Shown here: positions 1-64,000 of the stretch, in pieces | How positions within the stretch are numbered: position 1 is the first letter of the stretch | Layout: every line of letters begins with the position of its first letter | Assembly (NCBI GenBank): GCA_029856145.1 | Contig: JAHQWK010000012.1 | Coordinates: 64,001-128,000 of the forward strand | DNA length: 64,000 nt | Reading direction: 5' to 3' | Origin: Promethearchaeia archaeon | Lineage (GTDB): Archaea > Asgardarchaeota > Lokiarchaeia > Sigyniarchaeales > SOKP01 | The notes under the pieces: model-generated | Told to the model about the DNA's origin: nothing | The model's input: only the letters and a program-made list of their open reading frames with translations | Database searches by the model: none | Translations under genes and position numbers: made by a program

Positions 1-65
1 TCTTTAGCAAAATCGGACCAATAATTTACGCTTACAGTTGACAAAGAGTTAGTTTCTTTTTTCAT
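1..65 (-). CDS. 5' end of a probable gene running off the window
   Basis: ATG at 65, open frame MKKETNSLSTVSVNYWSDFAK to the window edge, downstream of tdh. Confidence 0.35.
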   Translation of the reverse strand, partial: MKKETNSLSTVSVNYWSDFAK

Positions 66-116
66 TTATTCGATTTTTCGTTGATTTCATTAAATAAATT
101 AAAACTAAAAAAAAGT

Positions 117-1076
117 CTATAATCGTTTTTTACTTAATATTTCGATCATATCTTTTGTCATCGCTTCAAGGTCGTACTCCGGATTCCAGCCCCATTCTTC
201 TCGAGCAAGCGAATCGTCAATTGTTTTAGGCCAAGAATCGGCAATTGCTTGTCTAAAGTCTGGCTTATACTCAATTTTAAATTCAGGAATATGTTTCTTG
301 ATCTCTGCTGCGATCTCACCAGCGGAAAAACTTATCCCAGTTAAATTGTAAACTCGGCGTTTTAATTTTGAATTATCTGCTTCTAAAAGATCTATCATAC
401 ACTTGTTACAATCTGGCATAAATAACATAGGTAATACAGTATCTTCTCTTAGAAAACATGTATATTTTTTGTTTTTGATAGCTTCATAGAAAATCTCCAC
501 AGCGTAGTCAGTGGTTCCGCCTCCGGGTAAGGTTTCACTGCTTATTATACCTGGTAATCTCATGGATCTTATATCAAGATTGTATTTATTGTAATAATAT
601 TCTGCTAAGAGTTCTCCCGCAACTTTGGTTATACCATACATCGTAGTCGGTTGTAGCACCGTAATATTAGGAGTATTCTCTCTGGGGGTTGTAGGACCAA
701 AAGCAGCTATAGAGCTAGGCCAAATGACTCTATCAATTTTGTAACTTCTCGCAACTTCTAGAACATTAATTAACCCATTTAGATTTATATCCCACGCTGT
801 TTGAGGCATTTTCTCTCCTGTAGCTGATAAAATTGAAGCCATGTGAAAGATTGTGTCAATTTCATACTCAAAAATAACTTTGGCTATAGAATTCTTGTCT
901 AAAGCATCCAAATAGATGATTGGTCCCGATTTTTTAATAGCTTCGGGAAGTGGTGTTCTCCTACCAGTAGCTATTACATTTTCTCCACCATATTTTTTTC
1001 TTAACGCTGGAACAAGTTCACTCCCAATTTGACCTGCAGCACCTATTACAAGTATTTTTCTACTCATATTCATCAA
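117..1076 (-). CDS. tdh: L-threonine 3-dehydrogenase (SDR/epimerase type)
   Basis: GAAGQIG, LSATGE, PSSIAAFG, YGITK, PGGGTTDYAV motifs; divergent from kbl. Confidence 0.9.
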   Translation of the reverse strand: MMNMSRKILVIGAAGQIGSELVPALRKKYGGENVIATGRRTPLPEAIKKSGPIIYLDALDKNSIAKVIFEYEIDTIFHMASILSATGEKMPQTAWDINLNGLINVLEVARSYKIDRVIWPSSIAAFGPTTPRENTPNITVLQPTTMYGITKVAGELLAEYYYNKYNLDIRSMRLPGIISSETLPGGGTTDYAVEIFYEAIKNKKYTCFLREDTVLPMLFMPDCNKCMIDLLEADNSKLKRRVYNLTGISFSAGEIAAEIKKHIPEFKIEYKPDFRQAIADSWPKTIDDSLAREEWGWNPEYDLEAMTKDMIEILSKKRL

Positions 1077-1249
1077 CTTTCATATTCATAATTCTAAGTA
1101 AATATAATGACATTCATAATTCACCCAATTAAAAAAGGTTTATCCATTTTTAACCCTTTTATTTCTTATAGGAAAAACTAATATAGGTTTCTATATACAC
1201 TTAATTTATTAATTTACTCACATATTTCAAAAAAATTTAAGGTGATATT

Positions 1250-2437
1250 ATGAAAAGAGATCCGGTCGCTTTTCTTGCTTCGGATATGATCGAATTAAGG
1301 AAAAACAATCTGGAATGGATTATTAGATATTTAGAAGGAGGTTCTAAGCCACACTGCATTGTAAATGGAAAAGAAGTCTTAATGCTTAATACTAACAACT
1401 ATCTTGGTTTAGCAACACATCCAAAAATAATTCAAGCAGCAATTGATGCTACAAAAAAATATGGTGCTGGTGCTGGTGCTGTTCCAGTTATCGCGGGTTC
1501 TTTTGATTTAACTAAGCAATTCGAAGAAAAATTTGCTGAATTTAAAGAAGTAGAAGCATCTATTCTTTGTCAAACTGGATTTGCTGTTAATTCAGGGTTA
1601 ATTCCCATGTTAGTTGGTAAGCCCGATATGGTTGTTTCAGATGAATTGAATCATGGATCTATTATTGATGGTGTTAGATTGTCTGGTGCTAAACGTATTA
1701 TTTATAAACATTGTGATGTGGGAGATTTAGAAAGACAATTAAAAGAAACGGAGAAAGTGGGTGCTAGAAGAATTTGTATAATTACTGACGGTGTTTTTAG
1801 TATGGATGGTGATATAGCACCACTAGATGATATCACTAAGGTTGCTGAAGATTTTGGAGCTATGATCTTCGTTGATGACTGTCATGGAGAGGGAGTGCTT
1901 GGAGAAGGAAGGGGTATTGTAGCTCATTTTAACCTACAAGGAAAAGTTCATGTAGAAGGTGGGTCAATGAGTAAAGGATTTGGAGTTTTTGGAGGAACAG
2001 TTGCGGGTTCAAAAGATTTAATTGAGTTTTGTGCGAATAAAAGTAGGACATATCTGCTTAGCACAGCACATCCCCCTGGTGTTGTAGCAGCTAATAAAGC
2101 TTCTATTGAGGTTGTTGAGAATGAACCAGAGCATGTAAAAAGAGTATGGGAACATACTAATTACTTTAAAAAGGAGGTTCAGAGTATGGGTTACAATACA
2201 GGAAACTCACAAACACCTATCATTCCATTAATCATTGGTGATCCTGGTAAAGCCCAAGAGCTCGCTAGAATTCTTTTTGAAGAAGAAAACATATACGGAA
2301 CACCAATAGTATTTCCAATGGTGGCAAGAGAATTATCACGAATACGAGTTCAGATGAACGCATTACTAACTAAAGAAGATTTATCTCTGGCATTAAGTGC
2401 TATAGAAAAAGTTGGAAAAAAGTTAGATGTTATATAA
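1250..2437 (+). CDS. kbl: Glycine C-acetyltransferase (2-amino-3-ketobutyrate CoA ligase)
   Basis: NNYLGL, SDELNHGSIIDG, DGVFSMDGD, DDCH, PLP lysine in SMSKGFG; GGTGA SD upstream; paired with tdh. Confidence 0.88.
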   Translation: MKRDPVAFLASDMIELRKNNLEWIIRYLEGGSKPHCIVNGKEVLMLNTNNYLGLATHPKIIQAAIDATKKYGAGAGAVPVIAGSFDLTKQFEEKFAEFKEVEASILCQTGFAVNSGLIPMLVGKPDMVVSDELNHGSIIDGVRLSGAKRIIYKHCDVGDLERQLKETEKVGARRICIITDGVFSMDGDIAPLDDITKVAEDFGAMIFVDDCHGEGVLGEGRGIVAHFNLQGKVHVEGGSMSKGFGVFGGTVAGSKDLIEFCANKSRTYLLSTAHPPGVVAANKASIEVVENEPEHVKRVWEHTNYFKKEVQSMGYNTGNSQTPIIPLIIGDPGKAQELARILFEEENIYGTPIVFPMVARELSRIRVQMNALLTKEDLSLALSAIEKVGKKLDVI

Positions 2438-2469
2438 TTTTCCTTAATTTTTTTTTATTATTTTTTAGA

Positions 2470-3054
2470 TTATAGAGGTTTAGCTAAAATAGCTTTAACT
2501 CTAAGTTGATCAAAGAAACTAGTAGGCATTGGTTTGATCCAGCAAACTGTATCTGCTCCACGTCCAGTGCCACCTATAGAAATCACATCTTTCTCTAAAT
2601 CTTTTATCAATCCCGCATCAGCAGCCATACTCACAATTTCCATACAAACTTTAACACCCTGACTAAAGTTGGTTCTAAGATATTTGGCCAAAATTTCAAC
2701 AGGCGACCACTGATTCAAGGATTTACGCATACTCCTCTCAATACCTGCCATAGAATGAGTCCCTGAGAAAATCTTTAAACCCTGTTCTCTTAAATTTTCC
2801 ATTAAATCTTCTGAAAATTCTTGTCGATTGTTAATACCAGCAAAATAGTAAGAATGAGTAATAATTACAATATTATACTTTTTTGGATTGAAAAATTCTA
2901 ATGCTTTAGATGCAGCAGTACCTGTAGTACTAGCAATAACTATCTCTCTAATATCGAATTGATCAGCATATTTTTTAGCAATTTCTAATGCTTTACTGGT
3001 GTTATGTGGTCCACCTTTCTCAAAATAAGTGACCTCAATATTTAAATCAGCCAT
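2470..3054 (-). CDS. Pyruvate kinase alpha/beta-domain-like protein (MTH1675 family)
   Basis: YFEKGGPHNT, VIASTTG, FSQGVKVCMEI, GGTGRGADT, ILAKP. Confidence 0.8.
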   Translation of the reverse strand: MADLNIEVTYFEKGGPHNTSKALEIAKKYADQFDIREIVIASTTGTAASKALEFFNPKKYNIVIITHSYYFAGINNRQEFSEDLMENLREQGLKIFSGTHSMAGIERSMRKSLNQWSPVEILAKYLRTNFSQGVKVCMEIVSMAADAGLIKDLEKDVISIGGTGRGADTVCWIKPMPTSFFDQLRVKAILAKPL

Positions 3055-3248
3055 ATTCTATCAAATTTCTTAATTTTTAATATTAAAAATAGTATTTTTT
3101 TTCTTAAGTTAAAATATGATTCTAATTAAATGAATTTTATTGAGATATTGTTATTTTATATAAGATTTATATAGTTTTAAAAAGATCAAAATCTAAATAC
3201 ATTTAATCATAATTTATTGTAAATTTAATTATAAACTAGGGATATTAC

Positions 3249-4664
3249 ATGAGTGAAAGAAAATTATCTTTAAAAGAAAGAATATTATTTGGTACGAGCG
3301 CCTTCCCGGATCAATTGACTTATCAAGCATTTACCATCTATGTCTTTACGTTTTATTTTGCAGTTGTAGGTTTATCAATGCTTGAAATGTGGCTCGGATT
3401 CGTTCTATGGGGTGTTTGGAACATGTTTAATGACCCTCTTTTAGGTGCATTAAGTGAAAAAACAAAACAGAAAGGTAAATTGGGAAAAAGAAAGTTTTAT
3501 TTATTGATATCTTTTTTCCCTTTAGCATTAATAATGATTTTTCTTTTTACTGTACCTGCTGATTTTAAGTTCTGGTATTTTTTGTTCATTATATTTACTT
3601 TTGAATTCTTTTATACAATGTTTTCAGTAAATACAAACGCCATTTTCCCTGAAATGTTTCCAACAGAAAAACAGAGAGGGGATGTAAATGTATTTATAAA
3701 AAGTTTTACTATGATTGCAGTAATTTTGGCATCTCTTATTCCTACTATTATTGTTTCTCCTTTAGTTCCAACACTTGATCCTCTAGACCCAGGTTACCCA
3801 GCAGAAGTTGCTCTCATTCAATCTAATTATATTATTGCAGGTTTAATTATGGGCATAATAGTTTTGATTATGGCAGTATTATTCATTTTCTTTGGTATAA
3901 AAGAAAAAGAAGAACAATTGAGTGATTTTGAAAAGAGACCAGGATTTTTTAAATCTATAAAACTGACTTTCTCAAACAAGACTTTTATAAAATTTACCTT
4001 TGGAAATATGTTAATTTGGTATTGTTTTAATATATTATTAACAGTATTTCCTCTCTACTCGGTTTATGTACTTGGAAGAACTGAAGGTGCTTTTTTAATT
4101 GGAGTAACATTGATGCTAGCACTTCTATCTGCTGCACTACTTATGCCTATTCAAGCTAGGATTAGAAAGAAATTCGGGACTCGTAAAGGATTAATGATGG
4201 GGATGGGTATATGGATTATCACTTTATTTCCATTAATCTTTTTATCTAATAATGATATTAGTAGGACATTATCTATGGTCATTTTTATTACAATAGGTTT
4301 CGGGTTATCAGCTGCGCTATTTTTTATCGATTTAATTCATGGTGATGTTATTGATCAAGACGCTCTTAAATTTGGCGTAAAAAGGGCTGCTAGCTATTAT
4401 GGTGTAAATGCTTTTATTCACAGATTTTCAATGATTCTTGGTATCACCACTATTGCGCCTATATTCGCAGGAGCAGGATGGAGTACCTATACACCTATTC
4501 CATCTGACCCATTTTTAATTGACCTTGGCTTAAAAGCATTAATGTTTCTATTTCCCACATTAGCACTTATAGGATCAATTCTTATCTTTAAATCTTACGA
4601 TTTGCATGGTGTAAAGCTCAAAGAAATGAGACAGGAATTAGATAAACATCCTGAATTACATTAA
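3249..4664 (+). CDS. MFS/GPH-family transporter
   Basis: About 12 hydrophobic helices, WNMFNDPLLGALS, DVIDQD..G.KR. Confidence 0.85.
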   Translation: MSERKLSLKERILFGTSAFPDQLTYQAFTIYVFTFYFAVVGLSMLEMWLGFVLWGVWNMFNDPLLGALSEKTKQKGKLGKRKFYLLISFFPLALIMIFLFTVPADFKFWYFLFIIFTFEFFYTMFSVNTNAIFPEMFPTEKQRGDVNVFIKSFTMIAVILASLIPTIIVSPLVPTLDPLDPGYPAEVALIQSNYIIAGLIMGIIVLIMAVLFIFFGIKEKEEQLSDFEKRPGFFKSIKLTFSNKTFIKFTFGNMLIWYCFNILLTVFPLYSVYVLGRTEGAFLIGVTLMLALLSAALLMPIQARIRKKFGTRKGLMMGMGIWIITLFPLIFLSNNDISRTLSMVIFITIGFGLSAALFFIDLIHGDVIDQDALKFGVKRAASYYGVNAFIHRFSMILGITTIAPIFAGAGWSTYTPIPSDPFLIDLGLKALMFLFPTLALIGSILIFKSYDLHGVKLKEMRQELDKHPELH

Positions 4665-4698
4665 TCTTTTTATTTATTTTTTATTTTAAAGTTTTTTT

Positions 4699-5610
4699 TT
4701 ATAATCCTAGTTTTAATTTCGCTTCATCAACAGTAGCCGGCTTTCTTCCAAGTTCCTTGGCTAATCGAACCATTCTTTTTACTAATTGAGTATTACTTTC
4801 TACAAGCTCCCCTTTTTGATAATAAAGGATATCTTCAAGTCCAGTTCTTACATTTCCGCCCATACAGAGAGTAATTGTTGTCGTACGAAGATTTAATTTG
4901 CCTACTGTAACTACTTGCCAAGTAGATCCTTCAGGTAATAAATCTACCATGTTTAATAGATTTCTAATTGTTACTGGTGCACCACCCCCAATTCCTAAAA
5001 CAATACTGAAGTGTAAGGGAGGTTTAAGAACCTTAAATCTTGAGACTAATGTTTCAACATTAATAATATGACTTGTATCATATACTTCAATCTCAATACC
5101 AAACCCTTTTTTATTACAACCCTCAACGTATCTTTTGTTAAAAGAGATTGGATTATTAAAAGTATGGTTTCCATATTTTGTTTGAAATTCAAAGGTACCC
5201 GCGTTAATAGTGTGCATGTCTGGTGGAGGATCTATATTTAGAAGATTTAACCTTTCTTTAAGAGTAGGCATAACTATAGCTTGCCCGTATTTTCGCCCTT
5301 TACTACTTGTTTTAACTCCATATGCTATTTTAGCACCAATACCATTCCCTATTTGAACAATAATTGGACACTTTTCGCGTATAAGTTTGACAGTTTTATT
5401 ATAATACTTTAAATCTGGTGTATTTTGCCCATCCTCACCACGAACATGGAGATGTAATATTGAAGCACCCGCTTCATAGCATTCTAACGCGTCTTGAGCT
5501 TGTTCTTCAGGGGTGATAGGAATTGCAGGATTTGCCCATTTTCCTTGAATCCCTCCTGTAATCGCAGCAGTTATAATTACCTTCTCATCTGTCAACAAAT
5601 TAGGTTTCAT
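4699..5610 (-). CDS. Beta-keto acid cleavage enzyme (BKACE/DUF849, Kce-like)
   Basis: IITAAITG, PITPEE, GASILHLHVR, GGNVRTGLED. Confidence 0.9.
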   Translation of the reverse strand: MKPNLLTDEKVIITAAITGGIQGKWANPAIPITPEEQAQDALECYEAGASILHLHVRGEDGQNTPDLKYYNKTVKLIREKCPIIVQIGNGIGAKIAYGVKTSSKGRKYGQAIVMPTLKERLNLLNIDPPPDMHTINAGTFEFQTKYGNHTFNNPISFNKRYVEGCNKKGFGIEIEVYDTSHIINVETLVSRFKVLKPPLHFSIVLGIGGGAPVTIRNLLNMVDLLPEGSTWQVVTVGKLNLRTTTITLCMGGNVRTGLEDILYYQKGELVESNTQLVKRMVRLAKELGRKPATVDEAKLKLGL

Positions 5611-5718
5611 AAAATTCTTACCTCTTCATTTCATAAATTCTTTTTTATTGTTCTTTAATTTTAAAATTAGCTTTTTGATGTTATTATATTATATTGGTTT
5701 GAAATAATTGGGATAATC

Positions 5719-6573
5719 TTAATATTTTGCTTTTTTTGGTTTTTTCCATGTGTAGAAACCCTTACCAGATTTCATTCCAAGATCTCCCTTTTCAACCATA
5801 TCCTTAAGTTCATCCGGGGGTTTATCTCTAGAATCACCACTTTCATGATAATAACTCATTTGAACGGCATAAACTGTGTCTAAACCAATCGCATCCATTA
5901 ATACAAAAGGCCCCATTTTCATCCCTGTAAAAGTTTTCCATGCTAAATCTATAGTTTCAATATCTGCACATCCTCCTGCCCAAATTTTAAGAGCTTCTTT
6001 TCTAGCAGCATGCCACATTCTATTGAATACAAAACCATGACATTCTTTTTTCAATATAATTGGATGACATCCAAGACTTTCAATCCATCTCTTTCCAATT
6101 TCAAATGTTTTATCGCTTGTTTTAGTACCTCGCATAATATCTGCCATTGGACGTCGAGGAATGGGGGGATAAAAATGAATATTTAAAACCTTATTTTTTC
6201 TACTTACAGCTTCTTCAATCTTAGAAACTGGAATTGAAGAACTATTAGTAGCAATTATAACATTTTTAGGAGCGCTCTTTTCAATTTGGGAGAACACTGC
6301 TTTTTTCAGTTCAATATTCTCTGGTATTGCCTCAATAGCTAAATCTGCTTCTTTAACAGCCTCTTCGATATTATTAAAATAATTAACATTATTTATTAGT
6401 TCATTTTTTTTATTTCGTTTTAGAACACCATTGATATACTTTTTTGCTTCTTCCAATATTTCTAAGTTTATATCGAAAATGCTTACATTATAATTATGTA
6501 AAGCCGTGATTGCTGCTATTTGTTTGCCCGTGAAACCAGCACCAATCACTGAGATACTTTTAATTTCTGTCAT
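5719..6573 (-). CDS. 3-hydroxyacyl-CoA dehydrogenase family protein
   Basis: VIGAGFTG, EAIPE, ATNSSS, HFYPP, GFVFNR, MGPF..MD.IGLD, GMKSGKGFY. Confidence 0.88.
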   Translation of the reverse strand: MTEIKSISVIGAGFTGKQIAAITALHNYNVSIFDINLEILEEAKKYINGVLKRNKKNELINNVNYFNNIEEAVKEADLAIEAIPENIELKKAVFSQIEKSAPKNVIIATNSSSIPVSKIEEAVSRKNKVLNIHFYPPIPRRPMADIMRGTKTSDKTFEIGKRWIESLGCHPIILKKECHGFVFNRMWHAARKEALKIWAGGCADIETIDLAWKTFTGMKMGPFVLMDAIGLDTVYAVQMSYYHESGDSRDKPPDELKDMVEKGDLGMKSGKGFYTWKKPKKAKY

Positions 6574-6786
6574 ATTATTCTATTCTTGTATTTTTTATAT
6601 TACACTAGAGTTAGTATTGATAAAATAAGTTCCCTTAATTTATAAGGTTAAATCTGTTTTTTAATAATCTCTGGTTGGATCAGGATTGAAATTATAATTT
6701 TATAACAAAGAGCTTTAAAATATAATCTTTTTAAACTTATAAGACAATATTTAATTAAATTACTTTTAATTAGGAGATATAGAAAA

Positions 6787-7020
6787 TTGACTATATGCTT
6801 TGTTTTAATGAATACACAAGCAGGTTTTGTAGAATCTGTTGTTCATGGTTTACAGGAAATAGAAGAAGTTATGGAAGTTTACCCAGTAACGGGTGGTATT
6901 GATATAATTGTTAAAGTAGAAGGGCAAGATGTTGAAACTATAGCCAAGACTATTCTGGCTAAAATTCATAGTTTAGAGGGAGTTTCCCGTACAGAAACTC
7001 ATATTGTTGTCCCACTCTAA
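6787..7020 (+). CDS. Stand-alone Lrp/AsnC ligand-binding (RAM) domain protein
   Basis: EVYPVTGGIDIIVKV...GVSRTET; no HTH; TTG start with GGAG upstream. Confidence 0.82.
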   Translation: MTICFVLMNTQAGFVESVVHGLQEIEEVMEVYPVTGGIDIIVKVEGQDVETIAKTILAKIHSLEGVSRTETHIVVPL

Positions 7021-7034
7021 ATAATCTTATTTTA

Positions 7035-7619
7035 TTAAAAAATCTTAAAAATTATACTATTTAAAGTACGTTTTGGTACGTGCATTTGACCATTATTATC
7101 CTTCCAATAGTTGAAAGAATCTTTATAGGGTTCGATAACAGAATTTTCATCTGGGTATCCGAGACTGATTACATGTTTTATATCATAGTGATCAGGTATT
7201 TCTAGTAATTTTCTAATTTTCTCTCTATTAATTGAACCCATCCAACAGCTACCTATTCCAAAATTCACAGCACCTAACAAGATGTTTTCAACAGCAGCAC
7301 CGACATCAAAATCAACATAAGCATTTTTTATTTTTGTGTTTACAAGCACTATGATATATGCTGTAGGTTCTCTTCCTTTTTCGGGAGTTCTTTGATCTTC
7401 AGGAAGAGATTGTGCCCAATTTACTAATGGAAACAATTTTTTTTTCATTTCGGCATTATAAACAATAATAAATTCAAGACCCTGAATGTTTCTAGCCATA
7501 GGAGCAACTCGGGCAAAATCAATTAATTTTCTTAATTTCTCCAAACTGATTGGATCTTGTCTGAATCTTCGGATTGTTCTTCTCTTATATATTATTTCTT
7601 CGAATTCCATACTAAACAT
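7035..7619 (-). CDS. Nitroreductase family protein
   Basis: RRTIRRF, APMARNIQ, D.GAAVENILL, GIGSCW, ISLGYP. Confidence 0.9.
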   Translation of the reverse strand: MFSMEFEEIIYKRRTIRRFRQDPISLEKLRKLIDFARVAPMARNIQGLEFIIVYNAEMKKKLFPLVNWAQSLPEDQRTPEKGREPTAYIIVLVNTKIKNAYVDFDVGAAVENILLGAVNFGIGSCWMGSINREKIRKLLEIPDHYDIKHVISLGYPDENSVIEPYKDSFNYWKDNNGQMHVPKRTLNSIIFKIF

Positions 7620-7630
7620 TTTTTAAGTAG

Positions 7631-8674
7631 TTATTCTCTGGTATTTATTAAGGTTTCAGCTAAATTAAAGAAAATTTCTTCAACATTTTTACCAGTCAAA
7701 GCAGAGATTTCTATATATTTTAAATTAAGTTGTTTTGCTAATATTACCGGTTCTTCAGGATTAATTTTTCTCTTATTAACTAAATCTTCCTTATTACCTA
7801 TAATAAAACCAATTATTTCATCTTCAATAGGGATAATATTTTTTATAACATCTTTATACCAATTTGAAATACTTTCATATGATTTCGGATTTGTTAAATC
7901 AAAGATTAAAATTACTGCTTCTGCTCCTTTATAAAAATGTCGTCGCATTGCTTCGAATTTTATTTGCCCGGCAATATCCCAAATAATCAATTTAATTAAG
8001 ATATTCTTAATTTTAATGTTTTTCTCAGATAGATTCACTCCTAGTGTAGGAATATATGTTCTTGTAAATGCATCATCCGTAAATCTTAAAATTGTAGAAG
8101 TTTTACCGACTCCAGGATCCCCAAGCACAATTATTTTAAAATTATAAGCAAATTGTCTCTTCTCTTCAACCTCTTCTTCAGGAAAAGCCTCTAATTCAGA
8201 GATCGACCTTTCTTTTTTCTGTAAGTCGTTCAGTATTTCTAAAATGGTAAGATATAGATTATTTATCTCATAAAAAATATTATCTGATTTTGCTTGTTTA
8301 TATTTTAACTCTAAAATTTTTTGCGTACTATCGGAAAAGGCGTTTTCAAGATAATCTATATATTTATAAAATATAAGATCATCGGCTTCATTAAATAAAA
8401 CGGTAATAGTTGATAATGATCTTCCTCCCTTGGATGTGGCATCTTCTCTTTCTACATACTTTACAATTCCTTTTAAATTGAATGAAGGAAAAGGTAAAAT
8501 TACTAATGACTTAGGTATAATACCTTGATCGGTTGTTAGCATTGTAATAGATTTAATAGCAACTGACATACGAAGCTTTTCTGACAAATCAATAGGATTC
8601 CAAAGTATGGGATTAGGTCCGGATCCTTCATTGAGTTCAGTGTAAACTATGGCTTTAATTATCTCTTCTGACAT
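7631..8674 (-). CDS. uDENN/longin-like domain fused to Rab-like small GTPase
   Basis: N-terminal ELNEGSGPNP; G1 GDPGVGKT, G2 PTLG, G3 WDIAGQ, G4 NKED, G5 EISA. Confidence 0.85.
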   Translation of the reverse strand: MSEEIIKAIVYTELNEGSGPNPILWNPIDLSEKLRMSVAIKSITMLTTDQGIIPKSLVILPFPSFNLKGIVKYVEREDATSKGGRSLSTITVLFNEADDLIFYKYIDYLENAFSDSTQKILELKYKQAKSDNIFYEINNLYLTILEILNDLQKKERSISELEAFPEEEVEEKRQFAYNFKIIVLGDPGVGKTSTILRFTDDAFTRTYIPTLGVNLSEKNIKIKNILIKLIIWDIAGQIKFEAMRRHFYKGAEAVILIFDLTNPKSYESISNWYKDVIKNIIPIEDEIIGFIIGNKEDLVNKRKINPEEPVILAKQLNLKYIEISALTGKNVEEIFFNLAETLINTRE

Positions 8675-8787
8675 TATTAGGTAAAAAATAGGACTGTATA
8701 TATTCTTCTGTTTTAGACCAAAACTCTTTATAAAATAGAGGAACTTTAAGTTATTAAAAATTTGTAAATCTAATGGCTTTTCTTTCT

Positions 8788-8830
8788 TACTATTGCAAGA
8801 TCGTGAAACTCAACTTTCACGAAGATAGTA
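8788..8830. promoter_or_regulatory. Intergenic inverted repeat between the two Rab-like genes
   Basis: TCGTGAAA(8801-8808)/TTTCACGA(8815-8822), flanked by TACTAT/ATAGTA. Confidence 0.4.
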
Positions 8831-8838
8831 TGATATAA

Positions 8839-9882
8839 TTATAAACGTGATTTAAGCAACAAGTCAGCAATTGTAGAAAAAGCATTATCCACGTTCTCTC
8901 CTAATAGTGCTGAAGTTTCAAAAAATCCCAACTCCAATTGATCTGCTAATTTTTTTAACATTTTAGATGTTATTTTCCGCCCCTCTGTTAGATCTCTTTT
9001 ATTTCCAATAATAAAACCTACTAACTCTTCAGAACGATTTTTTAGCTGTTCGACAACGTCTGAAAACCATTTTGGAATATTGTTAAAAGATTCAACTCTA
9101 GTTAAATCAAAAACTAAAAAAACAGCGTCAGAACCTCGATAAAATTGCTGTCTCATTGTTTGAAATTTTTGCTGTCCTCCAATATCCCAGAGAGTTAATT
9201 GTACAACAGAATCTTCAATTTTAAAGATCTTGTCCGATACCATAACACCTAAAGTGGGTACATAATTTCTTCTGAATGCATTGTCAGTATATCTTAAGAT
9301 TAATGATGTTTTGCCAACATTCGGCTCTCCAACCAAAATTACTTTAAACTGGTAATCAATTAAACTTCTATCTTTAATCTTTTGTTCAGGAAATGCTTCA
9401 CCTTCTTGTTGTGTAATCTCTTGTTGTTTCAGTTCTTCTAAAAGGGTTGAAATATTAAACTCAAGATGTTCTATCACTTCCATATATTCTTTTCTAGAAG
9501 CTTTTGATTTTTCTAGATTTATTATTGCTTGAGTGAGATTATTAAACGGAATCGAAAGATCATTAATATATTTATAGAAAATCACATCATCATTTTCTTG
9601 AAATAATAAAACGATAGCAGATTGACCAATTCCTCCCCGTCTTGATTCATCATCCCATTTTATAAATTTGATTAATCCTTTTAAATTCATTGAAGTAAAT
9701 GGAAGAATTACTAATGATTCTGGAATGAGCCCTTTCTCTCCAGTTAAAACAGTTAAGGCTTTTATGCTAAGATGCATAAGTTCCATTTGAGTTAATTTAG
9801 AAGGAAGCCATGCTACTGGATTTGGTCCGAGTTCATCATTCATTTCAATGTAAGCAATTCCCTTTATTATCTGTTGCGGCAT
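8839..9882 (-). CDS. uDENN/longin-like domain fused to Rab-like small GTPase (tandem paralog)
   Basis: EMNDELGPNP; GEPNVGKT, PTLG, WDIGGQ, NKRD, ETSA; same 347 aa length as its neighbour. Confidence 0.85.
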   Translation of the reverse strand: MPQQIIKGIAYIEMNDELGPNPVAWLPSKLTQMELMHLSIKALTVLTGEKGLIPESLVILPFTSMNLKGLIKFIKWDDESRRGGIGQSAIVLLFQENDDVIFYKYINDLSIPFNNLTQAIINLEKSKASRKEYMEVIEHLEFNISTLLEELKQQEITQQEGEAFPEQKIKDRSLIDYQFKVILVGEPNVGKTSLILRYTDNAFRRNYVPTLGVMVSDKIFKIEDSVVQLTLWDIGGQQKFQTMRQQFYRGSDAVFLVFDLTRVESFNNIPKWFSDVVEQLKNRSEELVGFIIGNKRDLTEGRKITSKMLKKLADQLELGFFETSALLGENVDNAFSTIADLLLKSRL

Positions 9883-10004
9883 AATTACAAGAAATTTTCT
9901 TTGATGAATTAATATTATGTTTATAATCTGTAAATATTTCGCTTTTAACTAATAATATGATTTTTATATATAAAAAATAATCGCTGAAAAAAAAAGAATT
10001 TAGA

Positions 10005-10715
10005 TTATATTTTTAATCCGAAATACATGAGCCAGAAGCTACTTAAATACCCAATTCTAACTATAATTCCTAAAAATCCCGGAGCAGTTAATCCCTCTAA
10101 TAATCCAAATATACAAAACAATATAGAACCCACTGATAGGAACAAAAAATTTTTACGAATAACACCTGTAGATTGAAATCCTTTATATAAAAATCCAAAT
10201 CCGAGGAATACGAGAACCGATAATAAACACGCACCCATTAAAATTCCCGCTAGTGAAGTTAATTTTACATTATAATCAATTAAATTTATAGTCGGTGGAG
10301 TATATGGAGTCGGATTAAAATTAAAAGAAGATAAGGGATAAAGAAATATAATAATTTCGAAGAATATTGTAATAACCAGGAATATAATTGTAATATGTCT
10401 TTTTATTTTCGGTGTCAATGATTGTGCACCTATATACATCGCTGTTACTATTGCAGGAGCAAACCAAATGTATGATAATATCGCGACAATACCATTATTA
10501 GGCATATTTTGTTGAAATATAAAAACAGAGAGAAAATCCAAGAATACACCTAAGAACATAAGGCCAGCAAATAAGGTTGTTAAACCTAAATATGTAAGTA
10601 GCTTTGCATTTATTTTTCTAGATCTATAAATAAAGAATAAACCAAATAATATACCAAAGATCACTACTCCTGAAGCAGTGATACCATCAATCCAACCGGT
10701 AACATCTAAAGGCAA
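10005..10715 (-). CDS. Seven-transmembrane membrane protein, unknown function
   Basis: Seven hydrophobic stretches of ~20 aa with short loops; TTG start. Confidence 0.7.
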   Translation of the reverse strand: MPLDVTGWIDGITASGVVIFGILFGLFFIYRSRKINAKLLTYLGLTTLFAGLMFLGVFLDFLSVFIFQQNMPNNGIVAILSYIWFAPAIVTAMYIGAQSLTPKIKRHITIIFLVITIFFEIIIFLYPLSSFNFNPTPYTPPTINLIDYNVKLTSLAGILMGACLLSVLVFLGFGFLYKGFQSTGVIRKNFLFLSVGSILFCIFGLLEGLTAPGFLGIIVRIGYLSSFWLMYFGLKI

Positions 10716-10877
10716 ATTAAATTTTCACCATATTTTATACTTTTAATCATTGGAAAAAGAAATGATTATCTGTTAATAATATTATCTTCCCGATTAATAA
10801 ATAATATACTATAGTGGAAGGATGCTGATCAAAAGTAAATTTTATAGCAAAGAAATTAAAAAATTGATCAGATTAAA

Positions 10878-11153
10878 TTAATCTTTAACATTTTCTAAGA
10901 TTGAGATAATTCGGTAAATTGTAGTGCGGGCATGAAAAGGAATATTCGGATCTTGTGAGAGATCATCCACCATGTACATTACATTACTGGCAAGAACGCC
11001 CGGAGTTTCATCTTCCTTAAGTAATTCATTTATGCCTCTTTGTGCAACTCTCTTAATATTTCTGGGCACGCTGCGGTCATTTATCATTCCATTTAAAAGG
11101 TATTCAACATTTTCAAAGGCTTGTTTTTCTTCATCAGTTATTGCCCTTGGCAT
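10878..11153 (-). CDS. UPF0147 family protein
   Basis: D.SVPRNIKR, DPNIPFHART. Confidence 0.85.
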   Translation of the reverse strand: MPRAITDEEKQAFENVEYLLNGMINDRSVPRNIKRVAQRGINELLKEDETPGVLASNVMYMVDDLSQDPNIPFHARTTIYRIISILENVKD

Positions 11154-11247
11154 TTAAAAATTCACCAAAAGAAGTGCATATAATAGATAGGAAATTAAAA
11201 AGTAAAATTTTTTTTTAAATATAATTTTTTTGATTTTAAACTAATAT

Positions 11248-14160
11248 TTAATAAATCCCAAATTCACGAATTTGTCTTTTTAGTGTAGGGATATTTTCAT
11301 CAAATTCCTTTATTTTAATTTGATATTGATGAAAAAATTCACTAAATCTCTTTATTTTTCCATGTTCAATTTCTTTGACAAAATCATGAGAGGTTTTTTG
11401 TACACTATTGAAGATTAGATTAAATTGTTCAGTTGAGGAAAAAAGTTTTTGATTTACTTCTTTGCCTTGCTTTCTTACCATATTCCGAAGTTTACCACGA
11501 GGAATTCGAATTTTTTCTAACAATCTATCACATTCACTGAGAAATTTATAAGATTGAGTTTTATTTTCATCATCCAGTTTAGCTTCAATTATTTCAGTTC
11601 TCCATGTGTTTATTCTTCCTCTAGCAAATGTATCAAAGTTCAAAGAAATGGAATCAATCCCTTCTCTTACCAAAAATCTAAGAAATTCGGGGTCATCACT
11701 TGGAGCCTGACCACATATACCCACTTTTCTACCAAATTGATGAGCTGTTTTAATTAAATGACTTACTGATCTCCTTATTGCTTCACTGTTAGTGTTATAA
11801 TTGTAATTATTCATTAAAGGTATCATTTTTTCATTATCTCTTCCGACACCATATGTTAATTGAGTTAAATCATTAGATCCAATTGAAAATCCGTCGAAAT
11901 ATTGGCTAAATATATCAGCACAAATTATATTAGAAGGAATTTCTGCCATTACATACACCTTTAATCCATTTTGACCTCGAATCAGACCTTCACTTTCCAT
12001 GATTTCTATGATCTTTTGGGCTTCCTCTGGACTTCTACAAAATGGTAGCATAGGAATAATATTTGATAATCCCCAATCTCTAGCTTTTTTAATCGCTCTT
12101 AATTCTAAAATAAAAGCTTGTTGAAATTCATCATGAACATAACGAGAACAACCTCTAAAGCCTAACATAGGGTTATTCTCTTCGCTCTCATAAATCCACC
12201 CACCCATAAGATTAGCATATTCATTTGTTTTGAAATCTGAGAGTCGTACAACGCATTCAGCTATATTTCCATCAGATAATATTTTCCACACTCCAGCAGC
12301 AATTGTAGCAATTCCTTCTGCTAATTTCTGCACATAGAATTCTTCTTTATCAGAATAACTGATTGTAAGTTCCCTAATTTTATCTAGGGTTTGTTTTAAC
12401 CTTAAAATTTCCTGACTAAAAGGATCTTTATGATATAGATCACTTTTCTTTATATTTTCAATTTTTTTTCTTTGTTCTAATAGAATATCATACCTCATTA
12501 TTAGGGCTCCAAAATCAATTAATGCATTTGGATGGATCTGAATTTCATCATTTATAATGAATTCAAGTCTAGCCAATCCAGTGCCGTCTGGATGCTTTCC
12601 TGCAGATAATGCTCCTTTAGGAATTCCCAAATTAACCAAAACTTTAGTTTTTGTAGAGGGAAGTTTTGCGAATTCAATTGTATCAAAATCATATTCTACA
12701 TCTTTAAGCCAGATGCGCGGTTCTCCTTCACTACAATCAATTGTTACGTATTCTAATCCATTACGTTGTTGTTCTTTCATTATTTGAACAATATTATCTG
12801 CTCCTACTATAGAAGCAATATTCAACTCCCTTGAGACTATTGCTGCATGACATGTAGGACCTCCTCTCTCTGTAATTACACCTCCTAAATTTTGCATATA
12901 TGAAGTCCAATCAGGATTGGTTTCTTCTGTTATAAGGATATCTCCTTCTCGTAATAGATAAGCATCATTTATAGATTCTATTATTTTAACTTTTCCATAA
13001 CCAATTCTTCGACCAATGGCAATACCAGTGTTCTCAACGAATAATCCTTCTTCCATTAATTTATCTGGATCTTCTAAAAGATAAAATATCTCTTCAACAT
13101 CACCTTTAATACTATGAACAGTTTCAGGACGTGCTTGAACAATATAAATCTTACCATTATTCCCAATGGCCCATTCAATGTCCATTCTTCTACGATAATG
13201 TTCTCTAATTTTTTGAGCATATTCGGCTAAAGTTAAGACCTCATCTTCTGTTAAACAGTATTGCATTTGTTTTTCTTGTGGTACAAGGACTACTTCTGTG
13301 CCTATTTGTTCTCTACTCTTAGAAAAAATCATCATTTTTTCTTTTTTCACAAGCTCATGTCGAATTATTCTAAGTTGCTTTGGATCATGTTTAAAAACAA
13401 TAAACTCATCCCCTTTTTCAATTCCTTGTACGATTAATTCTCCCAAACCCCACGTACCTCTAATAACAAGAACGTTTGGATTGCCTGAATCTGGGTCTTC
13501 CGTGAACATTACACCAGATGCTTTTACACCTCCTCGTCCACCAGCCATTTCTTGGACTCCCACTGAAAGTTTTACGTCAAAATGATCAAACCCAGCTCTT
13601 TCTCGGTACATAGTTGCTCTTGTAGTGAATACAGAAGCCATATCTTTTAGAATATATTCTAAGATTTCTTTATCACCAGAGATATTCAAATGTGTATCTT
13701 GCTGTCCTGCAAATGATGCATCGGGTAGGTCTTCAGCTGTAGCAGAGCTTCTTACAGCAAATGTAGAGTCTTCTCCAATTTTCTCAATCAATTTGCTATA
13801 AGCGTCTAATATCTCATCAGCTAAAGAATCAGGAATTTTTGATTGCTCAATGATATACCTAATATTTGCGCAAAATTTATCAACTTTTTCGACTGCCTTG
13901 ATATCCTCTAACTTTAATTCATTTGATATTCTGTTAATATCTCTTGCAATCAATTCTCGAAGTGAAACTTCTTTTTCTTTAATTGTATAAAAGTTGGTAT
14001 CTAATACATAATCGAAGGCTTCTGAAGTTACAGCAAAACCAAGCGGAACAGAAACTCCAAAACTTAATAATTCTCCTAGAGATGCGTTTTTCCCTCCTAC
14101 GAGAGGAACATCACTTATTCTAACATCTTCAAAGAACTTAATATATCTATAATCTTTCAT
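11248..14160 (-). CDS. ppsA: Phosphoenolpyruvate synthase (pyruvate, water dikinase)
   Basis: VGGKNASLGE, AVRSSATAEDLPDASFAGQQDT, phospho-His GGPTCHAAIVSRE, FSIGSNDLTQL, GICGQAPSD. Confidence 0.93.
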   Translation of the reverse strand: MKDYRYIKFFEDVRISDVPLVGGKNASLGELLSFGVSVPLGFAVTSEAFDYVLDTNFYTIKEKEVSLRELIARDINRISNELKLEDIKAVEKVDKFCANIRYIIEQSKIPDSLADEILDAYSKLIEKIGEDSTFAVRSSATAEDLPDASFAGQQDTHLNISGDKEILEYILKDMASVFTTRATMYRERAGFDHFDVKLSVGVQEMAGGRGGVKASGVMFTEDPDSGNPNVLVIRGTWGLGELIVQGIEKGDEFIVFKHDPKQLRIIRHELVKKEKMMIFSKSREQIGTEVVLVPQEKQMQYCLTEDEVLTLAEYAQKIREHYRRRMDIEWAIGNNGKIYIVQARPETVHSIKGDVEEIFYLLEDPDKLMEEGLFVENTGIAIGRRIGYGKVKIIESINDAYLLREGDILITEETNPDWTSYMQNLGGVITERGGPTCHAAIVSRELNIASIVGADNIVQIMKEQQRNGLEYVTIDCSEGEPRIWLKDVEYDFDTIEFAKLPSTKTKVLVNLGIPKGALSAGKHPDGTGLARLEFIINDEIQIHPNALIDFGALIMRYDILLEQRKKIENIKKSDLYHKDPFSQEILRLKQTLDKIRELTISYSDKEEFYVQKLAEGIATIAAGVWKILSDGNIAECVVRLSDFKTNEYANLMGGWIYESEENNPMLGFRGCSRYVHDEFQQAFILELRAIKKARDWGLSNIIPMLPFCRSPEEAQKIIEIMESEGLIRGQNGLKVYVMAEIPSNIICADIFSQYFDGFSIGSNDLTQLTYGVGRDNEKMIPLMNNYNYNTNSEAIRRSVSHLIKTAHQFGRKVGICGQAPSDDPEFLRFLVREGIDSISLNFDTFARGRINTWRTEIIEAKLDDENKTQSYKFLSECDRLLEKIRIPRGKLRNMVRKQGKEVNQKLFSSTEQFNLIFNSVQKTSHDFVKEIEHGKIKRFSEFFHQYQIKIKEFDENIPTLKRQIREFGIY

Positions 14161-14270
14161 ATTAACGAGAAACCCCTAATCAATGGAATTATGCGAAGTT
14201 CTCTAATAATAATAATTATTCTTCTAATTATAAATTAAACGTTAATAAAAAAAGTAACGTCAAAACTTGA

Positions 14271-14789
14271 TTAATTTAACTCCTTTTCAAAAACCTCAAA
14301 ATCAGAAGTAGTAAATAGGCAAAAGATCACTTTCCTAATTTGAGTTTTTCCTTGTAGGTATTCTTTGGTTATTGTAATCATAATTTTAGCACATCGATCA
14401 ATAGGATATCCAAAAATACCTGTCGAGATGGCTGGAAATGCGATTGTTTTAAGTTGATACTCATCCATTAATTTTAAACTATTAAGTGTTGCATTCTTTA
14501 GTTTAAGATCTTCATCTCCTTCTCCTATTCGTGGTCCTACAGCATGAATTACATGTTTAGCCTTAAGATTTCCTCCGGTTGTTATAACTGCACCTCCAAC
14601 AAAAGTACCACCTATTTTATTACATTCCTGCTGAATTTTTGGACCTCCTTTTTTCTTGATAGCTCCAGCTACGCCTCCCCCTAATATAAGTTGAGCATTA
14701 GCGGCGTTAACGATAACATCAGTATCTAATTCAGTAATGTCACCTTGAACTAAGCTAATTACTGAATTTCCCACTTTTAATTCTTTCAT
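14271..14789 (-). CDS. Macrodomain protein (ADP-ribose/O-acetyl-ADP-ribose hydrolase, MacroD type)
   Basis: GDITE, IVNAAN, GGGVAGAI, VIHAVGP, AFPAISTGIFGYP. Confidence 0.92.
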   Translation of the reverse strand: MKELKVGNSVISLVQGDITELDTDVIVNAANAQLILGGGVAGAIKKKGGPKIQQECNKIGGTFVGGAVITTGGNLKAKHVIHAVGPRIGEGDEDLKLKNATLNSLKLMDEYQLKTIAFPAISTGIFGYPIDRCAKIMITITKEYLQGKTQIRKVIFCLFTTSDFEVFEKELN

Positions 14790-14844
14790 AACTAATGTTA
14801 ATTCTTATTTTTAATAAGATAAGAAATAAAAATAAAATTTGAAT

Positions 14845-15555
14845 TTATTTTTCTTCACTGCCTTTTTTGAAGATTTCATCTAGTTTAGCCCTATCGTCAT
14901 CAGACATTTTACTCATAGCTTCCATGTTTTGTCGCATTAAATCTATCATAATTTTTTGTGAAATCATTTGATTCAAGACAGGTAAGGCAATTCTCATTCG
15001 AGTTAATTCATAATGCATAGTCTTTGCAGTATCTCGCATCTCTTTTAATTCTTCGGTGGTCATTTCTTCTTCACCAATACCTGGACAATCAGCATCAACA
15101 ACAATAAAGTTTTTACCATCAAACTCAAGTGGATATGTACGACAACTTAATGGACGATTATCATAAATCAAACACTTTTTATCATCTTTATTATATAAAG
15201 GGCATTTAACATTAAGCAACTCTTCTATGGGTACAGTAGCAAATGGATCTTTCATATCCTTTTTTTCTTCACCTTCTTTTTGAGGAGGTGGTAAGGGTTT
15301 TAAGATTAAATCAATCCCAGTGTCAGGCTTGTTGTATATATCTAAGTATGGCATAAAATTAGCTAAAACACCATTTTTTGCCCACATCTCTAAATCCCAA
15401 AATGTAATAGGAATTGGACCACGGGAAAGACAGCAAGAATCACATTTGGTGCATTTAAAAGTAAATTTTGCTTTAGGTTTTTCTTTTTCACCATCTTCCT
15501 GTTTTTCAGCTTCTTTTACTTCTGAAGCCTGAGTTTCTTTTTCTTCATCTACCAT
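14845..15555 (-). CDS. YkgJ/CxxCxxCC cysteine cluster protein
   Basis: FKCTKCDSCC, CPLY, CLIYDNRPLSCRTYP, CPGIG. Confidence 0.85.
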   Translation of the reverse strand: MVDEEKETQASEVKEAEKQEDGEKEKPKAKFTFKCTKCDSCCLSRGPIPITFWDLEMWAKNGVLANFMPYLDIYNKPDTGIDLILKPLPPPQKEGEEKKDMKDPFATVPIEELLNVKCPLYNKDDKKCLIYDNRPLSCRTYPLEFDGKNFIVVDADCPGIGEEEMTTEELKEMRDTAKTMHYELTRMRIALPVLNQMISQKIMIDLMRQNMEAMSKMSDDDRAKLDEIFKKGSEEK

Positions 15556-15674
15556 TTAAAATCTCACTTAATATATGTTTATAAAGATATAATATTATAA
15601 AATCAGTTTGAGAAAGAAGAATTCAATCTAACAAAAAAATTTTATTTTTATTCTTAATAAATATATTTGAAACT

Positions 15675-16274
15675 TTATGATACAATAAATAATTTTTCAT
15701 CATTCAGTAAACGTCCAAGATTCACCAACGCCGGTTCGATGACTTTTTTTTCACTTACTCCTGTAAAAACTATTTTACCCGTACTAAATATCAAAAAAAC
15801 TGATTTTACTGGAGTGGATGAATGATATATTAATCCGGGGAAAACTTCTGGTTCATAAATATTATTATCAAGTCTTAATGCTGCTCGATCCAAATTAATT
15901 TGTTTGTAGAAGTTCGCAGTTATTACAATATTTACTACCTTAGGATGTATTGAATTTTTATTGATATTGCTCTCAAGAATTTCATTAAGCTTTAAAATCA
16001 ACCGGGCTAAAGCCAAATTGATGTGATCAAATGATTTTAATCCCGTTAAAATCAGTTTTCCATTCTTGAAAAGAATTATTACGCATTTTGGATGTTTAAT
16101 TCTAACAAAAAGCCCTGGAAAGCGTTCTGAATCATATTCAGCATTCTTTAATTCCTCTGAAACCTTGTTTAAATCAATATCCTCTCCCAGATCCAGCGAT
16201 GTTTTAACAACAATATTCTGAATAGTATAAGTTAAACTTCTAATATCATCTTTTTGTGTTATGTCAAGATCCAT
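15675..16274 (-). CDS. tbp: TATA-box binding protein (divergent paralog)
   Basis: Two repeats: IQNIV..YDSERFPGL..LFKNGKLILTG and VVNIV..YEPEVFPGL..LIFSTGKIVFTG. Confidence 0.9.
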   Translation of the reverse strand: MDLDITQKDDIRSLTYTIQNIVVKTSLDLGEDIDLNKVSEELKNAEYDSERFPGLFVRIKHPKCVIILFKNGKLILTGLKSFDHINLALARLILKLNEILESNINKNSIHPKVVNIVITANFYKQINLDRAALRLDNNIYEPEVFPGLIYHSSTPVKSVFLIFSTGKIVFTGVSEKKVIEPALVNLGRLLNDEKLFIVS

Positions 16275-16585
16275 AAATGGACTCCTAAAGTTTTCTTCCG
16301 CCTAAATTATTACATTTAGATATTAAGTTGCCATTCTATTTAATTCTACTTTTTCAATTAAAATCAATCAAAAATTCTTAATGAGGGAAGTTTCTTCATT
16401 TTTGTGTGTGTTTTAGATGAAATTTAAAAAAAGTGAACAAAATAAAAAAATTACAGTTTTTTTAACTACTTCAAAAATGATATAATAATTAAAATTAAAT
16501 AGATTAGCAACATAACCTTTCTAATAAAAATTTTTAATGAAGCATAATTTGTACCTTTATATAAGAGTCTTAATAAACATCCATC

Positions 16586-16819
16586 ATGAAGCAATTAACA
16601 TTGAAAAAAATATTAATCTGGGTAATGTTGACAATTAACTTATTATTTGCATTTTTTATTGGTTTAACAATTCCCTTATTACAATCAGAGAGTTTTATGA
16701 ATCTTGGATTTATAATGATTCCATTATTAATTATTCTTAATTATGTAATCTTAGATAGGTTTCACTATTATTTGAAGCATACAACCCAAGAAGAGGATAG
16801 AACAGATGCAAAAGCTTAA
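16586..16819 (+). CDS. Small two-TM protein overlapping the archaeosortase start
   Basis: Two hydrophobic helices; 14-nt overlap with the next gene. Confidence 0.6.
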   Translation: MKQLTLKKILIWVMLTINLLFAFFIGLTIPLLQSESFMNLGFIMIPLLIILNYVILDRFHYYLKHTTQEEDRTDAKA

Positions 16820-17675
16820 GGAATGGTCCAATCTAAAGAAGCCTATTATTGAATATAATGAAAAAAAATATATTTTTTCTATAAGATCTCTGATTTTGTT
16901 CGCTATCGGAGCACCAATATCTGCTTATCTTATATATTTGTTTTTTGATTTGAGAATCAATTATTGGTTGCATGAAATTGTCGTAAAGCAGACAGTATAT
17001 TTTCTAAATTTGTTTTTCAATATGAGCGCAGAAGCTCAATTCGTTCCAAGCGGGATATATGATTGGAGATTTTTTATCCCTGGCAAAACTCCCATCTATT
17101 TTGAAACTTTTTGTACCGGAATTCAAGCAATCTGTATTTTTGCAGGAATTATAATTTTCACGCCCCATAGTCAAGACCCAACTACAAAAGAGGATATCAT
17201 ATGGAGGAAAACAAAAGCACTTATAGTATCATCAGTTATCTTTTATGTTGTGAATATTATACGAATGTTAATTCAAATAGAATTATATCACATCGATTAT
17301 GAATGGAATGATATTCACGTATCAATAAGTGCAGCTTCTTCTTTTATTGCGGCAATTATCGTCTTGTTGATGCACAAGTGGATTCCAGAATTTATAATAT
17401 CAATAATATATACTGGAACTCTCGCAAGTGAGCCCATAAAGCAAAATAGGAAAAAAAAAGTGAAAGAAATAGTGGAAAAAACAAATAAAGTTAAAATGAA
17501 GATAATGCGTAAAATTTTAAGAATAGAGAAAAAAAATTTTTCACGAGATATTTCTGCTTGGTCAAAAGATTTTGGATATATCATTGACGGAGATGATTTA
17601 GTTATTTCGCCTGAAAAAGTTTCAAAATTTATTGAATTATTAATGCAAGATAAACCTTTCAAAAAAGAAGCATAG
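16806..17675 (+). CDS. Archaeosortase (exosortase/archaeosortase family) with soluble C-terminal extension
   Basis: Cys-Arg-His triad: ETFCTG, NIIRM, NDIH; multi-TM. Confidence 0.8.
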   Translation: MQKLKEWSNLKKPIIEYNEKKYIFSIRSLILFAIGAPISAYLIYLFFDLRINYWLHEIVVKQTVYFLNLFFNMSAEAQFVPSGIYDWRFFIPGKTPIYFETFCTGIQAICIFAGIIIFTPHSQDPTTKEDIIWRKTKALIVSSVIFYVVNIIRMLIQIELYHIDYEWNDIHVSISAASSFIAAIIVLLMHKWIPEFIISIIYTGTLASEPIKQNRKKKVKEIVEKTNKVKMKIMRKILRIEKKNFSRDISAWSKDFGYIIDGDDLVISPEKVSKFIELLMQDKPFKKEA

Positions 17676-17733
17676 TAAATTTTATCTTCTTTTTAATATT
17701 GAATTTTACTAATAAACGTCCTTTTATTGAATT

Positions 17734-18636
17734 ATGTTAAATATTGAAACTGAGCAAAAAGAAATCCAAATAGCTAATGTTAAATTTGGTGGTCCGCCAG
17801 GTAAAAATCCAATTGTTATGATAGCCACTGTTTTTTATACAAAACATGCCGCTTTGTTGGATGAAAAAACAGGTAAATTTGATAAATCTATTCTCGAAAA
17901 GGAATTAAATGATTTTACAGAAATTATTGAAGAAACACAATTACAAGGAGTAATTGATGTTGTTGGGGCATATCCAGATGCGCTTATAAAAGAATGTGAA
18001 TTTGTTGCTGATAATGTGGAATATCCTTTTTTAGTTGATGGGTTGAACGATTCATCTAGAATTCCTGCAATGAAAGGATTAGATGAAATGGGGTTATCAG
18101 ATCGAGCTATATTAAATAGTATCGATGAAAATACAACTGATGATAACTTAGAGAAACTGAAAGAAATTGGTGTAAAAAATGCTGTGTTACTAACATTTGG
18201 AAATAAATATCTTTTTCCACATCAGAAGTTAAAATTCTTAAAAGAAACCTTAATTCCTAAAGTTCAAAAAGCAAACATTGACAAATATATTGTTGATACA
18301 GCTGTATTAGACTTACCTTCAATTTCCATTAATTTTGAATCAACAAGATTAATTAAAAAAGAATTAGGATTACCAACCGGATTCGCTCCTGCTAATGCGA
18401 TATATGGATGGAGTTTTATTAAAAATTTTGGTGAAGTTGCTCGATGTGGAGCAATTGCTTCCATAATGACTTATTGTGCAACGGCTCCTAGTGATTTTAT
18501 TTTGTTTGGACCAATAAAATTTGCCAAATGCGTTATACCTGCAATTTCTTTAATTTCAGGGGTAAATTCTTACTATCAAAAAAGAGTTAAAAGACAAAAA
18601 GTATCTGATAGAAGTCCATTAAACATCATTTTTTAA
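17734..18636 (+). CDS. Stand-alone MtrH-family methyl-corrinoid:pterin methyltransferase
   Basis: GGPPGKNPIVMIATVFY.KH, DEKTGKFDK, ILNSI, DTAVLD, GLPTG.APAN, DFILFGPI. Confidence 0.85.
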   Translation: MLNIETEQKEIQIANVKFGGPPGKNPIVMIATVFYTKHAALLDEKTGKFDKSILEKELNDFTEIIEETQLQGVIDVVGAYPDALIKECEFVADNVEYPFLVDGLNDSSRIPAMKGLDEMGLSDRAILNSIDENTTDDNLEKLKEIGVKNAVLLTFGNKYLFPHQKLKFLKETLIPKVQKANIDKYIVDTAVLDLPSISINFESTRLIKKELGLPTGFAPANAIYGWSFIKNFGEVARCGAIASIMTYCATAPSDFILFGPIKFAKCVIPAISLISGVNSYYQKRVKRQKVSDRSPLNIIF

Positions 18637-20135
18637 GCAATATACCTTAATAATAAATCTTGAGTGTATTTTAAGAATCCTTTCAATTCTGTTTTTATCT
18701 TTTCTTTTTTATTTTCATCATCTACTAAAAATAAAAAGAACATAATATTATCTTCAATTTTAATTCTTTGAAAAATAATTACAGAATTAGCAACTTTAAA
18801 TACTGCCTCATCTTGCTTTAATGCTTTAAATTTTGCAAAGATTTTAAATAATACAGCAAATTGAGGTGCTGAAACTTCAAAAACATTAATTACTTCTGAT
18901 TTTGGAATTTTAGTTAATTCCATTGCCTGGTTACTGTAATAATCAGCAAGAACTAATCCATCAACACTTAGTAATTGTGTCAAATAAGTATCTGTCATTA
19001 ATGAAAAATTTTTTAGATTATGATTTATCAAATCTCTATTAGGACTTAACTTTGAGATTCCTGAAGAGAATGCGCGCAATATAGTAAAGATTTGAAATAT
19101 TGTTGTTATGTAGATTTCAATTAGTTCAAATTGGCTAATTTCCTTTAATTTACTTTCGATAAATTCAATATTATCTTTAATTTCTTCTGAATCTAAGATA
19201 TCTGAGTCTCCTTTTGATAATATATAGATAATTGGTGTAGTTTGATTAAATTCTTTTATAACATCTTTTAAATTTTGGAGGTATTCAATACTTTCATCGA
19301 ATCTAGATTTATTTTTAATATCTATAAAGTAAAACATTAAATCTGCTTCATATAAATAAATTTCCGCTTTATCAATGTATTTCTCTCGAAATCTTTTTTG
19401 TCCACCCAGATCCCATAGAAATATTGTTGCCCCTAAAGCCTCAATAGATTTAATACTTGCCCCTACTGTGGGTTTAAGTCCAATTAATTTACTATATTTG
19501 CGATCTACAGAAAGTAGAAAGCTAGTTTTCCCACTATCGTCTAATCCCGCCATTAAAATCTTCATCTTCCTATGAGTTGTAATAGGGGTAGAAGGACTCT
19601 GTTCAATTTCAATTATTTTTGATAAAAGGTCTTGAAATTTACTTTGAATATCTTCACGTGGGGGATATGAATTACTTATTTCTTCGTCAAAATTCGTGAA
19701 AAACTCAAAAACTACTGGTTTGATTCGATTTATGTTGTTATATAAAAAGCTACGCCTATTTTCTTCTACTAATATTGAAAATGCTGTAGGTACCGCAGCA
19801 CTTTCAGAATTTATTCTTATAAAATGAAAATATGTAAGTGAAGTTGTTTTAAAATCAGGATAAGGTAATATCGCAAAATATTGAATTTTTCGAAGATCTT
19901 TTTCTTCAGTAATTATTTTATCACTGATAAACAGACTTAAGTTTTTTATCGAAATTTGAGTTATATCCCTATACGATAAAATAAGATCATCTTGGTTCCT
20001 TTGCTCAATAGTAAGTTCCTTTAATTCTTTCTCGGTAATATAATTAGGGAAAGAGTAAATCGGGGAAGGTCCTAACTCACCATATACGCTAAAGATAAAT
20101 CCTTTGACAATTGAAGTTCTAAGTAATTCTTCCAT
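18633..20135 (-). CDS. uDENN/longin + Rag/Arf-like GTPase + roadblock-like domain fusion
   Basis: SVYGELGPSP; GLDDSGKT, PTVG, WDLGGQ, SKGD; C-terminal LLSVDGLVLA roadblock-like strand. Confidence 0.8.
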   Translation of the reverse strand: MEELLRTSIVKGFIFSVYGELGPSPIYSFPNYITEKELKELTIEQRNQDDLILSYRDITQISIKNLSLFISDKIITEEKDLRKIQYFAILPYPDFKTTSLTYFHFIRINSESAAVPTAFSILVEENRRSFLYNNINRIKPVVFEFFTNFDEEISNSYPPREDIQSKFQDLLSKIIEIEQSPSTPITTHRKMKILMAGLDDSGKTSFLLSVDRKYSKLIGLKPTVGASIKSIEALGATIFLWDLGGQKRFREKYIDKAEIYLYEADLMFYFIDIKNKSRFDESIEYLQNLKDVIKEFNQTTPIIYILSKGDSDILDSEEIKDNIEFIESKLKEISQFELIEIYITTIFQIFTILRAFSSGISKLSPNRDLINHNLKNFSLMTDTYLTQLLSVDGLVLADYYSNQAMELTKIPKSEVINVFEVSAPQFAVLFKIFAKFKALKQDEAVFKVANSVIIFQRIKIEDNIMFFLFLVDDENKKEKIKTELKGFLKYTQDLLLRYIA

Positions 20136-20229
20136 TCTTTTAATGTTTGAATTTTAAGTTTTTAATTAGTTAATTACTTAACTTAATTTAAGCAAATTTA
20201 ATTATTAATAGCTTTATATTTAAATATAG

Positions 20230-21192
20230 ATGTTTCTTAAAAATATCGCTGAAAGCATTAGGAATAACAAATATATCATAGAAAAGAAAGAGATTAATCC
20301 CATTGTTCAATTTATAGATGAAAATTCTTTTAAAAGTTCTAAGATATTTTCGGATATAGGTGAAGATGCTGCAGCTGTTAAAGATAATAAGAAATTAAAC
20401 TTAATCACAACTGATAGAATAAGGACTAAATTTATCGAAAATTTTCCATTTGGAGCAGGTTTTAGCTCAATTTTAGTCAGTGTTGATGATATTTATGCGT
20501 GTGGGGGTACTCCACTAGCAGCGAGTATAATTATTTCTGTAAAAGACCTTAGAACATGTAGTGAACTATTAAAAGGAATTTGTGAAGGTTCAAAAAAATT
20601 TCAAGTACCTATTATACGAGGTCATACTAATGTTCGTAGTAAATGCTATGAGTTAAGTTCTACTATGATTGGGGAAATAAATAAAGAAGATTATATTTCT
20701 GCAGGTGGTGCTCAAGTGAATGATAATATTATCCTTGCAGTTGACTTTGATGGAAAAATAGGAAAAGCTAGTAAATTATATTATGATACTACTACATATA
20801 AATCATCAGAAGAAGTTCTCAATAAAAGAAAAGCTATGAATGTTGTAGCAAATAAACATTTAGCTAATGCCTCAAAAGATGTCTCGAATGGAGGAATATT
20901 TGGAGCATTATTACAAATGATTAAATATTCAGAAGTAGGAGCTGATGTAAATGTTAACAAAATTAATATTCCTTCTATTTTAATTGAGAGTGATTATAAT
21001 TTAGAAACTTATATTCAAATGTATTTAACTACATCCTTTATATTAACTACTCCAGAAGATAATTGTAATAAAACAATTGAAATATTTAGAGAGCATAAAA
21101 TGAATGCTCAAGTAATAGGAAAAATTATTAAAGAAAAAAATCTTTTGAAAATAAACGATGGTAATGAATCAATTGATGTCATAAGATTTTAA
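20230..21192 (+). CDS. AIR synthase (PurM-like) related protein
   Basis: GEDAA, VSVDDIYACGGTP, IIRGHT, KDVSNGGIFG. Confidence 0.8.
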   Translation: MFLKNIAESIRNNKYIIEKKEINPIVQFIDENSFKSSKIFSDIGEDAAAVKDNKKLNLITTDRIRTKFIENFPFGAGFSSILVSVDDIYACGGTPLAASIIISVKDLRTCSELLKGICEGSKKFQVPIIRGHTNVRSKCYELSSTMIGEINKEDYISAGGAQVNDNIILAVDFDGKIGKASKLYYDTTTYKSSEEVLNKRKAMNVVANKHLANASKDVSNGGIFGALLQMIKYSEVGADVNVNKINIPSILIESDYNLETYIQMYLTTSFILTTPEDNCNKTIEIFREHKMNAQVIGKIIKEKNLLKINDGNESIDVIRF

Positions 21193-21277
21193 ATATTTTT
21201 AGTATAATCTAATCCTAATTCTCCAAGATAAGTGTGCTTATAATAATAAAAAAATAAAATAAAAGAGTAAGATTACT

Positions 21278-21838
21278 ATGAATTTTGATTTTAAAAATAA
21301 ATTTAATGGTGTTGTTTCAGTAATTGGAGCAAGTGATATTAATAAAGATATTAAAGATAAAACTATCGAAATTGGAAGATTGATTGCAAAAAATAATTAT
21401 GTTATAGTATGTGGGGGGCTATCAGGTGTAATGGAAGCAGTATGTAAAGGTGCGAAGGAAGAAGGAGGTTTTACTGTAGGTATAATCCCCTCGGCAGAGA
21501 AATCAATAGCAAATAAATATATAGATTTAGTCATTCCATGTCCCTTTTCACAAGCTAGAAATATAGTTGTCGTTCTAACAGGTGATGTATGTTTAGCTAT
21601 AAGTGGTAAAGCTGGTACTTTATCAGAGATTTCATTTGCTTGGATATATCTAAAACCAATTGTCGCATTGACAGATGTAGAGGGTTGGTCTTCAAAAATT
21701 GCCAATCAAAAATTAGATGATAGAAGGGCTGATATGATTTATGGAGTGAAATCACCTCAAGAGGCAATCGAAAAAATAAATGAATTATTTAAAAAAGATA
21801 AATTGAAGGGAGATTTAAGTTTTACCAATAATTTTTAA
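21278..21838 (+). CDS. LOG/TIGR00725 family nucleotide phosphoribohydrolase-like protein
   Basis: CGGLSGVMEAVCKGA, ARN, GKAGTLSEI. Confidence 0.88.
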   Translation: MNFDFKNKFNGVVSVIGASDINKDIKDKTIEIGRLIAKNNYVIVCGGLSGVMEAVCKGAKEEGGFTVGIIPSAEKSIANKYIDLVIPCPFSQARNIVVVLTGDVCLAISGKAGTLSEISFAWIYLKPIVALTDVEGWSSKIANQKLDDRRADMIYGVKSPQEAIEKINELFKKDKLKGDLSFTNNF

Positions 21839-22590
21839 ATTTTTTGCAATCTTAAAAAGAAATATTCTTCCTCTAATTCTTGCTCAATTATCTTAAATCT
21901 TACAGTTTTTGCTAATTCAATAAAATAATTAATATCTTGTTCTTTATTCCAACGTGTTCCATAACCTGTTATTATTTTTTTATTTTTCATTTGAATTTTC
22001 ATTGGAATTACATAAATTTCTTTCTTTTCATTTGTTTTTTTTGGAAGTTTTAAATCCCATAATACCAATTCCCCTTCTTCTCTTAATACTCTATAAATTT
22101 CCTTAAATACTTTTTTATGATCACTTTTAGGTATATACATTATTGAAAAAAAAGCTGTAACCATATCAAAAGTGTTATCCAGAAATTTTAAATCTTTAGC
22201 ATCCATTATGATTTTAAGGCTTTCAATATCACCTGCCTCAAGAGCTTCTTCAAGTTCACTTTTTCTGAAATCTATTGAAACAACATTGTCTCCTTTCAAT
22301 TGACCTATTATACCTTCTCCTCCACCACCTATATCTAGAATTCTCCCATTTAAGTTTATGTTATTTAAATTAATCTCTTGAGGATTGGTAAAAAAGATTT
22401 TGATCCCCTCTTTTTTTCCTACAAATTCCTCAATATTTTCCTTAGGAGCATACCACTCTTCTTCAATTTTTTTTCCTTTCAGTTTTCCAGTTTCTAAATG
22501 ATTTCTAATAGTATCTTCAGTTTCTCCGCTTATGAACATTTCTGCAATTTCTAAAATATCGTAATATCTGACGTTATTTATTTCTCTCAT
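21835..22590 (-). CDS. HTH (excisionase-like) + class I SAM-dependent methyltransferase
   Basis: N-terminal EIAEM..TIRNHLETGKLKGKKI..W; ILDIGGGGEG, MDAKDLKF.DNTFD. Confidence 0.8.
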   Translation of the reverse strand: MREINNVRYYDILEIAEMFISGETEDTIRNHLETGKLKGKKIEEEWYAPKENIEEFVGKKEGIKIFFTNPQEINLNNINLNGRILDIGGGGEGIIGQLKGDNVVSIDFRKSELEEALEAGDIESLKIIMDAKDLKFLDNTFDMVTAFFSIMYIPKSDHKKVFKEIYRVLREEGELVLWDLKLPKKTNEKKEIYVIPMKIQMKNKKIITGYGTRWNKEQDINYFIELAKTVRFKIIEQELEEEYFFLRLQKI

Positions 22591-22752
22591 ATTTACCTTT
22601 AAAATAGAGCATTTATTTATTTTTTTTTATTTATTTACAATCTAAAATATAATGCAAAATCTAAATAAAGGATGTTATAATTTTTAATTTACAAAAAGAA
22701 TATATTTATATACCAATTACTTTTATAACTTTAAAGTAGGTGAAATTTAACT

Positions 22753-23718
22753 TTGGAAAAGAATCTTAAACAATCAATCTTGTATCTAAAGAAGGAGGAA
22801 CCCACAAAACCCGAAGTTTCAAAAATAATGTTCACAGGCCTCGATGATGCAGGCAAAACAAGTATAATTTTATCACTTCAAAGAGAATTTTCCAAGATTG
22901 CCATTTTATCTCCAACAAGAGGGGCTCAGAGAAGGATATTCGACTTTTTGGGTAAAGAAATTTCGGAATGGGATTTAGGTGGACAATTAGCTTATCGAAT
23001 AGCCTATTTAAAAAACCCTGGTAAATATTTTGAAGGAACAGAAATTGCAATCTATGTAATTGATATTCAAAATAAACCGAGAATCGCTGAAGCTATAAGC
23101 TATTTTAAAGATGTAATAGAACAATTTAAAAAATTGGAAATTGAACCACCAATATATGTATTTCTTCATAAATATGATCCTGCTCTAAGAAGGAGTGCTC
23201 AAAACGAAATGGAAGCCGTAGTAATAGATTTAAAAGACAAACTAAGAGCTACTAAATATAAAGAAATTTATTATTATGAAACATCTATTTATGATTTTGG
23301 CTCAATTATGACCGCTATGTCTGAAGTTCTATTAAGTTTATATCCAAAATCAGAATTAATAGAAAAAACCATTGTTGAATTCGCTAAAAAAGTAGATTCA
23401 GAAGGAGTTGTCGTGATTGATGATAATTCCCTTATAATCGGTTCATATTATAAAGATGATGAAACAAGACACCTCCTAACGGCTTCAACTCCCTATTTTC
23501 TTACATTGCACGATTCATTTCAATACACCGGAGTGGAAGAGAGACATGAGAATCGGATGATTGTCCAGCGTTTTGGGAAAAACTTTATATTTAAACAAAT
23601 CGTATTAAAAAAGGAATCATCACCATATTATCTACTACTTCTTAAAGAAGACCCCGTTTTTCATAAAGAAGATCTTGAATCTTTTGCGAATCTATTAAAG
23701 GAGATTCTCTATAAATAA
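22753..23718 (+). CDS. Rag/Gtr-like GTPase with C-terminal roadblock domain
   Basis: GLDDAGKT, PTRG, WDLGGQ, Rag-type G4 HKYD and G5 ETSIYD; C-terminal VVIDDNSLIIG. Confidence 0.82.
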   Translation: MEKNLKQSILYLKKEEPTKPEVSKIMFTGLDDAGKTSIILSLQREFSKIAILSPTRGAQRRIFDFLGKEISEWDLGGQLAYRIAYLKNPGKYFEGTEIAIYVIDIQNKPRIAEAISYFKDVIEQFKKLEIEPPIYVFLHKYDPALRRSAQNEMEAVVIDLKDKLRATKYKEIYYYETSIYDFGSIMTAMSEVLLSLYPKSELIEKTIVEFAKKVDSEGVVVIDDNSLIIGSYYKDDETRHLLTASTPYFLTLHDSFQYTGVEERHENRMIVQRFGKNFIFKQIVLKKESSPYYLLLLKEDPVFHKEDLESFANLLKEILYK

Positions 23719-23911
23719 GAGAATTGATTGTGTTTTAATTCCGTTTGAATACGTTGTATCTTAGTTTTCCTATTACTAACATTAATAAAACTAGATTTTT
23801 ACTTATATTTTATAGAATAAAATCAAAAAAAATATAATTTCACTTTGTATATAATAAAATAAAATTGAATGAAAAGATTGACCAAGATACTCGCATAGTG
23901 GAGAAAATATA

Positions 23912-24982
23912 TTGATTATATGTCAGAATTGTGGAACTACAAATAATGAAGCAATTACCAATACTTGTAGGACATGTGGAGCATTACTACCCGTCTCTTC
24001 GAAATCCTCAAGATCGAGAAGAATAAAAACAGATAAAAAAAAGAAAGAGAAACAAAAACCTACTGAGCAACCACCAATTGAATCTGGTGAATTGGAAGAT
24101 ATTGGAGAAGAAAAATTGGAGCTACAAGAAATTCCAAAAGAAGAAAAATTGATTGGTGAAGAAGTTGAATTACAAGAGATTCCGAAGCCTTCAATTGAAG
24201 AAGTTGAAAGTAAAACTCCTCCAAAAAAGGAAGAAGTATCTGAAGCAACTAAATCAGAAATTTTGCAAGAAATTCCTGCTCAACCTTATAGAGGGACTAT
24301 TTTAAACTCACAAAGGGGCTTTCAACCACCACCTCGCTCCACGAATGCTATATCGGATGCTTTTATGGAGCTTAAAAATTCTGTTATAGACGGTCAAGAG
24401 AAAAAGCAGTCAGTTCCATTAACACCAATACCCTCAGAAACTACTGAAAGTAATGCAGCTGTTTTAAGACAGAAACAATTAGAAAAAGACATGACTAAAG
24501 TGTTAGGCTTCCTTTCAAAAAAAATTTCAGTAAAGAAATTAGAAATTCCTGAATCTGCAACTACAGGGAAAATAAAACAAAAGGAAGAAATACCTCCTTC
24601 TAGCATGAATGAAATTTTAAAACGATTAATTACATTAGATCTGAACATTGAAGCATCAGCAATTATTAAAACGGATGGGACGATATTGGCTTCAGCAATA
24701 TCAAGTAGAATTTCTGATTCTTTATTTGCAACTATAGGAATGAATCTTTCTATGATGGGTTCAGATATAATTGAAGGATTAGATGCGGGTAAATTGAAGA
24801 CTATTTCCGTCCGTGGCTCAGAAGGAGTTTTAGACCTTGCTCCTATAGATAAAGAAGATCTAAGTGTTAAAGATATGATTTTAATAATACTAAGTCATCC
24901 AAAAACTAAAAGTGGAATAATATCATTTGCAGTTAACATAGTAAAAAAACAAATAAAAGAGTATTTAGGTTTACAAAAGTAA
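23912..24982 (+). CDS. Zinc-ribbon + disordered linker + roadblock/LC7 (MglB-like) domain protein
   Basis: CQNC..CRTC; E/P/K-rich linker; IEASAIIKTDGTILASA roadblock signature. Confidence 0.8.
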   Translation: MIICQNCGTTNNEAITNTCRTCGALLPVSSKSSRSRRIKTDKKKKEKQKPTEQPPIESGELEDIGEEKLELQEIPKEEKLIGEEVELQEIPKPSIEEVESKTPPKKEEVSEATKSEILQEIPAQPYRGTILNSQRGFQPPPRSTNAISDAFMELKNSVIDGQEKKQSVPLTPIPSETTESNAAVLRQKQLEKDMTKVLGFLSKKISVKKLEIPESATTGKIKQKEEIPPSSMNEILKRLITLDLNIEASAIIKTDGTILASAISSRISDSLFATIGMNLSMMGSDIIEGLDAGKLKTISVRGSEGVLDLAPIDKEDLSVKDMILIILSHPKTKSGIISFAVNIVKKQIKEYLGLQK

Positions 24983-25016
24983 AGAGCTTATAAGGAAACA
25001 GATAAAACTGGATTCA

Positions 25017-25808
25017 TTATAACCTTTGTTGTATACTCAATTTATTAATTTTAACAATTTTGAAATAGCATAAATTTTTATGCAATTCTTGTAAAAATGA
25101 ATTCAATTCATAAATAGAAACCAGAGGAATTTGATTGCTATTAATTTTGATGCTATTGTCTTCAACGGTAACCATCATTGGTATTAAAAGAAATGGTAAT
25201 CTTTTTTTTAAGTCTACTTTTGTACCTAATGAATCTTGAATAATTCTTGAGAAAACTTCAGGATTTTTTTTCAGCGCGATAGCCCGCCGATATTGTAGAT
25301 CTGCCGCTTTATTGATCGAACTAAATGAGTCTTTCCGTTTCCACTGTTTTGCATCAATAAGTAACACATATTTTAAATTAATTCCAATAATATCAATTTC
25401 ATATTTTTTTTGAGAAGTTTTAAATTTAAAATTGGATTTATCTGAGAACCTAAAATTCCTAGTAGTTTCATAACCATTTTTTGAAAGAATTTTTTGTACA
25501 AAAATCTCAAAACCACTATAATTTAAAATCTCTGAGATTTGTCTTATATCTAGTTCTAAAATTTTGAAAGCTTCTGTAATAAATAAAATCTTATTTATTA
25601 CAATATAGAATTGATAATTGCCTTTTTTAAGAGAAATAAAATTGAAATTTCCTATAAATTCCTTTAGGTCAGAATCATTAAACTGATTTAAAAAGGGAAT
25701 TTTTGAAAATTCTAACCAAATTTCGATAACATCTGTATTAGTTTCTCTTAATATATGAAAGATTTCAACAAAAAATTGCTTTAATAAATTCTCAGTGAAG
25801 ACTTTCAT
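25017..25808 (-). CDS. PD-(D/E)xK restriction endonuclease-like (Mrr-type) protein
   Basis: FE.FV..IL...GY, YEIDIIG, LIDAKQW. Confidence 0.75.
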   Translation of the reverse strand: MKVFTENLLKQFFVEIFHILRETNTDVIEIWLEFSKIPFLNQFNDSDLKEFIGNFNFISLKKGNYQFYIVINKILFITEAFKILELDIRQISEILNYSGFEIFVQKILSKNGYETTRNFRFSDKSNFKFKTSQKKYEIDIIGINLKYVLLIDAKQWKRKDSFSSINKAADLQYRRAIALKKNPEVFSRIIQDSLGTKVDLKKRLPFLLIPMMVTVEDNSIKINSNQIPLVSIYELNSFLQELHKNLCYFKIVKINKLSIQQRL

Positions 25809-25916
25809 TATTTTTAATAAGGAAATTTAGAAAAATAAAACATGGAGAGTAAGAAAATTTTTAAATTTAATCAGTTAATAATTTTTTTTTTTAAGGTTTA
25901 GAGATATTATTAATCT

Positions 25917-27719
25917 ATGGACTTATTACCAAAAGTATTTAGAACTGAAGGGAATATTGCAGAATTTGATTCATCCAAAATTTTTGAAAGTATTTTAAAA
26001 GAAACAGGAATGAGTGAAAAAGATACTAAATATATAACAGAATTAGTAGTTAGAAGAATAATAAGCTCAGGTATTAAATTTCTTTCTGGACCTCATATAA
26101 GAGAAATTGTTTGTTCAATTCTTTCAGAACAACATTTTGAAAATGAACGTAAATTATATACAAGAATAGGAATGCCATTAATGGATTACGAAGAAATTCT
26201 TGAAAAAGGTCAAAGCGATAAACCACATGAACGTATAAATCCAGAAAAAATACAACATTGGGCTGCAAATCAAATAGCTGAAGAATATGCCCATTTAAGA
26301 ATATTAAAAAATGAGGAATCAAAAGCGCATCTTGCTGGTGATATCCATATTAATGGTTTAAATTATTTTGTTCTAAGACCATTCAGTCAAATATGGGATC
26401 CTCGACTTATTCTAAAACATGGACTTCCCTCAATGAAAAACTTGAAGGGATATTATAAGCATAATCCTGCAAAAAATCTAAATTCTGCCTTGTATCAATT
26501 AACTAAATGGTTGGAAATGATACAAGATGAATTTTATGGGAATCAAAGTTTTAATTTTATCAGTACTTTCTTAGCACCATATTTAGATGATTTATCTGAA
26601 GAAGAAATAATTAAAGAAATTCAGAGTTTTATTTACGAAAACAATCTATTGCCTCTTACAATCGGACGAAAAGCTCCCCAAATATCGATTTTTTCATCAA
26701 TTTCTGTTTTCAAAGAACTATTAGATATTCCAGCAATAGTCCCGGGTGGAAAAATCAAAAATGTGTATGGAAATTATCATAACCAATGTAATCAGTTGTT
26801 TAAAGCTTTATTACTAGTTTTTAAAGAGATATCTCAGAAATATCCCCTTCTTTCATTACCAAAACATTACATATTATTAGATTATAAATTTATGAATTTG
26901 ATTGAAAATATTTACCCTAAATTCTGGGACGAAAATGAGTTGATAAACTCCTCTTATTTTTTGAAATTTCATCCCAATTCCTATAGATTTAAAAATTTAG
27001 AATATTTGGTAAGCGAAAAATATCACAATTATGGTATACTTCAAAATATTAGCTTAAATTTACCCAGATATGCGTTTACCACGAAAGATGAAGATAGATT
27101 TTTGGCATTATTAAGATCAAAGTTAGATTTATGCTCAAATATTTTGTTAAAAAAATATGATATAATAAAGAAAAGAATCCATTCAAACCATTTACCACTT
27201 TGTGGCACTGTTATTAATGGAGAAACGATATTTAAATTAGAAAATCAAGGTTTATCAATTAGTTTAGTAGGGCTAAATGAAGCAATTAGATATTTGACTA
27301 ATTACGATCTCCATGAAAACTTAAAAACAATTGAATTCGGTAAGAAAATCTTAACTGAAATAAATCAATTATGTTCAGAATTATCTGAAGAATATGATAA
27401 AATATTTTTATTAAGTGAAAATCTTTCAGAAAAAGCTATAAATAGATTTACTCAATTAGATTTAAAACAATTTCCAAAGGAAGTAAGATTTGTTTCCAAT
27501 AATAAAAACTATACTAATTCTGTTCATTTCCGTGAAGATGCGGATATAGATTTATTAGATAGAGTGAAAATTCAAGAAGATTTTCATAAACTCATTCATA
27601 AAGGGGCAATTACCTATATCTCCTTAAAAGACTTAAAAAGAAGCGAATTAAAAATTAAAGATTTCTTAACAAAAATTGCTAAGGAATCAAGGATATCAAA
27701 TTTAAAATTTCATGCTTAA
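25917..27719 (+). CDS. ATP-cone NrdD-like (class III RNR) protein lacking catalytic residues
   Basis: ATP cone (KVFRTEG..LSGPHIREIV), AHLAGDIHI, NLPR, VGLNE, YTNSVH; no glycyl radical or zinc C-terminal domain. Confidence 0.8.
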   Translation: MDLLPKVFRTEGNIAEFDSSKIFESILKETGMSEKDTKYITELVVRRIISSGIKFLSGPHIREIVCSILSEQHFENERKLYTRIGMPLMDYEEILEKGQSDKPHERINPEKIQHWAANQIAEEYAHLRILKNEESKAHLAGDIHINGLNYFVLRPFSQIWDPRLILKHGLPSMKNLKGYYKHNPAKNLNSALYQLTKWLEMIQDEFYGNQSFNFISTFLAPYLDDLSEEEIIKEIQSFIYENNLLPLTIGRKAPQISIFSSISVFKELLDIPAIVPGGKIKNVYGNYHNQCNQLFKALLLVFKEISQKYPLLSLPKHYILLDYKFMNLIENIYPKFWDENELINSSYFLKFHPNSYRFKNLEYLVSEKYHNYGILQNISLNLPRYAFTTKDEDRFLALLRSKLDLCSNILLKKYDIIKKRIHSNHLPLCGTVINGETIFKLENQGLSISLVGLNEAIRYLTNYDLHENLKTIEFGKKILTEINQLCSELSEEYDKIFLLSENLSEKAINRFTQLDLKQFPKEVRFVSNNKNYTNSVHFREDADIDLLDRVKIQEDFHKLIHKGAITYISLKDLKRSELKIKDFLTKIAKESRISNLKFHA

Positions 27720-27870
27720 ATAAATTAAATAGTTTAGTAAAAAAAGTATTTAATAAGAATAACTTTTTTGATAATAGTAAAGTAATATTAGGATTTTATA
27801 ATATTTTAAAATTAAAAACCTAATGAACTATAATAAAGTAAGAATTTCCTAAAAAATAAATGGGGATCAT

Positions 27871-29334
27871 TTGACAAAAACTAAAGAAAAGCAAAAGAAA
27901 CAGAAGCCGACAAAACAAGAAGTTCCAGATACCAAATTAAATATTATTAACGCAGTGGTTTTGAGCATATTCGATGAAAATGGACCAACACCGAAAATTT
28001 TTTGGCCTGATGATTTAGATGAACAAGCTGGGCTTTTAATTGCTATGAAAACTATTAGTTTATTAATGGGTGATGCAACATATCAAGATGGAATAGGAAC
28101 AGAAGGAGTTAACTATTTTGGAATACTTCCCTTCCCTGATTTAAAATTAAATGGATTAACTTATTTTTTCTTAATACCTGATGATAATGCTCGGGGTAAA
28201 GCTTTAGCGGCAACAATAACAGTTTTAATTGATGAAAAGAATAAAGTATTCTTCTATGAAAATATGAAGTATTTAAGAGTTATAATGGATAAAGCGGCTA
28301 CTCAAATTCAATTCAATAAAGACCGTGATGAACGAGAAATAATTATAGATGAGTTAAGAGAAGAGCTCGTCGAATTCACCAAAGAATTAAAAGATCCCTT
28401 TTCCACGAAACGACAATTGAAAATATTACTAACTGGATTAGATAAAGCAGGAAAAACGAGTTTTATGCTAGGGATAAACAGGAAATATTCTGAAATTATA
28501 AAATCCATGCCAACTAAAGGTGTTGAAAGGACAGAGGAAAACATATTTGACGAGCAAAATTCCCAAATTTCTTTGTGGGACCTTGGAGGTCAAGAAAAAT
28601 ATAGAGAAAGATATCTCGAACAAAGTGAAGTTTATTTATACAATATTGATTTAATGTTTTTTTTCATTGATATTCAAGACGTAGATAGGATCGAGAAGGC
28701 ACTTAGTTTATTTAGAAAGATTTTAAATATATTGATTGAATTTGATGAATTTCCCCCAATTGTTGTTTGTCTTAATAAATTTGATCCAGATCTTAAAGGT
28801 TCTAAAGAAATTTTTAAGAATTTAGAAGTAATAGCAGATGCGATTAAGGAAAATTCTGAGAGATTTTTTATTAAGATTTTCCAAACAACAATTTTTGATC
28901 ATTGGAGTCTTATTTCAGCATATTCTTTTGGTCTATCTCAATTAAGCCCTAATCGTGAATTATTTAGGAATCAATTGAAAAAATTTGCTAAAAAAACTAA
29001 TTCAGATGCAATATTACTACTTAACGAGAATGGTTTAATATTATCAAATTTTTCTAAAACTGATATCTCTGGAAAGTTATTTGAGATAATTGCCCCGTAC
29101 TACAAAAATCTTTATAAAACATTCGAAGAATTTAAATTACTGGAACAGGATTTTATAGTATCTTCCGGAATCGCTGATGAGTCTAAAAAAGTGATTTTCA
29201 AAAAAATTACTGTTGAAAAGTACAATTTATATCTCCTTCTATTCTTAGAAAAGTCTTTAGAAATTGAGAAAATTGAAAAAAATTTACCTGAGTTTTCAAA
29301 AAATCTCATTGAATTAATTCATACATACATTTAA
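27871..29334 (+). CDS. uDENN/longin + Rag/Arf-like GTPase + roadblock domain fusion
   Basis: SIFDENGPTP..WP; GLDKAGKT, PTKG, WDLGGQ, NKFD; LLLNENGLILS; paralog of 18633-20135. Confidence 0.82.
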   Translation: MTKTKEKQKKQKPTKQEVPDTKLNIINAVVLSIFDENGPTPKIFWPDDLDEQAGLLIAMKTISLLMGDATYQDGIGTEGVNYFGILPFPDLKLNGLTYFFLIPDDNARGKALAATITVLIDEKNKVFFYENMKYLRVIMDKAATQIQFNKDRDEREIIIDELREELVEFTKELKDPFSTKRQLKILLTGLDKAGKTSFMLGINRKYSEIIKSMPTKGVERTEENIFDEQNSQISLWDLGGQEKYRERYLEQSEVYLYNIDLMFFFIDIQDVDRIEKALSLFRKILNILIEFDEFPPIVVCLNKFDPDLKGSKEIFKNLEVIADAIKENSERFFIKIFQTTIFDHWSLISAYSFGLSQLSPNRELFRNQLKKFAKKTNSDAILLLNENGLILSNFSKTDISGKLFEIIAPYYKNLYKTFEEFKLLEQDFIVSSGIADESKKVIFKKITVEKYNLYLLLFLEKSLEIEKIEKNLPEFSKNLIELIHTYI

Positions 29335-29350
29335 AAAAAAGAAAAAAATT

Positions 29351-30640
29351 TTATTTATTGTTGTATGGAATTAATTTTTTCCCTCCTCTACGTCGCAATA
29401 AAAACATCAGAGTTATTACAGCGAGCAATCCTACTATTGTAAAGATAATAAAATAAATTTGTAGATCAGATGAAGGTCTAAGATTTGTTTCAAGAACGGT
29501 TACCTCAATCGAATACTGAAAATCATAAGCAGTATGATCACTACATATAGGAGAAGGGTTAATTGGAAATTCAGAAATATAGTTATATCCTGGTGATGCA
29601 CCTGGTAGGAAAAACCATGCGCCAACATTTAAATTAAATCTTAGAAAATCTATTCCATTAAAATATCCTTCTTTCCATGTTGGGTCACATACTATCCATC
29701 CAATATCTGGGATATAATATTCAACCCACGCGTGACCTAAAATTTTATTTGTATAAGAAACGGTTTGAGATGACCCATCATAATTTAGATCAAAAAAATA
29801 TTTATTACCAACTGCGGGGCGATGAGAAGGCTTGTTAGTAATTACAAATCCTGTTACTTTTCTTGCGGGAATGCTCTGAATTCTTAAGAGAGTAATCATT
29901 AAATCTGAAATATCTGAACAATCACCTTTTCGTTGATTATACGCCTCATATGCACCAATTTCCTGACTTTGCTCCTCATAACCAATATTTGATGCAATCC
30001 AATTGAATATCAACCTTGCTTTATCAACAGGGTTAATTAAAGATCCCACAATACTGTTTGAGAGTGCAATTAAATCTGGATTGCTGCAATTATAAAATAT
30101 CTCAGTCACGTTGTATAAAGAATGAATTTCATCACCAGGATTATAAGTCCCAATATCTCCATCATTAATCTCAGTAAAATAGATGTCATTAAGAGTAATA
30201 TTATAATTGTAATTTAACGTTATTTTCTGAGAAGTACTTAATGTCGAATTAAATAAATCATAAGTATTATTGAATTTATCTACAAATCCTTCTTCAATCT
30301 CATCCACATCCCATCTACTGATATTACTCTCAAAACTCTCAAGTTTTTGGTAGGGAGGGCAGTATGGGGTTAGTGTTGAATTAGGCTGTCGGTCATTTAA
30401 TCTAGCTACTTTGAAAATATATTTCTGAGATCCACTTTCAGTATGAGTTAGAGTATAATTCATTTCTACTTGATATGATACATTTTGGGAAATAATATAA
30501 TTAGAAACACCATAATCAGGAGCAGAAAGTTGAGGACATGCAGTAGTTGTATTAGAAGTTGTTAATAAAGATATCCCTATTGAATTTATTGATGGAAAAA
30601 TAATTAAGTACAAAAACACGAAAATTAATTTAGGTTTCAT
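29351..30640 (-). CDS. Secreted, membrane-anchored transglutaminase-like protein
   Basis: Signal-like N-terminus; GDCSD, HAWVEY, DPT triad; C-terminal TM followed by RRR. Confidence 0.85.
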   Translation of the reverse strand: MKPKLIFVFLYLIIFPSINSIGISLLTTSNTTTACPQLSAPDYGVSNYIISQNVSYQVEMNYTLTHTESGSQKYIFKVARLNDRQPNSTLTPYCPPYQKLESFESNISRWDVDEIEEGFVDKFNNTYDLFNSTLSTSQKITLNYNYNITLNDIYFTEINDGDIGTYNPGDEIHSLYNVTEIFYNCSNPDLIALSNSIVGSLINPVDKARLIFNWIASNIGYEEQSQEIGAYEAYNQRKGDCSDISDLMITLLRIQSIPARKVTGFVITNKPSHRPAVGNKYFFDLNYDGSSQTVSYTNKILGHAWVEYYIPDIGWIVCDPTWKEGYFNGIDFLRFNLNVGAWFFLPGASPGYNYISEFPINPSPICSDHTAYDFQYSIEVTVLETNLRPSSDLQIYFIIFTIVGLLAVITLMFLLRRRGGKKLIPYNNK

Positions 30641-30787
30641 ATTAAAATCATAGAACTTAGATATATTTTATATTAGAAATAATAATATCTATTTTTAATT
30701 TTAACCATTAAAAAAATGTAAAATAAGAATAAAAGAGTGAATTTTTATATTTTTAATATAAGAAAAAAAACCTAATTTTATTGAGTT

Positions 30788-31423
30788 TTGATTTATAAGA
30801 TATATTTAATTGATGCTGATAATGGTATATCGCTTGTCGAATCCACCTTTAAAGAATTAAAGAAAGTTCAAGATGACATAATAACGGGATTTTTTAATGC
30901 GATTAATTTAACAATTGACGTAATTCAAGAAGCTATGGTAAAAGGGAGAAGAGTAAATGAAATGGATAGGGTTCTTCAATCCGAGGATTCAATTATTTTT
31001 ATTTATTACCACCCATTATCAAGAATTTTATTTTGTTCAATTTCAGATGCAGATGATGATTCTGAAAAAATCGAAGATGTAGTTCATAAAATAGCAAATC
31101 GATTTTGGAAAAAACACCAATCTGATTTAAAGAATTTCAGAACAACAACTGATAAAAGTAGATTCCAAACCTTAATTGTTGATATAGAAAATCTTACTAT
31201 TGGAGGACGTATAGCAGAGGTTTTTCCGAAATTATTGATTGTTAAGGGAGTATTAGAAAAAGTACTTTCTATGGGAATGATTGATAATTTTGATTTACAG
31301 GTAGCTTTACAATGCACTGGGAGAAATTCTCCCCTGAAGATTTCAAGGATTTTAAATAAAAAGCAATCAGAGATAATTCCCATTTTACAAAAACTAGAGC
31401 AACTTGAAATTATAAATATATGA
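30788..31423 (+). CDS. Longin-like domain + C-terminal winged helix protein
   Basis: IYLIDADNGISL...DIITGFFNAI longin pattern; C-terminal SPLKISRIL..ILQKLEQLEII. Confidence 0.65.
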   Translation: MIYKIYLIDADNGISLVESTFKELKKVQDDIITGFFNAINLTIDVIQEAMVKGRRVNEMDRVLQSEDSIIFIYYHPLSRILFCSISDADDDSEKIEDVVHKIANRFWKKHQSDLKNFRTTTDKSRFQTLIVDIENLTIGGRIAEVFPKLLIVKGVLEKVLSMGMIDNFDLQVALQCTGRNSPLKISRILNKKQSEIIPILQKLEQLEIINI

Positions 31424-31526
31424 AAACTATCTTATAAAGAAGATATCCTACTTATTTTTAAATAGAAAAAAATAAAAGTTTTAAAGTTTTATCAAAATTG
31501 CAAGTTAAAATTTAGATGATTATATC

Positions 31527-32123
31527 ATGCAGATTAAACAAAAACTCATCGCTGTAGTAAAGAGTCCCTCTAAAAATGCTTATTTAAGGGAGGGTAACGG
31601 GTTTTCTTTAAGTGAAATTAAACAAGCTGGTAAATCGATTCAATTATTAGAGGATTTGAATGTTAAAATTGATTATTTTAGAAAATCTGTTTATCCAGAA
31701 AACATTGAAAAACTAAAATCAATTGAAATTCCAAAGAAGAAAGGAAAAAAGAGAGAATCATTTGTCAAAAAAGAGAAAAAGAAAACACCATTTAAACCTA
31801 AAACAGAAAAACCAAAAGTAAAAAAACCAGTAAAACCTAAAGCTCCTCCTGCAAAAGCACCTCCAAAGCCTAAAAAGAAAGAAAAGGTAAAACCTATTAA
31901 AGTAGAAAAAATACGAAAAGTACCAATTAAACCCACTGCTAGACCTTTAACTGAATTATCTGGATTGGGGGCTACAACTGCAAAAAAGTTTATTGAGCTC
32001 GGTGTTACTAGCGTAGAAGACTTAGTTAAAGAAAAACCTGATGAATTATCTACACTAATTAAAGGCGTCTCCGTAGAAAGACTTATAAAATGGATTGAAG
32101 AAGGAAAAGAGCTACTAAAATAA
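31527..32123 (+). CDS. rpl13e: Ribosomal protein eL13 fused through a K/P-rich linker to an HhH domain
   Basis: REGNGFSLSEIKQAG..ID..RKS...ENIEKL; C-terminal LSGLGATTAKK..GVTSVEDL..IKGVS. Confidence 0.78.
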   Translation: MQIKQKLIAVVKSPSKNAYLREGNGFSLSEIKQAGKSIQLLEDLNVKIDYFRKSVYPENIEKLKSIEIPKKKGKKRESFVKKEKKKTPFKPKTEKPKVKKPVKPKAPPAKAPPKPKKKEKVKPIKVEKIRKVPIKPTARPLTELSGLGATTAKKFIELGVTSVEDLVKEKPDELSTLIKGVSVERLIKWIEEGKELLK

Positions 32124-32264
32124 TTTATTACTTTTTTATATTACATTATTATCTTAATAAAAATTCTGGGGTTTCAATCATCTATTACAGAAATTTTATA
32201 AATTTTAAATTTATTTTAGAAATAATTTTAATTTTTAAATTAAAGAAAGATATACGGGAAAGAT

Positions 32265-32762
32265 ATGGAATATAATTATTTTGTATATAATAAACCAGAA
32301 TGCGGAGTTACAATTAACAAAATGCCAAAGTGGTTTCAAGAAATTGAATATGAAGGTGATGAGAATCAAGGTTTTATTATCTTACATTCTCAAATCGAAT
32401 ATGATGAGATTTGGGGTCCGGAATCTAAAATGGAGATAAATTGGGAGAAAAAAGATCGAATAAATCTTTTTTATTATAAAGAAGTTCAAAATTCAATAGA
32501 TGTTTACAACGCAATTGGTCTTGTTGTCACAGAAAAAAATAGAGACTGGTTATTGAGTCATGAAATTACATTTTGGTTTGGCCATCGAAATAAAATGATT
32601 AGAAAAAGATTTTATCATGAAAGAGGAATACATTGTATTTTTTACTGTGATGTTAGTGAGAGACTTTTTAATATTCATACATCAGTGATCGGGGATAAAT
32701 ATGAAAGTTTTAAACCTTATATATTGAATTCTTATAATTCAGTAGTGTGTCATGGGTCTTAG
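32265..32762 (+). CDS. Hypothetical protein
   Basis: 165-aa ORF with coding-like composition; no motif recognised. Confidence 0.6.
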   Translation: MEYNYFVYNKPECGVTINKMPKWFQEIEYEGDENQGFIILHSQIEYDEIWGPESKMEINWEKKDRINLFYYKEVQNSIDVYNAIGLVVTEKNRDWLLSHEITFWFGHRNKMIRKRFYHERGIHCIFYCDVSERLFNIHTSVIGDKYESFKPYILNSYNSVVCHGS

Positions 32763-33514
32763 GATTTTCGAACAAAAACAAAAAAGTTATCTTTGTTAGT
32801 AGGTCCACCCGTTATCTTAAACTCTATGATCTTAAAGATTCTCATTAGTTTTTTAAGCTCATGTTTAGAAAAAAAATGATAAAATCGATCATAAGCTTTA
32901 TTTTCTTTTGAAAGTGTCCAAGGGACATATTTATCTCCAAATTCTTCTAAACCTATCATTTTTTGTTGGTTCTTATAATCTAAATAAAAATTTCTCTTAA
33001 TCCATTCCCATAGAAAATAATCTCTAAATTTTTTTTGCCATTTACGCCATACTGTCAGGATCAATTTACCTTTTTCTTCTAATGATTCATGCATTTGAAA
33101 TAATGCACTTTTTCTCTCAGATTTTTTCTCTATATGGTGTATTGTAGCAATTGAGAAGATTACATTTATTGAATTTTCTCTAATAGGAAGATTAGCAATA
33201 TCACTATGAATAAGCTGAAAAAACTTTGATTCATAAGAAGAAAATTGATCAACATTTTTTAAATCTGAATTTGCGATCTTTAGTAATTTAAGAGAGATAT
33301 CGATCCCTATTAATTTACTTGGAGGATTATTCATTGTCTTAAAATTTCTGCCATTAGCACACCCTAGATCTAAAATTATTCCTTCAAAGCAATATCCTTT
33401 ATTTTTCAAAAAGTCTAAGAAAAACTCAAGTGGCCGCCATGGCTTTTTTCGTTTTGAATGATAATCTTTTGCAATGTTATTAAAACATGAACCCTCCATA
33501 AAATAGATGCTCAC
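32759..33514 (-). CDS. Trm9/ALKBH8-like SAM-dependent methyltransferase
   Basis: LDLGCANGRN, SIATIHHI, LTVW, YVPW, RFYHFF. Confidence 0.75.
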   Translation of the reverse strand: MSIYFMEGSCFNNIAKDYHSKRKKPWRPLEFFLDFLKNKGYCFEGIILDLGCANGRNFKTMNNPPSKLIGIDISLKLLKIANSDLKNVDQFSSYESKFFQLIHSDIANLPIRENSINVIFSIATIHHIEKKSERKSALFQMHESLEEKGKLILTVWRKWQKKFRDYFLWEWIKRNFYLDYKNQQKMIGLEEFGDKYVPWTLSKENKAYDRFYHFFSKHELKKLMRIFKIIEFKITGGPTNKDNFFVFVRKS

Positions 33515-33604
33515 GATATTTCTTTTAAAATATAAATGATAATATGATAATATTGATATATAATTTTCAATATATATTATTGAATGAAATAAGAATATTG
33601 AGAC

Positions 33605-35257
33605 ATGAAAGAAATTACTGATATTCTATCTGTTTTTTTTAATATATTTAGGAACGATATCCTCGAATACTATCAGAAAAGTTATTCTTACTTAAAAGAT
33701 CTTATTGTATATAAAAAAATAGATTTGAATAAACAAATTGAAACTGAGAATGAAAAGCAGATAACAAATACTCTCGAAAAAATGTTAAAAGCCATCAAAA
33801 CTGGTTTAAATACAATTGGTATACCAATAAAACAGTTAAACGAAAATCAAAAAAAGTTTTTGGACACTCTTAGTAAAGAAAGAGCTGTAATCTATGATTA
33901 TAATTCCTATTTTGAGATATATTTGCAAAATTATGTAAATATTTTGTTATTCGAAATTTTAATCGAGTATCTACTCAATATTGATGAAAAAAAATTAGAG
34001 AATATAAATTTATTTGATCTATTACCCCCATATTTTATTTCAAAATTAAATGAATTTAAGAGGAGTCATTTTGGCAATATAGACATTGTTGAAATGTTTA
34101 AACAACAAAATTATAAAAATTATATTAATTTCAGAGATTTAACAATAGTTAAACCTAAGAAGATTTCAGAAGATACTATATTAGATCAATTAAGAGAAGC
34201 AAAAGAGGGTTTTATAGAAACACTTAAAATTCCTAAGAAAGAAGTATTAAGACAATCAACTGAAATAATAAAAGAAGAGATAAATTTAAAAAAAAAAAAT
34301 TCTCAAATTAAAGTTAGCAGACCCATTCCCCAAATGGAACACGATTTAAGTATTGTGTTGAATACTAACACATCCCTGGATTATTTTGGAAACTGTACAC
34401 CAATACATCCTGAAATAATTAATAAATTTAATATTGATAAATTAAGTCTTATAAATTCAAAAATAGTAAATCGGGATTATTTTGATTTAGAGAGTTTATT
34501 TTATTATGTCTCTATTCTTAAAATGCTAAATCTTGAATTCCCCTTTAGCCATACGGAAATTCTAGAAATAATGAAGAACTTTATAAATAGATGGGTATTT
34601 AGTTCTTCAATAGATAATATACCAGATTCAATCAATAATTTTTATGGTCTTGCAATTTTTTCAGAATTGGACTTGCTAAATAAAATAAATATTATCGATC
34701 TTCAAGAAATTGAAAATTTTATTATAGCAGATTTAGAGAAGTTCATTCCTGAAAAATTAGAATTAAATCTGTATTCTCTTTTATGTATAAAATTAATAAT
34801 AAAAATGCAAAAAAAATTATTAGAGAGAAAATTAAATCTGGAATCAATATCTGATTTAAAGTTATTAGGGATGGTAAATTTAAAGCCTACTTTAGATATT
34901 TTTAATCATTTATCATCATTAAAGTTATTAGGGAAAGAAGAAAATATCAATAATTTGAAAATAACATATGCTTATGAGATAAAGAAATTGATTATTTCAA
35001 ATGGGTCTATTGGTGATTTAGTTACCGAATCAGCAAGAGCGTTGCTGATTTTTGATTTACTTAATTTAAAAGAAGCTGAACCAGAGTTATGCAACAATTT
35101 ATTCAATTTTATATTAACTAAGACAAGTTTCTTTATTACAGAAAATCTTGATACAAAATTTAATTGGCGTAGTGATAAATTAGGTTTTAAAATAGAATTG
35201 CAAATGCTATATTGGGCATTATTAGCTAGTTCTGTATATACTCCTAGGAGTAATTAG
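33605..35257 (+). CDS. Hypothetical protein; C-terminal helical repeats resembling a prenyltransferase-type alpha/alpha toroid
   Basis: Repeats LESLFYYVSILKML, INNFYGLAIF, LDIFNHLSSLKLL, TESARALLIF, MLYWALLA. Confidence 0.55.
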   Translation: MKEITDILSVFFNIFRNDILEYYQKSYSYLKDLIVYKKIDLNKQIETENEKQITNTLEKMLKAIKTGLNTIGIPIKQLNENQKKFLDTLSKERAVIYDYNSYFEIYLQNYVNILLFEILIEYLLNIDEKKLENINLFDLLPPYFISKLNEFKRSHFGNIDIVEMFKQQNYKNYINFRDLTIVKPKKISEDTILDQLREAKEGFIETLKIPKKEVLRQSTEIIKEEINLKKKNSQIKVSRPIPQMEHDLSIVLNTNTSLDYFGNCTPIHPEIINKFNIDKLSLINSKIVNRDYFDLESLFYYVSILKMLNLEFPFSHTEILEIMKNFINRWVFSSSIDNIPDSINNFYGLAIFSELDLLNKINIIDLQEIENFIIADLEKFIPEKLELNLYSLLCIKLIIKMQKKLLERKLNLESISDLKLLGMVNLKPTLDIFNHLSSLKLLGKEENINNLKITYAYEIKKLIISNGSIGDLVTESARALLIFDLLNLKEAEPELCNNLFNFILTKTSFFITENLDTKFNWRSDKLGFKIELQMLYWALLASSVYTPRSN

Positions 35258-35337
35258 ACTAAATGTATTTTCTAATAATTAAAATTTTAAATTTGGATAA
35301 AAATTGACTAATTTTAAATGAAAAAGAAATGTGAATA

Positions 35338-35958
35338 TTAAGAATCATCTAATTTAAAAATTGTAAGAAGAAATTTCTTAACCGTCGAGATAATCTTCCC
35401 TTTTTTGACCATATCATTCCATTCTTCTATTACTTTATAATTCCTTTCTAATTCTTCTAAAGTTTTTTCACCAAAAATTATCCATTTTTCATAGTTTATC
35501 AGAGGGGCTTCATCACTAATGCCAGGACAATATTGCTTTCCCTTTTCAGTATAGATTATTTCTATTTTTTTCCTATTTTCTTTATTCTTCTCATCTAATA
35601 ATCTAAATGAAAAGGGGAATGTTCGACAAAACATCGGCCTCAATTTATAAATTAAACATTTTTTCTTTATTGAATTGTAGAAATAACATCCTCCTAAGCT
35701 GTTTTTACGAAGAGCCACAAACGCTAAACCTTTTTCTGTTTCTATAGGAGTAATGACCATTCTTTTTGTATCTTCATTAGTAATTTTTTTTTCATAAATA
35801 TAAAATCCTAGTAGATTAAGTACTTCCTTAAGATCTAATTTCAAACCATTCTTAATTCTTAATATATCTATATATGTTAGATTCACTATTGTATCTTTAT
35901 CAGTACAGCAATTGCCACACCTAGTACACACAAATCTTAAATTCTTCAAATTATTCAT
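35338..35958 (-). CDS. YkgJ/CxxCxxCC cysteine cluster protein
   Basis: CTRCGNCC, CYFY, CLIY..RP.FCRTFPF, CPGI. Confidence 0.85.
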   Translation of the reverse strand: MNNLKNLRFVCTRCGNCCTDKDTIVNLTYIDILRIKNGLKLDLKEVLNLLGFYIYEKKITNEDTKRMVITPIETEKGLAFVALRKNSLGGCYFYNSIKKKCLIYKLRPMFCRTFPFSFRLLDEKNKENRKKIEIIYTEKGKQYCPGISDEAPLINYEKWIIFGEKTLEELERNYKVIEEWNDMVKKGKIISTVKKFLLTIFKLDDS

Positions 35959-35999
35959 TGGAAAAATAAAAGAAAAAAAAAGGATATTTTTTAAGGAAC

Positions 36000-38900
36000 T
36001 TAATTACTTAATGGTATAATTATTTTTTGTTTGATTAAATTTTCAATTGCTTCAATAATTAGATCTTTATTTTCTTCATGGACTAATTCAACAATATGAT
36101 TTATATCCGTAATCAAATTATCTTTCGACATTGATTGGAGAACATTAACTACTCGCATTTCCATCTTTGTTAATTTTTTTTCTTTTTTCATTGTAATGAT
36201 GTTAATATCACCCGATAGTCTAAAGGACTCTTTGTAATAGAGATCAAAATATTCATTTATTATCTGGGGAACAATTATTTCAAAATCATCAAGAGCACCA
36301 TCCCAGTTTTCTAATTCTGCAGAAAGCTTCAGATTAAGAGCTAAAACAAGATTTGATAATTCACTTTTTAATCTTTCTGAAGATCTTTCCTTTAGAATAA
36401 AAACTACTCTTATATCTTCAATATCTGCAATTAAGCAATAGAATTGTTTAAAGTTCAATTCAATCATTTTCTGAACCCCATAACTTTTTTCGGCTTGACT
36501 AGTCTCTGACTTTGTTATCTCCTTTTCAGCAAATTCTTCACCAATCATTGTAATTGCCTGAATAAATCCGGCGAAAAGTTCTTTTTTATGTTTTTCAAGA
36601 ATAGAATAACTTTTTGAATATATGGGTATACCACTAAGTCTATGAATGACTACAATTGCTTGGATGTTTTTAAGATCTTTAAATCTCTGAGTTTTCGCTA
36701 ATAATTCCGCTTCCTTTTTCCTTTTTCTAGGTAATAGTATGTATGATCTTAAGCTTAAAGCGGCAAATATGGCACCTACGGCTATAGATGCAAATAATAT
36801 TGCCCATAGCCATATGTTTGGTCCTTCTGGAATTGTGGGAGGGTCTATTATCTCAAATTGATATATATGAATTTGAGACTGATAACCTATTGCTGTAAAT
36901 TCAAAGACTAATCGATATACACCTGTTTGATTATAAAATTCAGTACTAAACTCAATAGCATAGATTCCTTCAGATAGATCTCGTATTGTATAATCATCAG
37001 AATTGGTAATATTAACTACAACCTGAGCATTAGGAATTCCTTCATCATCGAATTCTGAATAATAAAAAAATCGTATTGTACTATTTTCATGAATTACTAT
37101 TTCTGAATCCGATTCTAGCCTTTGCAAATTAGTATTTTCTCCTAAGTTTATAAATAGAGTTAAATTACTATTGATAAAACCTATTTTGATTGAATGAATT
37201 ATAATATTATACAATCCATAACCTCCTAAATCAGAAGTATCGAGTATACCTTCATAGATTCCTAAAGCAGCGTCAACTAAATAATTTGTTTCTCCAGTCC
37301 AATTATATGAGATTATCGCATTTGGGATAGATTGACCAGTTTCAGCATCTCTTAAATAAACTCTTAATGGAATTATATCACCAACAGTAGCCCCTGTCTG
37401 ATTATCTAATTTTGCGTCATCTGGCTTTAAAATTGCCAAATAACTATCATGAACTACAATAAAATTAGATTTTAAGCCACCAATTGCGGTGCCATTGCTC
37501 CAAAATAGAGTATAATTATATATACCTCCCACTGAATTTTCTGATGTAAGTGTTATATCTGAAAAAATAACTGTTCCATTTGAATATGGTGTTTTGGATT
37601 CTTGAAACCAAATAGTTCCATTAGGGAAATACATTGTTAAATTAACATTAGTCATATCTAAATTTGCAGGAACTTCATTTGAATAATTTATTTGCGTTTT
37701 AATTTTTGTAGTATCTCCAGTTCTAAATGAAGTTTCTACCCATTCTCCATCTTTAAACATTTTTGTATTATTGTCATCGATATAATTTGGAGATGTAGCC
37801 CTAAATGTCCACCATCCAGGAAAGATGGCATTCGTCTTATTTATTCTTAAATAAGAATCACCAACATCACCTCCTTCAAAACTAATTGATTGGAATGTAG
37901 GATCTAAAACAGAGATGAGCCTCCAGTTAATTGGTTTGCTTACTTCAAATTCAAAGTCAGAATATTGAGAAGGCATATAAAAATTATGAGTAAATTCCCA
38001 GTATACTGAACCATTTTTTAAAATTTGATAAGATACACCTTCTTGTGTTGTTTGCCCTACTTTTGAAGTAGTCTCATGATATCCATAAATTATTGTGTCT
38101 AATTCAAAATTAAGAGAAGGAGATGCCGTTTGCACTGTTAAAATTACTGGATTTGTGTCCCAAGATTCTGTAAAATTTTGATGAGAGATACCCCAATAAT
38201 TGTCATCAATAAGACTTTCCCCATTTATAGTAAGATCAATATCACTTTGAGTTGAATTACACAGAGTAGTTAGAACTAATGAAATGTTATCAAACCAAAA
38301 AATTTGTTGAAATCTGTCATCAAAACCTGAATATGATACTGAAGCACCACTCATAATCCCTACAGATATATTAAATTCAGAAATATCTTGGATTTCATTA
38401 AAAATTGCTGACGTATTACTCCATAGCTCAATATGAATCTTTCCAGTACTATGCCAAATATTTCTTCCCACATCAACTATATCTCCTAGACCTTTAGAAT
38501 AAATCCTTTTATTATTTATTTCACAATAAATAAAATTCTCATTAGAATCCATCGCATAATCTGCATAATAATCAAAACTAATGTAAGCATCGGTAACAGA
38601 TCCTCTTGGTATTGTTATATTTTGATATATCTCAGCATAATCATCTTCATAGTATGTAGCACCCATAGCTCCATCCCTAAATGGATTTCCTATTAAGGTG
38701 ACATACATAGCTGTATTGTTATTAACTTCACCAGGACCAAAATTTCCTCCAAAATTTCCTACTAAAGATCTGTTATTATATCCCCAAGAACTTTTATAGT
38801 TAAAATAATTAGTACTCGCATTATAATATTCATAAAAATCAATATCATAGCCATACCATTGAATAGTACCATCTGAATTAATTGTAATTTTAAATGTATC

Positions 38901-39590
38901 CCCTGTCATCCAGGGTGTAAAGAAATCTGTAGCCATTCCTGTAAAAGTAAAATCAAGATTATTATTATCATCGTAAACACAAAGTAAATCCCAATCCCTC
39001 TCAATTTCTATTCTCGAAAAGTGTAATCTCATTGCGCTGGCGCCACTTTTACTTATTGTGCTATGAATATTGGAAGGATTACTAGGATCATTATCCAAAC
39101 TATCACTATAATTATGATCAGGAAATCCAGGTGGATCGTTATTTTGAAAGGAAGTATAGTTTCTAAAAGGAATATCTAATTCATAATAATCATTATTCTG
39201 AACCCATTCTCTTGTATCTTGTATATCTCTTATGTTTGTTTGTATTTTTGAAGCTTTCCATTCGTGAATATCATCCAAATAATAATTTAAATTCGTTTCC
39301 GCTTGATTTGATACTGAAATTTCTTGATTAAAATCATAAAGATTTCCAGTGTCATTAATAATCAATGAATCTTCAATTCCTTGAAATAGATATTGTTCCC
39401 CATTAGAAATTTGTACATTTAGATCATATTGGGTAGTATCCTCAAAATTATTGTCTCTATTTAGTATGAATTGTGTGGACCAACATAAGAACTCAGCATT
39501 AATTATTATTATTAAAAAGAGAATTAGTGAAATAAGCAGAGTTTTATATTCTTTCGATTTAAGCATAATTTTTTTTTTTATATTTTTCAA
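36000..39590 (-). CDS. Large receptor-like membrane protein: CUB-like and beta-rich ectodomain, TM, cytoplasmic longin + wHTH
   Basis: N-terminal hydrophobic anchor; MRLHFSRIEIERDWDLLCVYD..FTG..SDGT..YGY CUB-like; many NxS/T; TM then RKRKK; IVVIHRLSGIPIY..LFAGFIQAI longin. Confidence 0.75.
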   Translation of the reverse strand: MKNIKKKIMLKSKEYKTLLISLILFLIIIINAEFLCWSTQFILNRDNNFEDTTQYDLNVQISNGEQYLFQGIEDSLIINDTGNLYDFNQEISVSNQAETNLNYYLDDIHEWKASKIQTNIRDIQDTREWVQNNDYYELDIPFRNYTSFQNNDPPGFPDHNYSDSLDNDPSNPSNIHSTISKSGASAMRLHFSRIEIERDWDLLCVYDDNNNLDFTFTGMATDFFTPWMTGDTFKITINSDGTIQWYGYDIDFYEYYNASTNYFNYKSSWGYNNRSLVGNFGGNFGPGEVNNNTAMYVTLIGNPFRDGAMGATYYEDDYAEIYQNITIPRGSVTDAYISFDYYADYAMDSNENFIYCEINNKRIYSKGLGDIVDVGRNIWHSTGKIHIELWSNTSAIFNEIQDISEFNISVGIMSGASVSYSGFDDRFQQIFWFDNISLVLTTLCNSTQSDIDLTINGESLIDDNYWGISHQNFTESWDTNPVILTVQTASPSLNFELDTIIYGYHETTSKVGQTTQEGVSYQILKNGSVYWEFTHNFYMPSQYSDFEFEVSKPINWRLISVLDPTFQSISFEGGDVGDSYLRINKTNAIFPGWWTFRATSPNYIDDNNTKMFKDGEWVETSFRTGDTTKIKTQINYSNEVPANLDMTNVNLTMYFPNGTIWFQESKTPYSNGTVIFSDITLTSENSVGGIYNYTLFWSNGTAIGGLKSNFIVVHDSYLAILKPDDAKLDNQTGATVGDIIPLRVYLRDAETGQSIPNAIISYNWTGETNYLVDAALGIYEGILDTSDLGGYGLYNIIIHSIKIGFINSNLTLFINLGENTNLQRLESDSEIVIHENSTIRFFYYSEFDDEGIPNAQVVVNITNSDDYTIRDLSEGIYAIEFSTEFYNQTGVYRLVFEFTAIGYQSQIHIYQFEIIDPPTIPEGPNIWLWAILFASIAVGAIFAALSLRSYILLPRKRKKEAELLAKTQRFKDLKNIQAIVVIHRLSGIPIYSKSYSILEKHKKELFAGFIQAITMIGEEFAEKEITKSETSQAEKSYGVQKMIELNFKQFYCLIADIEDIRVVFILKERSSERLKSELSNLVLALNLKLSAELENWDGALDDFEIIVPQIINEYFDLYYKESFRLSGDINIITMKKEKKLTKMEMRVVNVLQSMSKDNLITDINHIVELVHEENKDLIIEAIENLIKQKIIIPLSN

Positions 39591-39713
39591 AAATATCCCC
39601 TAAATTAGAGAATCAGTATATATTTTATGTAATAAAAATAAAGTTTCATAAATTTAAATGATTGTAACTACTATTCTGTCCTAAAATCTCAAATATTACT
39701 CGGTATTTCTTAT

Positions 39714-40028
39714 TTAATTTGGTAGGAATTCCTCTTTTAAATCTTCAATTAAAAATCGTTTATCTTTTTGAGATATACGATTGATATTAACACCACGATT
39801 GTTGTAAATATCAGGAGGGATATCCTCAAATAATGAAAGAATTAAAATTAAAGCATTTGTGACTAGAGTACGGTTTTGGGATCCTTCAAGAAATTTCATA
39901 AGCTCTATTATTGATTTATTTTTCCAAATTTCTATTTCTTCTCGAGTTACTTTTTCTTTTTGAAAATAATCTATAATTTTCAAATATAAATCTAATTCAA
40001 GTTCATCGCTATGAGTATTAATTTTCAT
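39714..40028 (-). CDS. Hypothetical protein
   Basis: 104-aa helical ORF. Confidence 0.55.
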   Translation of the reverse strand: MKINTHSDELELDLYLKIIDYFQKEKVTREEIEIWKNKSIIELMKFLEGSQNRTLVTNALILILSLFEDIPPDIYNNRGVNINRISQKDKRFLIEDLKEEFLPN

Positions 40029-40443
40029 CTTTTCTTAGCTTTTTCTTACTTTCTAATTATTTAAACTTAAAACATATTTTTAAACACATTCATTTCATCA
40101 ATTTTGTGTGATGATATTCCGCACAAATTTGTAATACTTTATATTTATTCCACCGGATACGTATAAAACCTTAAAATTTTAATGCAAATATTTTGTGTGT
40201 AAAAAAACCTGTGATATCCTAATATTAAATCTTCCAGCTATTTTATTTTCCGTTATAATATATAGATATCATTATACTTCAGTGAAGCAAGAATCTGATG
40301 AAATTTATCGACATAATTTCTTTTTAATTAGTTCTCTATAGAATATTTTATAGAAAGAACTAATTTTTATCTCATTCCAATCTTATAAACAGGTTTCTTA
40401 TTTTAAGAAGATAGATTAGATTTACTATCTAGAGTAGAGTTTA

Positions 40444-40597
40444 TAAAAAGTGGGGTGAATATAGATTCTTTTTTAAAGGAATTATTGTGTTTTCCTATTT
40501 TTAGTATTAAATGTACTTAATTATGAGCCTAATGGATGCATTAGCTTTTTAGGTACATTGTATATACGTATTCGTCTATATATCACCCCTTATTTTA
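40444..40597 (+). ncRNA. Candidate structured RNA or MITE-like element
   Basis: 15-bp outer helix 40452-40466/40574-40589 enclosing nested stems; G-U pairs favour the + strand. Confidence 0.4.
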
Positions 40598-40726
40598 AGA
40601 GAATGATTTTATTTCTGCAATTCAATAATAAGACAAATCTGTATATAAACCTTTTCTTGTGATTTAAATTTAGTAAATAACTTCTAATTCAGTATAAGTA
40701 GTTAAAAAAATAATATTGATAAAAAA

Positions 40727-41836
40727 TTAGATTTTCCACTTACCTTCTTCATAGATAACTTTATCATCAACTAGAATTTTAGAACCCGGGAGGCTCATAT
40801 CTTTTAATATATCCCAATGTATCCCACACTTATTTTTTGAACCCGCCTCTTCAATTCCAGATCCAAGAGCGCAATGAATCGTTCCTCCCATTTTTTCATC
40901 GAAAAGCATGTTTTTTGTAAATTGAGTGATACCATAATTAGTCCCAATAGCAAATTCACCCAATATATCAGCATTTTCAATTTTTAATAGTTCTTTTAAT
41001 AGTTCATCGCCCTTATCTGCTGAGGATTTTATTACTTTTCCATCCTTGAACTCCAAATATATATTCTGGATTTCTTTCCCTTGAAATATACCTGGATAAG
41101 TAAACCGAATATGACCATTTACAGAATCTTCTATTGGAGCACTTAGAACTTCTCCATCAGGCAAATTTAAATGACCACATTCATTTACCCATATTCTATC
41201 TTTAACTGACATTGTTAAATCAGTATCTTCACCAATTATTTGGATTTTTTCAGTATTTTTTAAGTGTTTACAGATGTCATCTTGTCTTTTCTCCATCTCT
41301 AACCATTCATTTACAGGTTCTTCTTTATCTAGAAACAAAGCTTTCTCTATAAACTTAAAATAAGAAAATAAATCTACATTTGCTTCTTGAGCAAAGGCAT
41401 TGCATGGGAAAGGTAAAAGAAGATATTTTAATTCCTTATTACCTATTCTCTCCATCAAGATGTCCCAAATCTCCCTATTAGCTGGTGATCCTTGAACTTT
41501 TGATAACAATTTTGGATCAACCAAACTCATTTTACGAGTATTATAATCTCCAGATATTACAATATAGGCATCAAATTCTTTAAGGATGGTTATTTGAATA
41601 GGATCAACATAAAGTAATTGTTCTTCAGAGGCATATTTTAGTTTTAATTCTTGTGTTCCTTCAATTCCCACATTGAGAAGAGGATAACCTCCAGCTTTAA
41701 TTGTTTCAATATATAAAGCTTGGAAAAGCTCTTTTGCTAAAGCTGGACCAGTAATAAGTACTCTATTTCCCTTTTTTATGTTAACAGCGTAATTTACCGC
41801 TAATTTTGCTAACTTTTCATAGAACGAGTTTATCAT
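40727..41836 (-). CDS. M29 family aminopeptidase (AmpS/aminopeptidase T)
   Basis: NLPDGEV, LGEFAIG, LFDEKMGGTIHCALG, HWDI. Confidence 0.92.
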   Translation of the reverse strand: MINSFYEKLAKLAVNYAVNIKKGNRVLITGPALAKELFQALYIETIKAGGYPLLNVGIEGTQELKLKYASEEQLLYVDPIQITILKEFDAYIVISGDYNTRKMSLVDPKLLSKVQGSPANREIWDILMERIGNKELKYLLLPFPCNAFAQEANVDLFSYFKFIEKALFLDKEEPVNEWLEMEKRQDDICKHLKNTEKIQIIGEDTDLTMSVKDRIWVNECGHLNLPDGEVLSAPIEDSVNGHIRFTYPGIFQGKEIQNIYLEFKDGKVIKSSADKGDELLKELLKIENADILGEFAIGTNYGITQFTKNMLFDEKMGGTIHCALGSGIEEAGSKNKCGIHWDILKDMSLPGSKILVDDKVIYEEGKWKI

Positions 41837-41952
41837 ATTTAAACTAATTATTCATGTTTTTTTTAAGTTTATGAAATTAAGACTTAAATAATTTTAAAGA
41901 GAATTAGAATTATCAAAAATAGTTTTAACTAGAAAAAAATTAGTGAAAAATT

Positions 41953-42096
41953 TTGTCGAAAACAAAAAATTTAGTAGCTATGGCTTTTGATACTGGATAT
42001 ACAATGTCAGATACCTTCATAATCGATGAGAAAGGAGTTTTTATTGTAGGAAAAGCCCAAACAGCCCCAAATAATGAATCTGAAGGAATTTTATGA
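41953..42096 (+). pseudogene. N-terminal remnant of a hydantoinase A/acetone carboxylase beta-subunit gene
   Basis: AFDTGYTMSDTFIIDEKGVFIVGKAQTAPNNESEGI resembles the family pattern GIDAGGTMTDTF..G.FVVGKAQTTP..ES.G; stops after 47 codons; absent from the ORF track. Confidence 0.7.
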
Positions 42097-42135
42097 AAAA
42101 AGGTTAGGAAAAAAAGCACCAGACAAATAGCATTT

Positions 42136-42414
42136 CTAAACTATAGGTGCTTTCAAATCTTTTTTCTGATCATATTTATCAAAATTTTTTTCTTTATACC
42201 AAGAATAAATCCCTAATCCTATTAAGAAAAAAGAAAACGCCAAATAACCACCAAAAAATGTTATACTAATTGTAAACCACCCTATACTAGCAACTCGCTT
42301 AAAAATAATAGCGCAAATTATACCAGTTAAAGCTATAACGCATGATGTGATGCCACAAAATATATCAAAGTAAATTGCTCTACTTTCATCTTTAGATTGC
42401 TTTGTCCTTGCCAT
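42136..42414 (-). CDS. Small two-TM protein
   Basis: Two hydrophobic helices. Confidence 0.6.
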   Translation of the reverse strand: MARTKQSKDESRAIYFDIFCGITSCVIALTGIICAIIFKRVASIGWFTISITFFGGYLAFSFFLIGLGIYSWYKEKNFDKYDQKKDLKAPIV

Positions 42415-42440
42415 AAATTTTCAACCTTTATAAATTCTCA

Positions 42441-42468
42441 TTAACTAGGGCTAATGAGCCCAAGTTAA
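42441..42468. terminator. Inverted repeat (terminator or operator)
   Basis: TTAACT-A-GGGCT AATG AGCCC-A-AGTTAA downstream of ald. Confidence 0.35.
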
Positions 42469-42592
42469 AAAATTTTCTAGTAATTTAAATAGGGCTTCTT
42501 TGACTTCCATTTTTGACAATAAATGTAAATTTTTTTTTATCAATATTATTTTTATTTATAAATCCGTTATTTAAATGATGATTTGGAAAATT

Positions 42593-43708
42593 TTATAAAA
42601 GTTCTTCTATATCTTTAAAAGGATAGTCAAAAGATTCTGCAATTTCTTTTATTGTTATATTACCCTTAAAAAGATTAACACCCCTTCTTAGTGAAGGATA
42701 TTTTTTGAGAACTTTAGCAATATCTTCATCTGATATTAAGTTTAATAAATATGGAAATAAACTTTCAGATAGTGCTTCTGTAGATGTCCTTGGATAAGCA
42801 CCAGGCATATTTGTAACACAATAATGAATTATACCTTCTTCTAGATAGGTAGGTTCTTCGTGATTTGTAGGTCTACTAGTTTCTATACAACCTCCTTGAT
42901 CAATAGAAACATCAATTATAACAGAACCAGGGCTCATTGATCTAACCATATCTCTTGAAACGATTCTTGGTGCTTTTGCATTTGGAATTAAAACTGTCCC
43001 GATTAAAATGTCTGCTTTTTTAACTTTTTTTCTTATATTTCTTATATTTGACATAATAACATTAATTCCATTTGGCAATATTTCCTTTAGATATCGAATA
43101 CGTTCTATATTTCTTTCTAAGATTGTTACATCAGCACCCAAACCATAGCCTGCTAATGCAGCATTAATCCCCGCAGTACCTCCACCTAATACAGTAATAT
43201 GTCCTCTATATACTCCAGTAGCCCCTCCTAATAAAACCCCTTTACCTTTATTATGGAAAGATTGTAAATTAGCACCCTTAATCAGAGCCATCCTTCCAGC
43301 TATCTCAGACATAGGTATTAAAATTGGCAGATGCCCATCAGCTAATTCAACAGATTCAAAAGCGATTGCGGTTGCTTTACCCTTTATAAATACATCTGTT
43401 AATTCTTTAACTGCAGATAAATGTAAGAAAGAAAATAATATTGGTCCAGGATTAAAATAATTTAATTCCTCTAAAACAGGTTCTTTAACTTTAACAAGAA
43501 TATCTGAATCTGTATATATCTGTCTTTTAGTATCATATATTTTTGCTCCAACTTTAAGATATTGGTTATTATCAAATCCTGCATTTTTTCCCGCATCACG
43601 TTCGATTATTACATTATGACCTAGATGAACAAGTTCCTCAACATTATAGGGAGAAAGACTTACTCGCCCCTCTCCCAACTTTATTTCTTTTGGGATTCCT
43701 ATTATCAT
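42593..43708 (-). CDS. ald: Alanine dehydrogenase (bacterial type)
   Basis: [49 protein letters not shown]. Confidence 0.93.
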
Positions 43709-44035
43709 ATTTCAATCAAGCTTATTTTATAATTTAAATATTTTTGTATTAATTTAAAATAATGTTTTTAAAAAAATTAAATTAATTAATAAAAAGGATA
43801 ATTTATTTGATAAAAATTTTAATAATTATATTTAAAGCCTTTTAACATACTTTTATATTTAAAAAGTAGGAAATTATGAAGAAGAAAAAAATTTCATAAT
43901 ACATTAATATAAAAATGATTAGGATAAATAGATAAAGTCAAGACATATAAAACTTAACCTAATATGTAATAATAGATAAAGTGAATTAATTATTTTAAGA
44001 TTAAAAAAATATAAAAAAAAAATAAGAATTTAATT

Positions 44036-44770
44036 TTATTGAACCTGCGTCATAGGTATACCTTTAAATTCATGACCACATTTTCCGCAAAACTTAAGGG
44101 AAGGATCTTCGATATCTGCTCCACATTCAGGGCAAAATTTAAGTGTGGGAGCGTCTGAAGGTTTTGTCTTTTCAACAGGGGTTTTAGGTTCTTTCTTTTC
44201 AGGGATTTTCTCTTCTCGTTCTTTTGAGTAATAATGAGCTGCTCCAGCGCCACCAAAAGCTAAGCCAGCTGCTAAGAATCCTCCAATAACTCCAAAATTC
44301 ACAGTATGCAGAGACATACTTATACCATAAGCGTTTATGTTCCAGAAATCGTAAGTAACACCGGGAGGTGGAGGACCTAAGTAACTCTCTATCGGAAAAT
44401 TTAAAGGTACTAATATAAGCCATAATAACTCAGCGACAATAAATAGAATTCCCAATATTGCAGATGGAATTATAACTTTTCTTATTTTATCATTTCTTTT
44501 AAGGGTAATACCAGATACGAGACTTCCAACTCCACCTATAGCGATTAAAATAGTTGCAATTAAACTGGGAATCATAACCATAGGTTCTGTAATAAAATCT
44601 GTACCTACTAACATTCCGCCGTAATCATATATATATAAATCCCACATCCAAAGATTTGCTGTCACCGTTCCCATAAGATTTATTGAAGCTACTGGAGTTA
44701 CTATAGCGATGAATGCTAGAATTCCAGCAACTAAAGGAAAAACCCAAATATATTCTCTTATTTTTGTCAT
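44036..44770 (-). CDS. Four-TM membrane protein with C-terminal zinc ribbon
   Basis: Four hydrophobic helices; FCPECG..FCGKCG. Confidence 0.75.
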   Translation of the reverse strand: MTKIREYIWVFPLVAGILAFIAIVTPVASINLMGTVTANLWMWDLYIYDYGGMLVGTDFITEPMVMIPSLIATILIAIGGVGSLVSGITLKRNDKIRKVIIPSAILGILFIVAELLWLILVPLNFPIESYLGPPPPGVTYDFWNINAYGISMSLHTVNFGVIGGFLAAGLAFGGAGAAHYYSKEREEKIPEKKEPKTPVEKTKPSDAPTLKFCPECGADIEDPSLKFCGKCGHEFKGIPMTQVQ

Positions 44771-44958
44771 AAAAAAATCACTTTAAAATTGAGTTTCGTT
44801 ATTGTTTTATTATTTCTCATAAAAGTTTATAAAGTTTATGAAATCAGATAAGAAATTATAGTTTTTATTTTTATCAGAATTTATTATAAACAAAGATATT
44901 AGCACAAATAAAAAAAAATAAGTTAAATTGATTTAGTTATGATTTTTCTATAGCTTTA

Positions 44959-45369
44959 TTACATAAAAAGGGCAGCTGCTCCAGCAAGTATGACTACAAT
45001 ACCACCTATTAGTGGTAAGTAAAAACCAATACTTAGATACATATCAGCACCCATAAATACAGGTATTAATGACCCAATTAATAATAAAACGCCACTAATT
45101 AGCCAAATAATGCCCATTATTTTCAACTCTTCACGTTTTTTAGCTAAAAAACCAGTAGCTAATGCTATAACTGCGAAGATTATAATAAGGATACCTGCAA
45201 ACACTATATCACTCATTACCCATTGTGTAATTCCCATTATTGATACTAATCCCCATGACCACATCATCATAGGTCCTGTCGTTATCCAAATGTATGGTGT
45301 ACACCAGCCAATTAAGCCAAGAATTCCTCCAACAAGTGCTATAAGCCAAGCTTTTTCTTTTAATCCCAT
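44959..45369 (-). CDS. Four-TM membrane protein, paralog of the adjacent gene's TM domain
   Basis: W..LVGGIL..I...TP...W.W.L pattern shared with 44036-44770. Confidence 0.7.
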   Translation of the reverse strand: MGLKEKAWLIALVGGILGLIGWCTPYIWITTGPMMMWSWGLVSIMGITQWVMSDIVFAGILIIIFAVIALATGFLAKKREELKIMGIIWLISGVLLLIGSLIPVFMGADMYLSIGFYLPLIGGIVVILAGAAALFM

Positions 45370-45640
45370 ATTTAAAAACCTTTTTTTGTTTTATAATAAT
45401 TTTTATATTTTTTTTTGAATTTCTAATGTTGTTAGTTATATATTTTTTCTCTATAATATATAAAGATTTCTGATTATTAGATTAGTAAATTTTTCAAGAA
45501 GATAGAAAGCTGTTATTAAAACTTTATTGTTTGTAATACTTTCTTATTAGGTTTAGATTCATAATATTAAGTCAGATAAATAATTAAAACAAAAGTTACA
45601 ATTACATCCTTCAAAAATCAAATAAAATAAAAATAATTTA

Positions 45641-46711
45641 TTATAATAATAAAGTCCAATCAATTTCTTTTTCAATTATATCTAAAACTTTCTCAATTTC
45701 ATCTTCTTGTATTCCCGGTTTTAAACGTTCTAGATTCATCATTGTGGTATATGTGTCAGATGGACTAAGGATTATTGGTATCCCCTTTTCATTAGCTGCA
45801 GTAATTACACCCATATCAGGTTGGATAAAACCTGTAAGAATTAAAGTAGAAACATTCTGATCTAATGCTGCCATTGCTAAATCAGTTCTATCTCCCCCTG
45901 TAATAAATGCTGCTCTTTTAACTTGCCGTAAATATTTTAAAGCAGCCTGTGCATTCATAGCACCAATTAGGAATGTCTCAACTAAATTGTTTAAACCAGA
46001 TGATGCTTGCTCATTAATTAATTCTCCACCAATTTGCTCTTTAAGTTCATTAACTCGAGGTGAAAATAATTCAACACTCTTTTCAATTATTCCTAATACA
46101 GGAATATCGTATCTCTTTATATGGTCTTCGGTAAGTTCTTTAATTCTTGCAATATACTCGTAATTTATTTTATTAAAAAGAATACCCATAATCTTAATAT
46201 TTCGAAACTTAAAATAATTCTTCGTGAAAAAAAAGTTATCTATAGATCGATCTGACGATTCTGTAGAAACATAAATTAATTCATTAATGCCTAAATCTTG
46301 AGCAATAGTAATATCATCTAGTCCTATTCTAATAAATTTCCTAATACTAGGGTTACCTTCAATAATTACATAATCCATATTCGTGGTGATTTTATCATAA
46401 GCATTTTTAATTTTTTGCATGAATTCTTCTTTTTTAGTGGAATCAACTAAATCAACATAGTATGCATCTGGAATTGATACAGGTGAAATAAAATCATATG
46501 GGTGATCTGTTCGAAAAACAGTGTTTAAAATAAACCCGACATCAGGATCTGCTTTATTTGTAAACGCACTTTTAGGAATACCAATAGGCTTAAAATAAGC
46601 AAATTTTTTCCCTTCTTTTTTTAATTTTTGAATAAAACCTATTGAAAGAAAGCTTTTTCCAGCACTTTCTTCCAATGAGCTTAAATAAAATACTTTTACC
46701 ATTCTTCTCAC
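45641..46711 (-). CDS. Phosphotransacetylase N-terminal-like (BioD-like + DRTGG) protein
   Basis: SAGKS, YFKPIG, IGAM, ITGGDRTD, LILTG. Confidence 0.85.
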   Translation of the reverse strand: MRRMVKVFYLSSLEESAGKSFLSIGFIQKLKKEGKKFAYFKPIGIPKSAFTNKADPDVGFILNTVFRTDHPYDFISPVSIPDAYYVDLVDSTKKEEFMQKIKNAYDKITTNMDYVIIEGNPSIRKFIRIGLDDITIAQDLGINELIYVSTESSDRSIDNFFFTKNYFKFRNIKIMGILFNKINYEYIARIKELTEDHIKRYDIPVLGIIEKSVELFSPRVNELKEQIGGELINEQASSGLNNLVETFLIGAMNAQAALKYLRQVKRAAFITGGDRTDLAMAALDQNVSTLILTGFIQPDMGVITAANEKGIPIILSPSDTYTTMMNLERLKPGIQEDEIEKVLDIIEKEIDWTLLL

Positions 46712-46720
46712 TTCTTTTTA

Positions 46721-48871
46721 TTATCTTTTAATTGTAATTTTAATATCTACAGCACTATACCCCTTTATAAAAGCTAAAAGGGGATTTATATCCAACTCTA
46801 CAATTTCAGGAAAATCATTAACTAGCTGTGAAAGTCTTAACAAGACATCAATTATGGCATCAATATCAGATGGAGCCTCTCCTCTAACACCTTGGAGAAG
46901 ACTATTAAGTTTTGTGCTGCTTATTAGCTTTTTTGCATCTGTTTTTGTGAATTTATGTGATAAAGCAAAAGCAACATCTTTGATAAAATTGGCGTAAATC
47001 CCTCCCGTTCCAAACATTAATAATGGCCCAAATTGAGAGTCCCTAGACATGCCTATTATAATCTCATTTACTTTTACTTCAGATTTAATATCTATCATCT
47101 GTTGCACTTCTACTCCATAAATCTTAGCATTTTGAGGGCCAAATTTTTTCGCATTATTGACAATTTGTATATATGCTTCAAAAGCATCTTGTTCTGTTTC
47201 AATATTTAATAAAATTCCTCCAACATCGGTTTTATGTATGATATTAGGGCTAACTATTTTCATAACAGATTTTCCAATTTCTGATTGTAATTTCATAGCT
47301 TGTCTAGGAGTTTGAGCTAAACGTGATTTTGGAGATTTAATGCCATAGCAATCAAAAACTTCACTTGTTTCATAGCTTAATAAAACCATCCTACGATCCT
47401 TACGAACATTAGAGAAAATCTCTGCTATCCTTTCCTTATTTACCTTAAATGAAAGAATTTCAAGCTCATCTAAAGCTGTACTATTTAAGTATTCACGTCG
47501 TTTTATTAATGTCCTTAATGAATGAGCAGCTCGGTCCGGAAAATGATAACATGGTATGTGATTTTGTTTTAAAAATTCTCTACCCTCTGAAATATTTTTT
47601 CCTCCTATGAAAGAACACACTATTGGTTTACCATTTAAATGATTGGAAAATATATTATGTATAAGTCTAGCGACTTCAGTAGGTTTTGTTTGAGCTTGAG
47701 GAGTTACAATAATTAAGGCACCTTGGGTAGTTATATCGCCATAATCTTGCCCAGAATTCAAACCGAAAACAGTCTTAATTGTAAAATCATACCGATCAGG
47801 TTTAGCATCTCCTACAATATCTATTGGATTGAAAATTGCAGCTTCTAATGGTAAATTTTTTCTTAAACTATGAAGAATTGGTTCTGAAAAGCTTGCAAAC
47901 TTTAAATCTTCACGTTCAAAAGCATCAGTTGCCACAATACCAGGTCCACCAGCATTTGTAATTATCGCAAAAGAGTTCTCTTTTGGTACGGGTTGGTATA
48001 GGAAAATCTCACCGTAATCAAATAGATCTTCTATAGTTTTGGCTCTAATCACCCCAGATTTACTGAATGCCAAATCATAAGCAATATCAATTCCTGCTAA
48101 GGCTCCAGTATGGCTTGAAGCAGCTCTGGCACCGGCTTCACTAACTCCAGATTTTAAAATTACTATTGGCTTTTTCCGAGTAGCTCTTGGGAGAACACTT
48201 AAGAACTTCTCTCCATCTTTAATGCTTTCCAAATAACATAATATTACTTTTGTATTTTCGTCATCAGCAAGGTATTTAATAAAATCAACTGCACCTAAAT
48301 CAGCCTTATTTCCCAAACTAATATTACATGAGAATCCAAAAGCCTGTGTCATACTGTAATCCATCATACCAGTAAGCATGGCACCTGATTGTGATATCAT
48401 AGCGATCTCTCCTTTTTTAGGGGTCTCTGCAGCAAATGATCCATTATAGTTTAAACCTATTAGACCCAAACAATTCGGGCCTAAAATTCTCATATTATAT
48501 TTTTTACTAATTTTGATTAGTTCTTCTTCCCTTTTAACGCCTTCTCCACCGACTTCTTTAAATCCTGCTGAAATGATAATTAACCCTTTAACTTCCTTTT
48601 TACCACATTCCTCTGCTGCTTTATTCACAAATTTTCCTGGAATAACAAAAATGGCTATATCAATATCACCCGACACATCTAAAACGCTCGTATAACAAGG
48701 TAAATCACAAATCTCCCTAGCTTTCGGATTTATTGGAAAGATCTTACCACTATAACCTGAATTTATTATATTATTTAATACTGTGTTGCCTACTTTCCCC
48801 TCTTTCTCGCTAGCTCCAATTACAGCAATACTTTTAGGATTGAAGAAAAATGAGATATCGTTATTGGCCAT
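46721..48871 (-). CDS. acdAB: ADP-forming acetate-CoA ligase, alpha-beta fusion
   Basis: PKSIAVIGAS, LGPNCLG, SQSGA, phospho-His ASSHTG, TNAGGPG, NPIDIVGDA, HKTDVGG, ELDINP. Confidence 0.88.
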   Translation of the reverse strand: MANNDISFFFNPKSIAVIGASEKEGKVGNTVLNNIINSGYSGKIFPINPKAREICDLPCYTSVLDVSGDIDIAIFVIPGKFVNKAAEECGKKEVKGLIIISAGFKEVGGEGVKREEELIKISKKYNMRILGPNCLGLIGLNYNGSFAAETPKKGEIAMISQSGAMLTGMMDYSMTQAFGFSCNISLGNKADLGAVDFIKYLADDENTKVILCYLESIKDGEKFLSVLPRATRKKPIVILKSGVSEAGARAASSHTGALAGIDIAYDLAFSKSGVIRAKTIEDLFDYGEIFLYQPVPKENSFAIITNAGGPGIVATDAFEREDLKFASFSEPILHSLRKNLPLEAAIFNPIDIVGDAKPDRYDFTIKTVFGLNSGQDYGDITTQGALIIVTPQAQTKPTEVARLIHNIFSNHLNGKPIVCSFIGGKNISEGREFLKQNHIPCYHFPDRAAHSLRTLIKRREYLNSTALDELEILSFKVNKERIAEIFSNVRKDRRMVLLSYETSEVFDCYGIKSPKSRLAQTPRQAMKLQSEIGKSVMKIVSPNIIHKTDVGGILLNIETEQDAFEAYIQIVNNAKKFGPQNAKIYGVEVQQMIDIKSEVKVNEIIIGMSRDSQFGPLLMFGTGGIYANFIKDVAFALSHKFTKTDAKKLISSTKLNSLLQGVRGEAPSDIDAIIDVLLRLSQLVNDFPEIVELDINPLLAFIKGYSAVDIKITIKR

Positions 48872-49019
48872 TTTTAATTCTGAAAATTAATATATTCTAA
48901 AGCGTGTATAAAATTCTATTATTGTGATTATTTTTAAATTTTTCATTGATTAAAAATACATCTTTAAAACATAAAGTTAAAAACATAATCATTAAAAATT
49001 TTTCATCTTTTCTTTTTGT

Positions 49020-49496
49020 ATGACGAGAATTATTATAGTAACGAATAGAGGAGAGATAAATCTCAATTTATTTGATGATGATGCTCCAATGACAGTTACT
49101 AGCTTTTTACACTTGATAAGTCAAGATTTCTATAATGGCATTGTTTTTCACCGCGTAATAGCTGACTTCATGATTCAGGTTGGCTGCCCTTTAGGTCGTG
49201 GAATAGGAGGTCCAAGAGATAAAGGAATAAGTTCCTTTCCTTATCGAGGTCAACAAATTAGTTATCCATTTGCAGATGAGTTCCAAAGTGGAAGAAAATT
49301 TGATAAACCAGGCATCTTAGCGATGGCAAATGCTGGAGCAAATACAAATGGATCACAAATTTTCATCACACATGTACCTACATCACACCTTAATAATAAA
49401 CACACAATTTTCGGGGAAGTTATAAATCCCTCAGATCAAGATGTTGTTAATTCAATAGTTCAAGGAGATAAAATTATTGCAATAAAAATAGTCTAA
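49020..49496 (+). CDS. Cyclophilin-type peptidyl-prolyl isomerase
   Basis: FHRVIADFMIQ, LAMANAGANTNGSQIFIT, HTIFG. Confidence 0.93.
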   Translation: MTRIIIVTNRGEINLNLFDDDAPMTVTSFLHLISQDFYNGIVFHRVIADFMIQVGCPLGRGIGGPRDKGISSFPYRGQQISYPFADEFQSGRKFDKPGILAMANAGANTNGSQIFITHVPTSHLNNKHTIFGEVINPSDQDVVNSIVQGDKIIAIKIV

Positions 49497-49658
49497 AATC
49501 AATAGATCTTAAATTAAACTCTTTATTTTTTTTTAAACTAAAATCTGATATGTTTTTTATATTCTGGATAATACTAAAAATTTATAGATATTACTAATAT
49601 TAATAAATTGGATTATGAATAATTTTTCTTAAAACTAATTTAATTGTGGCTATAGATC

Positions 49659-50939
49659 ATGAGTAAAGATCTGAAAGACTTAATTAATTCAGTTGAAAAG
49701 GAAACAAAATCTCAAGCTGAATTAGAACAAATTATACATTCATTAAAAGATGAAATAAATCGATTAGATTTTACAGTTAACGAGCAAAAATTATTAATTG
49801 AAAATCTTAGGAGCCAAATGAAAGACGAAGATCTTGAACAAGCTGAATTACCAAGCGAAATAAATGTTTTAAAAGATATTATCACATCCCAAAGAAAGGA
49901 ATTGGAAGAAAAAGACAACATAATTGACAATTTAAATGATAAAATTTTAGAATTCGATACAGAAATTGAAAACAGTGAAGATTTTAATTCAAGAGAAAAA
50001 CTTGATGAAGAATTTTTTAATGCTCAAAAATTAATAATACAACTAACTGATGAAAATGAGCACTATAAAACCCAAATCGAACAATTACAGAACCGACTTG
50101 ATGATATTCAATTAGAAGAAGGAGATATTGATGATTTTCTTGATGATGAAACAAAAATCAGAGAGAATGAAGAATTAATAAATTTTAAAAAGCTAAATTT
50201 CCAATTGATGCAAGAAAATGGTTTATTACGAGTAGAAATAGAATCTATGAAAGCTAAAATGCAAGAAAGAATAGATGAGGCAAGTTCAGAAGAATTGGAA
50301 ATAGCATATGCAAAAATCGATGCTTTAACCTCAGAACTCGAAGATTATGAATCACAGATAAAATATTTACAAGAACAGCTAAAAAATTTAAGTGAACCAG
50401 TAACAGTTTCAACCGAAGAAGCATTAGAATTTGCCAAACTTAGAGAAGAATTTGATAATTTGAAATCTGAGTTATTTAAATATCAACAAGAAAATAAAAC
50501 TCTTCACGATAATTTAAATGAAGTAAAAAAAAGAAATCAAGATCTTGAAAGTGTAAAAGTTCATAGCACATCTATAGTACGAGGAATGCCAAAAAAAATA
50601 AAACACACTCTTTTTAATAGAATGTATCGCTTACTTGATGAAGATAATAAAAATAAGGTTATAGACTTCCTTATTCAAGATTTAAAAAGTAATAATAATG
50701 AGACAAAGAGAAACGCTATAAAAATATTGAGTCAGATAAAGGATAACAAAGTTTATGATGCCTTTCTTGAAATCATTGATGATAAAGATTGGTTAGTTAG
50801 ATATAATCTTATAAAAGCCCTTAATCAATTTGAAAATAAAAGTAATGAATTTAAAGGTTTGTTAAAAAAGCTTTCTAAAGATGTTGATGTAGATGTTAGA
50901 GAGCTTGCGGGAAAAATTTTAAATAATTACTCTGAATAA
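49659..50939 (+). CDS. Long coiled-coil protein with C-terminal HEAT repeats
   Basis: Heptad E/Q/L-rich ~300 aa; D.DWLVR..IKAL, DVDVDVRELA. Confidence 0.75.
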   Translation: MSKDLKDLINSVEKETKSQAELEQIIHSLKDEINRLDFTVNEQKLLIENLRSQMKDEDLEQAELPSEINVLKDIITSQRKELEEKDNIIDNLNDKILEFDTEIENSEDFNSREKLDEEFFNAQKLIIQLTDENEHYKTQIEQLQNRLDDIQLEEGDIDDFLDDETKIRENEELINFKKLNFQLMQENGLLRVEIESMKAKMQERIDEASSEELEIAYAKIDALTSELEDYESQIKYLQEQLKNLSEPVTVSTEEALEFAKLREEFDNLKSELFKYQQENKTLHDNLNEVKKRNQDLESVKVHSTSIVRGMPKKIKHTLFNRMYRLLDEDNKNKVIDFLIQDLKSNNNETKRNAIKILSQIKDNKVYDAFLEIIDDKDWLVRYNLIKALNQFENKSNEFKGLLKKLSKDVDVDVRELAGKILNNYSE

Positions 50940-51038
50940 CTTATAGAATTGACAGATTTGTCATTTACTAATAGACGCATTCATAAGTTATTATTCTTTT
51001 CATTTAAATACAGCTTTGTCATAACAGGATGCTAAATA

Positions 51039-51302
51039 ATGGGAAGAAGGTTATTTACACCCAATAGATGGAATTGGTCCCAAAAGGCAGAAAAATGGGT
51101 ATACGTCGAAATAACGAAAGATGGAAAGAGAAAATATCAATACAAATTAGATCCACCACAAGAATTTATCGAATTAACAATAAAAATGAAAAAGCTTAAC
51201 GAAAAACTATTGGAAGCAACAGATCCAGAAGAAAATATGAATATCTTTAATGAATTAATGATTATATCGCAAAAAATGCAAGAAATGGGAAAATTCGATT
51301 AA
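51039..51302 (+). CDS. Hypothetical protein
   Basis: 87-aa ORF, WNWSQKAEKWVYV. Confidence 0.6.
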   Translation: MGRRLFTPNRWNWSQKAEKWVYVEITKDGKRKYQYKLDPPQEFIELTIKMKKLNEKLLEATDPEENMNIFNELMIISQKMQEMGKFD

Positions 51303-52039
51303 ATATAATTATTTACTTCTTTTCTTGAGAGCTTGTCTGCTAAATAAAGTGGTTCTGGTTGTCGGTGTTCTTTAGTTGATTCTAAGCAGACTTTTAAAGC
51401 AATATCAAGTGTAGTGTTATAACCATTACTTATAAAAACAGGCTTTGAACCGTCGTTTAAACATACCACATATCCTAACAATTCGTTTAATGAGTTTTCA
51501 GTTGTAATTTCAGGATCTTTTGCCCATATTAGAGATTTATTACCTTTGATTAATTGAATTTTATGCCAATTACAATATCCAACGTAGGGATTTTTTGCAA
51601 CTCCTATAGTTGAGATATTTAAAGCGAGACCAAGATGAACTGCTTCCCCAAATCTTCTAGGGTGTATTTTCCCATGACCATCACACATTATAAGATCAGG
51701 TTTATTTGGAAGTTTTGAAATTACCTTTGCTAAAAGTTTACATTCTCGAAATCCTAAAAATCCTGGTTTGTAAGGAAATTTAATTAGTTCTTTAGCAAAA
51801 TAATATGACTCTGCTTTTTTTTGATTAAAATTCCAAACTACCACACAAGCCACTCCATAATCGATTTTTCCTTTTTCATAGTATGAGATATCTACTCCAA
51901 CAATGGTTTTAATAGCCTTAAAATCCTTTATGTGTTTATTTTGGGGCAATTGGATAATTAGGTTTTGATATTTTACTTGAATTGCTTCTGCTTGTTTAAA
52001 TGAATAATCGTCTACTAGTAACTCTTGAATAATTGGCAT
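51299..52039 (-). CDS. nfi: Endonuclease V
   Basis: GVDISY, FPYKPGFLGFRE, DGHGKIHPRRFG, IGVAK, PEP. Confidence 0.9.
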   Translation of the reverse strand: MPIIQELLVDDYSFKQAEAIQVKYQNLIIQLPQNKHIKDFKAIKTIVGVDISYYEKGKIDYGVACVVVWNFNQKKAESYYFAKELIKFPYKPGFLGFRECKLLAKVISKLPNKPDLIMCDGHGKIHPRRFGEAVHLGLALNISTIGVAKNPYVGYCNWHKIQLIKGNKSLIWAKDPEITTENSLNELLGYVVCLNDGSKPVFISNGYNTTLDIALKVCLESTKEHRQPEPLYLADKLSRKEVNNYI

Positions 52040-52193
52040 TCTAAATTAAGTATTTTGTAATTCTTATGTAATATTAAATTCAGATGGTTTAATATTATTC
52101 TAGTTTAGTAATTCACTCTAAATTATTTGAATTTATAAATAAAAACTTTAATTTACTTCGATTTATACTCTAAATTAGTTTGGTGATTTTTCT

Positions 52194-52997
52194 ATGAAAA
52201 TTAGTGTAAGTGGAAAGGGTGGTGTTGGAAAGACTTTAGTTGCTGGTATTCTAGCAAGAATGTTTGCAAAAGATGAATTTAAGGTTTTAGCAATTGATAA
52301 TGATTCTGCTATGAATCTTAGTTATACTTTAGGCATCGATGAAAAGACTAAGGCTCAAATCGTCCCAATTAAAGAAATGAAATCAATGATAGAAGAAAGA
52401 ACGTTTGTAAAAGGTGCTGGTCCTGGAGTATATAATATAAACCCAGAAGTCTCTGACATACCCGATAAATTTAAAGTATCAGGTCAAGATGGCTTACAAT
52501 TGCTGGTTTTAGGTGGAATTGAAGAACCAGCTACAGGATGTTTATGTCCAGAAAATGCCTTAATAAGAACCCTCTTATACAATTTATTTGTTAAAAGGGA
52601 TGAAATTGTAATTGTCGATTTTGAAGCAGGTATAGAACACTTAGGGCGTGGCACAGCAAAAGGTATTGATTTAATGTTAGTTATAACAGAGCCTTCTCAA
52701 AAATCTTTAGATCTCTGCAAGAAAATAATAGATCTTTCAAAAAAATTAGGAGTTATTAATATTTATTTAATTGCAAATAAAATAGCTGACGAGTCTCAAA
52801 AAGATGTGATTAATCAAAAAATTAAAGATTGGGAGGTTCCCCTTTATCATTCAATCCCTTTTGACCCTGAAATTGGGAAAGCTGATTTAGAGGGTATATC
52901 TCCAATGGACCATAACTCAAATTCAAAGGCAATTCTATCAATTAAATCTCTTTATAATAAATTAAAAAAATTAAAAGCTGAACTCTTTGATTTATAG
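52194..52997 (+). CDS. cooC: CooC/AcsF nickel-insertion ATPase
   Basis: SGKGGVGKT, GCLCPEN, DFEAGIEHLGRGT. Confidence 0.9.
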   Translation: MKISVSGKGGVGKTLVAGILARMFAKDEFKVLAIDNDSAMNLSYTLGIDEKTKAQIVPIKEMKSMIEERTFVKGAGPGVYNINPEVSDIPDKFKVSGQDGLQLLVLGGIEEPATGCLCPENALIRTLLYNLFVKRDEIVIVDFEAGIEHLGRGTAKGIDLMLVITEPSQKSLDLCKKIIDLSKKLGVINIYLIANKIADESQKDVINQKIKDWEVPLYHSIPFDPEIGKADLEGISPMDHNSNSKAILSIKSLYNKLKKLKAELFDL

Positions 52998-53148
52998 GTA
53001 AATAAGTCATTTTATTTTTCTTCTATATAATTTATTTAAGTTACTATATATTCTATATAGTTCACCTATAAATACCTAATTTTTGTTTAGGTGATTGGAG
53101 ATAATCCAAAATTAAAAAAATTAAAAAAATAGAGGTGGAATAAAGAAG

Positions 53149-53331
53149 TTGAGAAAGAAAGAAAACCTTCTAGTATTAGGAATGTTTTGTTTAATCATAG
53201 CATTCGTTTTAGAAATGGCAGGTAATGGAACTTTTTTAGCTAATTTCATAAGTTTGTTGTTTGTCGGAATAGCAATTTTTTCTAATGCTGAATATCTGGT
53301 TTTAACTTCTTTAGAGAGAAATAAGAAATAG
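53149..53331 (+). CDS. Small two-TM protein
   Basis: Two hydrophobic helices; GAGGTG SD-like sequence upstream. Confidence 0.5.
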   Translation: MRKKENLLVLGMFCLIIAFVLEMAGNGTFLANFISLLFVGIAIFSNAEYLVLTSLERNKK

Positions 53332-53347
53332 TTTCAAATATTTTTTT

Positions 53348-53590
53348 TTAAATTACATCCGTTAAATTCAAATCCTGATCTTCAGCAAGTTCTCTCCATT
53401 GTTCGATAGATTCTTTAGCTTCTTCTTCATTCATCATTTCAATTGCATATCCTGCATGAACGATAACATACTTTCCAATTTCAGGTTTTTGAATTAACGC
53501 AATAATTACATTTTGTTTAATTCCATCAAAATCTACTAATGCAGAATTCTCATCAATTTCTAAGATTTTTCCTGGTATTGCTAAGCACAT
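53348..53590 (-). CDS. hypC: Hydrogenase maturation chaperone HypC
   Basis: MCLAIPG, YVIVHAGYAI. Confidence 0.95.
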   Translation of the reverse strand: MCLAIPGKILEIDENSALVDFDGIKQNVIIALIQKPEIGKYVIVHAGYAIEMMNEEEAKESIEQWRELAEDQDLNLTDVI

Positions 53591-53740
53591 AAAAATTCTC
53601 TAGTCAAAACTACAATTAGTAATTCTTATAATATAATTAAATAAATAAAATTATCTTTTTCTTCAATTAAAAAGCCCGTTTTAAATAAAATGAAAGGATA
53701 AGGGAGGATGAGCAAAGTAGACAAAAAAATTTAATCTAAC

Positions 53741-54535
53741 TTATTTTTTCATGCTATAGTAAGCTATAAGGTCGTCTAACCAATTGAAGATTTCTTCTTT
53801 TGATAGATTGTCAAGATTAAACTTCAGTCTTTCTAATTCTCTTAGAATATTTTTAATATCCAATGGTATAGATCGTTGACATAGTTCAAATAAAAATTCA
53901 TTACTCTTTGTAACCAATGATTTAATTTCCGAATCCATTGCTTCAAATATAGGAGTATTATCTAATTCATCCACAGTTTTATCAATATCTACAAGTAAAT
54001 TTATTAAATCAAAAAGTCTTCCCGTTTCATTTCCTTTAAATGAACTATGAAACTGAAAGAAATAACCCCTGTAATCATCTATAGGAATTAATTCGGAATA
54101 TTGATTCGCTATTCGAATAACAGATTTTATATGTTTATATAGATTCGATGGAGCCCATGCATATAAATCAAGACTAGACTCTACTTCCTTACTTCGTATA
54201 TCTAAATTAAATTGATGCTCATCTTTAAAATAACCAAAAGGAATAATAACAAAATCCAATGAATTTACACTATTTTTCGTTAAAGAAAAGCTTAGATCAT
54301 CTATAGTATAAGCTTGATCTAGTGAATGTCTATATAAGTTAAATTTTATTTTTTTAATACCTGGTTTATACATATAAAATAATAATCCTTCAAATCCCTG
54401 AAGACTAAACTCTACTGAAAATTTTATATCTCTTTTTATATTCGCTCCATTATTAAATCTTACATCAAGAAATAAATGATAATAGTTTTCAAGATACTGG
54501 AAAAACCAAGGAGCATCGCGCTTTAAATTAAACAT
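53741..54535 (-). CDS. Hypothetical protein
   Basis: 264-aa ORF, no motif recognised. Confidence 0.6.
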   Translation of the reverse strand: MFNLKRDAPWFFQYLENYYHLFLDVRFNNGANIKRDIKFSVEFSLQGFEGLLFYMYKPGIKKIKFNLYRHSLDQAYTIDDLSFSLTKNSVNSLDFVIIPFGYFKDEHQFNLDIRSKEVESSLDLYAWAPSNLYKHIKSVIRIANQYSELIPIDDYRGYFFQFHSSFKGNETGRLFDLINLLVDIDKTVDELDNTPIFEAMDSEIKSLVTKSNEFLFELCQRSIPLDIKNILRELERLKFNLDNLSKEEIFNWLDDLIAYYSMKK

Positions 54536-54682
54536 AATTATTTTAACTATATTTTATTATTTATTTCTTATTATCTAATAATCCCTAAGATAAATACAAT
54601 GGAATTGTGTAATTGTACAAAATTATAAAATTCCAAATTATTAAATAATCCTTTATTATTTAAACTTTACAATCGTTTTTAA

Positions 54683-54973
54683 TTAAGTTTTAAAATCTAA
54701 AATTCTAGAACCATGAAATAATCTAACTATTTGAACCTTATCTCCAAAAATTCTATAAATAAGACGATAATTTCTTAAAATTAATTCTCGAATATTTGGA
54801 TCGTCGAGCTCTGGTACTTTTCTTCCCAATTTCGGAAATTGAGTTAAACTTTCAACTTTTTCACGAACCAGTTCATAAAAGGAAAGAGCATATTCAAGCG
54901 AGTCTTGAGCAATATAATCAATAATCTCATTCAAATCATTTTCTGCTGTTGGAGACCATTCTATTTCAACCAT
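54683..54973 (-). CDS. RelE/ParE family toxin
   Basis: WSPTAENDLNEIIDYIAQDS, FPKLGRKVPE, YRLIY, HGSR. Confidence 0.9.
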   Translation of the reverse strand: MVEIEWSPTAENDLNEIIDYIAQDSLEYALSFYELVREKVESLTQFPKLGRKVPELDDPNIRELILRNYRLIYRIFGDKVQIVRLFHGSRILDFKT

Positions 54974-55161
54974 TTTTCCAATCTCTTTTTAGCATTTTCC
55001 ATGACTTGTTCATGAGGAATTACTTTTCCTAGCTTAACTTCTTCAATACCCGTTAATATCTTCTTTTTAACATATAGATGATACATGATATCATCAATTG
55101 TAGCATCTTCTGGTAATTTTCTTATAAGGGCTATTATTTCTTCCTTAAGATTAGTAGTCAT
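54961..55161 (-). CDS. Antitoxin of the RelE/ParE pair
   Basis: LPEDATIDDIMYHLYV..I..G..G..HE; overlaps the toxin start. Confidence 0.85.
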   Translation of the reverse strand: MTTNLKEEIIALIRKLPEDATIDDIMYHLYVKKKILTGIEEVKLGKVIPHEQVMENAKKRLEKWLK

Positions 55162-55527
55162 AAGTTCTCACTATCTAAATAATCATTTTAACTTTTATAA
55201 TTACTTATCCACTTTTAATAACCCATAGAAATGATAACAATCTTTCTAATTGAAAAACTTTCTGGCATTGTCATATTCATTAAATTTAAAAAAAAATTAT
55301 TTAATTAAAATTCTCCAGTTATTTCATCTTGTCTCAAAACTTCTCTGAATTTGGTACGATTGAAAGAAATTAAAGATATTTTTTCAATCAGATCTCCGTT
55401 ATTTGAAGCGAATACCAGTCTAGTTGGTTCTTTATTATCGTATCTTTCTTATTTAAATCTTACAATCTCAATAAGAATGTTTAAAAAAATTAAAAAAATA
55501 AAAGAATTTTAAGATTATACTATTTAT

Positions 55528-56406
55528 CTATATACCAAGCTTTTCTAATACTCCAGATAATCTTGTACGATGAAATTTTAATCCTAATTCATCCGGACTA
55601 AATCCCATTGCTAAAGCATATAATTCTGTTAGATACAAAACAGGGATTCCATATTCGGTTTCGAACATCTTGCCGAGATCTCTTTGTCTAGTATCAAATT
55701 GCTGGAAACATGATGGACAGTTCACAACAATGACGTCCGCACCAGTCTTTTTAATACTATCCATTTTTTTCTTTAGATTTGCCATGCCATGTTCCTCATA
55801 TGCATTTGTTACTGCTGAACCGCAACAAAGTGCAATTTCTTCATAGTCTACTACTGTAGCCCCAGAAAGAGCTGCTAACTCTTTTAAATTAGTCGGTCGC
55901 ATTGGATCGTCGGATTCCATCCATTCAGCGGGTCTCATATAATGACACCCTGGATGGCAAGCTACTTTCAAACCACCTAATTGTTTAGTTATAGCTCCTC
56001 TAATCTTATCCAATCCCACTTCATCTTTCAATACATCAACAAAATGCTTTATATCTATAGACCCTTTAAATTCCTTCCCGATTTTTGCCAGCTCCGAATT
56101 GACCTTTTCCTTCTTCAAGCTATCATGCTCTAATTGATGCTTTACACCTCTTAAAGTATTAGCACAACCATTACATAATGATACAATGTCCTTACCCTCT
56201 GTTTCTGCTAAACATAGATTTCGAGCACCGATTGTTAACCACGCATCATTATCAAAACATTTTACTCCAGTAGGATCTGGACAACATGAGAATGGTGCCT
56301 GAGAGGTTTCAATACCTAGCTTATCAAAAACTTTTCTTGAAGCAGCTTCAATAAAAGGAATTCTATTACCAATAACACATCCCTCAAACATTTTATATTC
56401 TGTCAT
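55528..56406 (-). CDS. hdrB: Heterodisulfide reductase subunit B
   Basis: Two CCG domains: GC..CCP..CNGC and GCH..CCG..CPSC. Confidence 0.9.
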   Translation of the reverse strand: MTEYKMFEGCVIGNRIPFIEAASRKVFDKLGIETSQAPFSCCPDPTGVKCFDNDAWLTIGARNLCLAETEGKDIVSLCNGCANTLRGVKHQLEHDSLKKEKVNSELAKIGKEFKGSIDIKHFVDVLKDEVGLDKIRGAITKQLGGLKVACHPGCHYMRPAEWMESDDPMRPTNLKELAALSGATVVDYEEIALCCGSAVTNAYEEHGMANLKKKMDSIKKTGADVIVVNCPSCFQQFDTRQRDLGKMFETEYGIPVLYLTELYALAMGFSPDELGLKFHRTRLSGVLEKLGI

Positions 56407-56422
56407 TTTTCTTATCCTCGAA

Positions 56423-56932
56423 TTATTTTAGTTTTTTATCTGTTCCAATATTTTTTAGTAATGTTTGTACTTCATTCACATCTGGTACTACTACCGCTGG
56501 TAAACCTAATTGTTCTCTTCGTCTCTCAATTGCAGGTTGTGAAGGAATTGCTTTGGCATTTTCGAAAACTGTTTTTGCCTGTGAATAGATAAATTCTGGA
56601 CCTTTCCCTAGAGCAATACTCTGGTTTTTTAGAAATGTAAAGATTTCTGTAAGCTCAATATTTTGGGGACATACCTCATCACATGTATCACAAACAGTAC
56701 AACCCCAAATAGTTAACTCATCTCCTCCAAGGAGTAAACCTTTATATCCTAAAAGAGCAAATAAGATATTTTTTCTAGGATTATAACCCTTAGCCGGGTC
56801 ATAAAAATCCGCGGTAACATCAGTTACAGGACAATTATCAGCACATCTACTACATTGATAACAGTATTTAATCACATCAGGCCCAATATGGTAATCTAAA
56901 ATCTGTTTTCTCCATTCAAAGTTTACTTCCAT
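56423..56932 (-). CDS. hdrC: Heterodisulfide reductase subunit C
   Basis: CYQCSRCADNCP and CTVCDTCDEVCP. Confidence 0.9.
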   Translation of the reverse strand: MEVNFEWRKQILDYHIGPDVIKYCYQCSRCADNCPVTDVTADFYDPAKGYNPRKNILFALLGYKGLLLGGDELTIWGCTVCDTCDEVCPQNIELTEIFTFLKNQSIALGKGPEFIYSQAKTVFENAKAIPSQPAIERRREQLGLPAVVVPDVNEVQTLLKNIGTDKKLK

Positions 56933-56977
56933 TTTTTTTCACTTTTTTTCTTATTTTTTGAATGATTTTTTTTATTT

Positions 56978-57055
56978 GTAGGCTTTAACCCCACGCAAGG
57001 GGCAGTTATATCCAATTTCTATTATTTTTATTGGACATTCATCCTATAAGCCTAC
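56978..57055 (-). promoter_or_regulatory. Candidate SECIS element 3' of vhuU
   Basis: AUGA followed by stem AUGUCCAAU/AUUGGAUAU with an AAAAA-starting loop, plus outer helix GUAGGCUU/AAGCCUAC. Confidence 0.6.
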
Positions 57056-57190
57056 GTTCAAATTTCGAGAGTAAATCTCAGTGCCCTCTTCATTAACTAC
57101 AGTAATGTGAGCAGCACACGATAGTCAACAGTCAAAACAGCGAACTATCATTTCCAAGAGATTTACTACACCTTCTGGTATATCACTCAT
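57044..57190 (-). CDS. vhuU: Selenocysteine-containing hydrogenase subunit VhuU (UGA = Sec22)
   Basis: MSDIPEGVVNLLEMIVRCFDC-U-LSCAAHITVVNEEGTEIYSRNLNVGL; TGA at 57125-57127; supplies the L2 motif absent from vhuA. Confidence 0.92.
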
Positions 57191-57233
57191 CTTTTTTTAT
57201 TCACTTTTTTATTTAATTTTCAATATATTTGAT

Positions 57234-58538
57234 TTATTTAATCCATGGGTCTGGTAATTTTAATCCATCTAGTGCCTTGTCTTCGAAAACCTGTTTAGCT
57301 ACATGCATTAATGTCTTTTCAATTCCCGCAATATTATGGTTAGTTGCTACTAAGAGATTTGCTTTTTTACAAATTCCTTCAGCATCTGACCAAATATGAT
57401 ACAAAAGTAATCCTCGTGGAGCTTCAGTGACGCCAACACCATCTCCTTCTCGTGGTTGGACATCCAAAGTTTTACAATCTGGATTTACCACATCATCATC
57501 TTGAAGGAGTGTTGCTACAACTTCAATTGACTCAACTAATTCAATTAATCGAGCCCAATGATATGCGAATGTATGATGAGGTATGTTTCCAACTTTTGCT
57601 CTCATTGCTTGCAATGCTTCATCAGCTAAGGGAGTTGCCATTTTATCTGCACAGTTAATCATTGCTAATGTATTCGCTCGATAAATACCTTCAGGGTATC
57701 CAGCAGGTTTATAATACATGTGAGTTGCATAAGAATGTTCTGGAATGTGTTCACCTAAAGCGTCTAAATATTTCTGAGGTGGATAATCGAATTTCTCTCC
57801 ATCAGGAGAAACAATACGAATATCACCATCATAAATATCATGAACACCATTTTTAGTCATACCTAAGTAATAAGTTGGAACAACACCAACATTAGCAACA
57901 ACATCCCAATAATCTTCGACAACTTTTAAACCAATATCCACAGTCTTTTTTGTCCATTCAACTTGATCCTCAATTTGTTTTAAAAACAAATCTCGAACAT
58001 CTTCATCTAAAGGCTTTTTCATTCCACCAACTATAGCAGAAATTGGATGTACAGATTTACCACCTACTGCAGCGCATAATTTCTGTCCAAAATCCATCAT
58101 TTTTAATGCCATTGTACCGACTTCTGGCATTTTATTGATGACATGAACAACATTCCTTAGCGCAGGATCAGCGAAAGGTCCTAATAAGAAATCAGGAGCT
58201 GCAAGTGCATAGAAATGAAGTGCATGTGATGAATATTGCTTTGCATTCTGTAACAATTGACGTAATTTATATGCTGCAGGAGGAATTTGAACGCCCCAAG
58301 CGTCTTCTACTGCTTTGGTAGGTGTTAGATGATGAGGTATCGGACATATACCACAAATTCTTGGAGTAATTCTAGGGATATTTTCGCAATATCTTCCTTC
58401 AAGAAATTTCTCAAAAAATCTTGTCGAAGTGATATTGAATTGAACATCTTGTACCTTTCCATCATCACCTAAGACTAATCTTAAGCCTCCATGTCCCTCT
58501 AATCGAGTCACGGGGTCTACTACTATTTCTTTTACCAT
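57234..58538 (-). CDS. vhuA: F420-non-reducing (group 3c) hydrogenase large subunit, split type
   Basis: TRLEGHG, RFFEKFL.GR, RICGICP, EAPRG.L.H; ends without DPCxxC. Confidence 0.92.
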   Translation of the reverse strand: MVKEIVVDPVTRLEGHGGLRLVLGDDGKVQDVQFNITSTRFFEKFLEGRYCENIPRITPRICGICPIPHHLTPTKAVEDAWGVQIPPAAYKLRQLLQNAKQYSSHALHFYALAAPDFLLGPFADPALRNVVHVINKMPEVGTMALKMMDFGQKLCAAVGGKSVHPISAIVGGMKKPLDEDVRDLFLKQIEDQVEWTKKTVDIGLKVVEDYWDVVANVGVVPTYYLGMTKNGVHDIYDGDIRIVSPDGEKFDYPPQKYLDALGEHIPEHSYATHMYYKPAGYPEGIYRANTLAMINCADKMATPLADEALQAMRAKVGNIPHHTFAYHWARLIELVESIEVVATLLQDDDVVNPDCKTLDVQPREGDGVGVTEAPRGLLLYHIWSDAEGICKKANLLVATNHNIAGIEKTLMHVAKQVFEDKALDGLKLPDPWIK

Positions 58539-58542
58539 TTTT

Positions 58543-59856
58543 TTATACGCCTCCTTTTCTTGATGCTAATGTAAATTTTTCAAAAGTGCCAATAGGATCT
58601 TTTACTTGAGCAAGTAGTTCATCTTTGGATAAACTCACATTGAATCCCTTAAGTATAGTATCTGCAAATCTCTCTGCTTGATCAACACCCCATTCTGTCT
58701 GACCATAACAGCCAGAACATGGAGCGTTAACCTTGATACATAGACCGCCACAGCCAGCACGAGTAACAGGACCCATACAGATATATCCTTGTTCAATAAG
58801 ACAATCATCCATATTAGGAAGCCCTTCATAGTCTCTTTTAACTTTTGTCATTGTAGATTTGCTTCCAATAATCCGAGGACATGTGTCACAGACGTTTGAG
58901 ATTTCAGTGAAATCTGAATTATCTCTCAAGAAAGCCATTAAACTTCCCGCAATTTCCTCTGTTGTTGGAGGTAAATTTGCTATGGGTGTGTCAGGAGTTC
59001 CATGTTTCTTTACTTGTTTTAGGATATCTCCAGCTAAATCAAAACCTGCCATTAATGGGACATTCAAGAATAATGTTAGAAATTCATACAAATTCTTTTT
59101 ATCTCCTGAACTAATAGCACCAAGACTCTTCGTCATACTGCCTAATTTTTCTGCTCTAGAATCAACTGTCTTTGCAGGCCCAAAGCAACCAACACAGGGT
59201 TTTCCTTTACTGGTACATTTTAAGCTGCAACCAATACTAGTTATGGGACCGAAGCATAATTTTCCTGCGTCTAATAAACAGTTATCTTTAATAGCACAAT
59301 CATTACAATATGCAAGATCATTCATAGGAAATGGCTTTTGTCCTAATAAGAATATCACAGCACTGACAATCTGTTCTGGTCTAGGCGGACACCCTGCCAT
59401 ATAAACATCTACATTAATAATATCATCAACAGGAACGATTTTATCTCTAAAACCGGGAGTATGTTGTGTTGGTTCACCACCACTTCCATCAGCTATACTT
59501 TCTACTTCAGAGAATTTTCTTCTTACTAAGTCATCTTTATTCCACTGGTTAGCTAATCCATGTACATTTCCATAGCAGGAACAACTTCCAAAATTAATGA
59601 TTAGAGCGCATTTTTCTCTCATTAGTTTGACGTTTTCATAATCTTCATTAGTTCTAACAGAACCTTCAATGAATCCGACTAATATTGAACCGTTTTCTCT
59701 CGCTTTCAATGAATCATGTTTAAAGTCTACTACTGCTGGCCAGTAAACTATTTCGAGTGCTGGAAGAACTGGCAATAATCCTAAATGAGCATTCAATAAG
59801 GATTGATGACAACCCCAACAATCGGAAAGTTGCATAAAAGCTACTTTTACTGCCAT
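58543..59856 (-). CDS. vhuG: F420-non-reducing hydrogenase small subunit with duplicated distal Fe-S module
   Basis: DCWGC, GSCSCYG, GCPP, two C..C/CL..G..C.GP.T..GC..C..PC.GC.G blocks. Confidence 0.88.
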   Translation of the reverse strand: MAVKVAFMQLSDCWGCHQSLLNAHLGLLPVLPALEIVYWPAVVDFKHDSLKARENGSILVGFIEGSVRTNEDYENVKLMREKCALIINFGSCSCYGNVHGLANQWNKDDLVRRKFSEVESIADGSGGEPTQHTPGFRDKIVPVDDIINVDVYMAGCPPRPEQIVSAVIFLLGQKPFPMNDLAYCNDCAIKDNCLLDAGKLCFGPITSIGCSLKCTSKGKPCVGCFGPAKTVDSRAEKLGSMTKSLGAISSGDKKNLYEFLTLFLNVPLMAGFDLAGDILKQVKKHGTPDTPIANLPPTTEEIAGSLMAFLRDNSDFTEISNVCDTCPRIIGSKSTMTKVKRDYEGLPNMDDCLIEQGYICMGPVTRAGCGGLCIKVNAPCSGCYGQTEWGVDQAERFADTILKGFNVSLSKDELLAQVKDPIGTFEKFTLASRKGGV

Positions 59857-60407
59857 TTTTTATCAATTTTTTTTTGTATATTTTGTTTGTTTAAATTAGC
59901 TAATTTAAATTAAAAAAAATTAGTTGAGATATGTTATTCATAACTGTATTAAAAAGTTCTGATTCCTTTTACATTCTGATAAAATTATTTTTACAATATG
60001 AATAAATATTCAAAATTTACATTTAGCTAAATTTGGAAGCAGATTTTTAATTAACTCCTTATTATATTTTAGAAAATGAAATATTTATTTTTTTATTCGT
60101 TTTAAGCGAAAATAATAAGCCTTTTATCGAATAAATTAACTAAATTTATCTGATTGTGGTAAATGATAATTCCATTAAAATAACTATGTTCTTGTGTTAA
60201 ATTTTAATTATTAATGTCGACCTTGTTTTAAGAGTATTTGAAGATAAATTTTGTATTAATAAAACTGATAATTTTGTAGAAGAAAAACTGACTGACTAAT
60301 TTCATTAATTTTAAATATTTTACCATCTAATTAGAATTATCATTCATTTACCTATCGAATGATTATTCAAAACAATTAAATAAAAAACAAAAAAAAGTTG
60401 GATAGAA

Positions 60408-60641
60408 ATGGTAGATATTACAGATACACTGGATTGCACGGGCGATGTTTGTCCTTATCCAGATGTAAAAAGCAAAAGAAGAGTTAAAAAGATGAATTCA
60501 GGAGAAGTACTTGAAATTCTCCTTGATTATCCTCTTTCAGCTGAGAGAATTCCCGAAACTATGAAATCTCTAGGGCATGAAGTGCTATCTGTAGATAAGA
60601 CCGGAGATTCTTCTTGGAAGATTCTCATCCAAATAAAATAA
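60408..60641 (+). CDS. TusA/SirA/YedF sulfur carrier
   Basis: LDCTGDVCPYP, GEVLEILLD. Confidence 0.9.
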   Translation: MVDITDTLDCTGDVCPYPDVKSKRRVKKMNSGEVLEILLDYPLSAERIPETMKSLGHEVLSVDKTGDSSWKILIQIK

Positions 60642-60642
60642 G

Positions 60643-61701
60643 GTGAAAAAAAAAATGGAATTTTGGTATGCATTAATAGTAGGACTTATTATTGGAGGTA
60701 TTTTTGGTTTTATATTACAGCGCGGAAGATTCTGTATGAATTCAGCCTTCAGAGATATCATTTTAATGAAAGAATTTAAGCTCGCAAAAGCAGTCGTGGT
60801 CTCATTGGCCGTCTTAATGATTGGTTTCGCGATATTTGCATTTGGCGGAGTAATTAATTTAGCTCCAAAACCATTTAAACCATGGGCAGCAATAGTTGGT
60901 GGTTTAATATTTGGAGGTGGAATGGTTCTTGCAGCTGGGTGTGCAAGTGGAACTACATATCGAGTCGGAGAAGGAATGATGGGATCTTTTGTCGCTGCTG
61001 TTGGGTTAACAACCGGTGCAATAATGACAAAGTTTGGGCCTCTAAATCCATCAATGCTATTCTTACAAGATGTTGTAGTTGGAGGAAACCTTACAATTTT
61101 TGGAGAATTCGCAGACTTAGGAACAATATTACCGACTTTGATGATTATTATTGGTATAGTAGGGATTGCCCTTATGCTTTTTTTCTGGGGATGGCCAGCT
61201 ATAAAGAAAAAAAGAGAAGCAAAGGAACCTTTAATAAAAACTGAAAATTTTGTAGAATCAACCTTTAAAAAAGGATGGCCTTGGTGGGTTACTGGTATTG
61301 GTGTTGGTATAATATTAATAGCTGGTTACGTTGCTAGTAATGGTGTAGTAGGTATTACAGGTGGTTGGATTAATATCGATTTATGGCTCGTTTTTGGAGG
61401 GTTAAGTCCTATTGGATGGACTGGTGCTATAATTTTCGGTATTATCCTTGGATCATTCGTTAGTGCTATTATCGCTAAAGAGTTTAAGTTTAGGGTTCCG
61501 AAAGAAGGGTTCACATTGGTTAAGCAGTTTATAGGCGGAGGCTTAATGGGATTTGGTGCTGTAACAGCGATGGGATGTAATATAACAAACATATTAGGTG
61601 GAGTACCTCAGTTTTCATTACATAGTATTATAGCGGGCGCATGTATAATGTTTGGAGCTTGGATAGCAGCTTATCTTCTATTTATGTGGAGACAAGACTA
61701 A
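60643..61701 (+). CDS. YeeE/YedE (thiosulfate/sulfur compound) transporter
   Basis: LQRGRFCM, GMVLAAGCASG, MGFGA...GCNI. Confidence 0.9.
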   Translation: MKKKMEFWYALIVGLIIGGIFGFILQRGRFCMNSAFRDIILMKEFKLAKAVVVSLAVLMIGFAIFAFGGVINLAPKPFKPWAAIVGGLIFGGGMVLAAGCASGTTYRVGEGMMGSFVAAVGLTTGAIMTKFGPLNPSMLFLQDVVVGGNLTIFGEFADLGTILPTLMIIIGIVGIALMLFFWGWPAIKKKREAKEPLIKTENFVESTFKKGWPWWVTGIGVGIILIAGYVASNGVVGITGGWINIDLWLVFGGLSPIGWTGAIIFGIILGSFVSAIIAKEFKFRVPKEGFTLVKQFIGGGLMGFGAVTAMGCNITNILGGVPQFSLHSIIAGACIMFGAWIAAYLLFMWRQD

Positions 61702-61723
61702 CTTTTGGAGATGAGAGAGAAAT

Positions 61724-62086
61724 ATGGGACGACTTGGAATACTTTTTTTCAATGGACCATACCAAGCAGAGTCTGCTGAAACTGTTTGTAAATTAGCGAG
61801 CACAGCATTAGATAAAGGTCATGAAGTGCGAATTTTTTGCTATATGGATGCTGTCAATGCAGCTTTAGAAAATCAAAAAGATATTGAAGGAATATATAAC
61901 ATCGAAAAAGCGTTCAAAGAAATCCTTGAAAAAGGAGCAACTGTGAGATTATGTAACCTATGTCTTTTAGTGAGAGGTACCATGAAAAATTGTTTAAAGA
62001 GAGAATGCGGAGATGTTAAAAGAGCTGGGACACCAGATCTTGCTAAGATTATTGATGAAACTGATAAATTAATAGTAATATGTTAA
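61724..62086 (+). CDS. DsrE/TusD-like sulfur relay protein
   Basis: GPY, GHEV.IF.YMDAV, C..C...RG. Confidence 0.85.
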   Translation: MGRLGILFFNGPYQAESAETVCKLASTALDKGHEVRIFCYMDAVNAALENQKDIEGIYNIEKAFKEILEKGATVRLCNLCLLVRGTMKNCLKRECGDVKRAGTPDLAKIIDETDKLIVIC

Positions 62087-62097
62087 GGTGATAATAA

Positions 62098-62442
62098 ATG
62101 TCAGAAGAAAAAGAAGTAGTAATACTTTTACGGCAACCCCCTCATGGAACACTTTATCCCGTTGAGGGTCTAAGAATGTCGGTTGCTGTAAGTGCAGATT
62201 TTGATCCAATAACCATTGCTATTAATGATGGTGTCTATACCTTTCTTAAAGATGTAGATAAAACGATGTATTCAATGCACATAGATTTTCTTAAGAATAT
62301 TGACTTGGATATTTATGTAGATAAGAAATCACTTGATGAACGTGGTCTTACGAAAGATGATCTAATAGAACAAATTGAGATCAAAGAACATGGTGAAATT
62401 TTGAAAATGATTGAAAATTCAACCGTAACTATACCATTTTAG
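62098..62442 (+). CDS. DsrF/TusC-like protein
   Basis: PPHGT, EGLR, DGVY, SL.ERGL. Confidence 0.85.
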   Translation: MSEEKEVVILLRQPPHGTLYPVEGLRMSVAVSADFDPITIAINDGVYTFLKDVDKTMYSMHIDFLKNIDLDIYVDKKSLDERGLTKDDLIEQIEIKEHGEILKMIENSTVTIPF

Positions 62443-62447
62443 GAGGT

Positions 62448-62756
62448 TTGATGACAATGAGCAAAAAAGTCTTGTATTTTATCACAAGTGAAGATATCAC
62501 AGGAGTAGAACTTGCTATGGAACATACTGATGAAGATGATGTAACAATTCTCTTACTCCAAAATGCTGTATATTTCGCAAATAAAACCAATAAAACTGTT
62601 TCACAAGCACTCAATCAAAAGAAAACTGTAGCAGCCTGTAAAGAGCATATAGATTTACGAGGTTTAAACAATTTCGTCTCTGATAAAATTAAATTAGTTG
62701 CTTCCGAACAAGTTATCGACTTAATTTTCGAAAATGATACTATCATAAATATGTAA
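62448..62756 (+). CDS. DsrH/TusB-like protein
   Basis: ILLLQNAVY, EH..LRG, IDLI. Confidence 0.8.
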   Translation: MMTMSKKVLYFITSEDITGVELAMEHTDEDDVTILLLQNAVYFANKTNKTVSQALNQKKTVAACKEHIDLRGLNNFVSDKIKLVASEQVIDLIFENDTIINM

Positions 62757-62900
62757 TTGACAAAATTTAATCATTCTAAATTTTTTTTTAATTTTTTTAT
62801 TCTTGTAGATAAATTAGTCTAGATTTAAAACTTAATTACTCAAAGGTAAAATCTTAATTGATTCTATTATAACCTAAATTCTTTTAATTTTTGTTTCTAT

Positions 62901-63962
62901 TTGACACTTATGAGTGTAAAAAAAGAAAGCTCAAATATAATCCGCCTAGCACATGGGGCGGGTGGAAGTTTACAAGAAGAATTAATTGATTTCATCACTA
63001 AAAATATTCCTTTTAAAAATATAAATAATGGGATTGGAGTTGAGGCATTAGATGATGGTGCTACAATTCCTTTAAATGGTTATGAAAAAGAAATCGTTGT
63101 AACAGCAGATGGGCATACAATTTATCCTCTTTTCTTTCCTGGGGGAGATTTAGGAACTTTAAGCATTTGTGGAACTGTAAATGATCTTTTAATGATGGGT
63201 GCAGAACCATTAGCTTTAACGTCCATGATAATCATAGAAGAAGGTTTTGAATTCAAAAGTTTAGAAAAAATAATTAATTCAATGAATATAATGACACAAA
63301 AAGCGAATATTGCAATAATTGCGGGAGATACTAAAATAATGCCCCGAGGATCATTAAATGAAATAATTATAGCAACAACAGGGATAGGAATAAAAGATAA
63401 AAGCATAAATATTTTAGATAGCCGCCTAAAAGTTGGAGATCATATAATTATAACTGGGAGTATAGGAGATCATGGAACAGCACTAATGGCTTCTCGAGAA
63501 GGGTTAAATATTTCTACGGACCTAAAGTCAGATCTTTCACTTTTATTAGAAATTCATAATGCAATCAAGTTTGAAATTAATAATAATTTTATTCATGCTA
63601 TGAAGGATCCAACACGTGGAGGTATTGCAGCTGCTTTAAATGTTTGGGCCGTGAAATCAAATGTAAGCATCTGGATTGATGAGGAAAAAGTCCCGCTTAA
63701 AAAACAAGTCACAGCTATATGTGATATGTTAGGATTAGATCCATACAATATAGCAAGCGAAGGGAGAGCTCTCTTAGCAGTTGATCCAGAGCATTCTGCA
63801 AAAATATTAAAAAAAATCAAGTCAACTGAGATCGGAAAAGATGCTGAAATAATTGGGGAGGTAAAAGTACAAAATCCTCGAAGAGTGTTCTTAAAAACAA
63901 TTGTAGGAGGAACCCGGTTTATAGATATGCCTCTGGGGGACCCAATACCTCGTATTTGTTAA
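62901..63962 (+). CDS. hypE: Hydrogenase maturation carbamoyl dehydratase HypE
   Basis: LAHGAGG, FFPGGDLG, GTVNDL, AGDTK, DPTRGG, C-terminal PRIC. Confidence 0.95.
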   Translation: MTLMSVKKESSNIIRLAHGAGGSLQEELIDFITKNIPFKNINNGIGVEALDDGATIPLNGYEKEIVVTADGHTIYPLFFPGGDLGTLSICGTVNDLLMMGAEPLALTSMIIIEEGFEFKSLEKIINSMNIMTQKANIAIIAGDTKIMPRGSLNEIIIATTGIGIKDKSINILDSRLKVGDHIIITGSIGDHGTALMASREGLNISTDLKSDLSLLLEIHNAIKFEINNNFIHAMKDPTRGGIAAALNVWAVKSNVSIWIDEEKVPLKKQVTAICDMLGLDPYNIASEGRALLAVDPEHSAKILKKIKSTEIGKDAEIIGEVKVQNPRRVFLKTIVGGTRFIDMPLGDPIPRIC

Positions 63963-64000
63963 TCATTGTATCCATTCTTATCTTTTTTACATAAAATTTT

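Follow-up and report, generated by a model that had tools for sequence, protein, structure and literature searches.

The four longin-GTPase fusion proteins encoded in the window (the whole 64,000-nucleotide stretch analysed here, whose numbering is used throughout) carry an N-terminal GP-motif, GAP-type longin and not a full DENN module. By analogy with eukaryotic longin complexes, dimers of this domain may act as arginine-finger GAPs on the tethered GTPase or on that of a partner, a reading to which we assign a probability of about 0.55. The conserved arginine of the domain, together with its split between paralogues, is a real mechanistic handle that was overlooked in an earlier, sequence-only reading of this DNA.

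All four ORFs were confirmed, and they share, as had been claimed, a significantly homologous N-terminal domain of ~150-180 aa. Two genes are Rab-type: 7631 (7631-8674, minus strand, 347 aa), with the GP-longin at aa ~1-158 (8201..8674) and a Rab-like G domain at 7640..8143 in which G1, G3 (DxxGQ) and G4 (NKxD) are intact, and its tandem paralogue 8839 (8839-9882, minus strand, 347 aa), with the GP-longin at 9409..9882 and the Rab-like G domain at 8854..9351. They are separated by an intergenic gap of 164 bp, and the G-domain tree places them as sisters (SH-aLRT 96). The two Rag-type genes are 18633 (A-type; 18633-20135, minus strand, 500 aa), with a GP-longin at 19593..20120 that has a ~20-aa insert after beta2, followed by a Rag/Arf-like G domain (G4, SKGD) and C-terminal roadblock at 18636..19565, and 27871 (B-type; 27871-29334, plus strand, 487 aa), with the GP-longin at 27940..28386 and a Rag/Arf-like G domain (G1-G5 intact) and C-terminal roadblock at 28417..29331. 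In no other protein of the genome does this longin directly precede a GTPase; six more copies of the domain occur in other architectures, and a 1123-aa protein (C6) has a member of the family fused to two-component domains. An operon reading was rejected, the strands being mixed and housekeeping genes interspersed; a sigma-70 promoter scan, based on a model unsuited to archaea, stayed at chance level.

Pairwise comparison of the N-terminal regions (phmmer, Z=4000) linked 7631 to 8839 (E 8e-43) and 27871 to 18633 (E 1e-13), 7631 (E 2e-12) and 8839 (E 3e-9). The pair 18633-7631 was not significant in this comparison, and 18633 is tied to 7631 via 27871 and the family profile (E 3.5e-13). The start and ILPF motifs described previously hold, with small corrections: GP (residue 19 in 7631 and 8839, 22 in 18633, 38 in 27871) and ILP[FY] (residue 59, 59, 89 and 85, respectively) are present in all four proteins, but both Rab-type proteins have a three-residue spacer before GP, and 8839 reads ILPFT instead of ILPFP. 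The GP motif lies at the beta1-beta2 hairpin in all four genes and in 112 of the 129 family representatives. The predicted fold, modelled for 27871 (pLDDT 86) and extended to the others by homology, is the beta-beta-alpha-beta-beta-beta-alpha-alpha of longins. Its top match, at Z 18.9 and an rmsd of 2.1 A across 141 residues, is the Loki longin 8YQG, and ranks 2-8 are occupied by chains of Lst4, C9orf72, FLCN/FNIP2, NPRL2/Npr2 and SMCR8; GAP longins match at Z 10-13, with Lst4, C9orf72, FLCN/FNIP2 and NPRL2 at Z 11-13, and TRAPP, DENND1A and SNARE longins at Z of at most 9.5. All matches in an ESM Atlas search were below 0.9. At the sequence level, the GP hairpin of the profile matches those of SMCR8 and NPRL2 position by position, at E 0.13-0.2 only, and Pfam Folliculin is matched by 24 of 94 members (best E 1e-6, under the curated cut-off in the query), the match spanning the arginine loop ungapped. 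The proposed longin of NPRL2/folliculin/SMCR8 type is thus borne out by fold, hairpin and Pfam match, with GAP longins closer to it in structure than other eukaryotic longins. The label 'uDENN' is valid solely in the sense of a longin, because a search downstream of it found neither a cDENN nor a dDENN lobe and the G domain comes directly next.

The domain matches agree with the proposed fusion of this longin to a Rab-like GTPase or to a Rag/Arf-like GTPase plus roadblock, and support the view that one longin family is placed on two GTPase classes. The Rab-type G domains match Ras (E 2e-47 for 7631 and 3e-46 for 8839), with Rab8 as the best PDB match, and neither protein has a C-terminal prenylation cysteine. 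Those of 18633 and 27871 match Gtr1_RagA (E 2e-18 and 2e-25, respectively) and by fold LokiRagO (8YL2) and RagA/Gtr1, and are followed by a roadblock, as in Rag/Gtr. The G3 glutamine is absent in about a fifth of 18633 orthologues. Only ~10 residues link the longin of 27871 to its G domain, and the pTM of the monomer is 0.56. A third Rag-like GTPase-roadblock protein, which has no longin, is encoded at 22753..23718 (plus strand); it is an orthologue (48%) of MK-D1 WP_147663357, the LokiRagO of PDB 8YL2, and is a candidate substrate or alternative partner. According to the supplement of Tran et al. (PMC10933270), G domains of this kind lack a switch I arginine and may need a GAP.

The beta4-beta5 loop of the longin contains an R-G pair, with arginine in 106 of the 129 family representatives; among 94 diverse sequences, the arginine and its glycine are two of only four positions conserved in at least 90%. 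R108 of 27871 (codon 28192-28194) is invariant in B-type proteins (117/117 close homologues and 24/24 diverse ones), and 8839 retains R-G at R82 (codon 9637-9639). Lysine (Lys82, codon 8429-8431) occupies the finger position in 7631 and is also found in its 23 closest homologues; 7631 and 8839 may represent a second, younger split of the kind seen between A and B. None of 41 A-type proteins has R-G: the loop of 18633 is one residue shorter, with glutamate at the finger offset, and, counting the offset by anchoring on beta5, arginine without the glycine is found in 4 of 39 A-type proteins, including that of MK-D1. One A-like fragment retains R-G. Its place in the fold, together with the Pfam match and PMC12290439, leads us to infer that the beta4-beta5 arginine is an arginine-finger site and that R108 is equivalent to R164 of FLCN and R147 of SMCR8; PDB sequence searches against FLCN, SMCR8 and NPRL2 aligned no more than the GP hairpin and did not align the arginine loop at residue level. 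Family longins fused to kinases, receivers or roadblocks also keep R-G, so the arginine need not act on a tethered GTPase.

The Rag-type fusions therefore divide by this loop into paralogue B, with an invariant arginine, and paralogue A, in which the loop is unconstrained. A-type proteins form one clade (96/94); the grouping of A, B and stand-alone longins in the longin tree (93/89) is not firm, as the tree contains few columns. The split represents a duplication inside Loki and hence parallels, and does not precede, the eukaryotic pairs. Both A and B are present in 30 genomes and lie 4-14 kb apart in 19 of the 20 cases in which they share a contig; in one genome the spacing is 81 kb. They are still linked in distant contigs despite other orientations and neighbours, and are once directly adjacent. 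Two families retain A in almost every genome, and the core of its longin is strongly conserved; five genomes in which it was not found are 63-88% complete. In four genomes without a detected A-type gene, a stand-alone longin lacking the arginine is positioned ~1.1-1.9 kb from B.

On the model of FLCN-FNIP2, NPRL2-NPRL3 and SMCR8-C9orf72, the longins would form dimers whose parallel helices embrace switch I/II of a small GTPase in its GTP-bound state, one subunit supplying the arginine that completes the active site and speeds hydrolysis. The fusion would hold GAP and switch together, so that hydrolysis would hinge on dimer assembly. For the Rag-type unit, a B:A heterodimer, longin to longin and roadblock to roadblock, in which B donates the arginine and A serves as scaffold, has odds slightly short of even; its substrate could be its own G domain, that of the partner or an untethered GTPase, for example 22753. 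The further proposal that 27871:18633 forms a whole folliculin-Rag core in two chains (two longins, one of them with the catalytic arginine, along with two Rag-like G domains and two paired roadblocks), working as a self-inactivating switch of Loki origin in parallel to FLCN-FNIP-RagA/C, is tentative and on balance unlikely. The predicted full-length B+A complex scored 0.56 against 0.00 for the best control, a weak pass that gives no interface, with runs agreeing in at least 96% of contacts and partner pLDDT of at least 77. The mark was reached by 58 of 80 solved pairs and 2 of 110 mismatched pairs, although only 7 of the 80 solved pairs, plus both mismatches, passed at 0.60 or lower. The test covered the B+A pair alone and can be passed by close cousins of a true partner, and the pass could reflect a resemblance to Rag or FLCN-FNIP dimers of known structure.

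Each fusion could instead act alone as a homodimer through its longins, its roadblocks or both, with A drifting or separately specialised, the A-B linkage reflecting inherited gene order and the arginine perhaps still serving as a GAP finger. This is possible but doubtful. The longin homodimer 8YQG, the LokiRagO homotetramer 8YL2 and the AF2 homodimers of longin-GTPases obtained by Tran et al. (PMC10933270) agree with it, as does the leniency of the complex test towards near relatives, and the A-B linkage falls within a conserved housekeeping region whose flanking genes are equally syntenic. However, the retention of A with its conserved core, a linkage that outlives re-orientation and the replacement of A beside B by an arginine-less longin in another family all argue against it. 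The conservation of the arginine irrespective of the fused domain would also suit a longin that is merely a dimerisation or docking platform, or an inhibitory clamp on the GTPase, with the arginine binding phosphate or a partner; FLCN itself can bind Rags in an inactive mode (PMC9473554). Such a non-catalytic role appears rather unlikely, since the arginine is catalytic in all three eukaryotic GP-longin complexes (PMC8213707) and the placement of R-G, within a loop and among the domain's four best-conserved positions, fits an active site.

The sequence-only reading suggested cross-class heterodimers of an ancestral, proto-GATOR1/FLCN kind, in which the longin would bring Rab-type and Rag-type fusions together; this is improbable. 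The four genes do lie inside 22 kb, many genomes of the family have Rab-type genes at a distance of ~10-25 kb from the Rag-type pair, and both types draw on one longin family. Yet their longins form separate groups with ~25-30% identity, Rab-type copy number varies among genomes, and in MK-D1 a distance of 78-88 kb separates the sole longin-Rab gene from those of Rag type. Close homologues belong to the Loki order in 50 of 51 matches among 201 Asgard genomes, and in other Asgard families, sampled by 10 genomes, the profile matches lie in ORFs without a GTPase; 'ancestral' is unsupported, because no GTPase fusion turned up outside Lokiarchaeia in the genomes searched. Least probable of all is a DENN/TRAPP/Mon1-like exchange factor for the fused GTPase: longin platforms are mostly GEFs in the account of PMC10933270 and DENND1A is matched at Z 9.3, but GAP longins rank above it, the cDENN/dDENN lobes are absent, and the GP motif is described in PMC12290439 as a mark of GAP longins that is missing from TRAPP, adaptin and DENND longins.

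Longin arginine-finger GAP chemistry underlies mTORC1 and C9orf72 control, and the eukaryotic GAP longins (folliculin, NPRL2, SMCR8) sit on proteins separate from the GTPases that they switch off. The present proteins bear on whether this chemistry predates eukaryotes, although the fusion looks Loki-specific and so tells of mechanism more than of direct ancestry. Asgard GTPases are described as hard to pair with GAPs, being rarely in operons with them (PMC10933270); the fusions name candidate pairs, as Rag-like and Rab-like GTPases both carry the domain. If the heterodimer reading is true, 27871:18633 would be the first case in archaea of an arginine-finger longin GAP being paired with its GTPase, and orthologues in the cultured Promethearchaeum syntrophicum MK-D1 make the system testable.

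In placing a longin ahead of a small GTPase, followed in two cases by a roadblock, the four genes fit the Asgard fusion class reported by Klinger 2016 (per PMC4917890) and Tran 2024. The system is not undescribed: MK-D1 WP_147663355.1 (41% to 27871) and WP_147663364.1 (36% to 18633), 10 kb apart and flanking WP_147663357, are orthologues of the same architecture, labelled longin-GTPase-roadblock in PMC10933270, which models homodimers and in its accessible text mentions neither longin type, arginine finger nor heterodimer. The gene layout is thus already published, but the Rag-like pair appears to combine a catalytic with a non-catalytic partner; our search, which covered literature outside subscription journals, found no paper on LokiRagO/LokiRagM or this heterodimer, and nothing relevant on 8YQG. 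The Asgard GP/Arg longins of PMC12290439 and the NPRL2-like longins of Liu et al. (10.1101/2020.10.19.343400) have the same GP hairpin and finger arginine; the accessible text of these sources does not describe GTPase-fused members, here Rab-like and Rag-like, and PMC12290439 leaves the partner GTPases open. The longin dimer 8YQG belongs to the same family by sequence (E 7e-16) and differs as a homodimer of a roadblock-longin protein without GTPase or R-G. RagA/B-RagC/D (Gtr1-Gtr2) and LokiRagO share the G domain, roadblock and TSI/TTI-type G5, to which the Loki fusions add an N-terminal longin and Arf-like G1/G3. The closest parallels are FLCN-FNIP2 (Lst7-Lst4), NPRL2-NPRL3 and SMCR8-C9orf72, heterodimeric longin GAPs for RagA/C or Arf1, which are alike in fold (Z 10-13), GP motif and, if A and B pair as predicted, in having one arginine-bearing and one arginine-less subunit, whereas the Asgard fusions have no DENN lobes, carry the GTPase in the same chain and are only 7-13% identical to them.

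All four genes, named by their start coordinates in the window (7631, 8839 and 18633 on the minus strand, 27871 on the plus strand), are intact and have N-terminal regions that are homologous by sequence, as the sequence-only reading had proposed, and the claimed fusion to two GTPase classes was borne out: 7631 and 8839 carry a Rab-like G domain, and 18633 and 27871 a Rag/Arf-like G domain plus a roadblock domain. Homologues with source names belong mostly to Promethearchaeota/Lokiarchaeia. In a GTPase tree of the source genome (3.55 Mb; the window lies on its contig C13), the two kinds of G domains fall in different parts, which implies two or more separate fusions of the longin to GTPases, or a swap. 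A broad profile search of this genome returned the four fusions and six further longin copies in other architectures: a 1123-aa Arf-longin-PAS-GAF-HATPase protein, three folliculin-like proteins, a receiver fusion and a kinase-hairpin fusion.

The AlphaFold2 model of the 27871 N-terminal domain (mean pLDDT 85.7) has longin topology. Its top match in a wide structural search was the Loki longin 8YQG (Z 18.9, rmsd 2.1 Å, 141 aligned residues), followed by Lst4 (Z 13.2), a C9orf72 chain (12.4), folliculin-complex chains (12.2 and 11.4), NPRL2 (11.0) and SMCR8 (10.2); TRAPP, DENND1A and SNARE longins (Z at most 9.5) ranked below these GAP longins, and Foldseek, run for the same domain, agreed. The family profile matched 8YQG (E 7e-16) and aligned its GP motif, in the beta1-beta2 hairpin, to the SMCR8 and NPRL2 hairpins with non-significant E-values; Pfam Folliculin was matched by 24 of 94 family members. 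According to PMC12290439, the GP motif distinguishes GAP longins and does not occur in those of TRAPP, adaptin or DENND type; some Asgard longins carry it together with an arginine finger. No DENN lobes follow the longin in the fusions, which are therefore longin-GTPase fusions and not DENN proteins; of the earlier uDENN/longin assignment, the longin fold stands and the DENN part falls.

Only five positions (G, P, P, R and G) are at least 90% conserved in 94 diverse family members. The last two form an Arg-Gly (R-G) located between beta4 and beta5 in the 27871 domain model, a candidate arginine finger whose Arg is present in 106 of 129 representatives (50% clustering). R-G occurs in all 117 close and all 24 diverse sequences of the 27871 class (B-type); 8839 has R82 at this site, and 7631 has K82, a Lys common to its 23 closest homologues. 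The 18633 class (A-type) forms one clade in the longin tree (support 96/94), with a loop shorter by one residue and R-G in none of 41 sequences; four A-type proteins, including that of MK-D1, carry an Arg at this offset, with Lys or Asn as the next residue. The A-type G domain drifts (G4 mostly S/T-K-x-D; G3 Gln missing in 9 of 39), and G1-G5 are kept in most aligned B-type sequences. Fold position, a gap-free Pfam Folliculin match over the loop and the literature suggest that the R-G Arg corresponds to FLCN R164, SMCR8 R147 and NPRL2 R78.

Two further source-genome loci carry such longins. The 1123-aa protein (L001:6743-10114, contig C6) comprises an N-terminal domain, an Arf-like GTPase, an R-G longin, two PAS domains, GAF and HATPase, with the longin placed after the GTPase, and comparable long ORFs exist in many genomes of the genus. 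At L099:1825-7715 (contig C3), a GP/R-G longin that ends in a kinase-like helical tail (227 aa) neighbours genes for three Rag/Arf-like GTPases and a response regulator, as well as a kinase fragment.

The fusions most likely act as a putative tethered arginine-finger GAP (probability about 0.55). Eukaryotic complexes use a longin heterodimer that cups the GTPase, with an Arg inserted by one of its two subunits (PMC8213707; bioRxiv 2020.04.15.042515; PMC9473554). A corresponding B:A heterodimer of the Rag-type fusions is a tentative proposal, and it is rather unlikely that this pair represents the whole folliculin-Rag core in two chains. Full-length prediction of the B+A complex scored 0.56, with none of three controls exceeding 0.00, which lends weak support and gives no interface; contacts agreed between runs by at least 96%, with partner pLDDT of at least 77. 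Of 80 solved pairs 58 reached the mark used, as did 2 of 110 mismatched ones, but those doing so with a score of 0.60 or below comprised just 7 solved pairs and both mismatched ones, and the B+A score may be explicable by resemblance to known Rag or FLCN-FNIP dimer structures. Both genes were recovered from 30 genomes. Of 20 cases in which they share a contig, 19 have them 4.1–13.6 kb apart and one 81.5 kb; they are divergent, and the longin-less Rag-like GTPase-roadblock gene 22753 usually lies in between. This region is a conserved housekeeping neighbourhood with no operon, so that linkage by itself is weak evidence for pairing. Better evidence for pairing comes from distant contigs, on which Arg-less and Arg-bearing paralogues face each other (5 bp apart in one case), and from four genomes of another family in which A-type was not found and a stand-alone Arg-less longin (~170–180 aa; L032:10366-10905, L033:10350-10859, L034:8477-8986, L039:1-524) lies divergently beside B, one ORF between them.

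B of that family has an insert after beta2, at the same place as the A-type insert. Within the window, a 600-aa NrdD-like ATP-cone ORF (25917-27719), whose C-terminal end lacks the zinc and glycyl-radical motifs, is kept upstream of B in the genus and is absent there in the examined family-2 loci. A zinc-ribbon-roadblock gene behind 22753 (23912-24982) and a gene at 30788-31423 are syntenic with B in relatives; the latter resembles, on visual inspection, a longin followed by a helix-turn-helix tail, and did not match the longin family profile. An MtrH-like gene (17734-18636) overlaps the 18633 stop by 4 bp, and on the distant contigs L080 and L083 an MtrH gene likewise flanks A or B. B was absent among the matches listed for one 90% complete genome (G005) and had an open frame of only 329 aa in another (G022), either of which may reflect an assembly gap or frameshift.

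With the B longin as query, each scored genome of the two Loki families yielded relatives; among 151 other Asgard genomes, one did. By profile, ten genomes of other Asgard families contained GP longins, some with R-G, none in a GTPase ORF; the domain is thus pan-Asgard and its GTPase fusions look Loki-specific in the genomes sampled, contrary to the suggested ancestral module. A tandem pair of stand-alone GP longins (203–273 aa; L087, L090, L094, L095) lies near P-loop protein genes in two genomes of another Asgard family (G051, G062), with R-G within the matched part in only one of the four, and is a candidate free longin heterodimer.

The feature is real and is a variant of an already published architecture, belonging to both the Asgard longin-GTPase fusions and the GP-motif longins, and putatively to the GAPs. 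Five longin-GTPase fusions were reported in Loki in 2016 (PMC4917890), and NPRL2-like longins and their two-component fusions were described by Liu et al. (10.1101/2020.10.19.343400). The MK-D1 counterparts of B (WP_147663355.1) and A (WP_147663364.1) are listed as longin-GTPase-roadblock proteins in Tran et al. (PMC10933270), which models longin-GTPases as homodimers and states that their G domains, without a switch I Arg, may need a GAP; the counterpart of 22753 (WP_147663357.1) is PDB 8YL2. We found no paper joining the arginine-finger longin type to the GTPase fusion or proposing an A/B pair. Although the architecture is already published, a question raised in print becomes testable through one mutant in proteins of a cultured organism. 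The A/B split would parallel that of FLCN/FNIP, not precede it.

Follow-up and report, generated by a model that had tools for sequence, protein, structure and literature searches.

Organization of the hydrogenase locus

The window, the whole stretch of 64,000 nucleotides analysed here, derives from a Lokiarchaeia (Asgard) genome (hereafter G000) and contains a probable operon of five genes, vhuG, vhuA, vhuU, hdrC and hdrB, arranged head to tail on the same strand (Table 1). Scans for sigma-70 promoters and for terminators, with models ill-suited to archaea, stayed at chance level. The VhuA protein contains the L1 motif RxCGxC, the Glu of TRLEG and the Arg of APRG and ends without the L2 motif, in agreement with the original prediction, according to which this large subunit lacks its second Ni-binding motif. 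Its closest structures are the 418-aa large chain of PDB 9sfi, aligned over residues 4–418 (E 8.5e-125), and MvhA of 5odc; its best NCBIfam family is NF041785 (E 1.3e-141; 471.9 bits against a cut-off of 800). In G000, a genome of 97% completeness, PF00374 matches VhuA alone and PF00346 (group 4/NuoD) matches nothing. The nearest homologues, at 95% identity, are labelled Promethearchaeota/Lokiarchaeota.

The small subunit, VhuG, displays a duplicated 8-Cys medial/distal Fe–S module (Cys 184–224 and 323–383; internal BLAST E 7e-13) and, judging from its sequence, may carry up to five Fe–S clusters. Homologues in this Loki family are ~435–441 aa long, and those of the Thor/Atabeya loci have 303–313 aa and a single module. 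The best NCBIfam family for the protein is VhuG (NF045875; 246.7 bits, cut-off 450), and VhuU, VhuA and VhuG are indeed each best matched by their own NCBIfam equivalog, all below the curated cut-offs. The hdrA–vhuD genes are located elsewhere in the genome, and there are 11 PF02662 matches outside the locus. HypC and a HypE-like gene are found within the window, with HypD and HypF just beyond it.

On the opposite strand, a TsuA/YeeE-like transporter gene and three small ORFs, DsrE/F/H-like as judged by eye, adjoin the hydrogenase operon divergently (60643–62756, plus strand). The transporter matches NF052577 below the cut-off (E 3.4e-75) and is similar to the selenium-linked YedE as well.

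Table 1. Positions of the genes and sequence elements discussed in the text, numbered within the window unless a contig is given
Feature	Position	Strand	Remarks
hdrB-like gene	55528..56406	minus	CCG-domain subunit
hdrC-like gene	56423..56932	minus	2x[4Fe-4S] subunit; 111 nt past vhuU
lokiSECIS, eukaryote-like	56978..57055	minus	pattern, fold, covariation
lokiSECIS lower stem	57055-57048/56985-56978	minus	
lokiSECIS AUGA	57042-57039	minus	two bases past vhuU stop
lokiSECIS upper stem	57038-57030/57016-57008	minus	perfect, 9 bp
lokiSECIS AA	57007-57006	minus	
extra GC hairpin	57003-56988	minus	small, conserved
vhuU	57044..57190	minus	selenoprotein gene whose product provides the L2 Ni/Fe-binding motif; 48 codons; start ATG 57190-57188, stop TAG ending at 57044
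C-terminal extension	57047..57106	minus	20 residues past His28; predicted to be cleaved off by the maturation endopeptidase
in-frame TGA (Sec22)	57125..57127	minus	codon 22; at the first Cys of the Ni-ligand motif C-x-x-C
Cys21 (TGT)	57128..57130	minus	adjoins Sec; replaces canonical Pro of D-P-C/U
vhuA	57234..58538	minus	large subunit of group 3c, truncated; 434 aa, with L1 but no L2 motif
vhuG	58543..59856	minus	small subunit, 437 aa, 22 Cys
tRNA-Sec(UCA)	C8:12915-13007		
two tandem selD genes	G000:C9:622849-624880		one TGA each
tandem-UGA ORF	L204:1938-2414 = G000:C9:170437-170913	plus (L204)	158 codons; two adjacent in-frame TGA; outside the window
maturation protease gene	G000 C24:101799-102098		passes the TIGR00072 cut-off

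The vhuU gene and its in-frame UGA

The original prediction had placed an unannotated minus-strand ORF of 48 codons in the gap after the large-subunit gene. The ORF is real; its ATG lies 43 nt past the stop codon of vhuA, and it is interrupted by a single in-frame TGA. The encoded peptide aligns both with the L2 region at the C-terminus of unsplit MvhA (5odc_F 425–465) and with 9sfi_M, a chain of its own with 27 residues. In these alignments the TGA coincides with the first Cys of C-x-x-C, the Ni-ligating position to which it had been assigned. The motif reads R17-C-F-D-C21-U22-L-S-C25-A-A-H28, and the tail that follows, previously put at about 20 residues, has exactly 20. The comparison with a RAYDPU-type peptide, on the other hand, must be amended, since the residue preceding Sec is Cys and not Pro. 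A second extra Cys (57137–57139, minus strand) gives R-C-F/Y-D instead of R-A-Y-D in 107 of 118 motif matches, the remainder having N, S, I or G at this position. Among the NCBIfam families, the peptide is best matched by NF041786 VhuU (E 2.6e-13; 49.5 bits against a cut-off of 70, Sec being scored as Cys); it has no Pfam match, and vhuU is the single copy that tblastn detected in G000.

A match to the VhuU peptide at E≤0.1 is present in 56 of 61 related genomes and the best 41 matches all contain exactly one TGA (in one of them, a TAA is present in the tail as well), which argues that the ORF is not a product of chance. The pN/pS ratio amounts to 0.15 before the UGA and 0.19 past it, indicating purifying selection on the downstream codons.

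A eukaryote-like SECIS after vhuU

A lokiSECIS, which the original prediction had not reported, is found 82 nt past the UGA. [quoted passage not shown] With the lower stem and the extra hairpin included, the predicted fold has an energy of −27.3 kcal/mol (z −5.12), and compensatory changes among 37 relatives affect 10 of the 16 predicted pairs. The strict SECIS pattern follows 73 of 137 vhuU homologues as compared with none of the antisense controls, and many of the homologues that fail it are register variants. Genome-wide, the bare pattern is not significantly enriched (12 matches versus 5–11 in Markov controls); the argument for the SECIS accordingly rests on position and covariation. A search of positions 54000–61000 against Rfam returned no SECIS family and just two chance matches. 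In most relatives the AUGA itself provides the stop codon, and in the present gene a 2-nt insertion creates a UAG stop just before it.

Decoding of the UGA

The genome encodes the machinery expected for Sec insertion. Besides tRNA-Sec, it contains SepSecS (E 5.8e-112), an EFSec/SelB-like factor on the same contig that scores slightly below the curated cut-off (E 3.2e-68; 230.6 bits, cut-off 242), as well as a PSTK-like kinase clearly below its own (E 2.3e-42) and two SelD above theirs, each with one TGA; four VhuD genes have two TGA each. Cys takes the place of Sec in three split orthologues (L041, L111 and P0140) and in one fused orthologue (L049). Together with conservation past the UGA, the SECIS and the TGA read in public contigs, these data support the original claim that the vhuU UGA is recoded as Sec. 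On these sequence grounds, the ORF is almost certainly the vhuU gene of a split group 3c [NiFeSe] hydrogenase of Lokiarchaeia, with a Sec-recoded UGA.

Two other accounts of the TGA have to be considered. As the codon stands in a Cys column and is one base away from TGT and TGC, it might be a Cys codon that was miscalled, or that mutated in a pseudogene. This is extremely improbable: the TGA is kept across several Asgard classes, the codons downstream are under purifying selection, a covarying SECIS follows the gene, and contigs with 0 differences from the window span the TGA in three DNA runs (X1, X2 and X4, the source sample possibly among them), reading TGA rather than TGT or TGC. Conservation thus refutes an error or a pseudogene. 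RNA support for the gene is weak: X6 and X9 probably represent DNA runs, which leaves contigs in one run (X19), and these must come from relatives since they differ from vhuU in 9–18 letters. Alternatively, UGA could have been reassigned to Trp throughout the genome, in the manner of code 4. This is how database gene callers read these ORFs: 18 of the 19 database matches to the VhuU peptide are long read-through forms, and all eight of those inspected have W at the Sec position. The W forms are nevertheless mis-calls, because they extend past the genuine stop and into the SECIS. Moreover, TGA ends 180 of 1299 long ORFs in G000, the sole tRNA found with a UCA anticodon is of the Sec type, and orthologues have Cys but never Trp, which cannot bind Ni. 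Stop-codon usage refutes a genome-wide reassignment, and there is next to no chance that it applies here.

The protein databases consequently hold VhuU relatives (P0122–P0139) mainly as mis-called code-4 read-throughs with Trp for Sec.

A further ORF of the same genome, outside the window, contains two adjacent in-frame TGA codons within the motif H-A-D-U-U-A-D; a perfect lokiSECIS comes after it, at C9:170922. Of 61 relatives, 50 possess homologues with two TGA, and both the UU pair and the SECIS are kept in the close ones. The ORF lies near an SBF/Acr3-like transporter and has no convincing Pfam match. Since this family is absent from the seven Asgard selenoprotein families given by Huang et al. 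2024 (PMC11227280), the gene is a candidate for a new selenoprotein family, which would be more novel than vhuU.

Cysteine next to Sec

The VhuU motif is D-C-U instead of D-P-U, so that a Cys adjoins Sec. The exact D-C-U pattern was found in 144 of 400 genomes of the Asgard phylum, as against a single match for the backwards control, and D-P-U in two of the same 400, both of one genus. This is the fair comparison, as the share of D-C-U among the vhuU homologues (131/137) is biased by the search pattern. The carriers are labelled Loki, Hel, Thor, Jord, Atabeya and MK-D1 in GTDB. Among 50%-identity cluster representatives with an L2 motif, the residue before the first ligand is Pro in 74 of 76, Leu in two and Cys in none; the present protein, with Cys21, thus departs from the canonical Pro of D-P-C/U-x-x-C-x-x-H.

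Some D-C-U carriers bear bacterial labels, namely 'Deferrimicrobium' (L091), 'Nanopelagicaceae' (L106) and a 2.7-kb 'Bacteroidales' contig (L087). The L091 peptide is identical to that of a genome of the same class (G057), and the three are probably mislabelled or mis-binned.

Both Cys codons are in use at the Cys21 site (75 TGC and 56 TGT among the homologues), which points to selection on the amino acid. Cys21 and Sec22 might form a redox element, a reversible vicinal selenylsulfide within the same enzyme, as at the C-terminus of thioredoxin reductase. The predominance of D-C-U over D-P-U, the use of TGC as well as TGT, the lack of Cys among the cluster representatives, and the presence of D-C-U in every Asgard class sampled, the Pro, Phe and Cys forms being nested within it, would all be in keeping with such a role. 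Against it, some intact Sec genes have Pro, Phe or Asn at the same site, and orthologues that have lost Sec (D-C-C) retain Cys21, which implies that an Se–S bond is not required. A selenylsulfide pair is therefore rather unlikely; its possible, not favoured functions would be to protect or regulate the Ni ligand, or to protect the free peptide before assembly. Most likely, Cys21 is a second-sphere residue that is selected but not essential. It is tempting to speculate that Asgard VhuU represents a distinct type of [NiFeSe] site, with the Cys beside Sec acting as redox switch or protectant and with a Loki VhuG of up to five Fe–S clusters, a picture that we regard as doubtful. No discussion of D-C-U or of vicinal Cys–Sec in hydrogenases, and no structure paper on VhuU, was found in the literature covered, from which most subscription journals were absent; nor is a Cys beside Sec mentioned in the passages on VhuU consulted in PMC4989117 and PMC11227280.

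Split and fused forms

In a quick IQ-TREE version of the large-subunit tree, the split Asgard proteins constitute one clade (SH-aLRT 100), within which the Pro, Phe and Cys-for-Sec forms are nested. As this tree has long branches and includes no Methanococcales row, it carries no claim as to a donor or to the origin of the split. In the same quick tree, a fused D-C-C protein groups as sister with the split Sec form from its own genome, which suggests, at the level of sequence, that the fused form arose through secondary fusion of a split gene.

The genome concerned (G053) possesses a split Sec VhuA/VhuU (L035, contig C9) and the sister fused Cys version of 493 aa (L049, contig C211). The latter looks like a re-fusion accompanied by Sec-to-Cys replacement, and perhaps serves as a backup at low selenium.

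Proposed enzyme and its significance

The enzyme is closest to MvhA/VhuA, and its Hdr and MvhD/VhuD partners are encoded, as befits group 3c. The split in the large subunit falls at the point known from the Vhu of Methanococcales, VhuA carrying the L1 CxxC and VhuU the L2 UxxC and His28. By homology, the SECIS, with EFSec and Sec-tRNA, would recode the UGA as Sec, and VhuU would dock on VhuA to complete the Ni–Fe site, with Sec22 as terminal Ni ligand and Cys25 bridging Ni and Fe. The 20-residue tail would be cut off after His28 once Ni has been loaded. That the tail is cleavable is supported by homology, the parallels being the 27-residue mature chain in 9sfi and the maturation protease encoded in the genome; a stop 6 codons after the His in one relative (L017) would fit a dispensable tail. 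The expected product is a cytoplasmic group 3c [NiFeSe] hydrogenase, partner of HdrABC/VhuD, and the hydrogenase–Hdr complex may perform flavin-based electron bifurcation or confurcation.

Since vhuU escapes gene callers, the sole [NiFe] large subunit detected in the genome looks broken without it; H2 metabolism through the VhuA/VhuU enzyme would depend on selenium. The annotation of vhuU is correct and useful but adds little as a discovery, the gene and its SECIS having been in print since 2016. What remains of interest is the Asgard-wide change from Pro to Cys beside the Ni-binding Sec, together with the long VhuG, both of which bear on H2 exchange in models of eukaryogenesis.

Comparison with known systems

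The vhuU gene of Lokiarchaeota and its SECIS are already known, as they were published in 2016 and surveyed in 2024. Mariotti et al. 2016 (PMC4989117) count VhuU as one of five selenoprotein families of Lokiarchaeota and describe it together with VhuA, VhuG and a SECIS, and Huang et al. 2024 (PMC11227280) give 'FrhA/MvhA/VhuU' for 68.3% of Sec-using Asgard archaea. VhuU has also been described in Atabeyarchaeia and Freyarchaeia (PMC11291895). The present gene and the published Asgard VhuU are one gene family of one class. Lokiarchaeota VhuU.1 (PMC4989117) has the same ~50 aa with a single Sec, with vhuA and vhuG in the genome, and the VhuU form of its lokiSECIS shows the same AUGA, 9-bp stem, A-rich loop and AA at the stop codon. 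The two differ in the loop, which has 13 nt here and 11 there, and in the stop codon, a UAG brought about by the 2-nt insertion here, whereas in VhuU.1 the AUGA of the SECIS is the stop.

The VhuA/VhuU/VhuG of Methanococcales share with the Asgard enzyme the split point, the Sec at the first L2 ligand, the tail after the His and the Hdr partners. The motif of Methanococcales VhuU is the canonical D-P-U, in contrast to D-C-U here. The SECIS is euryarchaeal there and eukaryote-like here, and VhuG has 288 aa as compared with 437 aa and a duplicated Fe–S module in the present, Asgard host, whose proteins score below the cut-offs of the Methanococcales equivalogs (NF041785, NF041786 and NF045875). 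The same split layout is seen in PDB 9sfi and 9t1s, with chains of 418 and 27 aa in the former.

The unsplit group 3c MvhA of MvhAGD–HdrABC (PDB 5odc, 9sw2) is collinear with VhuA and VhuU taken together, but is a single chain with a Cys ligand and D-P-C, as opposed to a split protein with Sec and D-C-U. Sec likewise serves as terminal Ni ligand in the group 1 periplasmic [NiFeSe] hydrogenases (HysA; PDB 2wpn, 1cc1). HysA, however, is unsplit and distant from VhuA (E ~1e-25, N-terminal part only), and relies on a bacterial in-frame SECIS, whereas the lokiSECIS of vhuU is placed after the stop codon.

Follow-up and report, generated by a model that had tools for sequence, protein, structure and literature searches.

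A SECIS element placed 3' of a selenoprotein gene recruits EFSec with Sec-tRNA. The closest described relative of the element considered here is the lokiSECIS of VhuU (Mariotti et al. 2016, PMC4989117). This comprises AUGA, a 9-bp stem, an 11-nt loop opening with five A and ending in G, and AA after the stem; it overlaps the end of its gene, whose stop codon is supplied by the UGA within the core. The Asgard type I eSECIS-like model (Huang et al. 2024, PMC11227280) is wider; it consists of two stems and an internal loop, with GA before the stem and GA or AA after it, a stem of 7–15 bp, a loop of 8–20 nt and no conserved nucleotides around the core. AUGA_AA is reported there for many Lokiarchaeia frhA and vhuU genes, and the precedent of an A.A kink-turn is already cited. 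The available text of the 2016 paper contains no 3' hairpin or three-way junction, and that of the 2024 paper no mention of the side hairpin, with its GC loop, described below. Other relatives are the eukaryotic type I SECIS, with a tandem G.A/A.G core and SBP2 as partner, and the SBP2-independent methanogen SECIS (PMC11881835), with GAA opposite A between two stems and G-C clamps. A further comparison is offered by k-junctions (TPP riboswitch, DUF-3268; PMC10573300), where a kink-turn core adjoins a three-way junction.

The present element lies on the minus strand of the window, i.e., the whole 64,000-nucleotide stretch that was analysed, and follows vhuU (Table 1). This gene has a single in-frame UGA, at codon 22, which falls at the metal-ligand position of the hydrogenase (motif D-C-U-x-x-C-x-x-H) and was retained in nearly all close orthologs. 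The best family match of its product was VhuU (NF041786, E = 2.6e-13), though short of the curated cut-off, which is methanogen-trained. The gene order on the minus strand was vhuG, vhuA, vhuU, hdrC, hdrB, and the closest named relatives were mostly Promethearchaeota or Promethearchaeia; hdrC does follow vhuU, as stated in an earlier reading of the sequence alone (the sequence-only reading). Neither hdrA nor vhuD was found in or next to this vhuGAU-hdrCB operon.

Several other features of the locus were observed. At 437 aa the product of vhuG was long, and cluster stretches recurred in it. Cysteine preceded Sec (D-C-U, 57125–57133, minus strand) in nearly all Asgard VhuU orthologs seen, while two orthologs kept proline; the methanogen VhuU motif is D-P-U. 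One vhuU ortholog (L012:1603, in G011:C49) had an early UAA after residue 33 and an intact SECIS, reflecting either a sequencing error or truncation. Divergent from the operon were tusA, a YeeE-type sulfur-transport gene and three small genes resembling DsrE/F/H (60408–62756, plus strand). Downstream of hdrB were a pair resembling a RelE/ParE toxin-antitoxin system, judged by eye only (54683–55161, minus strand), and hypC, identified with Pfam (53348–53590, minus strand).

Table 1. Position of the hydrogenase operon genes and of the parts of the predicted SECIS element (window coordinates).
Feature	Position	Strand	Remarks
vhuG	58543..59856	-	small hydrogenase subunit
vhuA	57234..58538	-	large hydrogenase subunit without its C-terminal metal ligands
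vhuU	57044..57190	-	48-aa selenoprotein subunit of split [NiFeSe] hydrogenase; stop UAG
Sec UGA codon of vhuU	57125..57127	-	
P1 outer helix, 5' strand	57048..57055	-	within last vhuU codons; 8 bp with 56985-56978
2-nt insertion relative to most orthologs	57047..57048	-	from alignment
P2, kink-turn C-helix, 5' strand	57044..57046	-	also the UAG stop codon
Kink-turn bulge (G, A, U) and 5' GA of core	57039..57043	-	AUGA = 57042-57039
P3 upper stem, 5' strand	57030..57038	-	9 bp; two-sided change in 8/9 pairs
Apical loop	57017..57029	-	13 nt, first five A
P3, 3' strand	57008..57016	-	
3' AA of core	57006..57007	-	G.A plus A.A, not tandem G.A
P2, 3' strand	57003..57005	-	
P4, 3' side hairpin	56989..57002	-	four C-G pairs; 6-nt loop with conserved GC dinucleotide
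P1, 3' strand	56978..56985	-	compensates synonymous 5'-strand changes
hdrC	56423..56932	-	start 111 nt past vhuU stop
hdrB	55528..56406	-	

Every feature listed for 57055–56978 in the sequence-only reading was found in place. The Sec codon preceded AUGA by 83 nt when counted from its last base and by 85 nt from its first. The element folded into a three-way junction with a minimum free energy of -25.8 kcal/mol (z = -4.43), and none of 200 shuffled sequences was as stable; P2 was not predicted by RNAfold alone (-23.5 versus -25.8 kcal/mol). The base G57003 had an alternative partner in U56988, which would extend P4 so that the hairpin ran from 57003 to 56988. A search of the window with a structure model of the element returned the element itself as its sole match, and no other SECIS was found in the operon, so that this remains the only candidate there. 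Rfam gave no match at the element with E up to 10. Coverage of RNA run X19 did not reach the element and has no bearing on its expression.

The resemblance to the lokiSECIS was close. The gene whose 3' end the element overlaps encodes a selenoprotein and carries an in-frame UGA, and the genome is that of a Sec-using Asgard archaeon; AUGA stood before and AA after a 9-bp stem backed by covariation, and the loop again opened with five A. However, this loop was 13 nt long and ended in A, a form common to approximately 15 close relatives whose other features were unchanged; the strict 2016 consensus (11-nt loop, terminal G) therefore does not describe the element, while the wider 2024 model does. 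The stop codon also differed. In 87 of 92 family orthologs it was the UGA of the AUGA core, whereas here the 2-nt insertion, present in 4 of 92 family sequences, moved it to a UAG just 5' of the core. P1 or P2 is probably the counterpart of the family-specific lower-stem pairs listed by Huang et al. 2024 (PMC11227280).

Conservation of the fold, the lack of which had been named beforehand as a possible refutation, was evaluated in an alignment of 71 orthologs made from sequence only. This showed that 95% of cells were paired and that 10 pairs had changed on both sides, which none of 500 shuffles equalled; sliding the register lowered pairing to 28–44%. The two best covarying column pairs both belonged to P1, and their 5' partners were third codon positions. 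On a tree built from the upstream coding DNA, and thus independent of the element, compensatory changes fell on one and the same branch 4 and 6 times in the two variable P1 pairs, against no more than 3 times among 2781 other column pairs; on a shorter tree of all 94 sequences these values were 4 and 7, against 5 or fewer elsewhere. The support for P1 rests on this covariation, since the mere presence of a best duplex was uninformative, 36–84% of shuffles passing that test. The three-way junction put forward in the sequence-only reading was borne out in this respect.

Within the family, P2 and P4 were conserved without covariation, and their support came from comparison across genes and lineages, in which kinship was ignored. 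Pairs of the C-helix were read at fixed offsets, using only the core and upper stem as anchor. Of 171 elements, 168 and 141 formed the two pairs below the bulge, which were Watson-Crick in 167 and 134, where permutations reached at most 145 and 96; across genes these pairs switched among G-C, C-G, U-A and A-U. The third P2 pair was ambiguous, and weak outside the family (13/47). Sequence and covariation thus revealed a C-helix, a 3-nt bulge, G.A followed by A.A, and a second helix, and the comparison supports the interpretation of the core and its 2–3 bp C-helix as a standard kink-turn that opens into a predicted three-way junction. The short P2 helix, which makes the predicted core a regular kink-turn, was overlooked in the sequence-only reading. 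An A.A at the second core pair is also seen in Kt-23 of T. solenopsae; A.A at this position occurs naturally, and in a tested case it did not fold alone but could be rescued by tertiary context (PMC5061560).

The side hairpin was not confined to this gene. Eight SECIS elements were found in the genome, behind vhuU, four vhuD, two selD and one gene with two adjacent UGA codons; comparison with the vhuD and selD 3' regions had been suggested as a check, and P4 was indeed present behind all six of these. It was found in 8/8 elements overall, with GC in the loop of seven, and P1 was clear in seven. Among Asgard vhuU, vhuD and selD elements, P4 occurred in 169 of 171 and its GC loop in 164; by set, the frequencies were 92/92 for the family orthologs, 47/47, 12/13 and 18/19, while shuffled sequences produced 18–41%. 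The Cys copies of vhuD obtained in a Pfam FlpD search were negative controls; of these, 5/23 had P4 and none had the GC loop. The stem sequences of P4 varied between families, and swapping arms between families lowered pairing, to 0–50% for most combinations involving selD and the UGA-UGA family. Because P4 occurs in every SECIS found in this genome and in nearly all of the Asgard elements examined, and not in the Cys paralogs, the predicted junction with P4 is considered a general architecture of Asgard SECIS rather than a peculiarity of the vhuU locus. In the published text that was searched there is no description of a side hairpin, three-way junction or covariation in Asgard SECIS, although these could be drawn in figures or in the 2016 supplement; as described there the element is smaller, and the conserved side hairpin is a predicted addition. 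Pseudoknotting of the P4 GC with the apical loop or the 5' linker found no support, since GC occurred there in only 28/171 and 76/171 elements.

Apart from the vhuU element, the vhuU-trained model matched a single SECIS of this genome, and is therefore gene-specific. It also gave a weak match (E = 0.7) outside the window, at C13:157274-157344 on the minus strand, to a core-like hairpin without side arm; there was no obvious UGA-containing gene upstream. The two selD genes were tandem Sec-selD copies (L181, at C9:622616-626380), both of which had a separate type II SECIS plus side hairpin, and Sec-selD was also present in two copies in genomes G011 and G088. The four Sec-vhuD genes with SECIS were located at C2:22469, C2:105930, C25:80650 and C30:10659, at least two of them behind Sec-hdrA. 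The remaining gene, also outside the window, was a 158-codon ORF behind acr3 with two adjacent in-frame UGAs (L192:838-1314, plus strand, equivalent to C9:170437-170913), followed by a full SECIS with side hairpin. This ORF had no Pfam match; of 41 genomes in the order, 23 had homologs with two UGAs, and a SECIS lay 132–135 nt downstream in all eight that were examined. It represents a candidate tandem-selenocysteine family outside the seven Asgard families of Huang 2024.

Other interpretations of the element were considered. A chance fold or an assembly error in AT-rich DNA might be suspected given that 125 sites in the genome matched a loose core-and-stem pattern. However, a strict pattern scan of the genome (3.55 Mb) left six sites, four of them directly behind UGA-containing genes, and the z-score of -4.4 and the covariation tell against chance. 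Contigs of runs X2 and X4, from two studies, carried the letters of the element without a difference, as did X1 over 56844–57042, although one of these three runs may be the source of the window itself; the AA and the 2-nt insertion are accordingly not assembly slips, and this interpretation can be practically dismissed. It was also proposed that the non-canonical core marks a SECIS variant of its own, one that stands between the methanogen GAA/A and eukaryotic AUGA/GA types. The 3' side of the core is indeed AA, and AUGA with either GA or AA is found in methanogen vhuD SECIS too. The likeness to the eukaryotic type I element was real enough: both have an AUGA core as a kink-turn, unpaired A residues at the top of the stem and a 3' location, and the eukaryote-like character seen in the sequence-only reading (AUGA, 9-bp stem, loop opening with five A) was correct. 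Yet the present element has a shorter stem, allows A.A, forms a predicted three-way junction and has no SBP2 candidate in its genome, and its core is not tandem G.A/A.G. It resembles the methanogen SECIS (PMC11881835) in being archaeal, 3' of a vhuU-type gene and independent of SBP2, but the GAA/A bulge and G-C clamps were absent from it, and GAA/A was found at the core of only 3/91 family orthologs. Among 92 orthologs the 3' core was AA in 38 and GA in 54. Parsimony placed GA at the root of the family, with 5 to 13 switches between AA and GA in both directions; a Watson-Crick pair stood above the core in 27/38 AA elements versus 8/54 GA elements (counts that ignore kinship), and GA-type elements often carried one extra base at the base of the stem. 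Furthermore, AA after the stem in vhuU is already in print in both earlier studies (PMC4989117, PMC11227280). The AA core is therefore a published form and not a novelty, and an intermediate type is very improbable.

Two further interpretations concern the side arms. In a strict k-junction, P4 would be the T-helix following straight after the core and P1 the C-helix. In its favour, k-junctions likewise carry their extra helix on the non-bulged strand (PMC10573300), the first bases past the core can extend P4 too in some distant vhuU elements, and outside the family the third P2 pair is weak. However, the two bases after the core covaried with the bases 5' of the bulge, being G-C in vhuU and vhuD and C-G in selD and some vhuU; this is the register of a standard kink-turn, and P4 would consequently lie beyond the C-helix. 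A third helix between core and C-helix on the non-bulged strand was not found in the element, where the core is followed by the 2–3 bp C-helix and only then by the extra helix, and a strict k-junction is thus unlikely. L7Ae folds standard kink-turns but did not fold the k-junctions tested (PMC10573300). Alternatively, the core may be the SECIS while P1 and P4 form a separate element of mRNA stability, processing or termination, with no role in recoding. A U-tract stood just behind P1 in 17 family orthologs, and eukaryotic and methanogen SECIS are not known to have such a side arm. Against this, the spacing between core and P4 was short and constant in four unrelated gene families, and P4 was present both where hdrC followed without a U-tract (72 cases) and where a U-tract followed (17); it was at background level behind the Cys-vhuD paralogs, and no terminator pattern was found at this site. 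Such a division of roles is judged rather doubtful, while retaining more weight than the k-junction.

The element is best explained as the SECIS of vhuU, a lokiSECIS (Asgard type I eSECIS-like element) of the AUGA_AA form already in print, which would direct the UGA 85 nt upstream to be read as Sec; a probability of about 0.9 is given to this interpretation. The in-frame UGA at the metal-ligand position, its conservation in orthologs and the Sec machinery of the genome all agree with the earlier proposal of a SECIS for vhuU. Genes for tRNA-Sec, SepSecS and the two Sec-SelD proteins were above family cut-offs, while best-hit candidates for EFSec and PSTK were below curated cut-offs. There was no SBP2 candidate in the genome, where only two L7Ae-domain genes occurred; these sit among ribosomal protein and nusA genes and are placed like L7Ae and L30e. 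Sec at the UGA would give VhuU the selenium ligand of the NiFe centre. The comparison supports a kink-turn that joins the 9-bp stem and A-rich loop to the 2–3 bp helix, and then to the junction with the GC-loop hairpin and outer helix. In the proposed mechanism, the junction, which begins 72 nt downstream of the Sec codon, would be intact while that codon is decoded, and may stabilise the weak A.A kink-turn. EFSec with Sec-tRNA may then be brought in by the kink-turn together with the two loops, by way of L7Ae, L30e or an Asgard factor, such partners being suggested because, to our knowledge, no Asgard SBP2 is known. A ribosome finishing vhuU would melt the 5' strands of the element, which would therefore refold in each round.

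One reporter experiment tells against this interpretation: in M. maripaludis, a distant host, no activity was seen for a vhuU SECIS from Loki (Peiter et al. 2025, PMC11881835). The predicted energy of the construct was -6.9 kcal/mol. Core-only fragments ranged from -3.3 to -14.3 kcal/mol and full elements from -14.6 to -27.8 kcal/mol; the construct is within the former range and outside the latter, which suggests, on energy (the paper giving no construct sequence), that the side arms may have been omitted. Tentatively, and at somewhat less than even odds, we suggest that the whole 75–80 nt three-way junction is the functional Asgard SECIS, and that P4 is a required site, not described before, by which the RNA is recognised by EFSec or by an Asgard-specific equivalent of SBP2, lost towards eukaryotes. 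If P4 were required, the published models and the sole reporter test would have used an incomplete element. Of the 125 loose core matches in the genome, 10 had P4 and 6 of these were behind UGA-containing genes, so that its inclusion would sharpen searches. P4 offers a concrete site for mutation, since both its place and its loop sequence are kept in vhuU, vhuD, selD and one more candidate family, and the full element with P4 may be a better bait for the partner protein in Asgard UGA recoding, a process for which no SBP2 is known.
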